Part shown: positions 1-64,000 of the stretch, one piece after another
Position numbering within the stretch: position 1 is the first letter of the stretch
Layout: the number at the start of each line of letters is the position of its first letter
Source of the DNA: Candidatus Methylacidiphilales bacterium
Lineage (GTDB): Bacteria > Verrucomicrobiota > Verrucomicrobiia > Methylacidiphilales > JANWVL01
Reading direction: 5' to 3'
NCBI GenBank assembly: GCA_025056655.1
Contig: JANWVL010000110.1
Location: 77,855-141,854 of the forward strand
Length of the DNA: 64,000 nt
Notes under the pieces: generated by a model
What the model was told of the DNA's origin: nothing
Seen by the model: only the letters and a program-made list of their open reading frames with translations
Databases searched by the model: none
Program-made: the position numbers and the translations under genes

Positions 1-243
1 GTTTTTTTCAAGGCCGATGTCAATAAACATTGCTTTAAGGCCGAGCTCGATATTTTGGACGCGTCCTTTGTAGATGTTGCCGGAGATCTGACGGTCTGAG
101 TCGCGCTCGATGACAAACTCTTCTAACCGTCCATCCTCGAGTAAGGCGACGCGGCGCTCAAGGCGCTCACAGGAGATGATAATTTCTTTTACGGGCTTAT
201 TTTTCTTGATGCCTAGAATTTGTTTGACTTTGTCGATGAACAT
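1..243 (-). CDS. rng: Ribonuclease G/E family protein, N-terminal 81 codons (gene continues past window start)
   Basis: Open-ended, so absent from the ORF track. Hand translation of the reverse strand from the ATG at 241-243 gives MFIDKVKQILGIKKNKPVKEIIISCERLERRVALLEDGRLEEFVIERDSDRQISGNIYKGRVQNIELGLKAMFIDIGLEKN. The GNIYKGRV...G..A.F.DIGL.K segment matches the S1-domain N-terminus of RNase G/E. Confidence 0.75.
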   Translation of the reverse strand, partial: MFIDKVKQILGIKKNKPVKEIIISCERLERRVALLEDGRLEEFVIERDSDRQISGNIYKGRVQNIELGLKAMFIDIGLEKN

Positions 244-275
244 ATGAATGGGTGGGAATTTTAAAACGGATAAAA

Positions 276-1424
276 CTAGGTGCTAAAGGTGTAACGCCTG
301 TGGATCCAGACGCTTTGAACTAAGCCGACGGCAGTAAGGCAAGTGACCATGAAGGTGCCTCCGTAGCTCGTGAAGGGAAGGGGAATACCGGTGATGGGAA
401 CGACTTTCATGGTCATGCCGATGTTAATGAAGGTGTGAGTGAAAAGCATTGCGACAATGCCGGTTACAAGGAGCATCCCGCTTAAATCTCGGGCTTTAAG
501 AGCGATTTTTATGGATAGTAGCATAACGGATGTCAAAGCAATGATGAGGAGGGAAGCTCCACGAAAGCCGAATTCTTCAGCGACTACGGAGAAGATAAAG
601 TCTGTGTAGGAAATATCGCGAGGAAGAAATCCGAGTTTATTTTGGCCGCCTTGGAGATAACCGCGGCCTTCCATCCCTCCCGAGCCTATTGCGATGAGAG
701 ATTGATTGATAGTCCAGCCTGCGTTTCGCGGGTCGCGATTGGGATCAAAGAAGGTGAGGATGCGTTCCATTTGGTAAGTTTTGAGGAAGGGGATTTTGTG
801 GTTGAGCTTGTAAACGTAATAATAAAGGTAGATGATGGCAGAAATCAGCAGAATGATGGGGATGGCGAGATAACGTTTCTTGACGCCGCCCACGAGCATG
901 ATGGCATAAACAATTGGAAGGAAAACGAAGGCAGACCCTAGGTCTGGTTGCTTTAGGATAAGAGCCATAGGGATTGCTGCAAGGATGAACATGAGAATGA
1001 ACAGGATACCTCCTTTTCTCGAGGCGCGAATCATCACTGCAACGGCAAAACAGATGAAGGCAAGCTTGGAGAATTCCGCTGGTTGAATTCCCGGGAGGTT
1101 TCCGATACGAATCCAGCTTTTGGAGTTATTTACGACGGTGCCAAATAGAAGCACTGCAACGAGCAAAACCAGAGAGAAGAGGAAAATTATATGGGCATGT
1201 TTTATCCATATTTTGTAGTCAATCAGAGCAGCGATAATATAAAAGATGAAGCCGATTATGATCCACAAGCGTTGAGAGTCGGCGATTGTGCGCATTTCAG
1301 CTGACTCGTGCATGTAGGTAGCGCTATGCACAAAGTAATAGCTAGCGGTGCACAATCCTAAGACTATGAAAAATAGAGCCCAATCCATAGCCCATAACTT
1401 TCTGAAATAGAGTTTGATATTCAT
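276..1424 (-). CDS. rodA: Rod-shape SEDS protein RodA (FtsW/RodA/SpoVE family)
   Basis: 382-aa polytopic membrane ORF with the C-terminal GIPLPFTSYGGT motif typical of SEDS proteins. It lies immediately downstream of the PBP2 gene. Confidence 0.9.
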   Translation of the reverse strand: MNIKLYFRKLWAMDWALFFIVLGLCTASYYFVHSATYMHESAEMRTIADSQRLWIIIGFIFYIIAALIDYKIWIKHAHIIFLFSLVLLVAVLLFGTVVNNSKSWIRIGNLPGIQPAEFSKLAFICFAVAVMIRASRKGGILFILMFILAAIPMALILKQPDLGSAFVFLPIVYAIMLVGGVKKRYLAIPIILLISAIIYLYYYVYKLNHKIPFLKTYQMERILTFFDPNRDPRNAGWTINQSLIAIGSGGMEGRGYLQGGQNKLGFLPRDISYTDFIFSVVAEEFGFRGASLLIIALTSVMLLSIKIALKARDLSGMLLVTGIVAMLFTHTFINIGMTMKVVPITGIPLPFTSYGGTFMVTCLTAVGLVQSVWIHRRYTFST

Positions 1425-1428
1425 AAGC

Positions 1429-3486
1429 TTATCGCCTTCTAGGTAGAATTGAAGGGGGTGAGGGAGGAGGTGGAGCAGGAGAGGGATTGGCAGTTGGAGG
1501 ATTAGTCGCCGCAGGAGATGCTCGCCTTAAAATTCTAGATGAAATGTTGCTTGAGACAGGCTTGACACCTTTAAAGTGGCCTTTGGTCGGGGGGAGAACT
1601 GACATTTGATCTAAGGTTAGGCCAACCCCTTGTTCTAGTTTGTAGATTTCTTCCATGATTTTTCTAACAATGGGTCCGGCCGTTCTTCCCCCACTTTCTC
1701 CTCCTTCAACTACCACTGCGAAAGCATATCGTGGATTATCATAAGGTGCATAGCCGACGAGCCAAGCGCGGTTATCTTGGACGATTTGATTATTCATGCG
1801 GGTCTTGAATTGTGCTGTTCCCGTCTTTGCGGCGATTGGGAAGTAGGGGATATTCGCACTAGTTCCGGTGCCTGCTGTAACGCAAGCACGCATCCCTCTT
1901 CGGACGACTTCAAAGTCGCGCGGGATAGAGTTAATAGTTGAGAGAATGCGTGAGGGCGTAAAAGCAATGACGTCGCCTTCAAAGTTACTGACTTGTTTCA
2001 AAAGACGTGGATAGTAGACGTTGCCACCATTGGCAATCGCTGCTGCGAAAATAGCCATTTGCAGAGGAGTAGTCTTGACCACACCTTGACCTATCGAGAC
2101 ATTTGCAAGAAAAGCGTCTGAGACGTGTTCACTGCCGGTGTATTTTTTCAACCATTCTGGGGTAGGGATGATGCCTGGGTCTTCTGGAGGCAATAGGTAG
2201 TTTAGCCGATACCCAAATCTGGCTTCATCGCACAATTGAACAATAGGAGCAAGGCCCATCCGAATAGCAGTCTTGTAAAAAAAGGTGTTGATGGACATAC
2301 GCAAGGCGTCTTCAAGATTCACAGGTCCCCAGGCTTGGTTTCTTACGTTTCTAAAGCTGAGATTACCAATCTGTATGAACGCTGGAGAATCAACATAGGT
2401 GTCTGGTGTAAGTGTGCCAGATCTTAAGGCAGCTAGACCGACGAGAAGTTTAAAAGTTGATCCAGGAGCATATGAACTAACTGCGCGGTTAAAAAGGGGA
2501 GCCGCTGGATTGGTGTTAAGTTCTTTCCATAGCGCTGGAGATATGCTCGGAATAAAGGCGTTCGGGTCGTAATTCGGAAAAGATGCAATGGCGAGTATAT
2601 CGCCATTTTGCGTGTCGATAATGACCGCAGCACCACGTCCAACGTCAAATTCACGCATGGCAGTCTCGACGATATATTGTATCCGCACATCGATGGTGAG
2701 GAATACGGAGTTGCCGACGGTGGCTTCGACGCGCTTGATTTCATTTTGAATCGCACCACGAGAATCAACGCTCACCATGCGATATCCAGGTTGGCCTTGC
2801 AATTGGGCATCCATCACTTGCTCGATGCCTTTCCTTCCGACCGTTTCATATTCCCATTCCTTTATTTTTGCATCTTTATCTTTAGGGTTGATAATTAGGG
2901 CCTTTTCTGAAGTATCAGGCCTTCCGATATACCCCATCACGTGGGGAGCGAGCGCACCATAAAGATATCGACGAACGGGACGAGGAGTAATGCCGATACC
3001 TGTAGTTCCTAAATTTTTTTCAAGAAAGAGAGAGATTTTGTCGAAGCTTAGATCGCTCAATACTGGATAAGGCAGGTCTGTGCGAATCCGAAAATGGGTC
3101 TGAAGGTCACGCTCGTTGATGGGGATCTCAATACCAAGGCTTTTAGAAATGGGCTCAAGTTGTTCCTTTACAAGGCGGACAATTTTTTTTTCATCAATAT
3201 TTCGATATCTTCGTGGGGCATTTCTGCGAATCTCTTCCAGATCAAGATCGAGATCGAAACTTACACGGTTTTCCGCAAGGGGAACTCCGTTGCGGTCATA
3301 AATCCCACCACGAGCCGGGGGCAGACGTAGAGTGACGGTGGTTTGATCCCGTATCCTTTCAAGCATCTCAGGGCTGTTGCTTTGAAGTTCATAAAGGCGA
3401 AAAACTAAAACAGCCATCGCGAAAAGCACTGCGATAGCCAGTAGATAAAGCCTTTGCGAATGCGTGTAACCCTGGTCGAATAACAT
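1429..3486 (-). CDS. mrdA: Penicillin-binding protein 2 (elongation transpeptidase)
   Basis: 685 aa with an N-terminal TM anchor and transpeptidase motifs PGSTFK (SxxK), SIN (SxN) and KTGTA (KTG). It sits between mreD and rodA. The last ~45 residues are a Pro/Ser-rich tail (SPAATNPPTANPSPAPPPPSPPSILPRRR). Confidence 0.9.
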   Translation of the reverse strand: MLFDQGYTHSQRLYLLAIAVLFAMAVLVFRLYELQSNSPEMLERIRDQTTVTLRLPPARGGIYDRNGVPLAENRVSFDLDLDLEEIRRNAPRRYRNIDEKKIVRLVKEQLEPISKSLGIEIPINERDLQTHFRIRTDLPYPVLSDLSFDKISLFLEKNLGTTGIGITPRPVRRYLYGALAPHVMGYIGRPDTSEKALIINPKDKDAKIKEWEYETVGRKGIEQVMDAQLQGQPGYRMVSVDSRGAIQNEIKRVEATVGNSVFLTIDVRIQYIVETAMREFDVGRGAAVIIDTQNGDILAIASFPNYDPNAFIPSISPALWKELNTNPAAPLFNRAVSSYAPGSTFKLLVGLAALRSGTLTPDTYVDSPAFIQIGNLSFRNVRNQAWGPVNLEDALRMSINTFFYKTAIRMGLAPIVQLCDEARFGYRLNYLLPPEDPGIIPTPEWLKKYTGSEHVSDAFLANVSIGQGVVKTTPLQMAIFAAAIANGGNVYYPRLLKQVSNFEGDVIAFTPSRILSTINSIPRDFEVVRRGMRACVTAGTGTSANIPYFPIAAKTGTAQFKTRMNNQIVQDNRAWLVGYAPYDNPRYAFAVVVEGGESGGRTAGPIVRKIMEEIYKLEQGVGLTLDQMSVLPPTKGHFKGVKPVSSNISSRILRRASPAATNPPTANPSPAPPPPSPPSILPRRR

Positions 3487-3989
3487 TACGTTTCCTTTCT
3501 CTGCCTTTCAGGAAGCATGGAGAAGATTAGCAACGTGATACCACAAATTAACGGAGCTATGATTCCGTTTAACAGACTCGGAATCAGAATCTTATTCCAT
3601 AAGCCGAAATCCCATCGCCAGTATTGACTTATGAAACAGTATCCCAAGTAATCTACAATCATAAACACAAAAGTTCCCATTAAAGCTAGCATAAATGCCG
3701 CCCAAAAAAGGTTTTTCTCAAAGACCTGCATCTGAAATAAGACGAACCAAGCCAAGAAGCCATACGAAATCAAAGATATAGCAATAGGCTGTGCTGAAAA
3801 AACAGAATGAAAGACGACTGTAACTCCAGTAGATACATACACACGCTCATCCCGCATATGAATCGCTGCTAATACCACTGTGAGAGCTGGAAGTTCGGGG
3901 CGCCACGCAGTCAGCGAAGAGGGATTGAAAAGGGTCATCTGCAATACCACGGCAAGACAACCAAGGATAATGTAATAGAACACCATCAT
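3486..3989 (-). CDS. mreD: Rod shape-determining protein MreD
   Basis: 167-aa very hydrophobic ORF. It overlaps the mreC stop by 4 nt and the mrdA start by 1 nt. The call rests on size, hydrophobicity and the conserved mreB-mreC-mreD order. Confidence 0.7.
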   Translation of the reverse strand: MMVFYYIILGCLAVVLQMTLFNPSSLTAWRPELPALTVVLAAIHMRDERVYVSTGVTVVFHSVFSAQPIAISLISYGFLAWFVLFQMQVFEKNLFWAAFMLALMGTFVFMIVDYLGYCFISQYWRWDFGLWNKILIPSLLNGIIAPLICGITLLIFSMLPERQRKET

Positions 3990-4831
3990 TCTGGCTTTAA
4001 TATAATAAATAAATCATCAATCTTTGATGGATCTATCGCCGGGTCTACAATTGCTTCTAAATTTAAACCAAAATTAACCGTTTGCCTCAATGGCAACACT
4101 TCAAGCACGCTGCCAACGTATAGACCTGCAGGAAAAGTTCCCCCCAATCCAGTAGTAAAAAGGCGCTCCCCCGGGGCAATCTGTGCATCTCTATCAATGT
4201 AAATCATTCTCAATAAGGGCCTACCGTCTTTTCCAACCCCACCGCCTTTCACGATGCCCTGCACGTTAGTCCCTTCGGTGGCTACAGAGATATGCGAATT
4301 TTCGTTAAAAATCAAAATAACCTCTGTCTTCATCCCCATCACTTGGCCAGTTTTTCCCACTACTCCGCGAGGTGATATCACAGGCAAATCTCGATCCAGA
4401 TTGGCTCCCGGAATGCCCTTTACATCTTTCCAACCACGATTTACAATTACCGTGCTCCACCACGCTGAAGGGTCACGCTCTACGACTTTGGCAGCCAACA
4501 ACTGAAAACTCGATGCGCGCTTGAAATTCAACATTTCCCGTAGTCGCGCGTTTTCAACAGATAATTCCCGAAAATACGCATTTTCAGTCTCTAGACGATT
4601 GACCTTCATCTGAAGCGCTTTCACTTGCTCTTGAAGTTGTTCGACCGTTAATCTCCCTGCTTGAATATTCCCTACAAAACTTCTTGCTCGATCGGCTGAT
4701 TCAAAAATTCCGTGTAGCCAATCGAATAATTTCTCTCTTGCTTTTTCTTTGGCCTTCTCTGGAGATAAAAATATCACCGCTAGAACCATTCCGCTGATAA
4801 ACACCCCCATCAAAACACGCCGCCTAAACAT
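3986..4831 (-). CDS. mreC: Rod shape-determining protein MreC
   Basis: The ORF runs 3986-4921, but the likely start is the internal ATG at 4829-4831 (MFRRRVLMGVFISGMVLAVIFL). That gives a TM anchor, a coiled coil (LQEQVKALQMKVNRLETENAYFRELSVENARL) and a beta-rich C-domain. The longer ORF would overlap mreB. Confidence 0.85.
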   Translation of the reverse strand: MFRRRVLMGVFISGMVLAVIFLSPEKAKEKAREKLFDWLHGIFESADRARSFVGNIQAGRLTVEQLQEQVKALQMKVNRLETENAYFRELSVENARLREMLNFKRASSFQLLAAKVVERDPSAWWSTVIVNRGWKDVKGIPGANLDRDLPVISPRGVVGKTGQVMGMKTEVILIFNENSHISVATEGTNVQGIVKGGGVGKDGRPLLRMIYIDRDAQIAPGERLFTTGLGGTFPAGLYVGSVLEVLPLRQTVNFGLNLEAIVDPAIDPSKIDDLFIILKPE

Positions 4832-4895
4832 ACCACCATCCCTTCTTCCATTCACTAATAATGAGGAGACACCATCATCGCTGCAGCGCCCAAGA

Positions 4896-5933
4896 TCAAG
4901 CTTGCCCCTCTGTCTCAGCAATCTTTCTCAGATAACGGAACTCCTGCAACACTTTACCAGTCCCCTCCGCTACAGCACTCAACGGATCCTCAGCCACATG
5001 CACAGGTAAACCTGTTTCCTCAGCCAAAAGCCGATCAATCCCCCGAAGCAAGGCCCCACCTCCTGCCAATACAATCCCTCGCTCCACTAAATCAGCTGAT
5101 AACTCTGGCGGGCACCGCTCAAGCGTGATACGCACACTTTCGACTATCACTGACAACGGTTCCATCAAGGCCTCACGCACCTCTTGAGAGGTGATCGACA
5201 AAGTCTTGGGAAGACCAGCTACTAAATCGCGGCCTTTTACCTCCATCGTCGTTTCTTTTTCCATCGGATAGGCAGATCCGATTTTGATTTTAATTTCCTC
5301 CGCCGTTCGTTCCCCAATCATAAGATTGTAGGCGCGCCGCATGTAGTTAATGATGCTCTCGTCGAGCTCATCACCTGCCACACGAACGCTTCGGCTATAT
5401 ACAATCCCTGCCAGTGAAATAATCGCGACTTCCGTCGTGCCCCCACCGATGTCCACAATCATATTTCCGCTTGCCTCCTGGACGGGCAACCCCACACCTA
5501 TCGCAGCAGCCATAGGTTCCTCGATCAAGTGCACTTCGCGCGCGCCAGCATGCCTCGCAGAATCCTGCACCGCCCTTTTTTCCACCTCGGTAATACCGCT
5601 GGGCACGGCAATCACCACACGCGGACGGCGAAGTTTAAGACGTGTCTGCACCTTATGGATAAAAGCCTTCAGCATGGCTTCAGTCACCTCGAAATCTGCA
5701 ATCACGCCATCCTTCAACGGTCTTACCGCGATGATGTTCCCCGGCGTCCTTCCAAGCATCCGCTTGGCTTCTTCCCCGACAGCAAGCACCTTGCGTGTCC
5801 CCTGTGCGATCGCCACCACGCTCGGTTCTCGCAGCACAATGCCTCTATCTTTCACGTAGACAAGTGTGTTCGCCGTCCCCAAATCAATCCCGATGTCGTT
5901 TGAAAATAAACCTGATAGATGCTTCAGAATCAT
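4896..5933 (-). CDS. mreB: Actin-like rod shape protein MreB
   Basis: 345 aa with actin/Hsp70-fold motifs [15 protein letters not shown] and LAGGGALL, and an overall MreB-like sequence. Confidence 0.95.
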
Positions 5934-6151
5934 ATCACAAATCCTAATCCTTTTTCTCTTAGTAGGCTAAACATTTACGTTTCCAATTTTACCCCCTCCA
6001 TTCCAAGTAGCTTCCGACAGGAAGTCACAGTTCCACAACACCTCTTAGCAAAAAAGTCATTCGTTTGGTTCAACTTTTTCATGGTGCAGACAAACTCACA
6101 CGTTGCCCTACTCAACTCCATACTTCAATAAATAAAAACAATCCTTCCCAC

Positions 6152-6490
6152 TCAACGAGAATCCTCCTCTTCTAGCCGCTCAGCAATCCATTGCTTAATC
6201 ATCGATTGGTAATTTAAATATCGCATACGTGCCAACCGCTTCAGACGTGCCAACATCCTCGGATGCATCCGCAACGTAATCATAGTAGACTCTCCTGCAT
6301 CCCCAGTTATTAAAGAACCTCGCATCAACGACTCGCTCAAACCATGACTCCTCCAATACTCAACCTCCTCCTGAGTGCTTATAAAATAAGGCACCTCATC
6401 CCAAGAATATAATGTCTTGATCTCCCGCTTATCTTGAGAAGATACCCCTTCAAAGTATCCGCTCCCCTCAGATTGTAAATCCTTCACCAT
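6152..6490 (-). CDS. brnA: BrnA-type antitoxin (CopG/RHH-like C-terminus)
   Basis: 112 aa. EEVEYWRSHGLSESL followed by ITLRMHPRMLARLKRLARMRYLNYQSMIKQWIAERLEEE matches the BrnA layout. It overlaps the upstream BrnT-like gene by 7 nt. Confidence 0.7.
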   Translation of the reverse strand: MVKDLQSEGSGYFEGVSSQDKREIKTLYSWDEVPYFISTQEEVEYWRSHGLSESLMRGSLITGDAGESTMITLRMHPRMLARLKRLARMRYLNYQSMIKQWIAERLEEEDSR

Positions 6491-6759
6491 ATTGCCTCCT
6501 TAATTTTTTTCTCGTAAAAAAAAGCCTCCTCAGCGCTCATCTCTCTTGCCGCAATTATCCTCCACACTTTCCCAGTTGCCACATACACCGCAAACACCCC
6601 CATCCCACTTCGAGCACGCCCAAGATGAAAGCCCCTACTTTCTTTTGAAAACCGCTCAGCATCGGGCAAAAACTCAAGACCAAATGGATCCTCCAGACTC
6701 TCTTCCACCACCTCCACAGGCAAAACCCCACCATACCGACTCCAATCGCATTCCATCAT
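6484..6759 (-). CDS. brnT: BrnT-type ribonuclease toxin (DUF497)
   Basis: 91 aa. The spacing and C-terminal WRIIAAREMSAEEAFFYEKK resemble the DUF497/BrnT ...RIISARKATKKE...Y.. signature. The toxin-first order with an overlapping antitoxin is typical of BrnTA. Confidence 0.65.
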   Translation of the reverse strand: MMECDWSRYGGVLPVEVVEESLEDPFGLEFLPDAERFSKESRGFHLGRARSGMGVFAVYVATGKVWRIIAAREMSAEEAFFYEKKIKEAIW

Positions 6760-7889
6760 GACCTCTCCGACTCCTCTCTAAGCGGAAATTCCGCCGGCAA
6801 CCTGCGTAGCCACACATACCGATAGAGCACAACACGCAACGTCGCCGTTAGCGGGATCGCCAATATAGCACCCAAAAGACCCGGCAAAATCTGGCTCCAC
6901 ACCAAGATCGCAACAATCACCGTCATTGGATGCAGCCCCGTGCGGTTGCCCAACACACGCGGCGAGATAAATATCCCCTCAACAAATTGCACCACCCCAA
7001 AGACAGCTACTACCAAGCAAGGTTGCACCCAATGTTCAGTATTCACCCAAGCCAGAATTAAAGCAGGAATTATACTCACCACCACACCCAGATACGGCAC
7101 GATGCTCAAAATGCCGCACACCACTCCGAAAAGCAAAGCGTAAGGAAGACCGATCAACGTCAGCCCAACAGCTGTCAATACACCCACAATAAACGCCACC
7201 ACGACCTGCCCGCGAAAAAACGTAACAAGATAACCATGCACCTGCTCGATCACCCATACCAATTCTTTCCCCCACATCGTCTCCCGCCAAGGCACAAAAT
7301 CTCGCCAACGGCTCTCAATGCTCTCTTTTTCTACCAACAAATAAAACACATACACAGGCACGAGCAAAAACCCTAACGCTAATCCGACCGCTGACCAAAA
7401 TTGCTCAAGTGGTTTCACCAAGGCGCCCATATTCCTCTGTAGCCACCCCGGCAAATTCTCCAAAAAACTTACCGCCTGAGCCTTCATCCAAGCTTCAGCA
7501 TGTGGATGCGCTTTTGTAAGCGCTACAACGTGCTCCTTCACCCATACAGCAAGATCCGGCAAGTCCCGCGTCAAAGCCATTATCTGCGAAATGAATTTGG
7601 GCACAAACCAAACACCCAACCCCGTTATTCCCAATAACAACACCCCCCCCACGATAAGCACAGCCCACGATCGGCGTAATCCGCCTTTCGCCATCAAACC
7701 AATAACAGGTTCAACAATAAACGCAATCACCGATGCAACCCCTAACGGCAGCAAAACACCATAAAATCGGCTTGCAATCCACATCCCCAGCACTGTCACT
7801 CCCACCACAACCACCAAAATAACCCCCCACGATAAAACCGTAACCGCATTCCAAATCCAACGTTCCTGCCAAGCGCTCGGACCTCTCAT
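6756..7889 (-). CDS. AI-2E family transporter (PerM/UPF0118-like permease)
   Basis: 377-aa polytopic membrane protein. The general sequence pattern (..FFRGQVVVAFIVG.., ..IVPYLG.., ..HPMTVIVAILV..) matches AI-2E/PerM family members as I recall them. Confidence 0.75.
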   Translation of the reverse strand: MRGPSAWQERWIWNAVTVLSWGVILVVVVGVTVLGMWIASRFYGVLLPLGVASVIAFIVEPVIGLMAKGGLRRSWAVLIVGGVLLLGITGLGVWFVPKFISQIMALTRDLPDLAVWVKEHVVALTKAHPHAEAWMKAQAVSFLENLPGWLQRNMGALVKPLEQFWSAVGLALGFLLVPVYVFYLLVEKESIESRWRDFVPWRETMWGKELVWVIEQVHGYLVTFFRGQVVVAFIVGVLTAVGLTLIGLPYALLFGVVCGILSIVPYLGVVVSIIPALILAWVNTEHWVQPCLVVAVFGVVQFVEGIFISPRVLGNRTGLHPMTVIVAILVWSQILPGLLGAILAIPLTATLRVVLYRYVWLRRLPAEFPLREESERS

Positions 7890-7901
7890 GATCAGCTCAG
7901 G

Positions 7902-8807
7902 TTACCTTTCTTCCCCTGATGCAGGGACTTTATGTTCCGCTTGAGTCGGCGTCTCATCTTGAGATTCCACGCGACGTTCATTCGGTGGATTTTTGAAACG
8001 CACCACAAGCTCCACACGGCGATTTTTAGCGCGCTCATCCCGTGTAGTATTGGGTGCGATCGGCCTCGAGTCGCCATATCCCACAGCGATCAGATGCTTC
8101 CCATCGTATCCGTGCCCTTCAAGAAAAACGCGAAGCACACTCACTGCGCGGCCCACTGATAACTCCCAATTCGTAGGAAACCTACGGATCAAGGCATCGA
8201 GCACCGGCATATTATCAGTATGCCCCTCAATGCTTAAATCATAGTCGCGAGCCGCCGCCCGCAAAACCTCGGCTGCCTGAGAAAGTAACTCCAATCCCTC
8301 AGCCTTCACGCCCACATCCCCTGGCGCAAAAAGCACAGCGCTAAATATACGAACAACAAAACGCCCCTTCTCCCGCACAAACTCAACATCACCACGCTCT
8401 ACGAATGCCTTGAGGCGTGCGCTTAACTCCTCCTCCCAAGCTGCAGCTTGGTTATCAAAGGCAGTCTGAGCAATCATCAGCCGTTGATATTCTGTCCGCA
8501 CATTTTCCAAATTTTGCTCGCGCTGCTTCAGCAACAATTCCTGAGAACGCAACAAGCTCCCTGTCTGAGCAATCTCCGACTGCATCCGATCAATTTGCAT
8601 ACGTAGCCTAGCATTCTCCTGCTGCAAAAGGCCACCCTCGTCCGTCTCGAATCGCTTCACGTTTTCACTCACCACCGTCTGTAAGTAAAAATAAAGCGTC
8701 GAAAAAGCCAGCACCGTCGTCAAAAACAACCAAAAAATCACCCCCCCCAACCCACCCCGAGGAATAATAAATCGGATCGGCGTATTTTGAACGCTTTCCA
8801 TATTCAT
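7902..8807 (-). CDS. OmpA/MotB-domain protein with N-terminal TM anchor and coiled coil
   Basis: 301 aa with a TM segment (VIFWLFLTTVLAFSTLYFYL) and a long coiled coil. The C-terminal OmpA-like domain carries IEGHTDNMPV....RAKNRRVELVV. Confidence 0.75.
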   Translation of the reverse strand: MNMESVQNTPIRFIIPRGGLGGVIFWLFLTTVLAFSTLYFYLQTVVSENVKRFETDEGGLLQQENARLRMQIDRMQSEIAQTGSLLRSQELLLKQREQNLENVRTEYQRLMIAQTAFDNQAAAWEEELSARLKAFVERGDVEFVREKGRFVVRIFSAVLFAPGDVGVKAEGLELLSQAAEVLRAAARDYDLSIEGHTDNMPVLDALIRRFPTNWELSVGRAVSVLRVFLEGHGYDGKHLIAVGYGDSRPIAPNTTRDERAKNRRVELVVRFKNPPNERRVESQDETPTQAEHKVPASGEER

Positions 8808-8911
8808 CGTAAGCTAAACACAAAATTCAAACTGCCTAGTCTAAATCCTTTCTTCCAGACCTTCCCCCCGCTAGATAAAACAATTCGCCACAGTAGCTTT
8901 CCTCTCCCGTT

Positions 8912-10906
8912 GTGAAGTCGCTCCCCCAACAAGTCAGTCAGCTCTTTGATCGCCACGGGCCCCTCTCGACGATCGAAAAATTTCAATACCGCCCTCAGCA
9001 AAAAACCATGGCCGAAGCCGTAGCAGAAGCACTCACAAAACGGCATCATCTCATCGTCGAAGCAGGCACAGGAGTCGGCAAAAGCTTTGCCTATCTCATC
9101 CCCGCCCTCCTCGAATCCCTCCAAAATAAACGCAAAGCCATCGTCAGCACGCACACCATCACTTTGCAAGAGCAACTCCACAAAAAAGACATTCCCCTAC
9201 TCTTCCACTTTTGGGGAGACAGCTTCCAAGCCGCCCTTCTTAAGGGGCGCCACAACTATCTCTGTCCCATTCGCCTCGAAAGAGCCTTGCGCCACGCCGA
9301 TTCCCTTTTTACCTCAGCAGAATATAACGAGCTCACTCGAATCCATCACTGGGCAGTCCACACTCAAGATGGCACGCTCTCAGACCTTGACCCACAGCCC
9401 GATCCTAAAATTTGGCAGCACATCTGCAGCGAAGCTTTTTTTTGCACGCCACAACGCTGCTCGCGATGTGGGAAATGTTTTTACCACCACGCCAAACGTC
9501 GAGCCACAGAAGCGCAACTTCTCATTCTCAACCACTCGCTCCTCTTCCTACTCCTAGCTGGAATCGAAGAAAACCTCGACTCAAACTCCTCCACCCAAGG
9601 TTACCTCTTCACAAACGACTTTCTCATTATCGACGAAGCACACACTCTTGAAAACGTCGCCACCCGACACCTCGGCTGGACTGTCAGTCGTCAAAGCCTC
9701 CGCGCCACACTCCATCGCCTTTTCAACCCTAAAACCCAAAAAGGACTGCTTCCCTTCCTCCGCTTGGCTGAGCCTATCGAGCTCGTCAAAAAAAATCTTC
9801 AATCCGCAGAAACCCTTTTTCACTCCATCGATAGTGCCCTTCAAAAGCAGACTGGAAACGAAATCCGCATCCATCATCCCGACTTCGTTCCCGATATCAT
9901 GCGTCTCCCACTCACCCAACTCATCGAATCCCTCCGCCTCCATGCCCAAGAAGAAAATGACGAAGACAACCAAGCCGATCTCAACCAATTCGTCCACCGC
10001 CTCCTCGCTCTCCGTGAAGGCATATCTCAATTCCTCGCTCACGACAAACCCGACCACCTCTATTGGATCGAGCGAGGACCAGCCTGGGACCAAGAAATCA
10101 AACTCAACGCAGCCCCTATTGAAATCGCACCTCTACTCTCTCGCCTACTCTTCAAGCCAGACCACACTACGATCTTAACCAGTGCCACCCTCGCACCCAC
10201 ACCACATAGCCTTGATTACTTCGTGCAACGCATCGGCGCACTCCATCACCGCACTCTCCAGCTCGGATCTCCATTCCATTTCGAGCAGCAAATGCGCATC
10301 TTCATCCCACGGCATATGCCAGACCCTTCCCAAGACAGCTACCAAGAAGCGCTCGCCGCATGGATTCGATATTTCACCGCGCAGACTCAAGGCCATGCAT
10401 TCGTGCTATTCACCAACCAACGGCTTATGCAAACCATAGCCGAAAAAACCGCACCATTCTTCGCTAAAAAAAATTGGCCATTCCTATGCCAAGGCACTGG
10501 TATGACCCGTGAGAAAATGCTCCAAACATTTAAAAAACAACCCCACAGCATCCTCTTCGGCCTAGACAGCTTCTGGCAGGGCGTAGATGTCCCAGGTGAA
10601 GCGCTTTCTAACGTGATCATCACACGGCTTCCATTTCCCGTCCCCGATCAACCCATCGTCCAAGCGCGATGCGAGATCATCGAAAACCGAGGCGGCAATC
10701 CATTCAGTGAATATTCTCTCCCCGAAGCCATCCTGAAATTCCGACAAGGAGTCGGCCGTCTCATCCGCAGCCACGAAGACCGCGGGATTGTCTGCATCCT
10801 CGATCCGCGCATCCTTTCGCGCCCCTATGGACGCGAATTCATCGCTGCCCTGCCCCAATGCCCAGTTGAAATTCTCGAAGACCAAATCCCCCTATCCCAT
10901 GACTAA
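8912..10906 (+). CDS. dinG: DinG/Rad3-family ATP-dependent DNA helicase (Fe-S type)
   Basis: 664 aa with a GTG start. It has Walker A EAGTGVGKSFAYLIPAL, a DEAH box (IIDEAHTLE), and a Cys cluster (C..CTPQRCSRCGKC) consistent with the Fe-S domain of XPD/DinG helicases. Confidence 0.85.
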   Translation: MKSLPQQVSQLFDRHGPLSTIEKFQYRPQQKTMAEAVAEALTKRHHLIVEAGTGVGKSFAYLIPALLESLQNKRKAIVSTHTITLQEQLHKKDIPLLFHFWGDSFQAALLKGRHNYLCPIRLERALRHADSLFTSAEYNELTRIHHWAVHTQDGTLSDLDPQPDPKIWQHICSEAFFCTPQRCSRCGKCFYHHAKRRATEAQLLILNHSLLFLLLAGIEENLDSNSSTQGYLFTNDFLIIDEAHTLENVATRHLGWTVSRQSLRATLHRLFNPKTQKGLLPFLRLAEPIELVKKNLQSAETLFHSIDSALQKQTGNEIRIHHPDFVPDIMRLPLTQLIESLRLHAQEENDEDNQADLNQFVHRLLALREGISQFLAHDKPDHLYWIERGPAWDQEIKLNAAPIEIAPLLSRLLFKPDHTTILTSATLAPTPHSLDYFVQRIGALHHRTLQLGSPFHFEQQMRIFIPRHMPDPSQDSYQEALAAWIRYFTAQTQGHAFVLFTNQRLMQTIAEKTAPFFAKKNWPFLCQGTGMTREKMLQTFKKQPHSILFGLDSFWQGVDVPGEALSNVIITRLPFPVPDQPIVQARCEIIENRGGNPFSEYSLPEAILKFRQGVGRLIRSHEDRGIVCILDPRILSRPYGREFIAALPQCPVEILEDQIPLSHD

Positions 10907-10970
10907 ACAATCGAAATTAAATAGAACTCGTCACCCCGTCCCCCTTGCATCAAAATAATTCTCCTAGGCA

Positions 10971-13178
10971 ATGTCAAACAGCACGCATCTTCTTAGTGCA
11001 CTCCTCATCTTCACACTACCCACCTTCGCTCAACTAAAGCCCACTGAGCACAAAACAAAACAAGAAAACCCGATCACCACCATCATTACAGCACACCAAA
11101 ATTTGCTCCTCCAAGACGACCACGCCACAGCAAAAGGTCACGCCCGCATCGAGCATGCCCGCACCATCCTCTGCGCCGATACCCTTCATTATGATTTTTC
11201 TCAACGCCACGCCCGCGCGATCGGCCAAATTCGTCTCTACACCGATGAATCAATCTATGCAGGGGACAAACTCGATTATTTTCAACACAACTCATCTCTC
11301 CGATCCGGCCCCTTTCGGTTCCTAAAAGACAACCTCTGCCTCCAAGGAGAATCTATAGAAACACTCCCCCTGTCCAACGACGCCTACTTCTACCGCATCC
11401 GCAACGGCACACTCTCCCTAGATAATTTCGAGACGCCCAGCTTCTACCTCAAAGCACGCCAGATCGATTACTACCCCCAACAACGCGTCGTCCTGCATCA
11501 CGTCACTCTCCATGCTGGCAAAGTCCCATTTTTCTGGTGGCCGATCTACAGCCAATCCCTTAAAAACTCCCAAAACAACCTCAACCTCGACCTTGGTCGC
11601 GACGCCCCCCAAGGCTTATTTCTCAAACCCCAATACGCCTACGCCTTCACTCCTGACCTCACTGGCCGCCTCCTCTTCGATCTCCGCTCTCGCCGCGGAT
11701 TGGCTGGTGGCGCTCGACTCGCATGGACACCCGATGAAGAACACTTCACCCATTTCAAAGCCTACTACGCCCAAGACAATGCCCCCGATTACAATCCCTA
11801 CGCCTTCCCTCGCTCCTCTACCAGCGCCTCTCGTCACCTTTTCTCCCTCCAACAACGCCTCACCCCTTGGCCATCCTTGACTCTCACCACCGACTTCAAC
11901 CGCTGGTCTGATCCCCACGTCACAGAAGATTTTTTCAAACGCCAGTTCCGCCTCCTGCCTCAACCTGACAACTTCGCCGAACTCCTCTTCACCCACTCCG
12001 ACTACACCCTCTCCTTCCTCAACCGTATCGCCATAAATCCCTTTTTTGAAACACGAGAGCGCACCCCGGAGCTTCGTCTCGACCTCAAGCGCCGCCCGCT
12101 TTTCTCCACAGGCTTCAACTATGAAAGTCAATCCTCGATTGCTCATCTCCAGTTTCACGCAGCTCGCGATCCACATCCGATGGGTGAAGATTACACAGCA
12201 TGGCGATTCGATACCCTTCACCAACTCACACGCCCCCTCACACTCTTCGGCTGGCTACATTTCACACCTCGAGTCGGCTTTCGCTTCACTCACTGGACGC
12301 GACTTACTCCCCTCGACTCTTCAGCCTCCCAAGCCCCCAATCCCGCTCGCCTCATGCCCATCCTCGCCGCGGATCTTTCCTTCAAGCTCCATCGCACATG
12401 GCGCGACTTTCAAAGCCCCGCCCTGCGCCTCGATGGCTTACGCCACCTCATCGAGCCCTCCCTCTCGATCCAATACATCCCCGCCACCACATTCGACACC
12501 ACCCCATACCGCCTCTGGGATCGACGCCTACCCGCACAACGCATCCCTCCCATCAACCTCCTCCACCACGCCTCCATCGATGACCACACGCAAGAGCTCC
12601 GCATCCTCCCTCGCCTCCACCAAAAATGGCAGACTCGCCGTGACGATCAGACCTTCACTTGGCTCGACTGGCACCTCTTCACCGAAATCAACCCCCTCCG
12701 CCAATTCAACGAAGAACGTCACCCCGATCGCCGCACCCTCGGCAACCTCCACAACCACCTCCGCTTCACCCCCTTCCCATGGCTACGCTTCGACTCCCTC
12801 ATCTCCCTCAACCTCGTCCACAACAACTACACCGAAACCCACCACTCCCTCACCTGGCAAATTCACCCCGCCTCCCAATTCTCAATCGCTCACCACAGCC
12901 TCCATCGTAGCCGCCTCTACCCCTCCAGCCACCTACTCACCCTCCGCACCTTTCATCGCATAAACGAAACCTGGCAACTTAGCACCGCCCACACCTTCGA
13001 AGCAAAAGATCAGCGACTCGAATCCTCCCGCATCACCCTCTACCGCGATTTCACCTCATGGCAACTCGCCCTCTCCTATCAATGCATCCCACACCGCGCC
13101 CGCTCCACCGAGCACGCCGTCTTCCTCGGATTCACCCTCAAAGCCTTTCCCGGAGAGACTTTAGAAGTCGGGCAATAA
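10971..13178 (+). CDS. lptD: LPS-assembly outer membrane protein LptD (OstA family)
   Basis: 735 aa with a signal peptide (LLSALLIFTLPTFAQ). It has an OstA-like N-domain (ITAHQNLLLQDDHATAKGHARIEHARTILCADTLHYD) followed by a long beta-barrel-like region. His/Thr/Pro-rich composition. Confidence 0.7.
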   Translation: MSNSTHLLSALLIFTLPTFAQLKPTEHKTKQENPITTIITAHQNLLLQDDHATAKGHARIEHARTILCADTLHYDFSQRHARAIGQIRLYTDESIYAGDKLDYFQHNSSLRSGPFRFLKDNLCLQGESIETLPLSNDAYFYRIRNGTLSLDNFETPSFYLKARQIDYYPQQRVVLHHVTLHAGKVPFFWWPIYSQSLKNSQNNLNLDLGRDAPQGLFLKPQYAYAFTPDLTGRLLFDLRSRRGLAGGARLAWTPDEEHFTHFKAYYAQDNAPDYNPYAFPRSSTSASRHLFSLQQRLTPWPSLTLTTDFNRWSDPHVTEDFFKRQFRLLPQPDNFAELLFTHSDYTLSFLNRIAINPFFETRERTPELRLDLKRRPLFSTGFNYESQSSIAHLQFHAARDPHPMGEDYTAWRFDTLHQLTRPLTLFGWLHFTPRVGFRFTHWTRLTPLDSSASQAPNPARLMPILAADLSFKLHRTWRDFQSPALRLDGLRHLIEPSLSIQYIPATTFDTTPYRLWDRRLPAQRIPPINLLHHASIDDHTQELRILPRLHQKWQTRRDDQTFTWLDWHLFTEINPLRQFNEERHPDRRTLGNLHNHLRFTPFPWLRFDSLISLNLVHNNYTETHHSLTWQIHPASQFSIAHHSLHRSRLYPSSHLLTLRTFHRINETWQLSTAHTFEAKDQRLESSRITLYRDFTSWQLALSYQCIPHRARSTEHAVFLGFTLKAFPGETLEVGQ

Positions 13179-13242
13179 CAACCCCCCTCTCCCCTCCCAC
13201 ATTTTTTGTTTGGAATTTCCAATTTTGCTGAGATAGTGCCTC

Positions 13243-14052
13243 ATGATGAAACTCAACACCCTCCTCTATCCCCTCATCGCACTCGCCGCCCTAGTCATAA
13301 CCACAGCCCAAGCCCAGCCCCAATCTGCACCAGAGCCCTCCTCACCCTCCTCACCTCCTGCCGATAATCCCAACAAACCCCAATCCCAAATCGACCGCGT
13401 CAGCTACACCCTCGGCTCCAACATCGGCAGAAACTTACGAATGCAAGGATTCGAACTCAACACCGACTTCTTCATGCGCGGACTCCAAGATGGACTGAAA
13501 CAAGGCGACCAATACCTCCTCACCCAAGACGAAATGCACGACACCATGATGCGCTTCCAACAAGAACTCCAAGAAAAACAAGCCAAACGCGAAAAAGAAC
13601 TCGCCGAGAAAAACGCCAAAGAAGCCAAAGAATTCCTCGCCCGCAACGCCAAACAAAAAGGCGTCAAAACCACCAAAAGCGGCCTCCAATACAAAATCCT
13701 CAAAGAAGGCCCACGCGGCGGCAAATCTCCCAAACTCAACCACTCCGTCACCGTCCACTACACCGGCCGACTCCTCGACAAAACCGTCTTCGATAGCTCC
13801 ATCGAGCGCGGCCAACCTGCCACCTTCCCCGTCAACGGCGTCATCAAAGGCTGGACTGAAGCCCTCCAAATGATGAAACCCGGCGACAAATGGGAACTCT
13901 ACATCCCCCCAGAACTCGCCTACGGCGAACAAGGCGCCGGAGGCAGAGTCCCCCCCAACGCCCTCCTCATCTTCGAAGTCGAGCTAATCTCCGTCTCCGA
14001 CCCCGCCGAGCCCCAACAACCCACCAACACTAGCGGCACACCAACCCAATAA
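13243..14052 (+). CDS. FKBP-type peptidyl-prolyl isomerase (Mip/FkpA-like, secreted)
   Basis: 269 aa with a signal peptide, a helical dimerisation region and an FKBP domain (VTVHYTGRLLDKTVFDSS....FPVNGVIKGWTEALQMMKPGDKWELYIPPELAYG). Confidence 0.9.
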   Translation: MMKLNTLLYPLIALAALVITTAQAQPQSAPEPSSPSSPPADNPNKPQSQIDRVSYTLGSNIGRNLRMQGFELNTDFFMRGLQDGLKQGDQYLLTQDEMHDTMMRFQQELQEKQAKREKELAEKNAKEAKEFLARNAKQKGVKTTKSGLQYKILKEGPRGGKSPKLNHSVTVHYTGRLLDKTVFDSSIERGQPATFPVNGVIKGWTEALQMMKPGDKWELYIPPELAYGEQGAGGRVPPNALLIFEVELISVSDPAEPQQPTNTSGTPTQ

Positions 14053-14218
14053 CCCACTCCACCCCGCTACACCCCCCAGAACCCAACAGGAAAGAAAGCA
14101 AAACCCAAAAAGCTTTCATTCCACCAAAAACCCCCCCCACACCTACAGCCACACATCTACCGCACACACCTTGATCCAAGACCCATAAACAATTATAAAA
14201 TCAGCCAACCAGCCTTCT

Positions 14219-15652
14219 ATGGCGTCATCAAAAACCCTGCCGGTATTACTCATAGTCGATGACGAAAAAGCCACCCGCGAAGGACTACGACAAGCCTTCG
14301 AAGAAGACTTCGACATCTACACCGCCCCCGACGTCAAATCAGCCCTCAACATCCTAGACGGCATAGAAGTCGACCTCCTGCTCACCGACCTCAGACTCGG
14401 CTCAGAAAGCGGAATGAAACTGCTCGAAAAAGCACAAACCCTCACCCCACGCCCCGCCTGCATCATGATGACCGCATACGGATCCGTAGATAACGCCGTA
14501 GAAGCCATGCGACGCGGCGCCTACGACTACGTCATGAAACCACTCGATATCGATCGCCTCAGCGTCATCCTCAAACGCGCCATCAAAGATACCAAGGCAG
14601 ACCCCACCCCACAACCCGACCCCAACACCCCCTCCTCCCAAAACGGAGACATCGCCTCACGCATCGTAGGAGAATCGCCAGCCTTAACTCAAATTCTCAA
14701 AAAAGCTCGCCAAGTCGCCGCCTCCCGTGCCACCGTCCTCATCGAAGGCGAAAGCGGCACCGGCAAAGAACTCATCGCCCGCGCCATCCACCAATGGAGC
14801 GCACGAAAAGATGGGCCCCTCGTCACCGTCCACTGCGCCGCGCTCTCACCGCAACTTTTGGAAAGTGAACTCTTCGGACACGAGCGAGGCGCCTTCACAG
14901 GCGCCATCGAGCGACGCATCGGGCGCTTCGAAGAAGCCAGCGGTGGAACACTCTTCCTCGACGAAATCGGTGAAATCGACGCCAGCACCCAAGTAAAACT
15001 CCTCAGAGCTTTAGGTGAACGGATCATCCAACGTGTAGGCGGCAACCAAGAAATCCCCGTCGACGTGCGCGTCGTCGCAGCCACCAACCGCAACCTCGAA
15101 GCCATGATGCAAGAGGGAAAATTTCGCGAAGATTTATTCTATCGACTCAGCGTCGTGCGACTCTACCTCCCCCCACTCCGCGAGCGAAAAGAAGACATCC
15201 CCCAGCTCGTCAAAGTTTTTCTAAGAGACTGCGCGCGAGAAAACGGAAAACCCACACCACGACTAGCCGATGGCGTAATCGACATCCTGATGCGCTACAA
15301 TTGGCCGGGAAATATCCGCGAACTACGCATGGCCATCGAACACGGAGTAGTCCTTGCCGAAGGCGGCGTATTGCGCACCCAAGACCTCCCCGAGCGCATC
15401 GTAGCCGGAGCTTCAGGCCTCCTGCAATACTTAGAAAATGGCAGCAAAGAGACCGTGCCACTCGGAAAAGAAGAAAGTCAAACCGCTTCCAGTAATCCGT
15501 TTTCCCTAGAGGAACAAGAACGTCGCTCAATCGCCCAAGCATTGCGCGCCTGTGGCGGCAATCGAACTCAAGCCGCTGAAAAACTCGGCATCAGCCGCCG
15601 CACCCTCTACCGCAAACTCAAAGAATACGGCTGGGACCTGGACAAAAGATAA
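14219..15652 (+). CDS. Sigma-54-dependent response regulator (NtrC family; REC + AAA+ + Fis-type HTH)
   Basis: 477 aa. It has a receiver domain (LLIVDDEK...LLLTDLRL), an AAA+ domain (GESGTGKE, ESELFGHERGAFTGA with the GAFTGA motif), and a C-terminal HTH (AAEKLGISRRTLYRKLKEYG). Confidence 0.9.
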   Translation: MASSKTLPVLLIVDDEKATREGLRQAFEEDFDIYTAPDVKSALNILDGIEVDLLLTDLRLGSESGMKLLEKAQTLTPRPACIMMTAYGSVDNAVEAMRRGAYDYVMKPLDIDRLSVILKRAIKDTKADPTPQPDPNTPSSQNGDIASRIVGESPALTQILKKARQVAASRATVLIEGESGTGKELIARAIHQWSARKDGPLVTVHCAALSPQLLESELFGHERGAFTGAIERRIGRFEEASGGTLFLDEIGEIDASTQVKLLRALGERIIQRVGGNQEIPVDVRVVAATNRNLEAMMQEGKFREDLFYRLSVVRLYLPPLRERKEDIPQLVKVFLRDCARENGKPTPRLADGVIDILMRYNWPGNIRELRMAIEHGVVLAEGGVLRTQDLPERIVAGASGLLQYLENGSKETVPLGKEESQTASSNPFSLEEQERRSIAQALRACGGNRTQAAEKLGISRRTLYRKLKEYGWDLDKR

Positions 15653-15735
15653 AAAAACCAGCCACAAAAATAAAATTTGTCCGTTACCCGGCAAATAGGT
15701 AAACAACGCGCTCGAGCACAGAAAACGAAAAATTT

Positions 15736-17526
15736 ATGTCAGATATACAAAGTGCTGTTTATTCCCTAGACGCGGGCGGGATTCGACAGTGGCTCGTCAG
15801 AGTGACGTTCGCAGTAGTGGTTTTAGTGGTGGCGATTTTGTATCTCGTAACGCAATTTCGAGGACTAGCTCATGCGGAAGCCATGGATTACGCCCAAGTG
15901 GCGCGACAAATAGCAACAGGGCAGGGCTTTACGACAAAATTCATCAGGCCAGTGGCCCTTGCGCAGTTGCGAGAACGTCAAGCTCAAAAGGCGGGCATAC
16001 AACAGCCCCTGGGAACAGGAGCGGGGCTGAACCGACCTCTGGGCATGGATTTTCAGAAGATACCCGATACCATCAATGCGCCCCTGTATCCGTTGGTATT
16101 AGGCTTGTGGATGAAACTATGGCCCTGGGGTCTAGTCCACCCAGATAAATTCGAGGATCAAAATCAACTGCGCGAATACAAGCTGGATCGGTGGGTAGCG
16201 ATATTTGGAATGATGTGCGTGATGGTGACGGCGTTTTTGTTGTATTCGTGGGCCAAGCGAATGTTCGACATCCGAGTAGCCTACATCTCAGTGATTGTGT
16301 TTTTCGTGTCAGACCTCGTATGGGGGTTTTCAATTTCCGGATTGTCAACGAGTTTTTTGATGATGCTTTTTGTAGGTTTTTGTTGGTGCCTACACGAGGC
16401 TATTTTGGCTCAGGGTGAAGGGCGAAAAAATGCAATGTGGATCTGCCTTCTCGGCAGTGCTGTGTTGATGGGATTGATGTTGTTGACCCGTCTGACGATG
16501 GTGTGGGTGATGGTATCGTATATGCTGCTGGTGGGCTACATATTTCGCAAAGAAAAAGTGCTTTGGCCAATCGCTTGCGCGATTGTGGTGTTAATTTTGA
16601 CGCCCTGGCTAGTCAGGAATTATCAGTTGACAGGAAGTGTGATGGGAGCAAACGCATTCGCGGTAGGAGCAAATCATCCAGACTATCCCGGGACGACAAT
16701 CTATCGATCCTACATTCAGCTGCCGCCTTCTACGATCTGGACGAATGCCGCAAAACAGCTGCGGGAAGGCGTGCGCCATTATGTCACCCATTTTTTCGTC
16801 CTAACTGGTGGCTCTGTGGCAGCGATGTTTTTTGTCGTAGGATTAATGCACCCTTTCAAACGGGTGCGTGCCCAGGCGCTGCGTTGGTGGCTAGCTGGAG
16901 CTGTGATTTTACTGGCCATCGGTAGCAGCCTGGCGCTGCCTAATCCTAAAATGATCGATGAATATAATCAGATGGCTGTGTTGTTCCCAGCTATGATAGT
17001 GTTCGGAGGGGCATTCTTTTTTGTGTTGCTAGACCGGATTACAAATTATTTGCCGATTGTTCGTTACACAATCATTAGTCTTTATCTCGCAGCTAATTCC
17101 GGGGCATTTGTTATGACTCTTCTACCGCCCGGTGAGCCGCCGTATCGCTATCCGCCTTATTTTCCGCCGATCCTTCAATTCATGAGTCAATGGTTTCAAA
17201 AAAATGAAACCATCGCCAGCGATATTCCTTGGGCAACAGCGTGGTATACTCAGCGCTCCAGTGTATGGCTACCCAAGACGCTTGATGATTTTTATCGGAT
17301 CAACGATTTCGCTCAACCACTTGTCGCGATACTCTTCACACCACAGACCACCAATCTAGGATATCTCGATGTGGAAAAAGGGGAATACAAAGATTGGAAG
17401 ATGCTCATCCGACGTGAGAATACGCCGCCAGGATTCCCGTTGCAAAAGGCTACATTTCTTCCTCCCAACAAGGATGAATACATGCTCATCGCAGATCGAA
17501 TCCGTTGGGATGTGGAGGTAAGATGA
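15736..17526 (+). CDS. Large polytopic membrane protein, ArnT/PMT-like (GT-C fold) glycosyltransferase candidate
   Basis: 596 aa with more than 10 hydrophobic segments. The N-terminal AMDYAQVARQIATGQGFTT resembles the first periplasmic loop of GT39/GT83-type enzymes. No stronger motif was recognised. Confidence 0.4.
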   Translation: MSDIQSAVYSLDAGGIRQWLVRVTFAVVVLVVAILYLVTQFRGLAHAEAMDYAQVARQIATGQGFTTKFIRPVALAQLRERQAQKAGIQQPLGTGAGLNRPLGMDFQKIPDTINAPLYPLVLGLWMKLWPWGLVHPDKFEDQNQLREYKLDRWVAIFGMMCVMVTAFLLYSWAKRMFDIRVAYISVIVFFVSDLVWGFSISGLSTSFLMMLFVGFCWCLHEAILAQGEGRKNAMWICLLGSAVLMGLMLLTRLTMVWVMVSYMLLVGYIFRKEKVLWPIACAIVVLILTPWLVRNYQLTGSVMGANAFAVGANHPDYPGTTIYRSYIQLPPSTIWTNAAKQLREGVRHYVTHFFVLTGGSVAAMFFVVGLMHPFKRVRAQALRWWLAGAVILLAIGSSLALPNPKMIDEYNQMAVLFPAMIVFGGAFFFVLLDRITNYLPIVRYTIISLYLAANSGAFVMTLLPPGEPPYRYPPYFPPILQFMSQWFQKNETIASDIPWATAWYTQRSSVWLPKTLDDFYRINDFAQPLVAILFTPQTTNLGYLDVEKGEYKDWKMLIRRENTPPGFPLQKATFLPPNKDEYMLIADRIRWDVEVR

Positions 17527-17566
17527 ATCTATACGTAGTGGTGAAGATTAACTTCGACGCAATAGG

Positions 17567-17591
17567 TTGATTTAACCTAACGTTAAATCAA
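17567..17591. promoter_or_regulatory. Perfect 10-bp inverted repeat (ttgatttaac-ctaac-gttaaatcaa)
   Basis: Read directly from the sequence. It lies in the AT-rich intergenic region between the GT-C-like gene and the OM barrel gene. It could be a weak terminator hairpin or an operator. Confidence 0.4.
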
Positions 17592-17635
17592 AATACAGAA
17601 TCGTTAAAAAAATATCACAACTCTTTTGTTACTAA

Positions 17636-17660
17636 AAGCTTTAAAAATTTTTTAAAGCTT
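17636..17660. promoter_or_regulatory. Perfect 12-bp-arm palindrome aagctttaaaaa-t-tttttaaagctt
   Basis: Read directly from the sequence, ~53 nt upstream of the ATG at 17713. Candidate operator or cruciform site. Confidence 0.4.
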
Positions 17661-17712
17661 CACGAAAAAATAGTTGCCAATCACCCAAAAATATAGAAAA
17701 ATCAGCTCAACT

Positions 17713-18948
17713 ATGAAAAACATACTGACGATCATTGCTGGAGTCACCTTGTGCAACCTGACTGTCGCCTTCGCGGGAGCCCCCATTCCTCCGCCGAGCA
17801 CGATGCCGCCTACGCAGCAACCAGCCAGTTCTGCTCCAGCAGATCCACAAAAAAGACCATTCACTGTGACGGCGCTCATTCGTGGTGAATACGACGATAA
17901 CATCAACACCTCCAATTCAAACGAACAAAGCTCTTGGAAACTCATCGGCGAGCCCAGTATCATCTACAATAAAAAGGACGATAATACCAGCTACGCAGCT
18001 CGTTACACACTTTCCGCGGCGTATTATTTTGATCGCCCTGGAAACAAAGATGTGGATCTGAGCCATGAAATCTACGGCCGTATCAAGCATCAATTCTCCG
18101 ATCGAGTAGGGATAGATGTGCGCGATCGATTGCGCATTACACAAGAGCCGGCCATCCTAGACGCCCCAGGCTCAGTATTCATCCGCACAAACAACGATTA
18201 CATTTTTAATGCCTTTGATGCAGACCTCATGATCCAATGGACGCCTAAATTTGGGACGATCAGTGGATACGGTAACGATGTATGGGATTACGAGGATAAG
18301 GGAATATCTCGTTTCGAAGACCGCATGGTGCATAAAGGTAAACATGAGTTTCGCTTCCTAGTTGTTCCCACGACAACGCTCGTAGTGGGAGGTTTGATCG
18401 GCTATCATGATTACTGGAATGTGCGTCGGGATTTTGTAAACTATACGGGCATGGCAGGGGTCGATCATGACCTTACCCGCCAAGCAACGATCGGTCTTCG
18501 AGCGGGCATCACACATACGGATTTTATAGATGGAGGTAGCTACAATTCACCCTACGGACAGGTCCTCCTCAACATCGAGACCGGGGCTAATTCCTCGATC
18601 AATGCCAGCTACAGCCATACCATAGCCAGCACCTCCCTGAATACTTATTATGCTCGTGAAGCTGACACATTCACACTCGGTGGACGTTATCAATGGACGC
18701 CAAAGTTCTCCACACGAGTGCAAGGCATGGCAACCTTTGGTGAACACAAGCGACAGTTCGTTCTAGGCTTACCGACGATAACTAAGATCAGAGAAAACAT
18801 CTACGGGGTGGATGTCGGTATGAATTACGAAGTGAATAAAAACCTAGAGCTCGAAGCAGGCTACATTTACACTACAGTCGATTCAAATATCCAATTTAAC
18901 GAATACGACAGAAACCGTGTCTATTTCGGCGTGCGAGGAACTTATTAA
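17713..18948 (+). CDS. Putative outer-membrane beta-barrel protein of the polysaccharide export locus
   Basis: The ORF track starts at 17674, but MKNILTIIAGVTLCNLTVAFA (ATG at 17713) is a clean signal peptide. It has alternating beta-strand-like sequence and a C-terminal aromatic (..YFGVRGTY). It sits just upstream of the wzc/wza-like genes. Confidence 0.5.
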   Translation: MKNILTIIAGVTLCNLTVAFAGAPIPPPSTMPPTQQPASSAPADPQKRPFTVTALIRGEYDDNINTSNSNEQSSWKLIGEPSIIYNKKDDNTSYAARYTLSAAYYFDRPGNKDVDLSHEIYGRIKHQFSDRVGIDVRDRLRITQEPAILDAPGSVFIRTNNDYIFNAFDADLMIQWTPKFGTISGYGNDVWDYEDKGISRFEDRMVHKGKHEFRFLVVPTTTLVVGGLIGYHDYWNVRRDFVNYTGMAGVDHDLTRQATIGLRAGITHTDFIDGGSYNSPYGQVLLNIETGANSSINASYSHTIASTSLNTYYAREADTFTLGGRYQWTPKFSTRVQGMATFGEHKRQFVLGLPTITKIRENIYGVDVGMNYEVNKNLELEAGYIYTTVDSNIQFNEYDRNRVYFGVRGTY

Positions 18949-18959
18949 AGATCCAACCC

Positions 18960-18982
18960 GAATGCCACATCTCTCGGCATTC
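18960..18982 (+). terminator. Hairpin gaatgcc-acatctctc-ggcattc after the OM barrel gene
   Basis: 7-bp perfect stem read from the sequence, 12 nt after the stop codon. No clear U-tract follows. Confidence 0.35.
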
Positions 18983-18987
18983 AGCAG

Positions 18988-19013
18988 CTGGCAATCTTAA
19001 AAAAGATTGCCAG
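18988..19013 (+). terminator. Strong hairpin ctggcaatctt-aaaa-aagattgccag
   Basis: 11-bp perfect inverted repeat with a 4-nt loop, followed by A/T-rich ataaaataa. It lies between the OM barrel gene and the wzc-like gene. Terminator, attenuator or protein-binding palindrome. Confidence 0.45.
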
Positions 19014-19040
19014 ATAAAATAAGTAGTCCATAAAAGGCTC

Positions 19041-21377
19041 ATGGTCAGTCAAAGTAAGGAGGGGGAGCTCCACTTTCTGGATTACTGGAGAGTAATTAAA
19101 AATCGCCTCCCCATCATCATCACAGTCCTCGTTCTCACAGTAGCGAGTGGCTATTTCACCACGGTTTACCTCATTACGAAAGTATACGCCGCAACGGCGC
19201 AAATCCAGGTAAATAAGCCGCAACGCGATATAGAAGTATTCCGTAGAGATCACTCAAATTTTTATGACCCACACTACTTCCAGTCCGAATTCGAGCTGAT
19301 TCAATCCAAAAAAATTCTCTATCCAGTCATTGAGAAACTTGGCCTCGACAAAGTCTATGCTCAAAGACTCTTAAAGCAAGATACCCCACTGCCAGTGGAT
19401 CTGATGTATGATTACCTTACAAAGAATCTTCTTAAGCTCGACTATCGCCGCGGCACAAACATAATCACAATCACAGGCCTCAGTGAAGATCCCGAAGAAG
19501 CAGCCCGGATTGCTAATAGTATAGCTCAAGTCTATATTGACACCCGAAGAGAAGACGAAAAAGCACGTGCCTCACGTGGTCTGAAGAGTCTAAGCGAAGA
19601 AATTGAAAAACAACGCAAAGTCGTTGCAGAATCTCGCCAAAAAGTAGAAGCCTTAAGAAAAGAACTCGGCATCGATGCAGTCCCAGGAGGCCTTAAAAAC
19701 GATACCCAGCTTGCTGACGTCGAGCTCCAAAGAAAAAGCATGATGCTGGATGAAGCCCGTGCCGACGCCATAGCCCGAAAGGTGCGCATTGAGCGCCTCA
19801 AGAACATGACCACTGAACAGCTACTCGATACCCTACCTGCGCTCAACCTCATGGATGACAATCTCATCCGTCTCCGCCAAGATCAACTCGACATCGAATC
19901 CGAAATCACACGCCTAATCAGCGGCGGCCTCGGCACAGACCACCCAAGAGTGCAGGCCGCCCAAGCTAAACTCCGTAAAGTCCGCGAACAAATCATGGGT
20001 ATGGTCGAAGGCAAACGAAATGCTCTAGAAATTGATTATGAAGTCAGTCAAGCTCGTGTAAGACAACTTGAAGAAGAAGTTAAAAATTTAACAGAGCGCG
20101 TTCGACGCGATAAAGGGGAAAAACTAGCTCCATTCCTCCAGGCAGAAAAAGAAGCAGAAAGTCAACACGACATACTGCAAGCTCTTATCATTCGCTATAA
20201 ACAAGAAAGTGCCGACACCCAGATTGAAATTGAACCTGCTGAACTCATCTCACACGCAGAGCCTCCCATAAAACCACACAAGCCCAACTTGCTCTTAAAC
20301 ATTATCCTCAGCATCCTGGTGGGGGGTGTCCTAGGCTTAGCTTGTGCCTTCTTCATCGAATATCTCGATACTAGTGTTAAAACCGTCGAAGAAGTTGAAA
20401 AATACCTCGGTCTCAACGTCGTCGGTGTAGTTCCAAACAACATGTGTGCGCTAAATCAACTCCCTCCCGATGCACCAGATGCTGAAGCGTATCGAATCCT
20501 TCGAGCAAAAATAGACCTCAAACCCAAGCGTGGAGAAGGAAACTCTCTCACGCTGATCAGCGGCGGTCCCGGGGAAGGGAAATCCCTCACTATATTTAAT
20601 CTCGCGTATGTATGTGCTCAGACAGGACAATCCGTCCTAATCGTTGATGCGGATCTTCGGCGTCCCACCCAGCATAAATATCTACAGATTCCCAGAGAAC
20701 ACGGTCTCGCTGACCTCTTACAGGGCAAGGGAGAACCCTACGAATATATCAAATCGACATCAGTCCCAAACCTCCACATTATTACCGCAGGAAAAGTAAC
20801 CTCCGACCGCATCGGCTTGATGAATGCAACCAAAATTCGTGAAATACTAGCAGACTTGCGTCAACGATATGATATCGTTCTTTTCGACTCGCCGCCTATC
20901 CTCGGCATTAGCGACGGCTCAGTCATCGTTCACGAAGTGGATAAGACGCTCCTTGTGATTCAACATCGCCGCTATCCCAGACAAGTCTGCCTTAAAGCCA
21001 AAGAAGCCATCGAACAAGTCAACGGGAATCTCGTCGGAGTAGTCTTAAACAATGTAGCAATAAACACACACGAGTCCTACTACTACTACAGCACCTACCA
21101 ATACTATCAACACATTGACGAAGACGAAGAAGATAAACCCAAACCAATCCCAAAAACACAAAGCAAACAAAGTAAAGAGAGACAAAAAAATCCCCCCTCT
21201 CCCACCCCGGCTGGTCGAACGTCTCCAACAACTAAAGAAAACACTCCTTCACGAGATACAACGAAGCACAAAGAAGCCCCCAACACCACCCCACTGCCAT
21301 CTCAACAAGTCCAAAACGGCAAGAAAACAGACATTCAATCAATCTTTGGCTCTCGCAATGGTAGTGAATCCTACTAA
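19041..21377 (+). CDS. Polysaccharide co-polymerase fused to BY-kinase (Wzc/GumC/EpsG-like)
   Basis: 778 aa. It has a Wzz-like N-domain with two TM segments and a long coiled coil. The C-terminal kinase domain carries Walker A GGPGEGKS, A' VDADLRRP and Walker B VLFDSPP, plus a tyrosine cluster YYYYSTYQYYQH. A ~95-residue K/P/T/S-rich tail follows. Confidence 0.85.
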   Translation: MVSQSKEGELHFLDYWRVIKNRLPIIITVLVLTVASGYFTTVYLITKVYAATAQIQVNKPQRDIEVFRRDHSNFYDPHYFQSEFELIQSKKILYPVIEKLGLDKVYAQRLLKQDTPLPVDLMYDYLTKNLLKLDYRRGTNIITITGLSEDPEEAARIANSIAQVYIDTRREDEKARASRGLKSLSEEIEKQRKVVAESRQKVEALRKELGIDAVPGGLKNDTQLADVELQRKSMMLDEARADAIARKVRIERLKNMTTEQLLDTLPALNLMDDNLIRLRQDQLDIESEITRLISGGLGTDHPRVQAAQAKLRKVREQIMGMVEGKRNALEIDYEVSQARVRQLEEEVKNLTERVRRDKGEKLAPFLQAEKEAESQHDILQALIIRYKQESADTQIEIEPAELISHAEPPIKPHKPNLLLNIILSILVGGVLGLACAFFIEYLDTSVKTVEEVEKYLGLNVVGVVPNNMCALNQLPPDAPDAEAYRILRAKIDLKPKRGEGNSLTLISGGPGEGKSLTIFNLAYVCAQTGQSVLIVDADLRRPTQHKYLQIPREHGLADLLQGKGEPYEYIKSTSVPNLHIITAGKVTSDRIGLMNATKIREILADLRQRYDIVLFDSPPILGISDGSVIVHEVDKTLLVIQHRRYPRQVCLKAKEAIEQVNGNLVGVVLNNVAINTHESYYYYSTYQYYQHIDEDEEDKPKPIPKTQSKQSKERQKNPPSPTPAGRTSPTTKENTPSRDTTKHKEAPNTTPLPSQQVQNGKKTDIQSIFGSRNGSESY

Positions 21378-21413
21378 TTTCCAGCCCATAGCCAACGTTT
21401 AGACTAAACCGAT

Positions 21414-22034
21414 ATGCTTCCCATCGTCTGGTTCCTAATTATTGCCGCATCACTGTTCCATGGATGCGCCTCCAACCGCTCCACGCCCTATACCTACACT
21501 TCTCCCAATCCCCCTCCCAATACTCCCCTCTCCTCCAACATCACCGCCACAGAAGACATCATGCGCGTAGGCGACATTCTCAACATCCGCCTCACCGGAG
21601 TCCCACAGGAAGACGTCGCCATGTTTGAAGACCGCGTCGACGAAGAAGGATACATTTCGATGCCTCTCATCGGTCGCATCAAAGCAGCCGGAAAGACAAC
21701 TGCCCAACTCAAGCAAGAAATCGAAAACAACTACCGCTCACGTCGCATCTACGCCACCCCAAACGTCACCATCACTTTCGCCCAACTCCGCTTCATCAAC
21801 GTCATCGGAGAAGTCCGCACCCCACAACGAGTCCCCTTCACCAACGACCTCACCGTCTTAAAAGCCCTCGCCGCCTGTAACGGCTTCACTGATTTCGCCA
21901 ACAGACGCGCCATCCGCATCCTTCGCGGGAACCAAGTCATCCCCTTCGACGCCGTCGAAGCTATTCGCAACCCCGCACTCGACCTCCCGCTCCAAGTCGG
22001 CGACCAAATCCAGGTCCCCCGCACAATTTGGTAG
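21414..22034 (+). CDS. Polysaccharide export protein (Wza-like; Poly_export + SLBB)
   Basis: 206 aa with a lipoprotein-type signal (AASLFHGC). It also has the GDILNIRLTG.....DEEGYISMPLIGRIKAAGKTTAQLKQEIE pattern typical of the Poly_export domain. Confidence 0.75.
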   Translation: MLPIVWFLIIAASLFHGCASNRSTPYTYTSPNPPPNTPLSSNITATEDIMRVGDILNIRLTGVPQEDVAMFEDRVDEEGYISMPLIGRIKAAGKTTAQLKQEIENNYRSRRIYATPNVTITFAQLRFINVIGEVRTPQRVPFTNDLTVLKALAACNGFTDFANRRAIRILRGNQVIPFDAVEAIRNPALDLPLQVGDQIQVPRTIW

Positions 22035-22035
22035 A

Positions 22036-23439
22036 TCAACTTACCGCTTCTATCTGCCCCAGAAAAGGGCAACTTGCACAAGCACTCGCATCTCTCACGC
22101 AATAGTCCTCATAAATTTGCAATAACCCCTGTTGCATCAGCGCATTCCCCAAACACTCACGCCCAATCGAAGGCGGAACAATCCGATCATAAACAATCCT
22201 CGTCTTATGATTCCAGCCACAACGTAATCTCAAAAGGCGGCTTTCCAAAAGCTCTTCAGAAAAACCGCCCAAATCCTTTCCCCACACCGCCCAAGGCCAA
22301 AACACATTCACCAAAAGCTCCACTGCCCTTGCCCTTCCAATCAAAGGATAAGCCTTATCCAACTTCCGCCCCCACCAACTCACCCTTCGCATCCAAAAAG
22401 AATAATCCTCCCTTCCCACTATATTTTCAATGAAACGTTTTTCGTCACATCCTTCAATTGCTTCATAGATCGCCTCCAAGCGATACGACAACGCACACAA
22501 CCCAGCCAAACGCCGCAACGGATGATTCCAAGGCCTACCCCCTCTCCTTACCCATAAATCCCTAGGCAACACGCGCCCCATCTTCTCCCCCCGCATCATC
22601 CACCACTGCGACCAAAGCTTCTTCAGATAACGCTTCCCCTCCTCATCACGAATCGACGTCGCATTCTCGGGTAACAAATCAGCCATCCCCCAAAGAAACG
22701 CCTCGCGCGCCTCCCCCTCCAGCTTCGACACCTCCTCTATCCTCGCACACTGCGCCAACGCCGTAAATGCCACCACATTCTCATGATACCCCATCCCTCG
22801 AGCAAGCGCCTCCCACAACGTCTGCAGCCCACCCACAGCCCTCACACGCCAATAAAACCGCACACCCTTTCGACGCAAGCGATACAATCCCGCACTCCGC
22901 AACACCGCCACCAACCGCTCCCTCCCCAATTGTTCAAATTCCCGCCGACAGGCCCCCGGCACACTCATCGGCCAGCCCTCCGGACTTCCCTCATCTAGCA
23001 CACTCCATAAGGTCATCTCATCGATAGCCAACTGAGTCCGCATCACCACTTGAGGCACGTAAGTAAAAGATTTCGTCGATGTAAAATAACCACCCCGCCC
23101 AGCCTCCCACACAGCATGCACAATCACGTTGTCATACTCCGCATTCTCGTCGTGCTCGTGAGCCGTCCAATTTTCAGGCTTCAAATCCACCTCTACGTCC
23201 CCACACCTCACTGAGCCATCAGGAAAACGCACCGCCGCCTTTTGAAAATCAGGTCCTGCCCCCCTTCGCCAAAAACCAGGCTGCACAACCCACAAACGCC
23301 CCCCCTCTACCGTCTCAAGCGGCTGTTTCAACCATCCTTCAAACCACACCCGCTGCACACGCTGCTCATCCCACACAGGAATCCCCTCACACACCTCACG
23401 ACCCCCAGACTGGTATTTTTCAAAAAAGTCTGCTTTCAT
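22036..23439 (-). CDS. DUF2851-family protein
   Basis: GAGPDFQKAAVRF..G..GDVEVDLKPENWTAHEHDENAEYDNVIVHAVWE matches the N-terminal signature I recall for DUF2851. The likely start is MKADFFEKY (ATG at 23437-23439) rather than the ORF-track start at 23475, which would overlap htrA. Confidence 0.55.
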   Translation of the reverse strand: MKADFFEKYQSGGREVCEGIPVWDEQRVQRVWFEGWLKQPLETVEGGRLWVVQPGFWRRGAGPDFQKAAVRFPDGSVRCGDVEVDLKPENWTAHEHDENAEYDNVIVHAVWEAGRGGYFTSTKSFTYVPQVVMRTQLAIDEMTLWSVLDEGSPEGWPMSVPGACRREFEQLGRERLVAVLRSAGLYRLRRKGVRFYWRVRAVGGLQTLWEALARGMGYHENVVAFTALAQCARIEEVSKLEGEAREAFLWGMADLLPENATSIRDEEGKRYLKKLWSQWWMMRGEKMGRVLPRDLWVRRGGRPWNHPLRRLAGLCALSYRLEAIYEAIEGCDEKRFIENIVGREDYSFWMRRVSWWGRKLDKAYPLIGRARAVELLVNVFWPWAVWGKDLGGFSEELLESRLLRLRCGWNHKTRIVYDRIVPPSIGRECLGNALMQQGLLQIYEDYCVRDASACASCPFLGQIEAVS

Positions 23440-23446
23440 AACCAAC

Positions 23447-24562
23447 GTGAAACACCTCCTACCCCTCCCCCTCACACTTCTCCTCTACGCACAAACGGGG
23501 CTCGCACAAGAACAAGCCACAAGCCACACTTCTGAGACAGAGCCAACCGTGCAAGTCGTCGAGCGCGTCATGCCGGCAGTCGTCAATATCAACGTCGAGG
23601 GCGTCGTCCGCCGCTACTATCGCGACTGGTTCTTTGGCACCTTCCCCGTTCAGCAAAATATCAGCAGCCTCGGATCGGGCGTCCTTATCACACCCGATGG
23701 ATACATCGTCACATGCGCACACGTCGTAGATGAAGCTTCAGCATTGAAGCTTAAAATCCGCGTTACCCTCAACAACGGCAAAATCTACGACGCACGCCTT
23801 GTAGACTCCAGCCCCGATCTCGATCTAGCTCTCATCAAAATCAACGCAGGCGAAGAACTACCTTACTTACGCCTAGAGCCCCTCTCACCCAACCTACTCG
23901 GACAGACCGCCATCGCACTAGGAAACCCTGTCGGCTTTCAAAACTCAGTATCTAAAGGCATCCTCAGCGCACGCAACCGCACCATCGTCACCCAAGACGG
24001 CACCCAAGTCGAAGGTCTCCTCCAGACGGATGCCTCCATTAACCCCGGCAACAGCGGCGGCCCCCTCGTGGACATACAAGGCCGCTTCATGGGCATCAAC
24101 TCAGCCAAATATGCAGGTGAACGCATCGAAGGCTTAGGTTTCTCTATCCCCGGTGATCGAGTCCTCGCCTACACCCGTGAAGCCATCGCCGTAGCGCGCG
24201 GCGAAAAGCGTGGAGCTCCCATTCCCACACCCCAGCAAATCCTATCCGAGCGATTTGGTTTGTCCGTGCAAGAGATCACGCCAGACCTTGCACAAGCCCT
24301 TGGAATTCCTTTCACCCCCGACGCAGGCTTACTCATCACGGATGTGGACCCTGAAAGTCCAGCAGCCGAACGAGGCATCAAAGCAGGAATGTTTCTCGTT
24401 CGAATTGGCAACACCCCTACGCCCGAGATCGCCGCTCTACCTCTCCAACTCCTGCGCATCAAAAAAGGCGACCGCATAAACGTAGCAGTCAGCCAAATAA
24501 CCCAACGCGGCCCAGGAATGATCTTCCAACAGACCTACACCCTCCAACTCGTGGCTCGATAA
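23447..24562 (+). CDS. HtrA/DegS-like periplasmic serine protease with one PDZ domain
   Basis: 371 aa with a signal peptide and catalytic-triad contexts TCAHVV, DLALIK and GNSGGPLV. A C-terminal PDZ-like region follows. Confidence 0.85.
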   Translation: MKHLLPLPLTLLLYAQTGLAQEQATSHTSETEPTVQVVERVMPAVVNINVEGVVRRYYRDWFFGTFPVQQNISSLGSGVLITPDGYIVTCAHVVDEASALKLKIRVTLNNGKIYDARLVDSSPDLDLALIKINAGEELPYLRLEPLSPNLLGQTAIALGNPVGFQNSVSKGILSARNRTIVTQDGTQVEGLLQTDASINPGNSGGPLVDIQGRFMGINSAKYAGERIEGLGFSIPGDRVLAYTREAIAVARGEKRGAPIPTPQQILSERFGLSVQEITPDLAQALGIPFTPDAGLLITDVDPESPAAERGIKAGMFLVRIGNTPTPEIAALPLQLLRIKKGDRINVAVSQITQRGPGMIFQQTYTLQLVAR

Positions 24563-24657
24563 CCACTCCCAGAGCCCCATCAAAAGCACAAAAACCCTAG
24601 CCCGAAGACCATTCTTTCCCCTTTGCCAACCCCCACCGTCACTGATATACCGACGAT

Positions 24658-27600
24658 ATGTCAAGGGCGCCGTCGAATCAACGAGATAAACTCCTCGCGC
24701 AACTCCTAGAAGGAAAAGACCCCGCTCCAATAAACGATTATCAAGGCCTAAAACTCCTCGCAGCCAACCGAAGCGAAATCGCCATTCGCATTTTTCGTGC
24801 AGCAACAGAACTCGACCTCCGCACCGTCGCCATCTACGCCAAAGAAGACCGATTCTCCATGCATCGCTTCAAAGCCGATGAAGCCTACCTCGTCGGTGAA
24901 GGCCTCGGCCCCGTCGGCGCATACCTCGACATCGAAGGCATAGTGCGTCTTGCCAAATCCAAAGGCGTCCACCTCATTCACCCCGGATATGGATTTCTCT
25001 CTGAAAACCCCGCCTTCGCTCGAGCCTGTGCCCGAGAAGGAATCATATTTGTCGGCCCTGCCCCAGAGCACCTCGAAATGATGGGCGATAAAGTCGCGGC
25101 GCGCGCTGTAGCCTCGCGACTCAAGATAAATACCCTTCCCGGCACGCCCCATCCCGTCAGCGACCGAGAAGAAGCATTGCGAATAGCAAAAGAAATCGGC
25201 TTCCCACTCATCATCAAAGCCGCGCATGGCGGCGGCGGGCGAGGAATGCGAGTCGTAGAGCACGCTGCAGATTTACCGCGCCTGCTCGATGAAGCCCAAG
25301 CCGAGGCAGGAAGCGCCTTCGGAAACCCAGCGACCTTTCTTGAAAAATACATCCCTCGTGCCAAGCACATCGAAGTCCAAATCTTAGGCGATCGTTACGG
25401 AAACGTCGTCCATCTCTACGAGCGCGATTGCTCCGTGCAGCGCCGCCATCAAAAAGTTGTCGAAATGGCGCCGGCTTACAATCTCTCACCAAAGCTGCGC
25501 CAAGAGCTTTGCGAAGCGGCCGTCAAGCTTGCTAAGGAAATTCGCTACAGCAACGCTGGCACAGTAGAATTCCTCGTCGATCTCGATCGTGAGGAGTGGT
25601 TCTTCATCGAGATGAATCCACGCATTCAAGTCGAGCACACCGTCACAGAAGTCGTCACTGGAGTCGATCTCGTGCGTTCACAGATTCTGATCGCTCTAGG
25701 CCACGCACTCCACGACACCGAAATCAACATCCCGCCTCAAGACCAAATTCCGTGTCAAGGCTACGCTGTGCAAGCTCGAGTGACGACCGAGGACCCTGAA
25801 AACCGCTTCACACCAGACTATGGAAAAATCTTAACCTTCCGCGCAGCAGGAGGACTCGGGATCCGCCTCGATAGTGGCATGGGAGAGTCAGGTAGCGAGA
25901 TCACCCCTTTCTATGATTCGCTCCTAGTCAAAATCACAGCCTTTGGCCCGACTTTCAAAAGCGCCCTTCAACGCATGGACCGAGCACTCAAAGAATTCCG
26001 CGTCCGAGGCGTGAAGACAAATATCCCCTTTCTAGAAAACCTCATACATCACCCCGACTTTGTATCAGGCCAAGCGACGACAACATTAATCGATCATTCC
26101 CCACAGCTCTTTCAATTCAAGCAGCGCCGCGATCGAGCCACAAAGCTGCTCAGTTACCTAGGAAATGTCATCGTCAATGGCAATCCTCACGCCAAAGGCT
26201 TCAAACCTTCAACCCCATTGCCGCCTGCCTCTGTGCCGGCTTATGATAAATCGACGCCGATTCTTCCGGGGACGCGTCAAAAACTCTTAGAGCTCGGTCC
26301 TAAGAAATTTGCTGAGTGGGTGCGCGCACACCGCCCTCTTTTGATTACTGATACGACTCTGCGCGATGCTCATCAATCGCTTTTGGCCACACGCATGCGC
26401 ACCTACGACATGCTCAAAGTGGCCGATTATATAGCGCGATCCTTTCCGCAGCTCTTCAGTCTTGAGCTTTGGGGAGGCGCTACGTTCGACACGGCAATGC
26501 GTTTTCTTCATGAAGACCCTTGGCAACGTCTCCGGGCGCTTCGTGAGCGGATTCCGAATATCTGTTTCCAAATGCTTTTTCGTGGGGCTAATGCAGTCGG
26601 CTACACCAACTATGCCGATAATGTCGTCTCCGGATTCATTAGGCATGCGGCAGAAGCAGGTATAGATATTTTTCGGATTTTCGATTCGCTGAATGATCTG
26701 CGGAATTTGAAAGTGGCGTTTGAGGCGGTGCATAAAACCCATGCCATCTGCGAAGGGGCAATCTGCTACACAGGGGATATCCTTGATCCGCGACGCACGA
26801 AATATTCGCTGAAGTATTACCTCAAGCTCGCAAAGGAACTGCAATCCATGGGGGCACACATTCTCGCCATCAAAGACATGGCTGGGCTTTGTAAACCGTT
26901 TGCAGCACGGCAGCTCATCAAAGCGCTACGCGAAGAAATTGAGTTACCGGTTCACTTTCACACTCACGATACAAGTGGAGTTGCGTCGGCTTCTGTATTA
27001 ATGGCTTCGGAAGCCGGGGTCGATGTTGTGGATCTGGCGATAGCCTCCTTGTCGGGATCGACGAGTCAACCCAATCTGAACTCTATAGTCGCAGCATTGC
27101 AAAATACTCCGCGTGAAACTGAGTTGGATCTCGAGAAGCTCAATGCGTTGAGCGATTATTGGGAAGTGGTGCGAAGTTACTATCAACCTTTTGATACAGC
27201 CCCGCGCACGGGGAACGCCGCTGTCTATGTCCACGAAATGCCGGGAGGCCAATACACAAACTTAAAAGAACAGGCAGCGAGTCTCGGTTTGCTGCATCGC
27301 TGGAATGAAATCGAGCGCACCTATGCTGAAGTGAACCAACTCTTTGGTGACATCGTCAAAGTCACGCCTTCTAGCAAAGTCGTGGGAGATATGACGATGT
27401 TTCTTATTACTCGAGGGATACGTCCAGCGGATGTGCTCAATCTTGAGCCAGGAGCTACGCCTTTTCCGGCTTCGGTTGTGGATATGCTTTCGGGCGGGTT
27501 GGGGACGCCACCGGGGGGATGGCCGAAGGACGTGCAAAAAATCATTCTTGGTCCGCAGCGCGTGCCGACCAAAGGCCGACCGGGTGCAAATTTACCCAGC

Positions 27601-28188
27601 GTAAATCTCAAAGCGACAAAGGCTGAGTTGGCTGAAAAAATCAAGCGCGAGGTCACTGATGATGATCTTTACTCTTACTTGATGTATCCCGATGTGTTTA
27701 TGGAGTTTGTCCGGCAACAGCGCGACTACAGTGATCTTTCCGTTCTTCCTACGCCGGCATTTTTTTATGGGCTAAGACCGGGGGAGGAAATTCAGGTGGA
27801 TCTTGAGGAGGGTAAGACGCTCTTTATCAGTCTGGTCAACGTGGGACCGCTAGACGAAAGCGGGCGACGGCTGGTGACGTTTGAGTTGAATGGCAACACG
27901 CGACAGCTTCATATTGTGGATCGTTCACAGAAAGCTTCTCAACCTGTGCAACCTAAGGCTGATCCGAGTGATCCGTTGCAAGTGGGAGCGCCAATCCCGG
28001 GGATGATCAGCGCGCTGGCCGTCAGCGTGGGGTCTAAGGTTCAAAAAGGAGATAAGTTGCTGACGATCGAAGCGATGAAGATGTATTCGAATATCCAAGC
28101 GCCAGTTGACGGGATTGTGGATAAGATTTTTGTGAAAGTGGGACAATCTGTGGAGGCTAAAGATCTCCTTCTGACGTTGCGTCAATGA
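24658..28188 (+). CDS. pyc: Pyruvate carboxylase (single-chain BC + CT + BCCP)
   Basis: 1176 aa with a biotin carboxylase N-domain, a carboxyltransferase TIM-barrel region (LLITDTTLRDAHQS) and a C-terminal biotinyl motif (EAMKM). Confidence 0.95.
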   Translation: MSRAPSNQRDKLLAQLLEGKDPAPINDYQGLKLLAANRSEIAIRIFRAATELDLRTVAIYAKEDRFSMHRFKADEAYLVGEGLGPVGAYLDIEGIVRLAKSKGVHLIHPGYGFLSENPAFARACAREGIIFVGPAPEHLEMMGDKVAARAVASRLKINTLPGTPHPVSDREEALRIAKEIGFPLIIKAAHGGGGRGMRVVEHAADLPRLLDEAQAEAGSAFGNPATFLEKYIPRAKHIEVQILGDRYGNVVHLYERDCSVQRRHQKVVEMAPAYNLSPKLRQELCEAAVKLAKEIRYSNAGTVEFLVDLDREEWFFIEMNPRIQVEHTVTEVVTGVDLVRSQILIALGHALHDTEINIPPQDQIPCQGYAVQARVTTEDPENRFTPDYGKILTFRAAGGLGIRLDSGMGESGSEITPFYDSLLVKITAFGPTFKSALQRMDRALKEFRVRGVKTNIPFLENLIHHPDFVSGQATTTLIDHSPQLFQFKQRRDRATKLLSYLGNVIVNGNPHAKGFKPSTPLPPASVPAYDKSTPILPGTRQKLLELGPKKFAEWVRAHRPLLITDTTLRDAHQSLLATRMRTYDMLKVADYIARSFPQLFSLELWGGATFDTAMRFLHEDPWQRLRALRERIPNICFQMLFRGANAVGYTNYADNVVSGFIRHAAEAGIDIFRIFDSLNDLRNLKVAFEAVHKTHAICEGAICYTGDILDPRRTKYSLKYYLKLAKELQSMGAHILAIKDMAGLCKPFAARQLIKALREEIELPVHFHTHDTSGVASASVLMASEAGVDVVDLAIASLSGSTSQPNLNSIVAALQNTPRETELDLEKLNALSDYWEVVRSYYQPFDTAPRTGNAAVYVHEMPGGQYTNLKEQAASLGLLHRWNEIERTYAEVNQLFGDIVKVTPSSKVVGDMTMFLITRGIRPADVLNLEPGATPFPASVVDMLSGGLGTPPGGWPKDVQKIILGPQRVPTKGRPGANLPSVNLKATKAELAEKIKREVTDDDLYSYLMYPDVFMEFVRQQRDYSDLSVLPTPAFFYGLRPGEEIQVDLEEGKTLFISLVNVGPLDESGRRLVTFELNGNTRQLHIVDRSQKASQPVQPKADPSDPLQVGAPIPGMISALAVSVGSKVQKGDKLLTIEAMKMYSNIQAPVDGIVDKIFVKVGQSVEAKDLLLTLRQ

Positions 28189-28205
28189 GAGATGCACCAT
28201 GAGTT

Positions 28206-29744
28206 ATGGATCATCACATTATTATTTTGGATTTTGGCTCTCAATATACCCAAGTGATTGCGCGGCGAGTGAGGGAGTGTCATGTCTATTCAGAAGTCTT
28301 GCCGTATCATACGCCGGCCGAGAGGATTGCGGAGCTGAAGCCCGCCGGGCTTATCTTATCTGGAGGTCCTGCTAGTGTCTATGCTGAAGGGGCACCGTTG
28401 CCGGATCGGGGTATTTTTGCGCTTGGGGTGCCGATTTTAGGAATTTGCTATGGGATGCAGCTTCTAGCGCATTGCTTGGGAGGCCGCGTAGCTAGAGCCG
28501 AGCGGCGGGAGTATGGCGTGGGTAAACTTTTTATTTTACGCAAGAGCGGGCTTTTCAATGGGGTGCCGGATGAGAGCACGATTTGGAATAGCCATGCGGA
28601 TCACATTAAGGCCTTGCCGCGAGGTTTTGTGGGAATCGGACGGAGCGACAATGCGCGGTATGCAGCGATTGAGGATTCACGGAGGCGTTTTTTTGGCTTG
28701 CAGTTTCATCCTGAAGTGACTCAGACGCATTATGGAAAAAAGATTTTAGAGAATTTCATTCTGGCGATTTGTGGTGCCAGCAAAAACTGGACGATGCGGT
28801 CTTTCATCGAGCAGAGTTGTCATCATTGGCGAAAGGCAATTGGCAAAGAGCGTGTGGTGCTCGGACTCAGTGGTGGGGTAGATTCAAGTGTGACTGCGGC
28901 ACTTCTTAAAAAGGCGATTGGGAAGCAGTTGGAGTGTATTTTTGTGGATAATGGGCTGTTGCGTTATGATGAGCGAGCTCAGGTCGAAAGAGTTTTTCGA
29001 AAAGTTTTTCGGACGCATCTGCATGTCGTCGATGCGAGCGCTCGTTTTCTCAAGGCGCTTCGTGGGGTGGTGGATCCAGAGCGCAAGCGAAAGATCATCG
29101 GCCGGGAATTTATCCGTGTGTTTGAAGCCGAGGCTCGGAAGCTAGGTAAAATCACTTATCTAGCCCAAGGCACGCTTTATCCTGATGTGATCGAGAGCGT
29201 GCCGATCAACGGGAATCCGGCTGCGTTGATCAAGTCACATCACAATGTAGGTGGGTTGCCGCGGAAAATGGCGTTTAAGTTAATTGAGCCTCTGCGGCAA
29301 TTGTTTAAGGATGAGGTGCGGGAACTTGGGGAGCGGCTAGGTTTGCCACGGGAGATGCTTTATCGTCATCCGTTCCCTGGGCCGGGATTAGCTGTTCGGT
29401 GTCTGGGCGCGGTGAGTGAGGATCGTTTAGAGATCATTCGCAGGAGTGATCGAATTGCGATTGAAGAGATACGGGAGGCTGGCTGGTATGATAAAATCTG
29501 GCAGGCGTTTACGGTGTTGTTGCCGGTGAGGAGTGTGGGCGTGATGGGGGATCAGCGGACGTATCATTACACTGTGGCCCTTCGTGCAGTGTATAGCACC
29601 GATGGGATGACGGCGGACTGGGTGCCGTTTCCAGCGGACTTGTTGGCAAGAATCTCGACGCGAATCATTAATGAAGTGCATGGCGTGAACCGCGTCGTGT
29701 ATGATATTTCCTCAAAGCCTCCAGCTACTATCGAGTGGGAGTAG
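28206..29744 (+). CDS. guaA: GMP synthase (glutamine-hydrolysing)
   Basis: 512 aa with a GATase domain (GICYGMQ), an ATP-PPase P-loop (SGGVDSSV) and a conserved C-terminal dimerisation domain ending PATIEWE. Confidence 0.95.
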   Translation: MDHHIIILDFGSQYTQVIARRVRECHVYSEVLPYHTPAERIAELKPAGLILSGGPASVYAEGAPLPDRGIFALGVPILGICYGMQLLAHCLGGRVARAERREYGVGKLFILRKSGLFNGVPDESTIWNSHADHIKALPRGFVGIGRSDNARYAAIEDSRRRFFGLQFHPEVTQTHYGKKILENFILAICGASKNWTMRSFIEQSCHHWRKAIGKERVVLGLSGGVDSSVTAALLKKAIGKQLECIFVDNGLLRYDERAQVERVFRKVFRTHLHVVDASARFLKALRGVVDPERKRKIIGREFIRVFEAEARKLGKITYLAQGTLYPDVIESVPINGNPAALIKSHHNVGGLPRKMAFKLIEPLRQLFKDEVRELGERLGLPREMLYRHPFPGPGLAVRCLGAVSEDRLEIIRRSDRIAIEEIREAGWYDKIWQAFTVLLPVRSVGVMGDQRTYHYTVALRAVYSTDGMTADWVPFPADLLARISTRIINEVHGVNRVVYDISSKPPATIEWE

Positions 29745-31010
29745 ATGGAGTGAGGTATCGGTGGGCTGAGGTGGCGTGACGAGATAGAAGGCTTTTTGGC
29801 TGGATATGGGGCGGGGTAGATTTGGATTTAGCCAATGGCTGAAGACTTGCGTCGAGTAAGTATCCCAGAGTAAGGTCCAGGGCACTTGTAGCATCCAGGC
29901 TGCTTGCCACACGGCGTCTAGCGGTCTGAGAGCTGAGCCTGCGAGACGATTTTCGTCGTTTACCACGCGAGGGACTTTGGCTGGTCTGTGTGGAATGAAA
30001 GATGCATGCCGTTCCCAGTCTAATTCTAATTTTTTTTCAAGCCAGTGGCCCCAGAATTTTATTGGCATGGGAAGGGGTGCGGGTTCACATTCGATGTTTT
30101 CGGAGGAGATTTTTATTTGGATGGGGGTATCGTTTAGAAAGAGAGAGTTTTGGTGATCTGAGCCAGCAACTGCTGAGGCATCGGTTGTCAAAATCATGCG
30201 CGTGTGTAGGGCGAAGGCGATGACTCGGAATGCAGCAGGAGGCAGGTGCCAACTATCTGGAATCAGAGAGGCACGAAGGTGGGGGTGGGCTAGGACGTCC
30301 CAAAAGGGATATTCGAATTTGTCGAGATTTCGTCCTATGGCGTTGCCGAGGTGGGTCCACCCGAAGAGGCCTTCGTTTATGGCGTCGCGTAGGGTGTTGC
30401 CACGAGCAGAGCTGTGGCCAGCGCAGACGCGGATGCCTTTTTTTTGGCATTGGGAGAGGAAAGCGGCTCGTTCGTTTTCCTCAATTGATTCGGGGGCAAG
30501 AGTGATGAGATGCACGTGGTCTAGGTATTCTGCGATGGCGCCAAGGAAGGTGAGTAAATTTTTTTTGAGCATGTGTTTTTCTGGGTGAATGCCCCGCGTG
30601 CCTGTGTCGGGGTTGAGGTAGGGCCCCTCGAGATGAATGCCTATGCACTGCGGTGTGTTTTGCATGAGCTCACAGATTCGACGCATGCGTTTTTGTAGGG
30701 AGGGGAGAGGGCAGGTGATTAGTGTTGCACAGAAGGCACTGCAACCGTCGCGTAGTAGGGATGCGACAGCGTGATGCCATGCGGCTTCTTCGAGGGTGTC
30801 GCTGTTAAAATCAGTGCCGGCGTAGCCGTTGATTTGAACGTCGCATAGGCCTGGGACGAGAATGGGCAAGATTTCACGATTTCCTGCATCTAGAGGCTTG
30901 CGTGTTAATATCTCGCCTCGCTCGACATCGATGCGCCAAGCAGACAAGGTGAGATGATCACGAACGTCAACTTGCCTCATGTTTGATGGAGGGTAGCAGA
31001 ATTCTTGCAT
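29712..31010 (-). CDS. N-acetylglucosamine-6-phosphate deacetylase-like amidohydrolase
   Basis: VPGLCDVQINGYAGTDFN and ..GHSSA....A...G....THLGNA resemble NagA metal-binding motifs. The start is uncertain (ORF to 31103, internal Met at 31010 or 30980). The 3' end overlaps the guaA 3' end by 33 nt (convergent). Confidence 0.55.
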   Translation of the reverse strand: MQEFCYPPSNMRQVDVRDHLTLSAWRIDVERGEILTRKPLDAGNREILPILVPGLCDVQINGYAGTDFNSDTLEEAAWHHAVASLLRDGCSAFCATLITCPLPSLQKRMRRICELMQNTPQCIGIHLEGPYLNPDTGTRGIHPEKHMLKKNLLTFLGAIAEYLDHVHLITLAPESIEENERAAFLSQCQKKGIRVCAGHSSARGNTLRDAINEGLFGWTHLGNAIGRNLDKFEYPFWDVLAHPHLRASLIPDSWHLPPAAFRVIAFALHTRMILTTDASAVAGSDHQNSLFLNDTPIQIKISSENIECEPAPLPMPIKFWGHWLEKKLELDWERHASFIPHRPAKVPRVVNDENRLAGSALRPLDAVWQAAWMLQVPWTLLWDTYSTQVFSHWLNPNLPRPISSQKAFYLVTPPQPTDTSLHLLPLDSSWRL

Positions 31011-31178
31011 TGAAGCATTTTGTTTTCCGTAGATAGAGCTTCGAATAAGAAGTGTGTGTAAAGACGACACAAACAGGGGTGACAACTTGTGCCACTGCGT
31101 CACATACGAATGAACGTCAGTTAGCCCGATTGCTTTATAAGTCGTTGTCTTCGAAGCAAATCAGTGGAAGAAGTAATC

Positions 31179-31194
31179 TGGCATAGGGCTTGCT
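31179..31194 (+). promoter_or_regulatory. Sigma-54 (-24/-12) type promoter TGGCAT-agggc-TTGCT upstream of hsp20
   Basis: The sequence tggcatagggcttgct fits TGGCAC-N5-TTGCW with GG and GC separated by exactly 10 nt. It lies ~97 nt upstream of the hsp20 ATG. Confidence 0.55.
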
Positions 31195-31218
31195 GATTGG
31201 TGGGTGTAATGATTATCA

Positions 31219-31251
31219 CCCCTTCTCAGGATGGGCGGTTCCTGAGAGGGG
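31219..31251 (+). promoter_or_regulatory. 12-bp stem-loop in the hsp20 5' leader
   Basis: ccccttctcagga / tcctgagagggg pair over 12 bp (one G-U) with an 8-nt loop tgggcggt. It sits between the candidate promoter and the AGGAGG-like RBS at ~31277. Confidence 0.5.
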
Positions 31252-31290
31252 AAACCAAAAAAACACCGCCCGAAAAGAAAGGAGGCAATT

Positions 31291-31734
31291 ATGAGCTACT
31301 CGATAACACAATGGAACCCGTTCCAAGAGTTGGAGGCTTTTGCCAACCGCCTTGGAAAACTCATCAATCCTATCGGTGACCGCCGAGTTCTAGATGCGAG
31401 TAGTGTCTGGACTCCGGCTGTAGACGTCTATGAGGACGACAAGGAATACCACATCAAAGTGGAAATTCCTGGCGTCAAAGCAGACGACTTTAAGGTCACG
31501 GTAGAGCAGGGGCGTTTGCATATAGCTGGGGAACGCAAGTATGAAAAAACCGATAAAAACACCAGCGCCCATCGGATCGAGCGTTTCTACGGCAGCTTTA
31601 GCCGTAGCTTCGCACTTCCCGATGATGCTGATGCCAACAGCATCCAGGCGAAGTATCAGGATGGTGTTCTTAACTTGCACATTCCCAAGCTACCTGCAGC
31701 GCAACCCCGCACAATCAAAGTGATCTCCACCTAA
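31291..31734 (+). CDS. Small heat-shock protein (Hsp20/alpha-crystallin family)
   Basis: 147 aa with an alpha-crystallin domain (PAVDVYEDDKEYHIKVEIPGVKADDFKVTVEQGRLHIAGERK...F.RSFALP...D...I.A.Y.DGVL.L.IPK). Confidence 0.9.
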   Translation: MSYSITQWNPFQELEAFANRLGKLINPIGDRRVLDASSVWTPAVDVYEDDKEYHIKVEIPGVKADDFKVTVEQGRLHIAGERKYEKTDKNTSAHRIERFYGSFSRSFALPDDADANSIQAKYQDGVLNLHIPKLPAAQPRTIKVIST

Positions 31735-31741
31735 ATATAAT

Positions 31742-31786
31742 CTCTTTGGCGGCATACCCCCTCTCTTGGGATGTGCCGCCAAAGAG
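31742..31786 (+). terminator. Long stem-loop after hsp20 (ctctttggcggcat...atgtgccgccaaagag)
   Basis: ~14-15 bp stem read from the sequence, starting 8 nt after the hsp20 stop. No U-tract follows on the + strand (an A-run follows instead). Confidence 0.5.
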
Positions 31787-31838
31787 GCGAAGGTGAAAAA
31801 AAATCTCTAACCTGAGAAAGAGAGGAGAGGATAGGATT

Positions 31839-32042
31839 ATGGACACATCTAGGTCTACATCCTGCGCTTGTGGGGCAACTTCTGCTGAAGCTTGCAGCGG
31901 GAGCTCTGCCAGCTCGGGTGAAAATACAAGGGGCTCATCCGCCAAGCGACAGATCCAAAATGGCAAAGGGGATGCCCCTCGAAACATTGGGCCTCGTTTC
32001 AGAGAAAACTACGACAAAATACAGTGGTCTACTAAAACTTAA
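31839..32042 (+). CDS. Candidate small protein (67 aa) with CxC-x7-C motif
   Basis: The ORF is preceded by gagaggagagg (SD-like) 8 nt upstream. It encodes MDTSRSTSCACGATSAEACSGSSASSGENTRGSSAKRQIQNGKGDAPRNIGPRFRENYDKIQWSTKT. No family was recognised, and coding status is uncertain. Confidence 0.3.
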   Translation: MDTSRSTSCACGATSAEACSGSSASSGENTRGSSAKRQIQNGKGDAPRNIGPRFRENYDKIQWSTKT

Positions 32043-32139
32043 TCCTCGTAGCTTGCCCAGGAGGAGGTGTTGATTTTCCAAAAAAACTATTGCCATTTTT
32101 CTAAAACGTTCCTAACTAGCGCACATCAACCCCACTCTT

Positions 32140-32388
32140 ATGGCAGAAAAAACTATCGAACAACGCGTAAAGGATATCATTGTCGAACAACTTGGTGTCA
32201 ATCCCGAGCAAGTTACTCCCACAGCTCGTTTTATTGAAGATCTCAACGCCGATTCTCTCGACACCGTGGAGCTCATCATGGCCTTTGAAGAAGAATTCGG
32301 CGTCGAAGTCCCCGATGAAGAAGCCGAAAAACTTCAGAGCGTCGGAGACGTCATTCGTTACATTGAAGAAAAAGTCGAAACAGCTTAG
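32140..32388 (+). CDS. acpP: Acyl carrier protein
   Basis: 82 aa with the phosphopantetheine attachment motif [14 protein letters not shown]. Confidence 0.95.
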
Positions 32389-32413
32389 ACTCTTATTCCG
32401 GTTTGCAGAAGTA

Positions 32414-32442
32414 AGGCAGCCGCTTGCAGGCTGCCTTTTTTT
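32414..32442 (+). terminator. Rho-independent terminator after acpP
   Basis: aggcagcc-gcttgca-ggctgcct (8-bp GC-rich stem) followed by ttttttt. Confidence 0.8.
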
Positions 32443-32485
32443 GTGCCAATGAAATAAGAAATCGTTCACTTTGACTAATCGTCAC

Positions 32486-33727
32486 ATGAGCACAAGACGC
32501 GTAGTTATCACAGGGATGGGCGTCGTCACCCCACTGGGGAACGATGTGCCTACATTTTGGAGTCAACTGATAGCTGGGAAATCAGGCATCTCCCGCGTCA
32601 CCGCATTTGACGTGAGTTCATACGACAGCAAGATCGCTGGAGAAGTCAAAAACTTCGACCCTTCACGTTACTTTAATAATTCTAAAGACGCCCGCCGTGC
32701 GGACCGATATACCCATTTTGCGATGGCAGCAGCTAAGGAGGCTCTGGCTCAGTCTGGTCTTGCATCCTCGTCTTATGATCCCACGCGTGCAGGGGTGATT
32801 TTTGGTTCGGGCATCGGTGGATTAAAATCTCTCTCAGACCAACACGAAATTCTCCTCCAGAAAGGGCCTTCCCGCATTTCTCCATTCATGATCCCGATGA
32901 TGATTGCGAATATGGCTTCGGGCATCATTGCCATGGAGATTCAATTCTCTGGGCCAAACTATGCCGTCGTCACCGCTTGCGCCACAGCAGCGCAATGTAT
33001 CGGAGAGGCGTGGCGCCTGATCCTCAATGACGAAGCCGACGTCATCTTAGCAGGCGGTAGCGAAGCGGCTGTGGTGCCCCTTGGATTGGCAGGTTTTGCG
33101 GCAATGAAAGCTCTCAGCCTTCGCAACGATGAGCCTGAAAAAGCCTCTCGGCCTTTTGATCGCGATCGAGATGGATTCGTCTTGGCCGAAGGTGCAGGTG
33201 CGGTTTTGCTGGAAGAATATGAGCACGCTTGCCGCCGCTCAGCACCGATATTAGCAGAAATCAGCGGCTACGGCCTCTCAGCCGATGCCTATCACATGAC
33301 TGCGCCTGATCCCGAAGGTCGCGGAGCAGCTCGTGCGATGAAAAACGCGCTTCATCACGCACGCCTCAATCCCGAGGATATAGGATATATCAACACCCAC
33401 GGCACTTCCACACCTCAGGGCGATATATGCGAGACGCTAGCAATTAAGGCCGTCTTCGGCCAACACGCCTACAAAATTCCCGCGAGCTCGACTAAGTCTA
33501 TGACAGGCCACACCCTGGGCGCGGCGGGTGCTATCGAGCTGATCGCCACGGTGATGGCGTTGCGTGAAGGCATCTTACCCCCCACGATTAATCTGGATAA
33601 TCCCGACCCACAGTGCGATCTCGACTATATTCCCCACACTGCACGAGAAATGGAGATAAAAGCAGCTATGAGTAACTCCTTCGGTTTCGGTGGTCACAAC
33701 GCTGCTATCATCGTTCAAAAAATCTAA
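32486..33727 (+). CDS. fabF: 3-oxoacyl-ACP synthase II
   Basis: It has the active-site Cys context VVTACATAAQ, His motifs HGTSTP and GHTLGAAG, and a C-terminal SNSFGFGGHN. The likely start is the ATG at 32486 (MSTRRVVITGMG). The ORF track begins at a TTG 15 nt upstream. Confidence 0.95.
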   Translation: MSTRRVVITGMGVVTPLGNDVPTFWSQLIAGKSGISRVTAFDVSSYDSKIAGEVKNFDPSRYFNNSKDARRADRYTHFAMAAAKEALAQSGLASSSYDPTRAGVIFGSGIGGLKSLSDQHEILLQKGPSRISPFMIPMMIANMASGIIAMEIQFSGPNYAVVTACATAAQCIGEAWRLILNDEADVILAGGSEAAVVPLGLAGFAAMKALSLRNDEPEKASRPFDRDRDGFVLAEGAGAVLLEEYEHACRRSAPILAEISGYGLSADAYHMTAPDPEGRGAARAMKNALHHARLNPEDIGYINTHGTSTPQGDICETLAIKAVFGQHAYKIPASSTKSMTGHTLGAAGAIELIATVMALREGILPPTINLDNPDPQCDLDYIPHTAREMEIKAAMSNSFGFGGHNAAIIVQKI

Positions 33728-33756
33728 CCCCCTCACTCAACTTTCCTCAAATCCCA

Positions 33757-34290
33757 ATGAAAATACTCCTCCTGCTCCTCTCCTTCATCCTTTCAAGCTG
33801 CACCCCTCCATCACCCGCGACGAGCTCGTCATCCCCTGAATCGGCTTCAGCGGAGCAACCGGCTGACATTCCACAAGAAGAAGTCCAGGAAGGTGATCCG
33901 ATTCAAAACAAAATTGACGCACATCCCATCGAGCAACGCCTACAAGAAGACATGATGAGGGCAAGCGACGATCGAGAGATCCATCTTGCTCTTTACACCG
34001 CGCAGATGGAATGGACCGATGAGATTCGGAAACTTCACGCGCAAATCCTCGATATGCTCAAAGACCCAGAAGAGCGTGCACTCATGCAAAAAAACATTGA
34101 CGCGTGGAATAGCCTCGCCGAGTCCGAAGAAGAGCTCCTCAAGTCCATCCACAGCACCATCCAAGGCGAAGCTTACATCTCGAGCTTCCCTGAGCTGGCC
34201 TACCAAATCCAACGCGACCGTGTGGCGAAACTCTACCACTTGATTGACGAAATCGAATTTCGCGACCGATCCTGCCAGAAAAAACCTTAG
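33757..34290 (+). CDS. Hypothetical lipoprotein
   Basis: 177 aa with a signal peptide and lipobox (LLLSFILSSC), followed by an acidic, helical sequence. No family was confidently recognised. Confidence 0.5.
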   Translation: MKILLLLLSFILSSCTPPSPATSSSSPESASAEQPADIPQEEVQEGDPIQNKIDAHPIEQRLQEDMMRASDDREIHLALYTAQMEWTDEIRKLHAQILDMLKDPEERALMQKNIDAWNSLAESEEELLKSIHSTIQGEAYISSFPELAYQIQRDRVAKLYHLIDEIEFRDRSCQKKP

Positions 34291-34297
34291 CTCGCGC

Positions 34298-34746
<449 letters not shown>

Positions 34747-34860
34747 ATTTTGAATATTAACAAAGTTAACCTTAAATAGCCAGCCTTCTATCTCCTTAAG
34801 CTTGAGATTGGCACGGTCGCAAGCTTCCCGTTTGCCAAAGCTGAAAACAATCCGTAATCT

Positions 34861-35874
34861 ATGGGCATGAGATCGATCTTAATCACTGTTGCTATCGGAT
34901 TAGCTTTTACTCTGGGGGTTGCATCTGCTCCGTCAGCGCAGTCCAATCGTCCTTTCCCAGCAAGACAGTCTGAACGCACCTCTCATTCCAAACCTGGACC
35001 ACATAGCTCGCCTAAGACCCTCGCTGATGCCGCGGAAAAAAACCCCGGCTCACGACATCCCTTCGATATGATTCCAGAAAATGAAATCCGACTCAAAGCG
35101 AGCTATGGCTTTTCTAGTGACTTGCGTCGAGGCACAGTATCAGAAGGCCGAGTGGCTGGTCTTCATTTAGACTGGGGTTATGTCGCTACGCCGAATGTGA
35201 ACGAAGATTTTCAATATCGCCTGGGCTTTGAAGTGAGCCGTTCTTCCTTTTCTTACAATCAGTCGAATACCGTGCCTAACACCCTGGAAGGGGCCAATTT
35301 CGTGGCTGGGTTTGACTGGGTCTTCTATCCGAACTGGCTCTTACGATTGGAGGCACGTCCTGGTATTTATTCTACAGGAAGTGATTTCGATAGCCGTGCG
35401 TTTAACGTTCCGCTCTTGCTGGGAGCGTCTTATTTCGTGGATCGAGATTTGAACTGGATTTTTGGTCTGACGTTTAACGCTTGGCGAGATATTCCCGTGA
35501 TTCCCGGTGTCGGCGTGCGCTGGGCTTTTGCGAGGGATTGGCAAGCCAATCTTGTCTTTCCCACGCCGCGGCTTGAATATCGAGTCGCTCCGGGAGTGAG
35601 AGTTTATGCTGGGGGCGAGTGGAAAGGGGGTTCGTATCGCACTGAGCAAGATTTTGGCGATACTCATGGGGATCCAGCGCTTAATAACGCGCTTTTGGAT
35701 TATCGTGAAATACGAGCTGGCGGCGGAGTGCGTGTGCAGCCGAATGATGCGCTTGCTTTTGAGCTTGAGACAGGAGCTATGCTAGATCGGCGCTATCACT
35801 ATTTCCGTGCTGATAAACAGATCCGATCGGATACTGCTCCGTATGTGCAACTCGGGGCATCGTTTCGTTTCTGA
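34861..35874 (+). CDS. Putative outer-membrane beta-barrel protein
   Basis: 337 aa with a signal peptide (ILITVAIGLAFTLGVASA). It has alternating amphipathic strands and a C-terminal ..QLGASFRF, a typical OMP terminal Phe. Confidence 0.5.
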   Translation: MGMRSILITVAIGLAFTLGVASAPSAQSNRPFPARQSERTSHSKPGPHSSPKTLADAAEKNPGSRHPFDMIPENEIRLKASYGFSSDLRRGTVSEGRVAGLHLDWGYVATPNVNEDFQYRLGFEVSRSSFSYNQSNTVPNTLEGANFVAGFDWVFYPNWLLRLEARPGIYSTGSDFDSRAFNVPLLLGASYFVDRDLNWIFGLTFNAWRDIPVIPGVGVRWAFARDWQANLVFPTPRLEYRVAPGVRVYAGGEWKGGSYRTEQDFGDTHGDPALNNALLDYREIRAGGGVRVQPNDALAFELETGAMLDRRYHYFRADKQIRSDTAPYVQLGASFRF

Positions 35875-35930
35875 TGAGGCTTTTGGACTTGTAGAATGCC
35901 CGTGAAGCGGCAGTGTTGGTGAGAAATCTT

Positions 35931-36004
<74 letters not shown>

Positions 36005-36016
36005 TAGTTACACGGG

Positions 36017-37030
36017 CTATAGGGATTGGATGGCTTCAATGAGATGGGGGCGTAAAGTCTCAGCCAGAGCGGCGTTGGCGTAGGCTACCCAGGCTATCGG
36101 GGTGGTCGTGTCTAGGGGCGCATTTATATGGCGACCATAGGGGTCTTCTACGATACATCCGTAGGCTTGGGCGATAAGGAGGGTGCAGAGGTCGTAAGGG
36201 TGTGTGCTTAGGGTGTTGCTGAGTCCGAGTCTTTCGTGAATGATTGGGCGTAGGTCTGCGATGAATGCATCGTGACCGAGAAGGATTTCGGAGAGTTGCC
36301 CGCCAGTGCTGATGTATTGATCATCGAAGATGGTGGTGATGGCTGGGGACTGAGGAAAGATGCGCTTCCAGAAGGTGTCTTCTATTTTTGCGGTGAGAAG
36401 ACGGCCTGTGGGAAAAAATTTTGCAAAGCTTGCGAATGAGTTGGGGACCAATGTGGGGTGGGGGTAAGGCTGTGGGTTCAAAGGCATGGTGACTTTATGC
36501 AAGAGATCGGTGCGATAAGCCCGAGACTGAATAGAGCTTGAGGAAATCCGCACGGCTGCAAAGGTGTCGGCGAGGGTCTGCTTGCTGGTGGGGATTTCGA
36601 CCATGACGGCGTGGGTGATGTGAGCGAGTGTGGTGTGAGGGGATGTCCTTGGGGCAAGTCCGATGAGGATCCAGGCGGGGCGTTTATCATACATGAGGCC
36701 GCGTGTGCCATCGATGGGGTCGATGATGAGCTCGTATTGAAAGTCTGCAGAGGGGGTGGAATCGGGTAAGAGTAGTCCGTTGTGGAGTCCTTCGATGGTG
36801 AGACGTGTGGGGGAGGAGTGGGGCCAGCGGCGGATGAGTTCGGGAACGAGAAATTCTTCTGTGATCACGTCGACACGGAACAAGACATCTGCCTCAGAGT
36901 GAGACGAGGCTTTGCACCAGTCGTTGTGGGAGTGTCGAGTGCGAAGAGTTAGAAGATGGTCTCGGGTAGCTTCGGCTAGCTCTATGAGGAGGGAGAGCAG
37001 GGGATCGGTATCGGGGAGATGAGGGGGCAT
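36017..37030 (-). CDS. Inositol monophosphatase/FBPase-superfamily protein
   Basis: 337 aa with the metal-binding motif IIDPIDGTRG and a C-terminal HPYDLCTLLIAQAYG (equivalent to the WD..AG motif). Last gene of a three-gene operon. Confidence 0.55.
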   Translation of the reverse strand: MPPHLPDTDPLLSLLIELAEATRDHLLTLRTRHSHNDWCKASSHSEADVLFRVDVITEEFLVPELIRRWPHSSPTRLTIEGLHNGLLLPDSTPSADFQYELIIDPIDGTRGLMYDKRPAWILIGLAPRTSPHTTLAHITHAVMVEIPTSKQTLADTFAAVRISSSSIQSRAYRTDLLHKVTMPLNPQPYPHPTLVPNSFASFAKFFPTGRLLTAKIEDTFWKRIFPQSPAITTIFDDQYISTGGQLSEILLGHDAFIADLRPIIHERLGLSNTLSTHPYDLCTLLIAQAYGCIVEDPYGRHINAPLDTTTPIAWVAYANAALAETLRPHLIEAIQSL

Positions 37031-37037
37031 GGAGGGC

Positions 37038-38831
37038 TTATGACTCGGCCAAGCTCCATTTCAAGCGGAAAGAGACGCGTCGAGGTGAGGCGTTGGGGTG
37101 CTGGGCAGCTTGTGGAGAGAGGGTCGGCATGCTGCTTCCTACGCCGATGGGGGTAAGCATGATAGGGGGAGGTTCTTGGAGGACAAGGAGGGCCATGATG
37201 CGGTTGGCGCGGGTGATGCTGAGGGTGTCGTTCATTTCTTGAGCGCCGGTGGGATCGGTGTGGCCGAGAATTTCGAGGGAGATTTGATAGTCGAGGGTTT
37301 CAGCTAAGGGGACGAGGCTTTTGAGGTAGTTGATCAGGTCTATGAGGACGGTTTCTTGGCCTGGGATGGGTATGGATTGGGAGGGGTCGAAGAAGATATG
37401 TAGAGCTTCGATTTTTTGGACGATGGATTGGAAGGCTTGCATTTCGATGTTGACGAGGTCGTCGGTGACGAAGCGTTGCACGCCGTTAATCGCTGGCCAG
37501 CGTGCTAGGGCGTCTTGGATCCATCTGTGGTGAGCGCGGCCGCTGGCGATTAGGATATTATCGGCCAGCTTGAGGGTGACGGTGTCGGGTGGATTAAGGT
37601 ATTCGAGGGCGCGGCGATAGATGAGGTCGGGTTCGAGTGAGAGGATTTGTTTCCATGAGGTGGAAATTGTTTTGGGATCGATTTGGTATTTGGGGGCGAG
37701 ATCGAGAGGATCTGAGGCGTGAGGGTCTTTTAGTCCTGAGAGGGTGTAGCGGCCTTCGGCGTGGTGGGAGTAGGTGATGATGACGCCTGGGAGTGAGGAG
37801 GCTTCGAGGAGGAAGCGTTGCCACTGGCGTTCTTTTTCGGCGAGGAGGAGTTGGTGTTGATGGTGGCGGTGGTAGCCATAACCAATTAGGCCTATGATGG
37901 TGAGGAGAAGGAGTAGTAAGATCCAGGAGAAATGGCGGGGAGGAGTTCTTTTTTCTTTTTTCAAGCAGGCTTCTAGGAGTGGGCGTGTGGCTAGGAAGGG
38001 AGAGGTGTCGCCTTGGAAATCGAGTAATGGGATTCGGAAGTCGTAGTAGATTTGCTCGAGGGTGCGCTGGAAGAGGTGGTGGAGCTCTGGGGTGACGGTG
38101 CCGCGGACGACGGCGGCGAGGATGGCAGTGGGGGATTGCTCGACTTGGACGACTAATTCACCGACGCGGAAAGAGTCGAGGTTGTGGTCGGGATTGGCGC
38201 CGAATGAGTCGCGAACGAAGTCTTGGATGGCTGTGAGCATGCTGGAGACGAGTTGTGGGTCGCGTTGATCGGTGTCGTCTGCGGATACGTGCTGGAGGAG
38301 GAGACCAGATTTTCTGTGGATGAGGAAGACTTGCTCGACGCGGTAGAGGAGGGTGTGGGAAAGGACGACTTCAGCGTAGGGGCGGCCCGTGCGCCAAGCT
38401 TGCCAGCGCCAACGTAGGCCTTCGAGGGTGAAGGTGTGCTCGACGCTTTGTGTGATATTTTCAATGAGGGAACTGAAACTTGCGGCGATGGATTTTCGGA
38501 TCGTGGGTCCGATGAGAGGGAAGAGGGCATCGACGAAGAGGTGTGGTTTTTGCTTGAAGAGAGCGTCGAGGATGTCCTGGACGGTCGAGGTGAGGGCGCT
38601 GGAGAGTTTTTGGCTGCGTGAGGCGGCTTGTGCTATGGCCTCGGGGAGGATGGGGGAGACATCTTCCGGCCGGAGGCGGAAGTTGTTCATTCGTCTTTCG
38701 AGTCGCTCGATGCGTGCGCGCTCGTTTTGGTTGAGGATTTGGGTGAGCTCGGAGAAGGCTTGGTCGTCACTTTTGCTGGAATAGCTTGAGGCTTGTGCTG
38801 GGGGGATAGGAGGGGTGGGGGCGGGGGGCAT
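37038..38831 (-). CDS. Uncharacterised membrane protein with C-terminal OmpA-like peptidoglycan-binding domain
   Basis: 597 aa with a cytoplasmic N-region (LTQILNQNERARIERLERRMNN; VFLIHRKSGLLLQHVS....VSSMLTAIQDFVRDSF) and a single TM (WILLLLLLTIIGLIGYGY). The C-terminal OmpA-like motif is ILGHTDPTG....ITRANRIMALL....RRVSFRL. Confidence 0.6.
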   Translation of the reverse strand: MPPAPTPPIPPAQASSYSSKSDDQAFSELTQILNQNERARIERLERRMNNFRLRPEDVSPILPEAIAQAASRSQKLSSALTSTVQDILDALFKQKPHLFVDALFPLIGPTIRKSIAASFSSLIENITQSVEHTFTLEGLRWRWQAWRTGRPYAEVVLSHTLLYRVEQVFLIHRKSGLLLQHVSADDTDQRDPQLVSSMLTAIQDFVRDSFGANPDHNLDSFRVGELVVQVEQSPTAILAAVVRGTVTPELHHLFQRTLEQIYYDFRIPLLDFQGDTSPFLATRPLLEACLKKEKRTPPRHFSWILLLLLLTIIGLIGYGYHRHHQHQLLLAEKERQWQRFLLEASSLPGVIITYSHHAEGRYTLSGLKDPHASDPLDLAPKYQIDPKTISTSWKQILSLEPDLIYRRALEYLNPPDTVTLKLADNILIASGRAHHRWIQDALARWPAINGVQRFVTDDLVNIEMQAFQSIVQKIEALHIFFDPSQSIPIPGQETVLIDLINYLKSLVPLAETLDYQISLEILGHTDPTGAQEMNDTLSITRANRIMALLVLQEPPPIMLTPIGVGSSMPTLSPQAAQHPNASPRRVSFRLKWSLAES

Positions 38832-38846
38832 GGCTGGGGAGTGACG

Positions 38847-39683
38847 TCACGGGTGAGGGGGATTTTCGTAGCGGGGTTGGGTTTGGGGGGATGGGGAGGC
38901 AGAGGTGTTGAGTAGGCGTTTGGCCATTTCGGAGAACATTTCTGCGATGAGGCGGCGATCGGCTTTGTCGTTGCGGAGGTCGTTGGTGGCTTTGGCTAGC
39001 ATGTCGTAGAGGGTGTTGTGTTGTTGGCGGATTTGTTCGCCGATGCGCGCTTGTTCTTGTTGTGCTCTGGCGGTCAGGGATTCAATTCGGTCGCGTGTTT
39101 CTTGGGCGAGGATTAGGGTGGCGCGGTCGAGAGATTTGTAGTGCTCATCGAAAAGAGCTTTGAGGTGGTTGATTTCTTGGGTGAATTTGGATTCGAGTTG
39201 TAGGATGCGATTTTCGATGCGGCGGATTTCATCACCAAAGATGAGTTCTCTGATTTTATCGAGGTTGCTGCTGCCGTCTTGTTGAGGTGGAGGGGTGGGG
39301 CGATCGGGAGAGGTGGCAGGTTGCGAGGTAGAGGGGGTTGGGGATGGGTGTGTGGAGAACGATGGGTCTGGGGTAGTCGGGGTGTTTGGGGGATGGGGTT
39401 GTGTTTGTGGATCTGGGGAGGGGGTGGGGGGAGTCGAGTTGGGAGGGGTGTGCGGAGCGGGTCTGGATGTGGGGTAAATAGATGGCCGGAGTGGGATGGA
39501 GGGGTCTGGTTGATGGGGATAGGGGTTGACGGGTGGGTGGGGATGTGGTGGTTGGGAGGGATGAGTAGGGGTGTGAGTTTGTTCCGGTTGTTGTGTGGGG
39601 TGTGGAAATTGAGGATGCGACTGGGGTGATGTGGGTGAGGGTCTTGGGACTGGCTTAGGGATGTAGGGCGGTGTGGGGTCCAT
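38847..39683 (-). CDS. Pro-rich / coiled-coil protein of unknown function
   Basis: 278 aa. The first ~140 residues are P/T/S/H/Q low complexity. The C-terminal ~135 residues are coiled coil (KIRELIFGDEIRRIENRILQLESKFTQEINHLKALFDEH...). First gene of the three-gene operon. Confidence 0.5.
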   Translation of the reverse strand: MDPTPPYIPKPVPRPSPTSPQSHPQFPHPTQQPEQTHTPTHPSQPPHPHPPVNPYPHQPDPSIPLRPSIYPTSRPAPHTPPNSTPPTPSPDPQTQPHPPNTPTTPDPSFSTHPSPTPSTSQPATSPDRPTPPPQQDGSSNLDKIRELIFGDEIRRIENRILQLESKFTQEINHLKALFDEHYKSLDRATLILAQETRDRIESLTARAQQEQARIGEQIRQQHNTLYDMLAKATNDLRNDKADRRLIAEMFSEMAKRLLNTSASPSPQTQPRYENPPHP

Positions 39684-39753
39684 AGCAGGGGGAGGCTTGT
39701 GTTTGTTTTATTATTACAATTTATTGGATAGCATGATGGGGTAAAGCGGAATT

Positions 39754-39769
39754 AGCAATTATTGTGCCT
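39754..39769 (-). promoter_or_regulatory. Sigma-54-like promoter (AGGCAC-aataa-TTGCT on the minus strand)
   Basis: The + strand reads agcaattattgtgcct and its reverse complement is AGGCACAATAATTGCT. GG and GC are separated by exactly 10 nt. It lies ~70 nt upstream of the start codon at 39683. Confidence 0.45.
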
Positions 39770-40090
39770 AAAAAAAGTGGAAGGATGGAAAATTTTGATT
39801 TTTATGTGTAAATATTTGAATATAAAGCCGATAATTCGATAGCGAATTTTGGCAAGATTAGGTGGTGGGCTTTGCTGGGGTAATTTAAGGAAATTTTTGC
39901 AGGGGATGATATAATTTTTTAGGGCTTTTATGCTCACGAAGTTACATCGGAAAAGCGGCTCGAGCATGTAGTTGGCCGAGGTTTTTTTATAAGGGAAGCG
40001 AGAAGGGCGGAGTGGAGCTTATGTGCTCGACAAAGATAGGTGGGTTGTGGGTAGACTGAGCGAGTGGTTTTGAGAAAGAGGATATTTAGT

Positions 40091-41308
40091 ATGTATTTTT
40101 GGCTTGGGCTGAGTGTGTTTGCGGCGTTGATGGTCGGATGTGGGGGGTTGGATGAGAGTCGGGTTGTGCGGGTGTGGCATATGAAGGCTCAGTCGGAGCG
40201 AGCTTTGCTGGAGGAAATAGTCAGGGAGTATAACGCTTTGCATAAGGATCGGCGGGTAGTGGTGTTAAACAAGCCTGTAGAGGAATTGCGGAATCATTTT
40301 TTGGCGGCGGCGGTTGCGGGTGTTGGGCCAGATTTGGTTTATGTAGCTTCGGATAATGTGGGAGTGTTTGAACTGACGGGGGTGATTATGCCATTGGACG
40401 AGGTGCTAGGAGCTGATTTTTTTGAGGAGTTTCATGAGAAGGGAAAGGTGTCTTGGAAGGGGCGTCAATGGATGGTGGCGGATAAGGTTGGGGATCATTT
40501 GATGTTGATCTACAATCGCGATTTGATTTCTGAGCCGCCTCGTGATTTTGATGAGTTTGTGAAGGTGCTTAAGGAGGTTACTCGGGATGGTGAGGAGATG
40601 GGCCAAAAGCGGTATGGGATAACGTGGAATTATCAAGAGCCGTTTTTTTTCATTCCTTTTTTGACGGCATTTGGTGGTTGGCTGATGGATGAATCTGGAC
40701 GTCCTACATTAGATACTCCGCAGATGGTGGAGGCGTTGCGGTTTGTTTCGGAGTTGCGAAATGTGCATAGGGTTGTGCCGCCGGAGACCGATTACCAAAT
40801 TTCCGATGCTTTATTTAAGGAGGGTCGTGCGGCGATGATTATCAATGGTCCTTGGTCTTGGGCTGATTATCAGGTGCCGAAGCGGAGTATGATTGCGCCG
40901 TTGCCTTACAATAGTGAGAAGGGATTTTGGGCAGAGCCACTGGTGTCTGCCTGTGGTTATTGTGTGAATGTGAATGTAAAGCGTGAGAAACTGCCGCTTG
41001 TGTTGGAGGTGCTTAAGTATTTGACTTCTGAGGAGACGCAACGGCGGATGGTCGAGCGGTTGCTGAGTTTTCCGACGCGTTTGTCAGTGATTGAGTCTGG
41101 TCTTGTGCAGGGTAATCCGATTTTGCAAAAGTCGTGGGAGCAGATACTACGCGGTCGTCCTATGCCGATTGCTCCTGTCCTGCGTCAGATATGGGATGGT
41201 ATGCGCGGTGCATATCAGCTTATTATGGCTGGGAAGCTCAGCCCTGAGGAGGGGGCGCGTCGCATGCAGGCGGACACTGAAAAGCTTATTCGCGATAGTC
41301 AGATGTGA
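40091..41308 (+). CDS. ABC transporter substrate-binding lipoprotein (sugar/maltodextrin-type, family 1)
   Basis: The likely start is MYFWLGLSVFAALMVGCGG (lipobox), preceded by agagga. The overall pattern is MalE/UgpB-like (..AAMIINGPWSWADY..). Confidence 0.8.
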   Translation: MYFWLGLSVFAALMVGCGGLDESRVVRVWHMKAQSERALLEEIVREYNALHKDRRVVVLNKPVEELRNHFLAAAVAGVGPDLVYVASDNVGVFELTGVIMPLDEVLGADFFEEFHEKGKVSWKGRQWMVADKVGDHLMLIYNRDLISEPPRDFDEFVKVLKEVTRDGEEMGQKRYGITWNYQEPFFFIPFLTAFGGWLMDESGRPTLDTPQMVEALRFVSELRNVHRVVPPETDYQISDALFKEGRAAMIINGPWSWADYQVPKRSMIAPLPYNSEKGFWAEPLVSACGYCVNVNVKREKLPLVLEVLKYLTSEETQRRMVERLLSFPTRLSVIESGLVQGNPILQKSWEQILRGRPMPIAPVLRQIWDGMRGAYQLIMAGKLSPEEGARRMQADTEKLIRDSQM

Positions 41309-41312
41309 GTTT

Positions 41313-42203
41313 ATGTATCGAGCTTCGCGTTTCCCGATTTTTCTCAGTTTTTTAATTGGGCCGATGCTGGTGATTGTGTTGGCGGTAGTCGCTTATCCGT
41401 TTTTTTACAATATTGTGCTTTCGTTTTCGAATGCGAATCTTTATACGATACGCGATTGGCGGATAGTCGGCATTCGGCAATATGTTGCGGTCTTTTCTGA
41501 GCCGATTTTATGGGAGCTTTTGATTAAGACTTTGGTTTGGACAGTGGTGAATGTGTTTTTTCATGTTACGATTGGGGTGGCTCTTGCTGTTGCGTTGCAC
41601 CAGAAGTTTATTCGTGGGAAGCCTTGGTGGAGGATGATTCTTATTCTTCCGTGGGCTTTGCCGCAGTATATTACTGCGTTGACATGGCGGGGGATGTTTA
41701 ACTACGACTATGGTGCAATAAATGTTATTTTGAGGGAGTATTTGAGGCTTCCGCCGGTGCAGTGGCTGGGCTCGCCTTTGGAGGCGTTTGTTGCGGTGAT
41801 TATTACGAATATTTGGATGGGTTTTCCTTTTATGATGGTTGTTGCTTTGGGTGGTTTGCAGTCTATCCCGAATGATTTGTATGAGGCTGCGGAGATAGAT
41901 GGTGCGAGTGCGTGGCAGCAGTTTTGTAATATCACGCTTCCGCTTCTTAGGCCGGTTTTAGCGCCGGCCATTACGCTTGGCACGGTGTGGACTTTTAATA
42001 ACATCAACGTTGTGTGGCTTGTTTCGAATATGGGTGAGCCTGCTGAGTCGACACATATTTTGGTGTCTTACGTGTATAAGGCTGCGTTTAGTATGTATCG
42101 GTTGGGGTGGGCGGCTGCTTTGTCTATGGTGATTTTTATGATTTTGGTGTTGATTACGCAGAGCTACATGCGCCATGTGAAAGCTTCGGAGCCCGTATAC
42201 TAG
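41313..42203 (+). CDS. ABC transporter permease (MalF/UgpA-type)
   Basis: The start is at MYRASRFPIF (ATG at 41313). The ORF-track N-terminal extension overlaps the SBP gene. It has 6 TM segments and the EAA loop LYEAAEIDGASAWQQFCNITLPLLRPVL. Confidence 0.85.
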   Translation: MYRASRFPIFLSFLIGPMLVIVLAVVAYPFFYNIVLSFSNANLYTIRDWRIVGIRQYVAVFSEPILWELLIKTLVWTVVNVFFHVTIGVALAVALHQKFIRGKPWWRMILILPWALPQYITALTWRGMFNYDYGAINVILREYLRLPPVQWLGSPLEAFVAVIITNIWMGFPFMMVVALGGLQSIPNDLYEAAEIDGASAWQQFCNITLPLLRPVLAPAITLGTVWTFNNINVVWLVSNMGEPAESTHILVSYVYKAAFSMYRLGWAAALSMVIFMILVLITQSYMRHVKASEPVY

Positions 42204-42226
42204 CGCTTTGGGAGGGGCGAGGATGA

Positions 42227-43921
42227 TCAGCGTGATCGGACGAAGTCGTGGATAGCTTCGATCATGTAGTCGAGCATTGCTGGGGTGAGGCCTGGGTAGA
42301 CGCCGATGAAGAGGGCGTGATTGAGGATGCGGTCGGCTCCTTTTAAGTCGCCAATGATTCGGATGGACTCGGGACGCTCTTTGCGGAGCTGAACGAAGGC
42401 AGGTTGTCGGAGGAGGTTTCCTCCGAAGAGCATGCGGTTGCCGATTTTCTTTTGATCGAGGTGGCGTGCGAGTTCTGTGCGGGTGAAGGGGGCGTTGGGT
42501 TTGACGAGGAGCATGAAACCGAACCAGGATGGTTGGACGTAGTTTTCGGGTTTATTTTTGTGCCATGTGAAGCCGGTTTGTGGGGACCAATCTTTGGCGT
42601 GTGTGGGGAGGTGAAAGTCGAAAAACTCGCTGAGGTCGTGAAGGCCTTGGCGTAGGGTGAGCCAGTTGTGTTGGCGTGCTTGGATGAAGTGGGGGAGCTT
42701 GAGGAGTTGTTGACGTGCGATTGCTGCTTGGGGGTCTAGTGGTTTTAGGTTGTAGCCGAGGTGTGAGTAGATGTATTTGTGGTCGTAACCTTGGGGTAAT
42801 TCGCCGAGTTGCCAGCCGAAGCGTTTGTTGCAGGTGTTGTCTTTTCCGGAGGGGCACCAGCAGTCTCGTCCCCAGTCGCGGAAGCTTTCGACGAGGACTT
42901 TTAGTTTCATATCGCGAACGATATTTACAGCGCCCCCTTCTCCCATTGTGAGGTGGTGGGGGGGGTAGAAGGATTGGGTGGAGAGGTCGCCCCATGTTCC
43001 GGTGAGTCGTCCTGCGTAGCGAGCTCCGAGGGCGTCGCAGTTGTCTTCGATGAGCCAGAGGTTGTGTTTTTGGCAGAAGTCTGTGATGCGATCGAGGTCG
43101 AAGGGGTTGCCTAGGGTGTGGGCCATGATGACGGCTTTGGTTTTTCCTGGGCGGTGGGCTTCTTCGAGGTGGGTGAGGTCGGCGTTGAGGGTGAGTGGAT
43201 CGTTGTCTAGGAAGACGGGGATGGCTCCGCATTGGATGATGGGGGCGACGGTGGTGGGGAATCCGGCGGCTGTCGTGATGACTTCGTCGCCGGGTAGGAT
43301 GCGGCGTTCTGGGGGGAGTTTGGGGCTGGTGAGGGCGGAGAGGGCGAGTAGGTTGGCTGAGGATCCGGAGTTGACGAGCAGTGAGCGTTTGACGCCGAGA
43401 TATTGGGCTAGTTCAGTTTCGAAGGCTTCTCCTTCGGGGCCTAGGGTTAGCCAGAAATCGAGGATGGAGTTGACGGCGGCTGTGACTTCGGCGGCGTCGA
43501 AGACGCGTCCTGCGTAGGGGATGGTGTCTTGGTGTGGGGTGAATGGGGGTGCGTCGTGTTGGTAGCCTGGTCGTTGGCGGGTGTGGGCGAGGTGTGAGTA
43601 GTGTTGGGTGAGGGTGAGGATGAGTTTTTTTTGGTATCGGAGGAGGGCGGAGGTTGTGAGGCTGGAGTCGGTGGGGGTGAGTGAGGTGGTGTGGTAGAGG
43701 TGCCGTTCTCTGAGCGAGATGGCGATTAGGTCGTGGAGTGGGTGTGTGGACCAGTCTGAGGATTGGAGGTGGAAGACTTGTGAGGTGGAGGAGATGGATG
43801 AGAGTAGTAGTGCAGCTTCGATGTAGGATTCGGAGTCTGGAGGGGTGAGGATGAGCACTTTTTTGGGGGGGGCGTTTTTTAGTTGGACGGTGGCGATTTG
43901 TCCTGGGGAGAAGTGGGTCAT
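42227..43921 (-). CDS. rfbH: RfbH/DdhC-like CDP-4-keto-6-deoxyglucose 3-dehydrase (DegT/DnrJ/EryC1 aminotransferase fold)
   Basis: IPYAGRVFDAAEVTAAVNSILDFWLTLGPEGEAFE...LVNSGSSANLLALSALTSPKL....ILPGDEVITTAAGFPTTVAPIIQCGAIPVFLD matches RfbH closely. The ORF carries a ~90-130 aa N-terminal extension of unknown nature. Confidence 0.8.
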   Translation of the reverse strand: MTHFSPGQIATVQLKNAPPKKVLILTPPDSESYIEAALLLSSISSTSQVFHLQSSDWSTHPLHDLIAISLRERHLYHTTSLTPTDSSLTTSALLRYQKKLILTLTQHYSHLAHTRQRPGYQHDAPPFTPHQDTIPYAGRVFDAAEVTAAVNSILDFWLTLGPEGEAFETELAQYLGVKRSLLVNSGSSANLLALSALTSPKLPPERRILPGDEVITTAAGFPTTVAPIIQCGAIPVFLDNDPLTLNADLTHLEEAHRPGKTKAVIMAHTLGNPFDLDRITDFCQKHNLWLIEDNCDALGARYAGRLTGTWGDLSTQSFYPPHHLTMGEGGAVNIVRDMKLKVLVESFRDWGRDCWCPSGKDNTCNKRFGWQLGELPQGYDHKYIYSHLGYNLKPLDPQAAIARQQLLKLPHFIQARQHNWLTLRQGLHDLSEFFDFHLPTHAKDWSPQTGFTWHKNKPENYVQPSWFGFMLLVKPNAPFTRTELARHLDQKKIGNRMLFGGNLLRQPAFVQLRKERPESIRIIGDLKGADRILNHALFIGVYPGLTPAMLDYMIEAIHDFVRSR

Positions 43922-43939
43922 GGGTGTAGGGTAGAGGTT

Positions 43940-45049
43940 TTATTGAGTCCACGGAAGGCCGATTTTACGGGCGTCGTGGGTGTAGTTTTCGATGTTTTCT
44001 TCGGTGAGGGCTTGGAGGTTTGTGGCTCCGTTCATGTAGGCGCGATACCAGCGTGCGGTGATGGCGATGGTGGTGGAGAAGTTCCATACGGGGGTCCAGC
44101 CGAGGAGGTGGTAGGCTTTGTCTATGGCTAGTTGTAGTCGTGAGGCTTCGTGGGGGGCGTGTGGGTCGGAGTGGTCGATCCAGGTGCCGGGGATGTGTTT
44201 TAGGAGTTCTTCGACGACTTGGGCCACTGGGCGATTGGATTCTAGGTGGGGGCCGAAGTTGAAGGTGCTGTAGAGGTGGAGTGGGTCGGGAGAGGTGGGG
44301 GTGGAGGGGAGGGTTGAGAGGACGACTCCGAGCCAGAGGTAGCCGGAGAGGGGTTCGAGGACGTGTTGCCAGGGGCGTGTGGCGTGGGGGTTGCGGATGG
44401 GTATGGGCTGAGATTGGCTTAGTGCGCGTATGCAGTCTGGGATGAGGCGGTCTTTTGCCCAGTCGCCTCCGCCGATGACGTTGCCGGCGCGTGCGGATGC
44501 GATGCGGATGGGTGAGGGTGGGGCGAAGAAGGAGCGGCGGTAGGAGTGGATGGCGAGTTCTGCTGCGGCTTTGCTTGCGCTGTAGGGGTCGTGTCCGCCG
44601 AGGGGGTCGTCTTCGCGGTAGGCGTGGAGCCATTCGCGGTTTTCGTAACATTTGTCGGTGGTGATGAGGATTGCGGTGCAGGGTTTTTGTAGGGTGCGGA
44701 GGGTTTCGAGGATGTGTGCGGTGCCGAGGGTGTTGGTGTGCCAGGTTTCGATTGGGATGGAGTAGGATTCGCGGACGAGTGGTTGGGCGGCGAGGTGGAA
44801 GATGAGGTCGGGTTGGGTGTGGAGGATGATTTTTTGGATGTGGGCGAGATCGCGGATGTCGGCGATGTGGTGTTGGCAGTAGTTTTTGAGTTGGAGTTGA
44901 TCGAAGAGGTTGGGGGTGGTGTGAGGGGGGAGGCTTAGGCCGGTGATTTGGGCGCCGAGTTTGTGGAGCCAGAGGGTGAGCCAGGCGCCTTTGAAGCCGG
45001 TGTGGCCGGTGATGAGGACGCGTTTGTTTTGGTAGAAGTTGCGAAACAT
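43940..45049 (-). CDS. rfbG: CDP-glucose 4,6-dehydratase
   Basis: 369 aa with the N-terminal Rossmann motif KRVLITGHTGFKGAWLTLWL and the SDR catalytic YSASK. The layout is RfbG-like overall. Confidence 0.85.
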   Translation of the reverse strand: MFRNFYQNKRVLITGHTGFKGAWLTLWLHKLGAQITGLSLPPHTTPNLFDQLQLKNYCQHHIADIRDLAHIQKIILHTQPDLIFHLAAQPLVRESYSIPIETWHTNTLGTAHILETLRTLQKPCTAILITTDKCYENREWLHAYREDDPLGGHDPYSASKAAAELAIHSYRRSFFAPPSPIRIASARAGNVIGGGDWAKDRLIPDCIRALSQSQPIPIRNPHATRPWQHVLEPLSGYLWLGVVLSTLPSTPTSPDPLHLYSTFNFGPHLESNRPVAQVVEELLKHIPGTWIDHSDPHAPHEASRLQLAIDKAYHLLGWTPVWNFSTTIAITARWYRAYMNGATNLQALTEENIENYTHDARKIGLPWTQ

Positions 45050-45066
45050 GGTTGGGTGGGGGTGTT

Positions 45067-46560
<1,494 letters not shown>

Positions 46561-46582
46561 ATGGAGGGGGTGGTGAGGGGAT

Positions 46583-47242
46583 TTAGGGGTGTGGTTGAGT
46601 GGGGGGGGGTGTTGGGTGGGGTGAGGGGGTTTTGTTTTTGGAGCGGAGGAGGCGGAGGAGGTGGCGACGGAGGGGTTGTGGGTTGTGGAGGTCGGACCAG
46701 CGGCGGTGGATGTATCCTTTGGTGTTGAAGAGTGTGGCGGCGAGTTCGTTGGGTTTGTTGTTCCAGCCGAGGGCTTCGGCTATGGTTCCGTCGAAATCGG
46801 CTATGGTGTGGAGGTCGTGGCGGGGGGAGTTGGGGTTGCCGTTGGAGCGGTAGTAGGGGAGGAGTCGTTGGGCTTCTTGATCGAGGTTGGAGCGAATTTG
46901 GATGCGAACGATGGTGGGGAGGAGGTTGGCTAGGGAGTTTCTGAAGTCGATGACGACGATGAGGCGCCATTCTTTTAGGCCGCGGAGGTCGTCGAGGCTG
47001 CGGGCGATGGAGCGGGTGCGGTCGGCTAGGGGTTGGTTGGATTTGAGGACGAGGGTGATGATGCCGGGGGAGTTGATGTGGATTTTTTGTGCGTCGACGG
47101 TTTCGGCGTGGATGGGGGGGATGGAGATGAGTGGGGGGGGGAGGTCGGGTTGGGGTTGTGAGTTGAGGGGGGAGGGGAGGGGGATGATGAGGAGGGGGAG
47201 GAGGATGAGAGGGAGGGGCGGGTGGGGGTGGGGTTGGGACAT
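46583..47242 (-). CDS. Hypothetical secreted protein (219 aa)
   Basis: This is the C-terminal part of the 666-aa ORF-track entry. The plausible start is MSQPHPHPPLPLILLPLLIIPLPSPL (ATG at 47240-47242), a signal-like hydrophobic stretch. The body is not low-complexity. No family was recognised. Confidence 0.5.
   Translation of the reverse strand: MSQPHPHPPLPLILLPLLIIPLPSPLNSQPQPDLPPPLISIPPIHAETVDAQKIHINSPGIITLVLKSNQPLADRTRSIARSLDDLRGLKEWRLIVVIDFRNSLANLLPTIVRIQIRSNLDQEAQRLLPYYRSNGNPNSPRHDLHTIADFDGTIAEALGWNNKPNELAATLFNTKGYIHRRWSDLHNPQPLRRHLLRLLRSKNKTPSPHPTPPPTQPHP
46601..46609. repeat. G9 homopolymer near the 3' end of the 219-aa gene
   Basis: Counted directly from the sequence (gggggggggt at 46601-46610). 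Confidence 0.95.
47133..47141. repeat. G9 homopolymer inside the 219-aa gene (encodes LPPPL)
   Basis: Counted directly: g at 47133-47141. Confidence 0.95.
47211..47238 (+). other. G-quadruplex-type motif (GGG a GGGG c GGG t GGGGG t GGGG tt GGG)
   Basis: Read directly from the sequence. It lies on the template strand of the first codons of the 219-aa gene. Confidence 0.6.
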
Positions 47243-47268
47243 AGAAGGCTGGCTGTGCGGGGGTTGGT

Positions 47269-48501
47269 TTAGAGTTTTTCGAGTAGTAGGCCTTTGAGGT
47301 ATTCGGTTTCTGGGACGTTGATGAGGATGGGATGGTCTGAGGCTTGGGTGAGGCGAAGGCGTAGGCGTAGTTGACAGCGGGTGGAGGCGGCGGCGCGGTT
47401 GATCATTTTTTCCCAGAGTTCTGCGGTGATGTTGTGGGAGCAGCAGAAGGTGGCGAGGAGTCCGCCGGGGGCGAGGAGGCGGAGGGCGCGGCGGTGAATT
47501 TCGTGGTAGCCGCGTAGGGCGGATTGGATTTGGTCGGTGTTGCGGGTGAAGGAGGGGGGGTCGAGGATGATGAGGTCGTATTGTTTTTTTTCGTTTTCTT
47601 GTGTGGAGAGGGCGTCGAAGACGTTGGCGTTTTCGAATGAGATGTTGAATAGGTTGTTGCGGTTGGCGTTGGTGCGTGCGAGGGCGATGGCTTCTTCGGA
47701 TTGGTCTATGGCGTGAACGGATCGGGCGCCGTGTTGTGCGGCGTGTAGGCCGAAGGAGCCTTGGTTGCAGAAGCAGTCGAGGACGCGGCGGTCTTTGGCG
47801 TGTTGGGCGATGGTGAGGTAGTTGTGGAGTTGGTCGAGGTAGAAGCCGGTTTTTTGGCCTTCTAGGAGGTTGAGGTGGTATTCTATGCCGTGGAGTGAGA
47901 TGGGGGTGGGTGGGGTGTAGGTGCCGAGGGCGACGGATTTTTCGAGGGGTAGGCCTTCTCGTTGTCGGACTGGGGCGTCGTTGCGGATGATGATGCAGGT
48001 GGGTGAGAGGAGCTCGGTGAGGATTTCGATGATGAGGGGTTGGCGTTGGGCAAAGGCGAAGGTGAGGGTCTGGATGACGAGGTGGTCGTGGTAGCGGTCG
48101 ACGACGAGGCCGGGGAGGGAGTCGGATTCTGACCAGACGAGGCGTTCGGCTGGGGGGGGGGTGGGTTGTAGGGTGCGGCGGTATTGGATGGCTTTGCGGA
48201 TGGTGGTGGTGAGGAAGCTGCGGTCGAGGGCTTGGAGTTCGCGGGAGTAGCGGCGGAAGACGATGCGGGATTGGTTGTTGTAGATGCCGGAGCCGAGGAG
48301 TTGGCCTCGGGAGTCGTAGGCGGCGAGGTAGTCGCCGTTTTTGACGTTGCCTTCGATGCGGTCTATTTCGTTTTGGAATACCCATGGGTGGCCTTCGTAG
48401 ATTCGATGGGTGCCGCTTTTTCTGAGGAATAGTTTGGGGAAAGAGGAGGAGGGTGAGGAGGGGCTGGGGTTGGGTGAGGGGGGGGTGGGTTGGGAGGTCA
48501 T
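47269..48501 (-). CDS. rlmI: 23S rRNA m5C methyltransferase RlmI-like (PUA + class I SAM MTase)
   Basis: 410 aa with YEGHPWVFQNEI (PUA-type N-terminus), SAM motif I VLDCFCNQGSFGLHAA and motif IV DLIILDPPSF. Confidence 0.75.
   Translation of the reverse strand: MTSQPTPPSPNPSPSSPSSSFPKLFLRKSGTHRIYEGHPWVFQNEIDRIEGNVKNGDYLAAYDSRGQLLGSGIYNNQSRIVFRRYSRELQALDRSFLTTTIRKAIQYRRTLQPTPPPAERLVWSESDSLPGLVVDRYHDHLVIQTLTFAFAQRQPLIIEILTELLSPTCIIIRNDAPVRQREGLPLEKSVALGTYTPPTPISLHGIEYHLNLLEGQKTGFYLDQLHNYLTIAQHAKDRRVLDCFCNQGSFGLHAAQHGARSVHAIDQSEEAIALARTNANRNNLFNISFENANVFDALSTQENEKKQYDLIILDPPSFTRNTDQIQSALRGYHEIHRRALRLLAPGGLLATFCCSHNITAELWEKMINRAAASTRCQLRLRLRLTQASDHPILINVPETEYLKGLLLEKL
48152..48161. repeat. G10 homopolymer inside rlmI (encodes TPPPA)
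   Basis: Counted directly: g at 48152-48161, flanked by t on both sides. Confidence 0.95.
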
Positions 48502-48506
48502 AGTGT

Positions 48507-48530
48507 GGGGTTGGGTGTTTGGGTTTTGGG
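48507..48530 (+). other. Telomere-like G-quadruplex motif GGGGttGGGtgtttGGGttttGGG
   Basis: Read directly from the sequence. It lies in the 78-nt spacer just upstream of the rlmI start codon (48499-48501), on the template strand. The mRNA leader would read CCCAAAACCCAAACACCCAACCCC. Confidence 0.6.
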
Positions 48531-48579
48531 TTTTGGCAGTGTAGTGGTGGAGGTGATGTATGGCAAGGGGGTGGGAGGG

Positions 48580-49722
48580 TCAAGGTAAATGGAGGATGGG
48601 GATGATGTCATGGAGGGGTTGGAATGCGGTTTCGTGGATGTGGAGTTGGGTGTTTGCGTGTGCTTGGAGGTAGAAGTGTTGAAGGGTCCAGTAGGTGGTG
48701 TTGTTGTGGGATGCTTGTATCCAAAGGGCATAGGATCCGGGGAGGAGGAGGTTGGAGTCGGTGAGGTTGCTCCAGGTGAAGGTGCCGTCGGGGGAGATTG
48801 GGAGGTCGATGATCTTGTTTTTGGGTGGGAGGTTGCGGATGTCGTTGTTGAATTGTTCGTAGTAGGATTGGATTTGGGAGTTTGTGGAGATGAGTTTTTG
48901 GCGGATGGGGCGGAGCGCGTTTTCGGTTTGGTGGAGGGTGTTTTGGAGTTGTTCGAGTGTGGAGATGGTCTCGGTTTGTTGTTTTTTGATGGTTTCTGGG
49001 GTGTGGCGTGATAGTAGTTTGTTGCGTTTTTCTTGGAGGGTGCGTTTTTGGTCATTCCATTGGGTATCGTAGTTTTGCCAGATTTGGATGGCGCGTCGGA
49101 GCCAGTCTCTTTCTTCTTCGACATTTAGGTTAGGTGGGGGAGAGTAGAGGGAGAGGCGGAAGGCGGTGATGATTTTTTCGGCGGTGAGGGGGGATCGGGT
49201 ATCGAGGGTGACTTTGAGCTTTTGAATTTCGGCACGGCGGCGGATGACGTTGGCGAATTCTTCGAGGCGTTTGCGGTATTGTTGATCGAGTTGGAGTTCT
49301 TCGTTGTTTATTTCTTGGAGGGCAGAGGTGAGGAGGGCGTTGTCTGAGTCGAGGTTGAGTAGCTGGATTTGGAGTTCGGCGAGTTGGTTTTCGGTTTCTT
49401 CGATTTTTTGGACGGTCTCTCTGATGATTTTGCGGTAGTGGGAGATTTCTGTTTCGAGTTTGAATTGTTCACGCACGAGGGGGATAAGGATTTGGCGGTA
49501 TTGGAGGATGAGGGAGTCGAATTTCGATTGGATGGGGTGTAGGATGGTGACGTGGGTGGGGAGCTGGAGTTTGCGGAGGTAGATGTGGCCTGTGAGGCGC
49601 ATTTCGGATAGGCCGATGAAGAGGTAGTAGCCTAGGGCTAGTGTGGTGGTGAGCAGGAGGATGTAGGTGGTTTTTCTGAGTATTGTGGCATAGCGGCGCT
49701 GTTCAGGTGTGAGGAGTCGCAT
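48580..49722 (-). CDS. Hypothetical membrane-anchored coiled-coil protein (380 aa)
   Basis: It has an N-terminal TM (TTYILLLTTTLALGYYLFIGL), ~250 residues of coiled coil and a ~70-residue beta-like C-terminus. No family was recognised. Confidence 0.5.
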   Translation of the reverse strand: MRLLTPEQRRYATILRKTTYILLLTTTLALGYYLFIGLSEMRLTGHIYLRKLQLPTHVTILHPIQSKFDSLILQYRQILIPLVREQFKLETEISHYRKIIRETVQKIEETENQLAELQIQLLNLDSDNALLTSALQEINNEELQLDQQYRKRLEEFANVIRRRAEIQKLKVTLDTRSPLTAEKIITAFRLSLYSPPPNLNVEEERDWLRRAIQIWQNYDTQWNDQKRTLQEKRNKLLSRHTPETIKKQQTETISTLEQLQNTLHQTENALRPIRQKLISTNSQIQSYYEQFNNDIRNLPPKNKIIDLPISPDGTFTWSNLTDSNLLLPGSYALWIQASHNNTTYWTLQHFYLQAHANTQLHIHETAFQPLHDIIPILHLP

Positions 49723-49740
49723 TGGATGTGGGAGGGGAGC

Positions 49741-50085
49741 TTATTGTGGGGGTGGGGTGAGAGAAGATAACCACCATTGTTGGAAGCTCGGGCTGATTTC
49801 GTGCGGTGTGAGAAGGAGCCATTGGGGACAGGTGTAGGGATGGTGTCGGGTGAGGAGATCGTAGAGGGTATGGGCGAGTTTTTGGGTGGTTTTGAGGGTG
49901 ATGAGGATTTCTTCGGTTGAGGTGATTTTGTTTTCCCATGTGAAGTGGGATTCGATGTGGGGTATCAGGTGTGCGCAGGCGACGAGGCGTTGGGTGAGTG
50001 CGAGTTGGATAAATTGAACGGCTTGCGGGCGGTGGGAGGCTGGGTATGTGGTGATTGCCCAGCGGTATGGGTATGGTTCCTCCAT
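49741..50085 (-). CDS. cutA: Divalent-cation tolerance protein CutA
   Basis: LTQRLVACAHLIPHIESHFTWENKITSTEEILITLKTTQ...L...L...HPY..P matches the CutA1 core. The likely start is MEEPYPY (50085). The ORF track extends to 50148. Confidence 0.75.
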   Translation of the reverse strand: MEEPYPYRWAITTYPASHRPQAVQFIQLALTQRLVACAHLIPHIESHFTWENKITSTEEILITLKTTQKLAHTLYDLLTRHHPYTCPQWLLLTPHEISPSFQQWWLSSLTPPPQ

Positions 50086-50196
50086 GTGGGAATGGTAGTG
50101 GATGGGCTGGTGGGGGGCGAGTTTTTTTCTTATGGGTGGGGAGTGCACTTGATTGTGGGGATGGAGCGTGTTAATTCAAGTTGAGTTGTGTAGGTT

Positions 50197-51972
50197 ATGG
50201 ATGAAAAGCTTGTGTATTTGAGAGAGCCTTATGTTTATAAGCGGCGTGTAACACGCGCTGTGAGGGTGGGAAAAGTGCAGATAGGTGGGGGGGCTCCGAT
50301 TGTGGTGCAATCGATGTTGACATGCGATACGATGGACACGGCGAAGTGCGTGGAGCAGACGTTGGAGCTGGTGAAGGTCGGCTGTGAGGTGGTGCGAATT
50401 GCGGCGCCGACGGTAAAAGACGCTGCGAATTTGAGGAATATTAAGGAGGCGTTGCTAGCAAGGGGGTGTGATGTGCCAATCGTGGCGGATATTCATTTTA
50501 AGCCGGAGGCGGCTATGGAGGCGGCGCAGTGGGCAGATGGTGTGAGGATAAACCCTGGGAATTTTGCGGATAAAAAGAAATTTCAGGTGAGAGAGTATAC
50601 ACGGGAGCAGTATGAGGAGGAGTTGCAAAGGATTGAGGAGTGTTTTGCGCCTTTGGTGAAGTTGTGTCTGGAGCGTGGGATAGCGATGCGGATCGGCACC
50701 AATCATGGTTCGCTTTCGGATCGGATCATGAATTACTATGGTGATACGCCACTGGGGATGGTGGAGAGCGCTTTGGAGTATGCGCGGGTGGCGCGGAAGT
50801 ATGGTTATCACAATTTTGTTTTTTCGATGAAGTCTTCTAATCCGAAGGTGATGATTCAGGCCTATCGGCTTTTAGTTGCTAAGCTGGATGCGGAGGGGCC
50901 GGATTGGAATTATCCGTTGCATTTAGGGGTAACTGAGGCTGGAGATGGAGAGGATGGTCGAATTAAAAGTGCGATAGGAATAGGGTCGCTGTTAATGGAT
51001 GGGATTGGAGATACGATTCGGGTATCGTTGACGGAGGAGAGTGTGTATGAGATACCAGTTGGCAGAGCTTTGGTGGCGTGGGTGGAAAAGCTGCAGGCGA
51101 GTTGCGAAGGAGCTAAGATTTCGCCGCCGTTGGGATTTGATCCGTTTAGTTTTGAGCGGCGGGCGGTGCCGGTTTTCGAATTTAATGGGGTCAGGCTTGG
51201 AAAGGGTGAACCTGCTCGTGTGGTGGTGACAAGAGAGCAGAAAAGTATTTTAGAAAATCAGGGAAAAGGATTTGGAGAAACGCCGCCGGAGTTAGTGTTT
51301 GAGGAACTTAGACTGATCGAGGTTGATCCGGAGAACCGAGAAGAGATTGAGAAAGTAAATGCTCTTGCAGAAACGCATTTGATCACCGTGCCTGATGGTT
51401 GCAGGCTGAATCCTATCACCGCTTATCGGTTGCTAGATGCGCAGCTTGATAAGCGCCATGCGTTGTTGATTAAAGATACATTTAGACCACCGCAACCAGG
51501 AGTTGCTGAGGGGCTAGATCCCTTGGAAAGTTTGATCGCTGCGTCTGTCGTGATAGGGTCTTTAGTATGCGATGGGATTGGTGATGCGATCTGGGTGAGA
51601 AGCGAGCCTGGGGCCGGGGCTGCGTTGCGTTTAAGCTATAATATACTTCAAGCAGCGGGGAATCGCACATTTAAGACAGACTACGTCGCTTGCCCCTCAT
51701 GCGGGCGGACTTTATTTAATTTGCAAGCTACCACAGCTCGTATCAAGGCTGCGACGTCGCACCTCAAAGGAGTAAAAATAGCTATAATGGGGTGCATCGT
51801 AAATGGGCCAGGGGAGATGGCTGACGCTGACTTCGGGTATGTCGGGGGAGCGCCAGGGAAGATCAACCTCTATGTGGGCAAGAATCCAGTTAAATTTAAC
51901 ATTCCAGAAGAAGAGGCTGTGGATCGGCTTAAAGACTTGATCCGCGAGCATGGAAAATGGACTGATCCATAG
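50197..51972 (+). CDS. ispG: 4-hydroxy-3-methylbut-2-enyl diphosphate synthase, long form with insert domain
   Basis: 591 aa with an N-terminal TIM-barrel domain (VQSMLTCDT, RINPGNF) and a C-terminal Fe-S domain (ACPSCGRT ... GCIVNGPGE). A ~250-aa insert lies between them, as in the chlamydial/plant-type enzyme. Confidence 0.9.
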   Translation: MDEKLVYLREPYVYKRRVTRAVRVGKVQIGGGAPIVVQSMLTCDTMDTAKCVEQTLELVKVGCEVVRIAAPTVKDAANLRNIKEALLARGCDVPIVADIHFKPEAAMEAAQWADGVRINPGNFADKKKFQVREYTREQYEEELQRIEECFAPLVKLCLERGIAMRIGTNHGSLSDRIMNYYGDTPLGMVESALEYARVARKYGYHNFVFSMKSSNPKVMIQAYRLLVAKLDAEGPDWNYPLHLGVTEAGDGEDGRIKSAIGIGSLLMDGIGDTIRVSLTEESVYEIPVGRALVAWVEKLQASCEGAKISPPLGFDPFSFERRAVPVFEFNGVRLGKGEPARVVVTREQKSILENQGKGFGETPPELVFEELRLIEVDPENREEIEKVNALAETHLITVPDGCRLNPITAYRLLDAQLDKRHALLIKDTFRPPQPGVAEGLDPLESLIAASVVIGSLVCDGIGDAIWVRSEPGAGAALRLSYNILQAAGNRTFKTDYVACPSCGRTLFNLQATTARIKAATSHLKGVKIAIMGCIVNGPGEMADADFGYVGGAPGKINLYVGKNPVKFNIPEEEAVDRLKDLIREHGKWTDP

Positions 51973-52171
51973 AAAATGGGTATTGCAATTAAGATGCTGC
52001 CCCAGGATTAACGTGGTGAAGGGGCTTTCAACCCATACAATCAAGGTGGGAGCGTCTTGAACATGTCGTCCGTCTTCCTGTATGAGGCGTGACGTCGGAC
52101 AAGCCATCAGCCCCCATAAGGTTTACATCGGCAGAAAGACATTCTTCAATCAGCACGATTAACCCAGGGCA

Positions 52172-52187
52172 TGTGAATTAATTTACA
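52172..52187. promoter_or_regulatory. CRP/FNR-family-like palindrome TGTGA-attaat-TTACA
   Basis: Read from the sequence, with one mismatch to TGTGA-N6-TCACA. It lies ~80 nt upstream of the sufB start, with a possible TTTCTG-17-CATAAT promoter just downstream (~52198-52226). Confidence 0.3.
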
Positions 52188-52266
52188 TTCTCTCTTCTTT
52201 CTGCAAAGTTATTCTTGCGGCATAATCTTTGGTGGGTTTGACAACCGCTAAAAGTCGCATACGTTT

Positions 52267-53685
52267 TTGCACGTGAGCACTGAGACTCTTGATCTAAACA
52301 GCATAGACCAATCCAAAGGTGATTTTACTTATGACGTAAGATACACTTACGACGCGGGTCGAGGGCTTACTGAAAAAACAATAGATTATATTTGCGACGT
52401 CAAAAATGATCCTCAATGGATTCGAGAGTTCCGTCATCATGCTTTGAAAGTTTTTCTGTCGAAACCTACGCCGACACATTGGGCTAGCCGGGAGCTTGAG
52501 AAAATAGATTATGATGTTTTTCGCTATTATTTGTCTCAAGGGCCAAAGCCCAAGAAGAGCTGGGAAGAGGTGCCGGAAGAAGTCAAAAAAACATTCGAGC
52601 GGCTCGGCATACCAGAGCAGGAGCGTAAATTTTTAGCTGGGGTGGAAGCGCAGTTCGATAGCGAAGCTGCATACTCGAACATCAAAAAAGCTATCGAAGA
52701 CCAAGGAGTAATATTTGTCGGCAGCACTGAAGGTTTGCATGAATATCCAGACATTTTTCGGCCTTGGTTTAGCAAAGTCGTTCCCGTAGGAGATAATAAG
52801 TTTAGTGCGCTCAACTCGGCTGTCTTTAGCGGAGGAAGCTTTATTTATGTGCCTAAAGGTGTAAAGGTCAAACATCCTCTCCAGGCCTATTTTAGGATCA
52901 ACGCAGAACAGTTTGGTCAGTTCGAACGCACTTTGATCATCGCTGACGAAGGGGCTGAGGTCACTTACATGGAAGGCTGCACAGCTCCCAGGTTCAACAC
53001 GCCGACTCTGCATAGTGCGGTGGTAGAACTTGTCGCACTCAGGGGCGCAAAAATTCAATACATTACCGTGCAGAATTGGGCGCCAAATGTGTTCAATCTC
53101 GTTACAAAACGTGGCCTTGCACACGAGGAATCTGAGATCAAATGGATTGACTGCAACATCGGCTCGCGGCTGACTATGAAGTATCCTGGCGTCATCCTCA
53201 AAGGGCGTAAGGCGCGCGGAGAAGTGATATCAATCGCCTTAGCCAACAACGGCCAACATCAAGACACGGGTGCAAAGATGATACACGCTGCTGATGAGAC
53301 GACGTCGATTATTGTCTCCAAATCCATATCGATAGGTCAAGGTCGAGCCAGCTACCGAGGGTTAGTGAAGATTCCTAGCCATCTGAAAGGTTGCAAGAAT
53401 AACACAGAGTGTGATGCCCTGCTGATTAACACGAATTCTCGCACTGACACATATCCGGCGATCACTGTGCGGGGCGACAAAAACTGTGTCCAGCATGAAG
53501 CCAGCGTCAGCAAAGTAAGCGCTGAGCAAATTTTCTACATGCAGCAACGAGGCCTTACTGAAGCTCAAGCTATGAGTCTCTCGGTGAACGGTTTTGTTAA
53601 CGATCTTGTGCGTCAGTTTCCGATGGAATACAGCGTAGAGCTCAAACGACTGATAGACCTGGAAATGGAAGGTTCCGTCGGATAA
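52267..53685 (+). CDS. sufB: Fe-S cluster assembly scaffold SufB
   Basis: 472 aa with a non-ATG (TTG) start per the ORF track. It is SufB-like throughout (..[15 protein letters not shown].., ..[11 protein letters not shown].., ..[11 protein letters not shown]..). Confidence 0.9.
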
Positions 53686-53746
53686 GGGCACTCATTAATC
53701 AGGCTTTGAAAATTCCCCACTGCTAGCACATAGTGAGAATATAACT

Positions 53747-54703
53747 ATGTCTAGCAAGCCTTCTATTCCTGAAGTGACCGTGGGGCATTTCTACACACAG
53801 CACGCCGAAGCTCTCCAGCTCAAGCTACTAGCCGGCGCTGGTGGCCTAAATCGAGTTATAAAACAAGGAGCAGTAAATCGACCCGGACTCGCCCTTGCTG
53901 GGTTTTATGTTGATTTTGCACATGATCGTGTGCAAATCATCGGTCGCGCTGAGACGGCCTACCTCAAATCCCTCGGCGAAGATTTAAGCCGCGTTCGGCT
54001 TCGAGAACTATTCCGTCATAACATCCCATGTTTGATCTTCGCTCGATCTATCGTGCCTCCGAAGGTTGTGCTTGAAGAAGCTGAAGCAGAAAACATCGCT
54101 GTGTTTAGTTCGCCAATGACAACCTACCGCTTAGTCAACGCGGCAACAATATGTCTCGAAATGGATTTTGCACCGACTACAAGCGAGCACGGCAGCATGA
54201 TTGATATCCAAGGAATTGGCATTCTCGTGCGTGGAAAGAGTGGAGTTGGAAAAAGTGAATGCGTGTTGTCTCTTATCGAGAGAGGACACAGCATCGTCTC
54301 GGATGATATTACGCGCTTTAAGCTGATTGAAGGCCGCGAGTTGGTAGGAACGGCGTCCGATCTTACCAGATTCCACATGGAAGTCAGAGGACTCGGTATC
54401 ATTAACCTTGCGAGCATATTCGGGGTGCGTTCAATCAGATTAGAAAAAACATTGGACCTCGTCTGCACCCTGAAAGATTGGAATGAAGTCGAGAATATCG
54501 AACGAGTCGGCATGGAGACCGAATACTATGAAATTTTAGGCATCAAAGTCCCCCACGTTACAATACCTGTGCGTCCGGGGCGAGATTTGGCAAGCCTTGT
54601 CGAGGTAGCAGCTATGGATCAAAAGCTAAAGCGGATGGGACAAAATTCAGCAGTTGAATTTAACCAACGCCTCATTCAATCTATGAGCAAGCCCATACGG
54701 TAA
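53747..54703 (+). CDS. hprK: HPr kinase/phosphorylase
   Basis: 318 aa with the P-loop GKSGVGKSE and the HprK signature region SDDITRF....GLGIINL. Confidence 0.9.
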   Translation: MSSKPSIPEVTVGHFYTQHAEALQLKLLAGAGGLNRVIKQGAVNRPGLALAGFYVDFAHDRVQIIGRAETAYLKSLGEDLSRVRLRELFRHNIPCLIFARSIVPPKVVLEEAEAENIAVFSSPMTTYRLVNAATICLEMDFAPTTSEHGSMIDIQGIGILVRGKSGVGKSECVLSLIERGHSIVSDDITRFKLIEGRELVGTASDLTRFHMEVRGLGIINLASIFGVRSIRLEKTLDLVCTLKDWNEVENIERVGMETEYYEILGIKVPHVTIPVRPGRDLASLVEVAAMDQKLKRMGQNSAVEFNQRLIQSMSKPIR

Positions 54704-54709
54704 AGACCC

Positions 54710-55009
54710 ATGACATTTGCTATCCAGAACCTCGCTTCAGACAAAGCTGAGCTCCACATAGAGATCCAGAATAAGCTCGGCCTGCATGCCCGACCCGCGG
54801 CGATGTTTGTACGAGTGGCCAATCGTTTCTCTTCGGAAATCATCGTTGAAAAAGATGGCGAAGAAATCAACGGAAAAAGCATCATGGGCTTGATGCTCCT
54901 TGCTGCAGGCCAAGGTTCCAAGTTGAAAATTATTGCTACTGGCAAAGATGCGCACGAGGCCTTAAGAGCCCTGGGCGAAATCATCGAACGAAAGTTCGAC
55001 GAAGAATAA
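54710..55009 (+). CDS. ptsH: Phosphocarrier protein HPr
   Basis: 99 aa with the His-15 context GLHARPAAMFV and the Ser-46 context INGKSIMGLM. Confidence 0.9.
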   Translation: MTFAIQNLASDKAELHIEIQNKLGLHARPAAMFVRVANRFSSEIIVEKDGEEINGKSIMGLMLLAAGQGSKLKIIATGKDAHEALRALGEIIERKFDEE

Positions 55010-55022
55010 TCCCACCAAGCCT

Positions 55023-56786
55023 ATGCCTGAAAGCTCGCCGGCACAACTCACTCTTCGTGGGCGTGCCGCAGTGCCCGGAGTAGCCTTCGGCCCGATTGTC
55101 ATATTTCAGAGAGGCAAAAATATTGTTCGAAAACGAAAAATCACAGAAGACCAGATACCATCGGAAATCAATCGTCTTGAAGAAGCGATCCTCAAGACAC
55201 AACAAGAGATACGCAGGATCCATCAAAAAATGAAAGAAGCGACTTCACAGGAAGACGCAGCCATTTTTGATGCCCACCTGCTCTTCGTAGACGATGCCAT
55301 GATCATTGAAAACGTTAAGAGGCGACTTCGAGAAGAGTTGTTAAATATCGATTACATCTACCACGATGTCGCTCGACAATATGCAGAACAATTAGCTGCA
55401 ATGGACGATCCATACCTCAAAGATCGTGCAGCGGATGTTACTGACGTAAGTGGACGCGTCTTAGCCCACCTTAAGGGCGGATCCACAGGCTCGCAAATTT
55501 CTCTAGAAGCCCCCTCCATAGTTGTTGCTAACGACCTTCTCCTCACGGATCTCGCAGAGCTCGATCGATCGCTAGCTCTTGGAATCGCTACCGAACATGG
55601 CAGCTCTACATCCCACGTCGCCATCATGGCCCGCGCCCTCAATCTTCCAGCTGTAGTCGGTATCCGCGATCTTACTCAGCTTGTTTCCAATGCAGACTAT
55701 GCGCTCATAGACGGTCACGAGGGCCTTCTTATTCTTCATCCCACTCAGCAAACGCTTTTCGAGTATGGTCAACTCGAGCATCGCCGCCGCCTTTTCGAAG
55801 AAAGCCTCAAAACGCTTCGCGATCTCCCCGCGCAAAGCACAGACGGTCATACCATCATCCTCTCGGGGAATATTGAGCTACCTCAAGAAATTCCCCTCCT
55901 CAAAGAACAAGGTGCAGAAGGCATAGGGCTATATCGCACAGAATTTCTCTTTCTAAATCACGATCGGCTACCCACTGAAGAAGAACAATTTCAAGTTTAC
56001 AAATCGGTCGCCGCAGCAGTTAAACCTCATACCGTTATTCTTCGCACGCTCGACATCGGTGGAGATAAATCTATCCCCATCCCGCGGGCTACTGTCGATG
56101 CCAATCCATTCCTCGGATGGCGAGGGATACGCCTCGCTCTGGATTGCGAGGATGTCTTCGTCACACAGCTTCGCGCGATGGCTCGAGCTGCTATCGAAGG
56201 CAATATCAGCATAATGTTTCCTATGATTGCAGACATTCAAGAATTACGGCGTGCTAAAAAAATCTGGCATACCGTTCTCTCCGACTTGCAATCACAAGGA
56301 CTCATCGACGATCGTCACATCCCTTGTGGCATGATGATGGAGATCCCATCAGCAGCGCTGATGGCAGAGGTATTTGCTCCAGAAGTCGATTTTATCAGCA
56401 TCGGTACGAATGATCTCGTGCAATATACACTAGCAGTAGATCGGTTAAACGAACGCGTTGCCAATCTCTACCAACCTGCTCATCCAGCGGTCCTTCGTCT
56501 CATCAAACACATCATCGAAGCAGCTCATGCCGCTAAAATTTGGGTCGGCATCTGTGGGGAAGCAGCAGCCGATATCCGCCTGACACCTGTTTTTCTAGGA
56601 CTGGGAGTTGATGAACTAAGCATGGGCTCTGTATCCATCCCGCGCGTTAAAAAAGCAATTCGTTCACTCTCTCGAGAGACATTGCGCCCCTTATGCGATG
56701 AATGGCTTAAGCTTTCCACCGCACAGCAAGTGCTTCAGCAGCTCGAGGAAATTGCTCAGACCTACTACCCAGACCTGCTCGTCTAA
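55023..56786 (+). CDS. ptsI: Phosphoenolpyruvate-protein phosphotransferase (PTS Enzyme I)
   Basis: 587 aa with the phospho-His context GSSTSHVAIMARAL and a PEP-utilising C-domain (GLYRTEFLF, SIGTNDLVQYT). Confidence 0.95.
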   Translation: MPESSPAQLTLRGRAAVPGVAFGPIVIFQRGKNIVRKRKITEDQIPSEINRLEEAILKTQQEIRRIHQKMKEATSQEDAAIFDAHLLFVDDAMIIENVKRRLREELLNIDYIYHDVARQYAEQLAAMDDPYLKDRAADVTDVSGRVLAHLKGGSTGSQISLEAPSIVVANDLLLTDLAELDRSLALGIATEHGSSTSHVAIMARALNLPAVVGIRDLTQLVSNADYALIDGHEGLLILHPTQQTLFEYGQLEHRRRLFEESLKTLRDLPAQSTDGHTIILSGNIELPQEIPLLKEQGAEGIGLYRTEFLFLNHDRLPTEEEQFQVYKSVAAAVKPHTVILRTLDIGGDKSIPIPRATVDANPFLGWRGIRLALDCEDVFVTQLRAMARAAIEGNISIMFPMIADIQELRRAKKIWHTVLSDLQSQGLIDDRHIPCGMMMEIPSAALMAEVFAPEVDFISIGTNDLVQYTLAVDRLNERVANLYQPAHPAVLRLIKHIIEAAHAAKIWVGICGEAAADIRLTPVFLGLGVDELSMGSVSIPRVKKAIRSLSRETLRPLCDEWLKLSTAQQVLQQLEEIAQTYYPDLLV

Positions 56787-56829
56787 CCGCGACGATCCCC
56801 AGAAAATAACCCCATACGAAGGATTTCTA

Positions 56830-56870
56830 TTCAATCATTGCCACCACCAAAAATTCGAGCAATGATTCAA
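56830..56870 (+). terminator. Stem-loop ttcaatcattgc-N17-gcaatgattcaa between ptsI and the nucleotidyltransferase gene
   Basis: 12-nt arms with one mismatch, read from the sequence. Terminator or regulatory hairpin. Confidence 0.35.
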
Positions 56871-56883
56871 GTCTAATACCTCT

Positions 56884-57636
56884 ATGAAGCTTCTCATCTT
56901 GGCCGCTGGATATGCCACACGCCTCTATCCCCTTACACAAAACACCCCCAAACCCCTCCTCCCCGTAGGCGGCCAGCCCATGATCAACAACGTTATCGAG
57001 CGAGTGACCACCATTCCCGGGCTCAACGAAATCCTTATCGTTACCAACCACAAATTTACTCCTCATTTTCAAACTTGGGCTTCCAACTACACCATCATCC
57101 ATCCTCGTTATCGCATCACTATCATAGACGATGGCTCCACAGACGACTCCAATAAACTTGGAGCCATCGGCGATATTCACTTCGTTATTCGTCAAGGTCA
57201 CGTCGGGGATCAAGATTTAGTGGTTGTCGCAGGCGATAATCTCTTTACCGAATCGCTTAAAGGTTTTGGAGAATATTGCCAACAAATCCACGCCCCTGTC
57301 CTAGCCGTCTATGATGTCGGGAATCTCGAAGAAATAAAAAAATACAACTCGATCTCACTCGATACAGACGGCCGCATTACATTCTTCGAAGAAAAACCCA
57401 ACACCCCAACCACTACGCTTACCGGTATCGCTCTCTATTATTTTCCAAGACATATTGTCCCCCTTTTTGACACTTACATCCAAGAAGGGAACAACCCCGA
57501 TCAACCTGGACGATTTATCCAGTGGCTCTATCCTCGCACACCTGTCTACACGTGGCGTGTGCCAGGGAAGTGGTTCGATATCGGCAGTAAAGAAACCCTC
57601 GAAGAGGTGAATCGCTATTTTGCTCGCTACTATTAA
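56884..57636 (+). CDS. Sugar-phosphate nucleotidyltransferase (NTP_transferase family)
   Basis: 250 aa with the N-terminal signature MKLLILAAGYATRLYPLTQNTPKPLLPVGGQPMI. Sugar specificity is not assignable from the sequence alone. Confidence 0.75.
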   Translation: MKLLILAAGYATRLYPLTQNTPKPLLPVGGQPMINNVIERVTTIPGLNEILIVTNHKFTPHFQTWASNYTIIHPRYRITIIDDGSTDDSNKLGAIGDIHFVIRQGHVGDQDLVVVAGDNLFTESLKGFGEYCQQIHAPVLAVYDVGNLEEIKKYNSISLDTDGRITFFEEKPNTPTTTLTGIALYYFPRHIVPLFDTYIQEGNNPDQPGRFIQWLYPRTPVYTWRVPGKWFDIGSKETLEEVNRYFARYY

Positions 57637-57680
57637 CAAACGTTACTCTGTTTGCTTATCTCATCCAAGCTCTTACTCTC

Positions 57681-58796
57681 TCAAGCCACGATATACCGGC
57701 GCACGCGCTTGCTAATTCCCGTCAATACTTCCCACGGAATCACCCCCGTGCGCTCTGCGAGCTCGCGAACGCTTATCTCTTCAGAGCCACACTTTCCTAC
57801 AAGTGTCACCTCTTCACCTGTTTGGATGCTCTCTCCCCTCATATAAATGGAACTTAAGTCCACCATCACTGCATCCATCGTTACACGCCCTAAAATAGGA
57901 CAACGCCGTCCTTTAACCAAGATCTCCCCATTGTTTGAGAGCTTACGCGGATAACCATCCGCATATCCTACACTCACAACTCCCACCCAGGCATCTTCCT
58001 TTAGACGATAAGTTGCACCGTAGCTGATAGTCATTCCCGCGCGCATGTGCCTCACGAGTGAAACACGACTCTTCCACGTTAGCACAGGCCGTAGTTTCTC
58101 TTGATTCTGAATCAAGGGAGAGACGCCATACACCATCAAGCCAGGGCGGACAGCATCCCCATAAAGGCTCGGGAATCGCATCAATCCAGCGCTATTCGCT
58201 AAATGCCAAGGTCTTTGTGGAAGCTCTCTTAAGATGCCTCTGAAACGCTCTTCTTGAATTAAAGTCATCTTCTCATCCTCTTCGTCTGCACATGCTAGAT
58301 GGCTATAGTAAGCTTCCACAACTAGCCACCTCGAAGAACGCAATATGCGCTCCCTCACAGCTGTAGTTCTGTCAGCGAAAAAACCTAAACGTCCCATCCC
58401 TGTGTCGAATTTCACATGCGCCCTAGCCTTTATTCCTACCCTTTCTGCTTTGTGTTCCAACGTTTCCCATTCTTCAAAACTTGAAAGCGTAAAAATCAAT
58501 CCAGCTTTAATACCTTCTTCCATCTCCTCCGGTAACGCTGCCCCGAGTAGCAGAATTGAAGCGCTCAGGCCTGCTTCTCTTAATTCTAAGCCTTCCCGCA
58601 CATTCGCTACACCCAACATTTCAACCCCATTATCTACTAAACAACGTGCCACCTCCACAGCTCCATGTCCGTAAGCATCCGCTTTGACGACCGCGATGAT
58701 CTTCCGATCTTTTCCAATCTGTTTTCGAATAAATTGCACGTTGTGCTGCAGTGCAGTTAACGAAATTTCCGCCCACGAACGATCGCATCCTTTCAT
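57681..58796 (-). CDS. alr: Alanine racemase
   Basis: 371 aa with the PLP-lysine motif AVVKADAYGHGA and a typical C-terminal beta-domain. Confidence 0.9.
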   Translation of the reverse strand: MKGCDRSWAEISLTALQHNVQFIRKQIGKDRKIIAVVKADAYGHGAVEVARCLVDNGVEMLGVANVREGLELREAGLSASILLLGAALPEEMEEGIKAGLIFTLSSFEEWETLEHKAERVGIKARAHVKFDTGMGRLGFFADRTTAVRERILRSSRWLVVEAYYSHLACADEEDEKMTLIQEERFRGILRELPQRPWHLANSAGLMRFPSLYGDAVRPGLMVYGVSPLIQNQEKLRPVLTWKSRVSLVRHMRAGMTISYGATYRLKEDAWVGVVSVGYADGYPRKLSNNGEILVKGRRCPILGRVTMDAVMVDLSSIYMRGESIQTGEEVTLVGKCGSEEISVRELAERTGVIPWEVLTGISKRVRRYIVA

Positions 58797-59383
58797 GACA
58801 TCTTCTCGATCGGTAAATAAAAAGGTTCCAGACGTTCACGCTGCCAGTCTTGAAAATTAGGATCATCATAAAGATCTAGATAATCTTCGGCTCTAGGAAA
58901 AATTCGTTCCAACCGCTCATCTCTCCAATCTGCCGTAGCAGCAAGCGTGCCCTTTGAGAGACAGTTATCCAATTCTTCGCTTCTGACCATATAAGTTGCC
59001 CGATACAGCTTCCCCCGCTCATATTCCGTCACATACACACAACCCCTTCGAGCATCAGTTACTAAAATTAAGCGCGTCACATGACGCATCTGTCGTCCTT
59101 GGGAATAATGGCTCCATACCCCCCACACCTCGCATCCCTTTACTAAAGCCAATCCGTAAGCCATCGCTAAACCCACACGTATACTGGTAAAAGATCCAGG
59201 CCCGAGGCCAATCAAGATCTTGTCTAATGCGATGGATTCAAGCTCAAGACGGATTAACGCTCGGGTGAGGGATTCTGAATGACGCTGCGGAGAGAAGAAA
59301 CGCTCGACCTTTCTCATTTCTTTCCCCCTTGCAAGGGCCACGGATCCATAAGCGGAGGAAGTTTCAATCGCCAAAACATTCAT
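58793..59383 (-). CDS. tsaB: tRNA t6A biosynthesis protein TsaB (YeaZ)
   Basis: 196 aa with the N-terminus MNVLAIETSSAYGSVAL and GPGSFTSIRVG. It is adjacent to tsaE and overlaps the alr start by 4 nt. Confidence 0.8.
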   Translation of the reverse strand: MNVLAIETSSAYGSVALARGKEMRKVERFFSPQRHSESLTRALIRLELESIALDKILIGLGPGSFTSIRVGLAMAYGLALVKGCEVWGVWSHYSQGRQMRHVTRLILVTDARRGCVYVTEYERGKLYRATYMVRSEELDNCLSKGTLAATADWRDERLERIFPRAEDYLDLYDDPNFQDWQRERLEPFYLPIEKMS

Positions 59384-59401
59384 GCAGACCTTTGCTTATT
59401 T

Positions 59402-59824
59402 TTATATCGTCTCCCACGCGTAACTCCGCGCCTGCCCATAAAACGCAATTCGCATCTCCACCGTCTTCCCTTTTGGCATACCTCGTGGATGACGCTCAGG
59501 CCATTCTACGAGTGCTAGATCAGCCTCAGCGAGCATCTCATCAAAAAAACGCCAAAACGAAAAATCATCAGGTTCGATACGATACAAATCAAAATGATCC
59601 ACACGCCTTGCTCCCCCTTCGTATGTGTGATGCAAAGTAAAGGTCGGACTTGTCACCTCTCCTTTGTAGCCCAGCGCATCCATCAAAGCCTGACACAGAG
59701 TCGTCTTGCCCACGCCTAAATCTCCTCGAACCGCGAGAACGGAATAATCACGCAGATTGTCCACCCAGCTTCGCATCCAAGTCTCCAGCGCATCTTTACC
59801 CTGTATGACAATTTCGCCTTTCAT
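59402..59824 (-). CDS. tsaE: tRNA t6A biosynthesis ATPase TsaE (YjeE)
   Basis: 140 aa with the P-loop RGDLGVGKTTL and the SPTFTL..Y....H.DLYR motif. Confidence 0.85.
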   Translation of the reverse strand: MKGEIVIQGKDALETWMRSWVDNLRDYSVLAVRGDLGVGKTTLCQALMDALGYKGEVTSPTFTLHHTYEGGARRVDHFDLYRIEPDDFSFWRFFDEMLAEADLALVEWPERHPRGMPKGKTVEMRIAFYGQARSYAWETI

Positions 59825-59836
59825 TTATTTTTTAAC

Positions 59837-60733
59837 TCAATCGCCTCTTAGATGATCATACCCTTTCCAAGGCCATTCTCTGAGTGTCTCGCTTACGCGT
59901 CCACGCATTTCTCCAATGCAACTAAGCGGTGTTGAAAAAGGCCATTTTCGTTCCAAGCTTTTCGCCTTACTCTTCGGCACTGTAAATAGCAACTCATAAT
60001 CTTCCCCTGTCTCCATTGCCTCATGAAGACTCACTCCAGGAAATCGAGGGATTCTTTTTTCATCTAATCTAACCCCCACATTCGAAGCCAATACCAGCCT
60101 GATCAAATCTATCCCTAAACCATCGCTGATATCCATCATCGCTGTGGGATAACCGTGTCGCGCTAGCCACTGTCCTTCTGCAAGTCGAGGTGAAAAAGTC
60201 AAATGCCGCCGAGGCATGGCGCCGCCGAGCCTACCCGTCACGTAGACGTAATCGCCACTCTTCGCGCCAGCGCGGCCAATCACTCTCTGAGTCCATCCAA
60301 GAGCTGCAACAGATAAGACCAGCTGCCGAGTGGTCACGGTCTCTCCTCCGACAAGCAAAAGTTTCACCTTGTCAGCCATAGCTTGCATTCCCGCATAGAC
60401 AGCCTTAAGGCGGCTAGTGCTAATTCCACGGGGACGTCCTAAGGTCACTACAGCCACCCACGGTCGGCCTCCCATCGCAGCGATGTCGCTTAAGACGCGC
60501 GCTATCGCTTTGCGACCGACTAGCCTAGGAGATGTCGAGGATTCAAAATGCACATCTTCAACGATTGCGTCGGTCTTAAAAAGAAGATAACGTGACCGGC
60601 CGCTGCTAGTTACACTGAGGACGGCACAGTCATCTCCTACACCTTTTACTATGCTTGCATCTTGCTGCCAATAGCGGGTAAGAGTGGCAATCAACGAGAT
60701 TTCGCTCAAGCCTGTATCCCGATAAGACTTCAT
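59837..60733 (-). CDS. thiL: Thiamine-monophosphate kinase
   Basis: 298 aa with GDDCAVL, an AIR-synthase-like fold pattern, and DISDGL. Confidence 0.85.
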   Translation of the reverse strand: MKSYRDTGLSEISLIATLTRYWQQDASIVKGVGDDCAVLSVTSSGRSRYLLFKTDAIVEDVHFESSTSPRLVGRKAIARVLSDIAAMGGRPWVAVVTLGRPRGISTSRLKAVYAGMQAMADKVKLLLVGGETVTTRQLVLSVAALGWTQRVIGRAGAKSGDYVYVTGRLGGAMPRRHLTFSPRLAEGQWLARHGYPTAMMDISDGLGIDLIRLVLASNVGVRLDEKRIPRFPGVSLHEAMETGEDYELLFTVPKSKAKSLERKWPFSTPLSCIGEMRGRVSETLREWPWKGYDHLRGD

Positions 60734-60769
60734 TTGTCTCTCACGTTAAGACGGCTATTTTCAAAATCA

Positions 60770-61225
60770 ATGACAGCCCAACGGAAAACAGTATCTGATC
60801 TATCCACATGCCTTACAGAGCCATGCTGGCTTGTGAAACAAGAACCCTCCGCTTACAGCTTTTCGCAATTTCTCGAAGAAAAGACAACGGCTTGGACAGG
60901 AGTTCGCAATCCACAGGCGCGTAAAAATCTTCGCGCAATGCGCAAAGGCGATTTTGTTTTTTATTATCACACAGGGAATGAGAAAGCGATTGTGGGTGCA
61001 GCTAAAGTTAAAAAAGAAGCATATCCAGATCCTACTGATACAAGCTGGGACTGTGTCGATCTGGAAGCGATCGGTTTTTTACCACGGCCTCTCCCCCTCG
61101 CTGAAATAAAGTCTGATCCCCGTCTTCAAGATCTTCCGCTCGTCCGCCAAGCACGCCTTTCGGTGATGCCTATTCCTAAAGACCAAGCGGAATATATTCT
61201 CCGGCGTTGTAGGGGAAACTCATGA
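60770..61225 (+). CDS. EVE (PUA-like) domain protein
   Basis: WLVKQEPSAYSFSQFLEEKTTAWTGVRNPQARKNLRAMRKGDFVFYYHTGNEKAIVGAAKV matches the EVE/DUF55 family. The likely start is MTAQRK (60770), not the ORF-track 60662, which overlaps thiL. Confidence 0.8.
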   Translation: MTAQRKTVSDLSTCLTEPCWLVKQEPSAYSFSQFLEEKTTAWTGVRNPQARKNLRAMRKGDFVFYYHTGNEKAIVGAAKVKKEAYPDPTDTSWDCVDLEAIGFLPRPLPLAEIKSDPRLQDLPLVRQARLSVMPIPKDQAEYILRRCRGNS

Positions 61226-61247
61226 AGCAGAACAGCCTGTCGAAGCT

Positions 61248-61919
61248 CTAAAAAAACACTTCTGAAACAATCGGACGATGCTCTTCGTCTTGAAGTCTGC
61301 CTTCACGAGTCCATCGAAAAGTAATGACACCTGTCTTTTTTTGAATCCAAGCGGCATGCCAATCTTCATAAAACGCGCCATGAGAGAAAAAATCATTTAA
61401 GACTACCGCTTTCACTTCCAACCCATCGGATAAAATGCGCTCCACCGTCAACAACGTATGGTTGATTGTGCCCAAGCTATTCCTTGCGACTACAATCACT
61501 GGGAAGCCTAGCATTTTAGCCCATTGAGATATATCCATATCTTCGGACAACGGCACGCGCCATCCTCCTGCCCCCTCGACCACACCGCAGTCGAACTGCT
61601 GCAAAGTCATGCACACGATGCTGTGCAGCTCTTCAAAATCAATTTTTTTAGTCTGCACGCCTAGTGATAGAGCACGATGCTGCTCTGCAAAATAAGGGGC
61701 GGCAGGCTCGTTCCAAAAGAAAGGGTTTATCTCATCCAGAGAAAGCGAGCTTTCAGAAGCTGATTGGAGAATCTGAGCATCTTCGCGATCCCCTGTAGCA
61801 AACGGCTTCAATCCGACAACACGACGACCTTGTTTTCGCCACGTCTGTAACAACCATGCACAAAAAGCAGTCTTGCCTACGCCTGTATCTGTTCCCGTAA
61901 CAAAATAATAATGACGCAT
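61248..61919 (-). CDS. bioD: Dethiobiotin synthase
   Basis: 223 aa with the N-terminal P-loop YFVTGTDTGVGKT and EGAGG. Confidence 0.85.
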   Translation of the reverse strand: MRHYYFVTGTDTGVGKTAFCAWLLQTWRKQGRRVVGLKPFATGDREDAQILQSASESSLSLDEINPFFWNEPAAPYFAEQHRALSLGVQTKKIDFEELHSIVCMTLQQFDCGVVEGAGGWRVPLSEDMDISQWAKMLGFPVIVVARNSLGTINHTLLTVERILSDGLEVKAVVLNDFFSHGAFYEDWHAAWIQKKTGVITFRWTREGRLQDEEHRPIVSEVFF

Positions 61920-61993
61920 CTCCGTTATCTAAGCCGACTCCTTCATTGAAAGGCAACGTCGAGTTTGCTACCAAAGGGAGTTCACTGTGCTCC

Positions 61994-63154
61994 ATGAGAA
62001 TTGTTGTCTGTGGCCTCTTAGCTCAATATCCATTTGGAGGGGTTATTTGGGATTACATTCAATACGTGCTTGGATTTCGAGCTTTAGGGCATGAGGTCTG
62101 GTATCTCGAGGATACAGGATGCTGGCCATATCATCCAATCGAGCAGACTTATACAGAAGATGCTTCGCATAATATCGCGGCTTTGCGACAGATCATGGAT
62201 GAATTCGGGTTAAGCGATCGCTGGATCTATCGAAACGGTGCTACAGGAGAAATCACCTCTACAGCATCTTTGAGCTTGGCAGCCCTGATTGAGGAAAGCG
62301 ATTTAGTTGTAAACGTCTCAGGTGCCGCTTTGCTTCAAGGGTTAAGAAAAGGAAAGAGCCATTGGATGTATCTCGACGGTGACCCGATGTTTACACAGAT
62401 TCGGTTGGTAGATGAAAAAGAGGCCTTTCAGCGGAAGCGACTTTCTGAATATGACTCTCATTTTACATTCGGTTTAAACATCGGATCTGAAGATTGTATC
62501 GTCCCGACGGGTGGTTTTCTCTGGCGAAAAACAGTTCAGCCGATTTCCTTGGAGCATTGGCCTGTGGTAACACAAGCGCCTGCACTCCCTTGGACGACCG
62601 TCATGAATTGGAATAGCTATGCCTCAACTGTGTGGCAGGGCGAGCGATATGGACAAAAAGATTTCGAATTTATGCGGTTTAAGGAGCTACCACAAAAAAC
62701 TACTGCCCGGTTTACTATTGCGATGGGACAAGGGCCGGGACGAAAACGTCCTACGGCAGAGTTGTTGAATCTAGGCTGGCAAATTGTCGAGCCAGATCAG
62801 GTCGTCCCAGATCATCATACTTACCGCGATTTTATCCTTCGCTCTTACGGTGAATGGAGCGTGGCGAAGGAGGGTTATGTAAAATCACGCAGTGGGTGGT
62901 TTAGTTGTCGCACGGCTTGCTACTTAGCTGCAGGACGTCCTGCGATCGTCCAAGATACTGGCTGGAGCCGCTATTTACCAACAGGTCACGGGCTCTTTGC
63001 TTTCGATGGTATGGAGGATATTCTTCATGCCTTAAAAGAGGTAGAGAGCAATTATGAAGAGCATTGCCTTGCAGCGCGGCAGCTAGCTGAAGAGCATTTT
63101 GAGGCAACAAAGGTGTGCAACGATTTATTAAGACAAATTGGCCTAGATCAATAA
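61994..63154 (+). CDS. Putative glycosyltransferase (GT-B-like, CgeB-type C-terminal domain)
   Basis: MRIVVCGLLAQYPFGGVIWDYIQYVLGFRALGHEVWYLED plus the C-terminal ..SCRTACYLAAGRPAIVQDTG resemble an uncharacterised GT-like family I recall only loosely. It is followed 9 nt later by an SDR epimerase gene. Confidence 0.4.
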   Translation: MRIVVCGLLAQYPFGGVIWDYIQYVLGFRALGHEVWYLEDTGCWPYHPIEQTYTEDASHNIAALRQIMDEFGLSDRWIYRNGATGEITSTASLSLAALIEESDLVVNVSGAALLQGLRKGKSHWMYLDGDPMFTQIRLVDEKEAFQRKRLSEYDSHFTFGLNIGSEDCIVPTGGFLWRKTVQPISLEHWPVVTQAPALPWTTVMNWNSYASTVWQGERYGQKDFEFMRFKELPQKTTARFTIAMGQGPGRKRPTAELLNLGWQIVEPDQVVPDHHTYRDFILRSYGEWSVAKEGYVKSRSGWFSCRTACYLAAGRPAIVQDTGWSRYLPTGHGLFAFDGMEDILHALKEVESNYEEHCLAARQLAEEHFEATKVCNDLLRQIGLDQ

Positions 63155-63163
63155 ACGACGCTG

Positions 63164-64000
63164 ATGCAAAAGTCCCTTTCTGTTTTGATGACCGGGGCTA
63201 CTGGATTTTTAGGGAGTCAGGTAGCACGGCGACTTCTGGAGCGTGGGCATCACTTGGTAGCGCTCTGTCGCCGTGCCTCTATTCTTCGGCGGTTGACGCA
63301 GCGTGAGATCGAAAAGATTCATTGGCTTCACATCGAGGAAAATGGAGTGCGCAGGGCATTTGAAACTCCTATTGATGTGGTCATTCACACTGCGACGAAC
63401 TACGGCTATCGGGGTTCTTCGATAAATGACATTTTGGAGGTTAACCTTTTGCTGCCTCTGCAGATCTTAGACTATGCGGCACAACACGGGGTGTCGCTTT
63501 TTATAAGCACTGACACGATGTTGACTAAATTTCTAAACGATTATGCTTTGACAAAGTCCCACCTCACCGATTGGGGGCGTCGGTTTGCGGATTTGGGGAA
63601 AATCGCATTTTGTAATTTGCGAATCGAGCACATGTATGGGGTCGGAGACAATCCAGAACGTTTTACTGAATACGTGATTCAGGCCTGCTTGAAGAACGTC
63701 CCGCATCTTGATTTAACGCTGGGAGAACAATATCGGGACTTTATCCATGTGAGCGACGTAGTAGAAGTCTACGATAGATTGCTGAGCGTTTTCTATGGTG
63801 CTCCGCCGCAGTTTTGTGAGTTTGAAGTAGGAACCGGGGTCGCAACTCGAGTGCGGGATTTTGTTGAAATGGTGCATCGGTTGACGGAGTCGCGCACAGA
63901 ACTTCGTTTTGGTGCCGTGCCTTATCGGTTGCATGAGATCATGTATGCGTGTGCGAATATCGAACCGCTCAAAGAATTTGGCTGGCAACCGAAAGTAAAG
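63164..64000 (+). CDS. NAD-dependent epimerase/dehydratase (extended SDR), 3' end beyond window
   Basis: Absent from the ORF track because it is open-ended. Hand translation from the ATG at 63164 gives MQKSLSVLMTTGATGFLGSQVARRLLERGHHLVAL... with the TGATGFLG Rossmann motif and YALTK (YxxxK). No stop codon occurs up to 64000. Confidence 0.75.
   Translation, partial: MQKSLSVLMTGATGFLGSQVARRLLERGHHLVALCRRASILRRLTQREIEKIHWLHIEENGVRRAFETPIDVVIHTATNYGYRGSSINDILEVNLLLPLQILDYAAQHGVSLFISTDTMLTKFLNDYALTKSHLTDWGRRFADLGKIAFCNLRIEHMYGVGDNPERFTEYVIQACLKNVPHLDLTLGEQYRDFIHVSDVVEVYDRLLSVFYGAPPQFCEFEVGTGVATRVRDFVEMVHRLTESRTELRFGAVPYRLHEIMYACANIEPLKEFGWQPKVK

What the first reader, a model, noticed from the sequence alone, without database searches (positions are those of the whole stretch)
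1..64000. Mosaic of blocks with strong, opposite G/C strand asymmetry that ignores gene orientation
I hand-counted G and C on single 60-nt lines of the + strand:
- 2401-2460: G18/C9
- 3601-3660: G8/C16
- 5401-5460: G10/C23
- 12001-12060: G6/C22
- 15781-15840: G21/C9
- 26041-26100: G8/C20
- 27001-27060: G23/C13
- 37201-37260: G27/C11
- 44281-44340: G34/C7

By eye the + strand is G-rich at ~1-3.5 kb, ~15.7-17.5 kb, ~26.5-31.1 kb and ~36-52 kb. It is C-rich at ~3.5-15.65 kb, ~19-26.3 kb and, more weakly, ~54.7-61.9 kb.

Within a block, genes on both strands share the same + strand polarity. For example, minus-strand mreBCD/perM and plus-strand dinG/lptD all lie on a C-rich + strand. Minus-strand rfbH..cutA and the plus-strand ABC genes and ispG all lie on a G-rich + strand. 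The bias therefore behaves like a DNA-strand (replication-type) bias rather than a coding-strand bias. A single replichore should show one polarity over 64 kb. Several sign changes suggest repeated local rearrangement, patchwork recombination or HGT, or misassembly.
Basis: partly seen in the sequence, partly recalled or inferred. Interest (0 to 1): 0.6.

Follow-up and report, generated by a model that had tools for sequence, protein, structure and literature searches.

The report
Extreme mosaic DNA strand bias
This 64-kb stretch of chromosome from an uncultured Methylacidiphilales (Verrucomicrobiota) bacterium really is a patchwork of blocks in which one DNA strand is nearly stripped of C and A, or in neighbouring blocks of G and T, whatever the gene direction; the bias is as strong as in mitochondria, and gene-order rearrangement explains only some of its sign changes.

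Summary
All nine hand counts are exact. GC skew in 1-kb windows runs from -0.51 to +0.63. At third codon positions the + strand reaches G125/C2/A2/T38 per 167 sites.

The sign follows the DNA strand, not the coding strand. It extends to intergenic DNA and to amino-acid composition. Independent assemblies cover every sign switch, so it is not a misassembly.

The window comes from a Methylacidiphilales MAG (GCA_033577315.1). Its relatives show the same dense mosaic. In 1.7 Mb of other, mostly verrucomicrobial, loci there is one comparable switch.

Outgroup-polarised changes show C>T plus A>G on the G+T-rich strand, 21 against 1. This is the deamination signature of single-stranded DNA.

Best explanation (confidence 0.45): an exceptionally strong replication-type strand mutation bias, scrambled by frequent rearrangement. 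One relative carries a 5-kb inverted pyc-guaA patch with reversed skew and sharp edges.

Rearrangement does not explain everything. One boundary lies inside the intact pyc gene at about codon 520. A skew hill and its decline through ispG, next to the 6S RNA gene, recur in three lineages whose synonymous sites are near saturation between the window and the other two. A stable positional process is not excluded.

The parts
1..3409 (.). Weakly G+T-rich block on the + strand (rodA, mrdA). It is the right flank of a hill that peaks over rng just left of the window.
   Evidence: Third-position keto index +0.14 and GC3 skew +0.41. The left extension L088 peaks at +0.47 over rng.
3412..12392 (.). C+A-rich block on the + strand. 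It spans minus-strand genes (mreD, mreC, mreB, the BrnT/CopG pair, an AI-2E/PerM transporter, an OmpA-like gene) and plus-strand genes (dinG/yoaA and most of a 735-aa unknown).
   Evidence: Third positions A.27 C.42 G.12 T.20, keto index -0.37. Both orientations share the sign. Covered by independent contig L002.
12395..15622 (.). Strongly C+A-rich block (end of the 735-aa gene, FKBP isomerase, sigma-54 response regulator RR1). It ends abruptly in the 83-nt spacer before the PMT_2 gene.
   Evidence: Third positions A.27 C.58 G.08 T.07, keto index -0.69. The switch lies within about 15.65-15.75 kb. The junction is confirmed by L175 and L176.
15625..19094 (.). Near-neutral block (PMT_2 glycosyltransferase, beta-barrel outer-membrane protein), weakly + between 16 and 17 kb.
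   Evidence: Keto index +0.03; gene families.
19097..26199 (.). C+A-rich block (Wzc-like kinase, polysaccharide export protein, DUF2851 on the minus strand, htrA, and pyc codons 1 to about 520).
   Evidence: Third positions A.29 C.44 G.10 T.17, keto index -0.46. DUF2851(-) has the same + strand sign as its + strand neighbours.
26202..31056 (.). G+T-rich block (pyc codons about 520-1176, guaA, and a minus-strand 463-aa gene). Its left edge lies inside pyc. Its right edge is at the divergent spacer before hsp20.
   Evidence: Keto index +0.33. The best-fitting step is at codon 520, nt 26218. Covered by independent contig L085.
24658..28188 (+). Pyruvate carboxylase gene. It is intact, has no indels relative to its 87%-identical relative, and contains a - to + polarity boundary.
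   Evidence: - Keto index by quarter: -0.42, -0.20, +0.14, +0.30 (p = 1e-20; rho = 0.29, above all 725 outgroup genes).
- The relative L084 is uniformly negative along the gene.
- Differences at codon positions 1+2 against L084: 39:36 in codons 1-520, 59:28 in codons 521-1176.
31059..35727 (.). Near-neutral block (hsp20, acpP, fabF, a 177-aa gene, RNase P RNA, start of a DUF6268 gene).
   Evidence: Keto index -0.03. rnpB lies at 34294-34746(-), 201 bits.
35931..36004 (+). tRNA-Pro(CGG), at the left foot of the large G+T-rich hill.
   Evidence: ARAGORN and Rfam. The skew rises from about 35.1 kb and is +0.4 by 36.1 kb.
35730..42947 (.). Strongly G+T-rich block. It holds three minus-strand genes, the plus-strand ABC solute-binding protein and permease, and the 3' part of DegT.
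   Evidence: Third positions A.11 C.08 G.52 T.29, keto index +0.61. The plus-strand SBP and permease are at +0.67 and +0.73.
42950..49684 (.). Extreme G+T-rich block (DegT/RfbH-like, epimerase, sigma-54 response regulator RR2, a 227-aa gene, RlmI-like methyltransferase, a 380-aa gene; all on the minus strand).
   Evidence: - Third positions A.03 C.03 G.70 T.25, keto index +0.88.
- Four-fold sites of RR2 on the coding strand: C.82 A.17 G.00 T.01.
- The same genes form a weaker hill in the relatives L172 and L174.
49687..51627 (.). Declining flank of the hill (cutA and most of ispG).
   Evidence: Keto index +0.54.
50197..51972 (+). ispG. The bias drops within the gene, between its second and third quarters, in three lineages.
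   Evidence: - Quarters in the window: +0.58, +0.64, +0.35, +0.12. In L172: +0.27, +0.23, +0.05, -0.05. In L174: +0.26, +0.32, +0.05, +0.03.
- Forty outgroup ispG genes show a first-half minus second-half difference of 0.02 +/- 0.11.
51995..52173 (-). 6S RNA gene in the ispG-sufB spacer, at the right foot of the hill. It is far better conserved among the three lineages than the neighbouring coding DNA.
   Evidence: Rfam RF00013, 52.2 bits against a gathering score of 46.4. Three-way alignment, 71% mean column identity. ispG itself is only 61% identical at the nucleotide level.
51630..63988 (.). Weakly C+A-rich region (sufB, hprK, ptsH, ptsI, a nucleotidyltransferase, and alr-tsaB-tsaE-thiL-bioD on the minus strand). 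It turns weakly G+T-rich after about 62 kb.
   Evidence: Keto index -0.07 overall, with 500-nt bins from -0.25 to +0.28.
14219..15652 (+). RR1, a sigma-54 response regulator. It is the inverted paralogue of RR2 (45067-46560, minus strand). Each sits at the extreme of an opposite-polarity block, and both have a C+A-rich coding strand.
   Evidence: Inverted repeats I1-I3, 73-78% complementary. Family assignments.

Best explanation
The window records an unusually strong strand-asymmetric mutation pressure: C to T and A to G on whichever strand is left single-stranded for longer. This is the classical replication-type asymmetry, here with the intensity seen in mitochondrial DNA. It acts in a probably thermophilic Methylacidiphilales lineage whose gene order is shuffled very often.

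Each block carries the polarity of the orientation it has held relative to fork movement. Inversions and translocations of blocks of one to a dozen genes place opposite polarities side by side. Each block then drifts towards the polarity of its new orientation.

Shown:
- The bias is at the level of the DNA strand.
- Its substitution spectrum is C>T plus A>G.
- The dense mosaic is specific to this clade.
- Rearrangement is rampant.
- One relative has a clear inverted patch with reversed skew.

Inferred:
- The single-stranded exposure is the one that occurs at replication forks.
- Most switches in this window are rearrangement junctions.
- A modest preference for C-ending codons is added on top.
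For: - The sign is independent of gene orientation, strongest at synonymous sites, and shared by intergenic DNA.
- G and T rise together. T/(C+T) is about equal to G/(A+G) in all 11 segments.
- Outgroup-polarised changes in the window lineage, pyc codons 500-1176: C>T 13, A>G 8, T>C 1, G>A 0.
- In relative L084 only pyc-guaA is syntenic. There the pair has reversed skew (-0.28, -0.13) inside a + background (+0.1 to +0.5), with sharp steps exactly at both synteny breakpoints. It is also inverted relative to the DUF6268 gene when compared with the window.
- The homologue of the gene after guaA lies next to dinG in L173, so that gene has probably moved.
- Strong sign switches number 1 in 1685 kb of outgroup loci, against 3 in the window, 2 in L084, 1 in L172 and 2 in the left extension.
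- Sharp edges at 15.65 kb and 31.06 kb fall in intergenic spacers, and the foot of the large hill is at a tRNA gene.
- An optimal growth temperature of about 55 C, estimated from amino-acid composition, fits a high deamination rate.
- Inversions and transferred DNA are a recognised source of extra skew shift points (PMC3269016).
Against: - One polarity boundary lies inside the intact pyc gene, which has no indels. An inversion cannot put it there. The same boundary is seen at amino-acid-changing positions.
- The hill over DegT-cutA and its decline through ispG recur in three syntenic lineages. ispG is 61% identical at the nucleotide level between the window and each relative, and 78% between the two relatives. 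This suggests a maintained landscape rather than a passing state.
- Both polarities approach saturation within 35 kb of each other. With one fork direction, one of them should be eroding. No gene shows the expected mismatch between fast and slow sites: the keto index of codon positions 1+2 tracks that of position 3 with r = 0.85.
- No inverted repeats, IS elements or integrases were found at block edges.
- About 62% of coding length lies on the C+A-rich strand. Under the usual polarity this is the lagging strand. The figure is my own tally from the values.
Confidence: 0.45

Rival explanations
1. The mosaic is a stable positional landscape. It would be a heritable map of which strand is locally exposed as single-stranded DNA, because fork direction (or another strand-displacing process such as recombination- or R-loop-primed synthesis) alternates over domains of 5-20 kb. 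Boundaries would be fixed by local features such as highly transcribed RNA genes. It would not be a record of past rearrangements.
For: - The hill and the drop inside ispG, beside the 6S RNA gene, recur in three lineages and are absent from 40 outgroups.
- A boundary lies inside intact pyc.
- Amino-acid composition is in step with third-position skew in blocks of both signs.
- Both polarities are near saturation close together.
- The hill over rng in the left extension rises and falls gene by gene across an orientation switch.
- The dense mosaic occurs at every locus sampled from the clade.
Against: - No bacterium is known to replicate in alternating directions on this scale.
- No DnaA-box cluster and no dif site were found.
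- Apart from pyc and ispG, within-gene trends are no stronger than in 725 outgroup genes, so the profile is mostly stepwise by gene.
- Orthologous genes can have opposite sign in relatives: SBP and permease between the window and L172, and pyc 3' half and guaA between the window and L084. dinG also differs in strength (-0.42 against -0.10).
- The inverted patch in L084 behaves exactly as rearrangement predicts.
Confidence: 0.25
2. The mosaic is patchwork replacement. Segments of a few kb would be imported by homologous recombination or gene transfer from related lineages in which the same genes sit in the opposite orientation to replication. End-points could then fall anywhere, including inside genes.
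For: - The 4.85-kb block 26202-31056 has two fairly sharp edges, one inside pyc. A single step fits as well as a ramp.
- Its size is typical of recombination tracts (my own knowledge).
- Relatives do carry oppositely skewed alleles of the same genes.
Against: - Oppositely skewed alleles differ at most synonymous sites (40-50% third-position identity), which should block homologous exchange.
- Amino-acid identity to L084 is uniform along pyc (0.87, 0.85, 0.90), so there is no sign of a different donor.
- The blocks carry housekeeping genes, with no mobility genes.
- It does not explain the landscape conserved around ispG.
Confidence: 0.12
3. The bias is a property of the coding strand. It would come from transcription-associated mutation or from selection for C- and A-ending codons, spreading into neighbours through read-through or antisense transcripts.
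For: - About 62% of coding length, and the most extreme genes, have a C+A-rich coding strand (my tally).
- In L172 nearly every gene except ispG has a C+A-rich coding strand.
- Outgroup genes also lean slightly that way (mean coding GC3 skew -0.09).
- At four-fold sites the data fit a preference of about 1.5-fold for pyrimidine-ending codons on the coding strand (my calculation).
Against: - Many genes have a strongly G+T-rich coding strand: SBP +0.67, permease +0.73, DUF2851 +0.62, AI-2E +0.49, guaA +0.42.
- There is no jump at 9 of 11 orientation switches.
- Intergenic DNA shares the bias.
- The sign is opposite to the known transcription-associated asymmetry, which makes the coding strand G+T-rich (my own knowledge).
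Confidence: 0.08
4. The mosaic is an assembly or binning artefact: a chimeric contig joining DNA from different organisms or strands.
For: The source is a metagenome-assembled genome.
Against: - Independent Logan contigs from SRR15826902, SRR15826901 and SRR25904939 reproduce all junctions at 99.96-100% identity.
- Genes spanning boundaries are intact and conserved.
- Relatives from other samples share the synteny and the pattern.
Confidence: 0.02

Closest known systems
Replication-associated strand compositional asymmetry of bacterial chromosomes (GC/AT skew; cytosine-deamination theory; reviewed in PMC3269016)
   Same: One strand is rich in G and T and the other in C and A. The bias is independent of gene orientation. 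It is strongest at synonymous and intergenic sites. The substitution excess is of the single-stranded-DNA deamination type.
   Different: Ordinary chromosomes show one polarity per replichore and switch only at the origin and terminus. Methylacidiphilum genomes do this, with the origin near dnaA (PMC2474590, PMC4210602). Here the sign changes about every 5-15 kb, no origin or terminus markers are present, and third-position skew reaches 0.95-0.97.
Local GC-skew anomalies left by recent inversions or transferred DNA ('pseudo-shift points', PMC3269016; the Yersinia pestis CO92 skew anomalies, from my own knowledge)
   Same: Polarity is reversed in a block with sharp edges at rearrangement breakpoints. 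This is seen directly in relative L084 (pyc-guaA).
   Different: The switches are roughly a hundred times denser than in related genomes. One boundary lies inside an intact gene. One hill and its edge are conserved across three lineages. Neither repeats nor mobile elements sit at the block ends.
Strand asymmetry of animal mitochondrial DNA, and the Galdieria sulphuraria mitogenome (GC skew 0.74, a thermoacidophile; PMC4316638)
   Same: The magnitude is comparable. The bias reaches amino-acid composition. In animal mtDNA the spectrum is C>T plus A>G on the strand exposed during strand-displacement replication. A hot, acidic habitat has been proposed as an aggravating factor.
   Different: Those are small organelle genomes with a single polarity. 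In Galdieria the G-rich strand is also A-rich. Here a bacterial chromosome carries both polarities side by side, and G goes with T.
Skew domains tied to replication fork direction in multi-origin genomes (human 'N-domains'; archaea), and polyploid cyanobacteria with irregular skew (all from my own knowledge)
   Same: Polarity alternates along one chromosome, with some sharp upward switches and some gradual downward ones.
   Different: Those skews are weak (a few percent). Their domains span about 100 kb to Mb or follow known origins. Nothing of the kind is known in Verrucomicrobiota, and no origin-like sequence was found here.

Membership tests
Replication-associated strand asymmetry (leading/lagging skew) | G>C and T>A on the same strand, regardless of gene orientation | tested here: met
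   GC and AT skew have opposite signs in all strong blocks. Genes of both orientations share the + strand sign.
Replication-associated strand asymmetry (leading/lagging skew) | Strongest at synonymous and non-coding sites (mutational, not selective) | tested here: met
   Codon position 3 is far more skewed than positions 1 and 2. Four-fold sites reach C.82-.84 with G.00. Intergenic DNA correlates with its flanks, r = 0.80.
Replication-associated strand asymmetry (leading/lagging skew) | One polarity per replichore, with switches only at the origin and terminus | tested here: not met
   There are at least seven sign changes across the window plus its 10-kb left extension.
Replication-associated strand asymmetry (leading/lagging skew) | Switch points coincide with oriC (DnaA-box cluster, dnaA) or with dif | tested here: not met
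   No DnaA-box cluster: 20 matches with at most one mismatch, against 11 +/- 3.5 expected, and scattered. No dif-like site with up to 6 mismatches. The dif test used proteobacterial and firmicute consensus sequences only.
Replication-associated strand asymmetry (leading/lagging skew) | Actual direction of fork movement matches the skew sign | not testable with these tools
   This needs read-depth profiles or a closed genome.
Skew patches created by inversion or translocation | Sharp polarity steps that coincide with synteny breakpoints relative to relatives | tested here: inconclusive
   Met in L084: both edges of pyc-guaA. In the window the edges at 15.65 and 31.06 kb are sharp and intergenic, but no relative covers them. 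L172 has sign switches inside a stretch fully syntenic with the window.
Skew patches created by inversion or translocation | Block ends lie between genes, never inside an intact gene | tested here: not met
   The pyc boundary is at about codon 520. ispG shows a drop shared by three lineages.
Skew patches created by inversion or translocation | Repeats, IS elements or tRNA genes at block ends | tested here: inconclusive
   tRNA-Pro sits at the foot of the hill at 35.9 kb. No inverted repeats above chance were found at four tested pairs of block ends. No IS or integrase genes are present.
Transcription-associated or codon-usage bias | The sign follows the coding strand and jumps where gene orientation switches | tested here: not met
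   There is no jump at 9 of 11 orientation switches. Neighbouring genes on opposite strands have opposite codon endings.
Horizontally acquired genomic islands | Accessory or mobility gene content, absent from relatives | tested here: not met
   The blocks carry mreB, dinG, pyc, guaA, ispG and an rRNA methyltransferase. The most extreme block is syntenic in L172 and L174.
Mitochondrial-type asymmetry (long single-stranded exposure during strand-displacement synthesis) | Excess of both C>T and A>G on the exposed strand | tested here: met
   21 against 1 in pyc codons 500-1176 and 8 against 2 in ispG, polarised with 40-45 outgroups.
Mitochondrial-type asymmetry (long single-stranded exposure during strand-displacement synthesis) | The bias grows with distance from a defined start of strand displacement | tested here: inconclusive
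   Some hills have one sharp and one gradual side (3.4 to 15.65 kb; 26.2 to 31.06 kb), but the pattern is not consistent.
Assembly chimera | Junctions are not reproduced by independent assemblies | tested here: not met
   All junctions are reproduced.

The most novel reading that the evidence does not exclude
The alternating polarity is a stable, inherited map of local strand exposure. In this thermophilic verrucomicrobial clade, replication (or another strand-displacing synthesis) would run in opposite directions over domains of 5-20 kb. Boundaries could sit inside genes or next to highly transcribed RNA genes such as the 6S RNA gene beside ispG. Each domain would then be at its own mutational equilibrium.
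Probability: 0.15. Interest if true: 0.9.

Novelty: new variant of a known kind. Interest (0 to 1): 0.62.

Why it matters
- This may be the strongest strand compositional asymmetry so far seen on a bacterial chromosome. It reaches mitochondrial levels and is strong enough to reshape protein composition: the share of Pro/Thr/His/Gln/Asn/Lys goes from about 0.11-0.21 to 0.30-0.41 between oppositely biased genes.
- It is a natural experiment on single-stranded-DNA deamination in a probable thermophile, on how fast skew re-equilibrates, and on how far proteins tolerate directional mutation pressure.
- There are practical consequences. Gene callers produce long spurious ORFs on such DNA. Origin prediction from skew fails. 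Phylogenies and binning by composition will be distorted.
- If the mosaic turns out to be a stable map rather than a rearrangement record, it would point to an unknown mode of chromosome replication or repair in bacteria. That question can be tested directly with reads that already exist.

Tried and rejected
- **Origin or terminus in the window.** No DnaA-box cluster, no dnaA or dnaN, and no dif-like site were found.
- **Invertible segment.** No inverted repeats above chance were found between the pyc linker and 31 kb, or at three other pairs of block ends.
- **Ramp versus step in pyc.** A single step at codon 520 (negative log-likelihood 1046.0) and a linear ramp (1048.1) cannot be told apart. 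I therefore withdrew my earlier reading of a 'gradual ramp'.
- **A smooth landscape everywhere.** Only pyc and ispG exceed the 99th percentile of within-gene trends in 725 outgroup genes. The general claim of smoothness is dropped.
- **Polarising third-position changes in L172 and L174 with the window as outgroup.** The window's extreme composition biases this, so the result is discarded.
- **Tests that did not discriminate.** These were the hysteresis test (pyrimidine ratio against purine ratio per segment) and the G:T ratio at four-fold sites. The two ratios are nearly equal, and a 1.5-fold codon preference explains the rest.
- **Transcription models** (sign by coding strand; read-through spreading). 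They fit some gene strings but fail for mreD-OmpA and ispG, and they need the opposite sign to the known effect.
- **Closer relatives.** Scans of genome and metagenome collections found nothing closer than 73% (pyc) and 70% (ispG). The relatives came only from the protein index.
- **Literature.** No paper mentions this MAG, its sequencing runs or its relatives. No report of comparable skew in Verrucomicrobiota was found.
- **SNPs between assemblies.** About 10 sites, too few and not polarisable.

Full report
**Observation**

The nine 60-nt hand counts of G and C are all exact. GC skew in 1-kb windows runs from -0.51 to +0.63. Its SD is 0.32, against 0.04 after shuffling. AT skew has the opposite sign, so the contrast is between a G+T-rich ('keto') strand and a C+A-rich ('amino') strand.

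I called genes from ORFs. I then corrected the calls with Pfam and NCBIfam, with Rfam, and with the gene calls attached to fetched contigs.

Third-codon-position skew reaches 0.95 in either direction in single genes. Between 45.5 and 46.5 kb the third positions read G125/C2/A2/T38 and G121/C2/A1/T42 on the + strand.

A penalised-likelihood segmentation of third-position bases gives 11 segments.

The sign belongs to the DNA strand.
- Minus-strand mreD/mreC/mreB, AI-2E and OmpA, and plus-strand dinG, FKBP and RR1, all lie on a C+A-rich + strand.
- The plus-strand ABC genes and ispG, and the minus-strand DegT-to-cutA genes, all lie on a G+T-rich + strand.
- At 9 of 11 junctions between oppositely oriented genes there is no jump.
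- Intergenic DNA shares the local sign (r = 0.80).

**How unusual it is**

The comparison set is 160 loci from other, mostly verrucomicrobial, genomes and metagenomes, fetched through pyc and ispG.
- Their 1-kb |skew| has a median of 0.057, a 99th percentile of 0.30 and a maximum of 0.43. The window's median is 0.27, and 42% of its windows exceed that 99th percentile.
- For 974 outgroup genes, |GC3 skew| has a median of 0.13 and a maximum of 0.79. The window's genes have a median of 0.51 and a maximum of 0.95.
- Strong sign switches (2-kb windows, |skew| at least 0.15 on both sides) occur once in 1685 kb of outgroup loci. There are 3 in the window, 2 in L084, 1 in L172 and 2 in the 21-kb locus L088, which covers the left extension and overlaps the window's first 11 kb.

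**Source and assembly**

The window is positions 33887-97886, reversed, of contig JAVQYG010000003.1 (167 kb) of GCA_033577315.1. The record is labelled 'MAG: Methylacidiphilales bacterium'.

Logan contigs assembled independently from SRR15826902, SRR15826901 and SRR25904939 match the window at 99.96-100%. They cover 1-14079, 14097-24058, 24031-35969, 40928-45261, 47176-56417 and 59956-64000. Every sign switch lies inside one of them, so misassembly is rejected.

Cultured Methylacidiphilum genomes have ordinary skew, with the origin near dnaA (PMC2474590, PMC4210602). The mosaic is therefore not a property of the whole order.

**Nature of the pressure**

In all segments T/(C+T) is about equal to G/(A+G) on the + strand. 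This implies matched C-to-T and A-to-G pressure on one strand.

I polarised changes at codon positions 1 and 2 with 40 outgroup pyc genes and the 87%-identical relative L084. In codons 500-1176 the window lineage shows C>T 13 and A>G 8, against T>C 1 and G>A 0. ispG gives 8 against 2. This is the signature of deamination of single-stranded DNA. It is the mechanism usually invoked for leading/lagging asymmetry (PMC3269016) and for mitochondrial strand bias.

The pressure has lasted long enough to reshape proteins.
- The keto index of positions 1+2 tracks that of position 3 across 50 genes (r = 0.85, slope 0.28).
- The share of Pro/Thr/His/Gln/Asn/Lys correlates with it at r = -0.79.

Amino-acid composition suggests an optimal growth temperature near 55 C. 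This is a rough estimate, itself affected by the bias.

**Evidence for rearrangement**

Relative L084 (JGI 3300060601) shares only pyc-guaA with the window.
- In L084 this pair has keto indices of -0.28 and -0.13, inside a background of +0.1 to +0.5.
- The steps are sharp at both synteny breakpoints.
- The pair is inverted relative to the DUF6268 gene when compared with the window.
- This is a textbook inverted patch.

In L173, from the same sample, dinG is followed by a 48%-identical homologue of the window's gene 29712-31103. That gene has therefore probably moved, or is a paralogue.

Orthologues can carry opposite signs in different lineages. SBP and permease are at +0.67/+0.73 in the window and -0.26 in L172.

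In the window, the edges at 15.65 kb and 31.06 kb are sharp and intergenic. The big hill starts at tRNA-Pro.

**Evidence that rearrangement is not the whole story**

(a) pyc (24658-28188) is intact and has no indels relative to L084, yet it changes polarity inside the gene.
- Its quarters are -0.42, -0.20, +0.14 and +0.30 (p = 1e-20). Its rho of 0.29 is above all 725 outgroup genes.
- With L084 as baseline, a single step at codon 520 (nt 26218, between the biotin-carboxylase and carboxyltransferase domains) fits as well as a ramp.
- The same boundary appears at positions 1+2. Keto-versus-amino differences from L084 are 39:36 in codons 1-520, 59:28 in codons 521-1176, and 75:32 in guaA.
- Amino-acid identity to L084 is uniform along the gene (0.87, 0.85, 0.90).
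- No inverted repeats link the two ends of block 26202-31056.

(b) Relatives L172 (GCA_053493595.1) and L174 (Logan SRR30649430) are syntenic with the window. L172 matches 40-54.7 kb, and L174 matches from the methyltransferase to sufB.
- Both show a weaker version of the same hill over the minus-strand genes they share with the window (DegT to the 380-aa gene in L172; methyltransferase to cutA in L174).
- Both show the same drop between the second and third quarters of ispG.
- In L172, sufB and hprK are then negative (-0.46, -0.64).
- Forty outgroup ispG genes show no such drop (0.02 +/- 0.11).
- ispG is only 61% identical at the nucleotide level between the window and each relative (78% between the two relatives). 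The shape has therefore persisted through many substitutions per synonymous site.
- The spacer beside the drop holds a 6S RNA gene on the minus strand. It is far better conserved than the coding DNA.

(c) Both polarities approach saturation within 35 kb of each other. No gene shows the mismatch between slow and fast sites that a block caught in mid-reversal should show.

**Limits on the 'smooth landscape' idea**

Apart from pyc and ispG, within-gene trends are no stronger than in outgroup genes. The profile is therefore mostly stepwise by gene.

Neighbouring genes often form monotonic series, for example mreB to rng and ispG to the nucleotidyltransferase. I could not show that this exceeds coincidence.

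**Coding-strand component**

There is a tendency for the coding strand to be the C+A-rich one: about 62% of coding length, by my tally. Four-fold sites fit a preference of about 1.5-fold for pyrimidine-ending codons (my calculation).

This cannot be the main cause, because many genes have strongly G+T-rich coding strands. Under the usual polarity (leading strand G-rich), it would place most genes on the lagging strand. That remains unexplained.

**Verdict**

The finding is real and more extreme than reported.
- Misassembly and foreign islands are rejected.
- Rearrangement is demonstrably part of the cause but does not account for the intragenic boundary in pyc, or for the hill and edge at ispG/6S RNA that are conserved across lineages.

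I rank the explanations as follows:
- strong replication-type deamination asymmetry plus frequent rearrangement: 0.45;
- a stable positional landscape: 0.25;
- segmental replacement from relatives: 0.12;
- coding-strand effects as the main cause: 0.08;
- artefact: 0.02.

The remaining probability is unassigned. The existing reads could decide between the first two through block-wise SNV spectra and read-depth profiles.

Noticed in passing
window 51995-52173 (-); L172 about 11790-11975; L174 about 5000-5180: A 6S (SsrS) RNA gene sits in the ispG-sufB spacer. It is highly conserved among three lineages whose flanking coding DNA is only about 61-78% identical. It lies exactly where the large skew hill reaches zero.
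   Followed up: partly
window 34294-34746 (-): This is the RNase P RNA gene (class A, 201 bits). A 116-aa ORF (34369-34719) that a naive ORF call places here is spurious.
   Followed up: yes
window 46583-48583 (-), 43965-44651, 45249-45911, 48498-49124 and others: The skewed blocks generate long spurious ORFs in wrong frames, because stop codons are depleted. The 666-aa ORF 46583-48583 overlaps the real RlmI-like methyltransferase gene (47269-48501). Gene callers will be misled on such DNA.
   Followed up: yes
window 14219-15652 (+) and 45067-46560 (-): Two paralogous sigma-54 response regulators lie in inverted orientation 30 kb apart (73-78% nucleotide complementarity over 65-296 nt). Each is near the extreme of an opposite-polarity block. 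RR1's codon positions 1 and 2 are much less shifted than RR2's (GC skew +0.15/-0.03 against -0.22/-0.43).
   Followed up: partly
window 43000-49800, + strand: There are dense G-runs and G/T-only low-complexity stretches (repeat families D1-D5, for example GGGGTGTGGTTGAGTGGGGGGGGGTGTTGGG). This is potential G-quadruplex-forming sequence on the template strand of the minus-strand genes.
   Followed up: no
window 6152-6759 (-): A BrnT-like toxin and CopG-like antitoxin pair is inserted between mreB and the AI-2E transporter gene.
   Followed up: no
window 13227: The window has G where both the NCBI record (L001) and the Logan contig (L002) have A. This is the only difference from the source record over the 15.9 kb compared.
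   Followed up: no
The 737-aa protein in the corresponding place in relative L173 is not detectably related to it.
   Followed up: partly
window 49741-50148 (-); L174 2759-3109; L172 9528-10000: cutA is present between the 380-aa gene and ispG in the window and in L174, but no gene is called there in L172. One Logan gene call (L177) put a 79-aa plus-strand ORF there instead.
   Followed up: no
window 28116-28124 and 28943-28951 (-): Two perfect DnaA-box nonamers (TTATCCACA) lie 830 nt apart near the pyc/guaA junction, inside coding sequence. About 0.5 perfect matches are expected in the window, but the reverse complement is favoured by the local G+T richness.
   Followed up: partly
window 60662-61225 (+) and 54710-55009 (+): An EVE-domain gene lies between thiL and bioD. 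A ptsH (HPr) gene lies between hprK and ptsI. My first ORF pass missed ptsH and called an opposite-strand ORF (54676-54984) instead.
   Followed up: no
L088 (window coordinates -9700 to 0): The mosaic continues to the left of the window. It is negative over acyltransferase to aspS (-0.2 to -0.3). It rises gene by gene to +0.47 over rng, then falls again through rodA and mrdA.
   Followed up: yes
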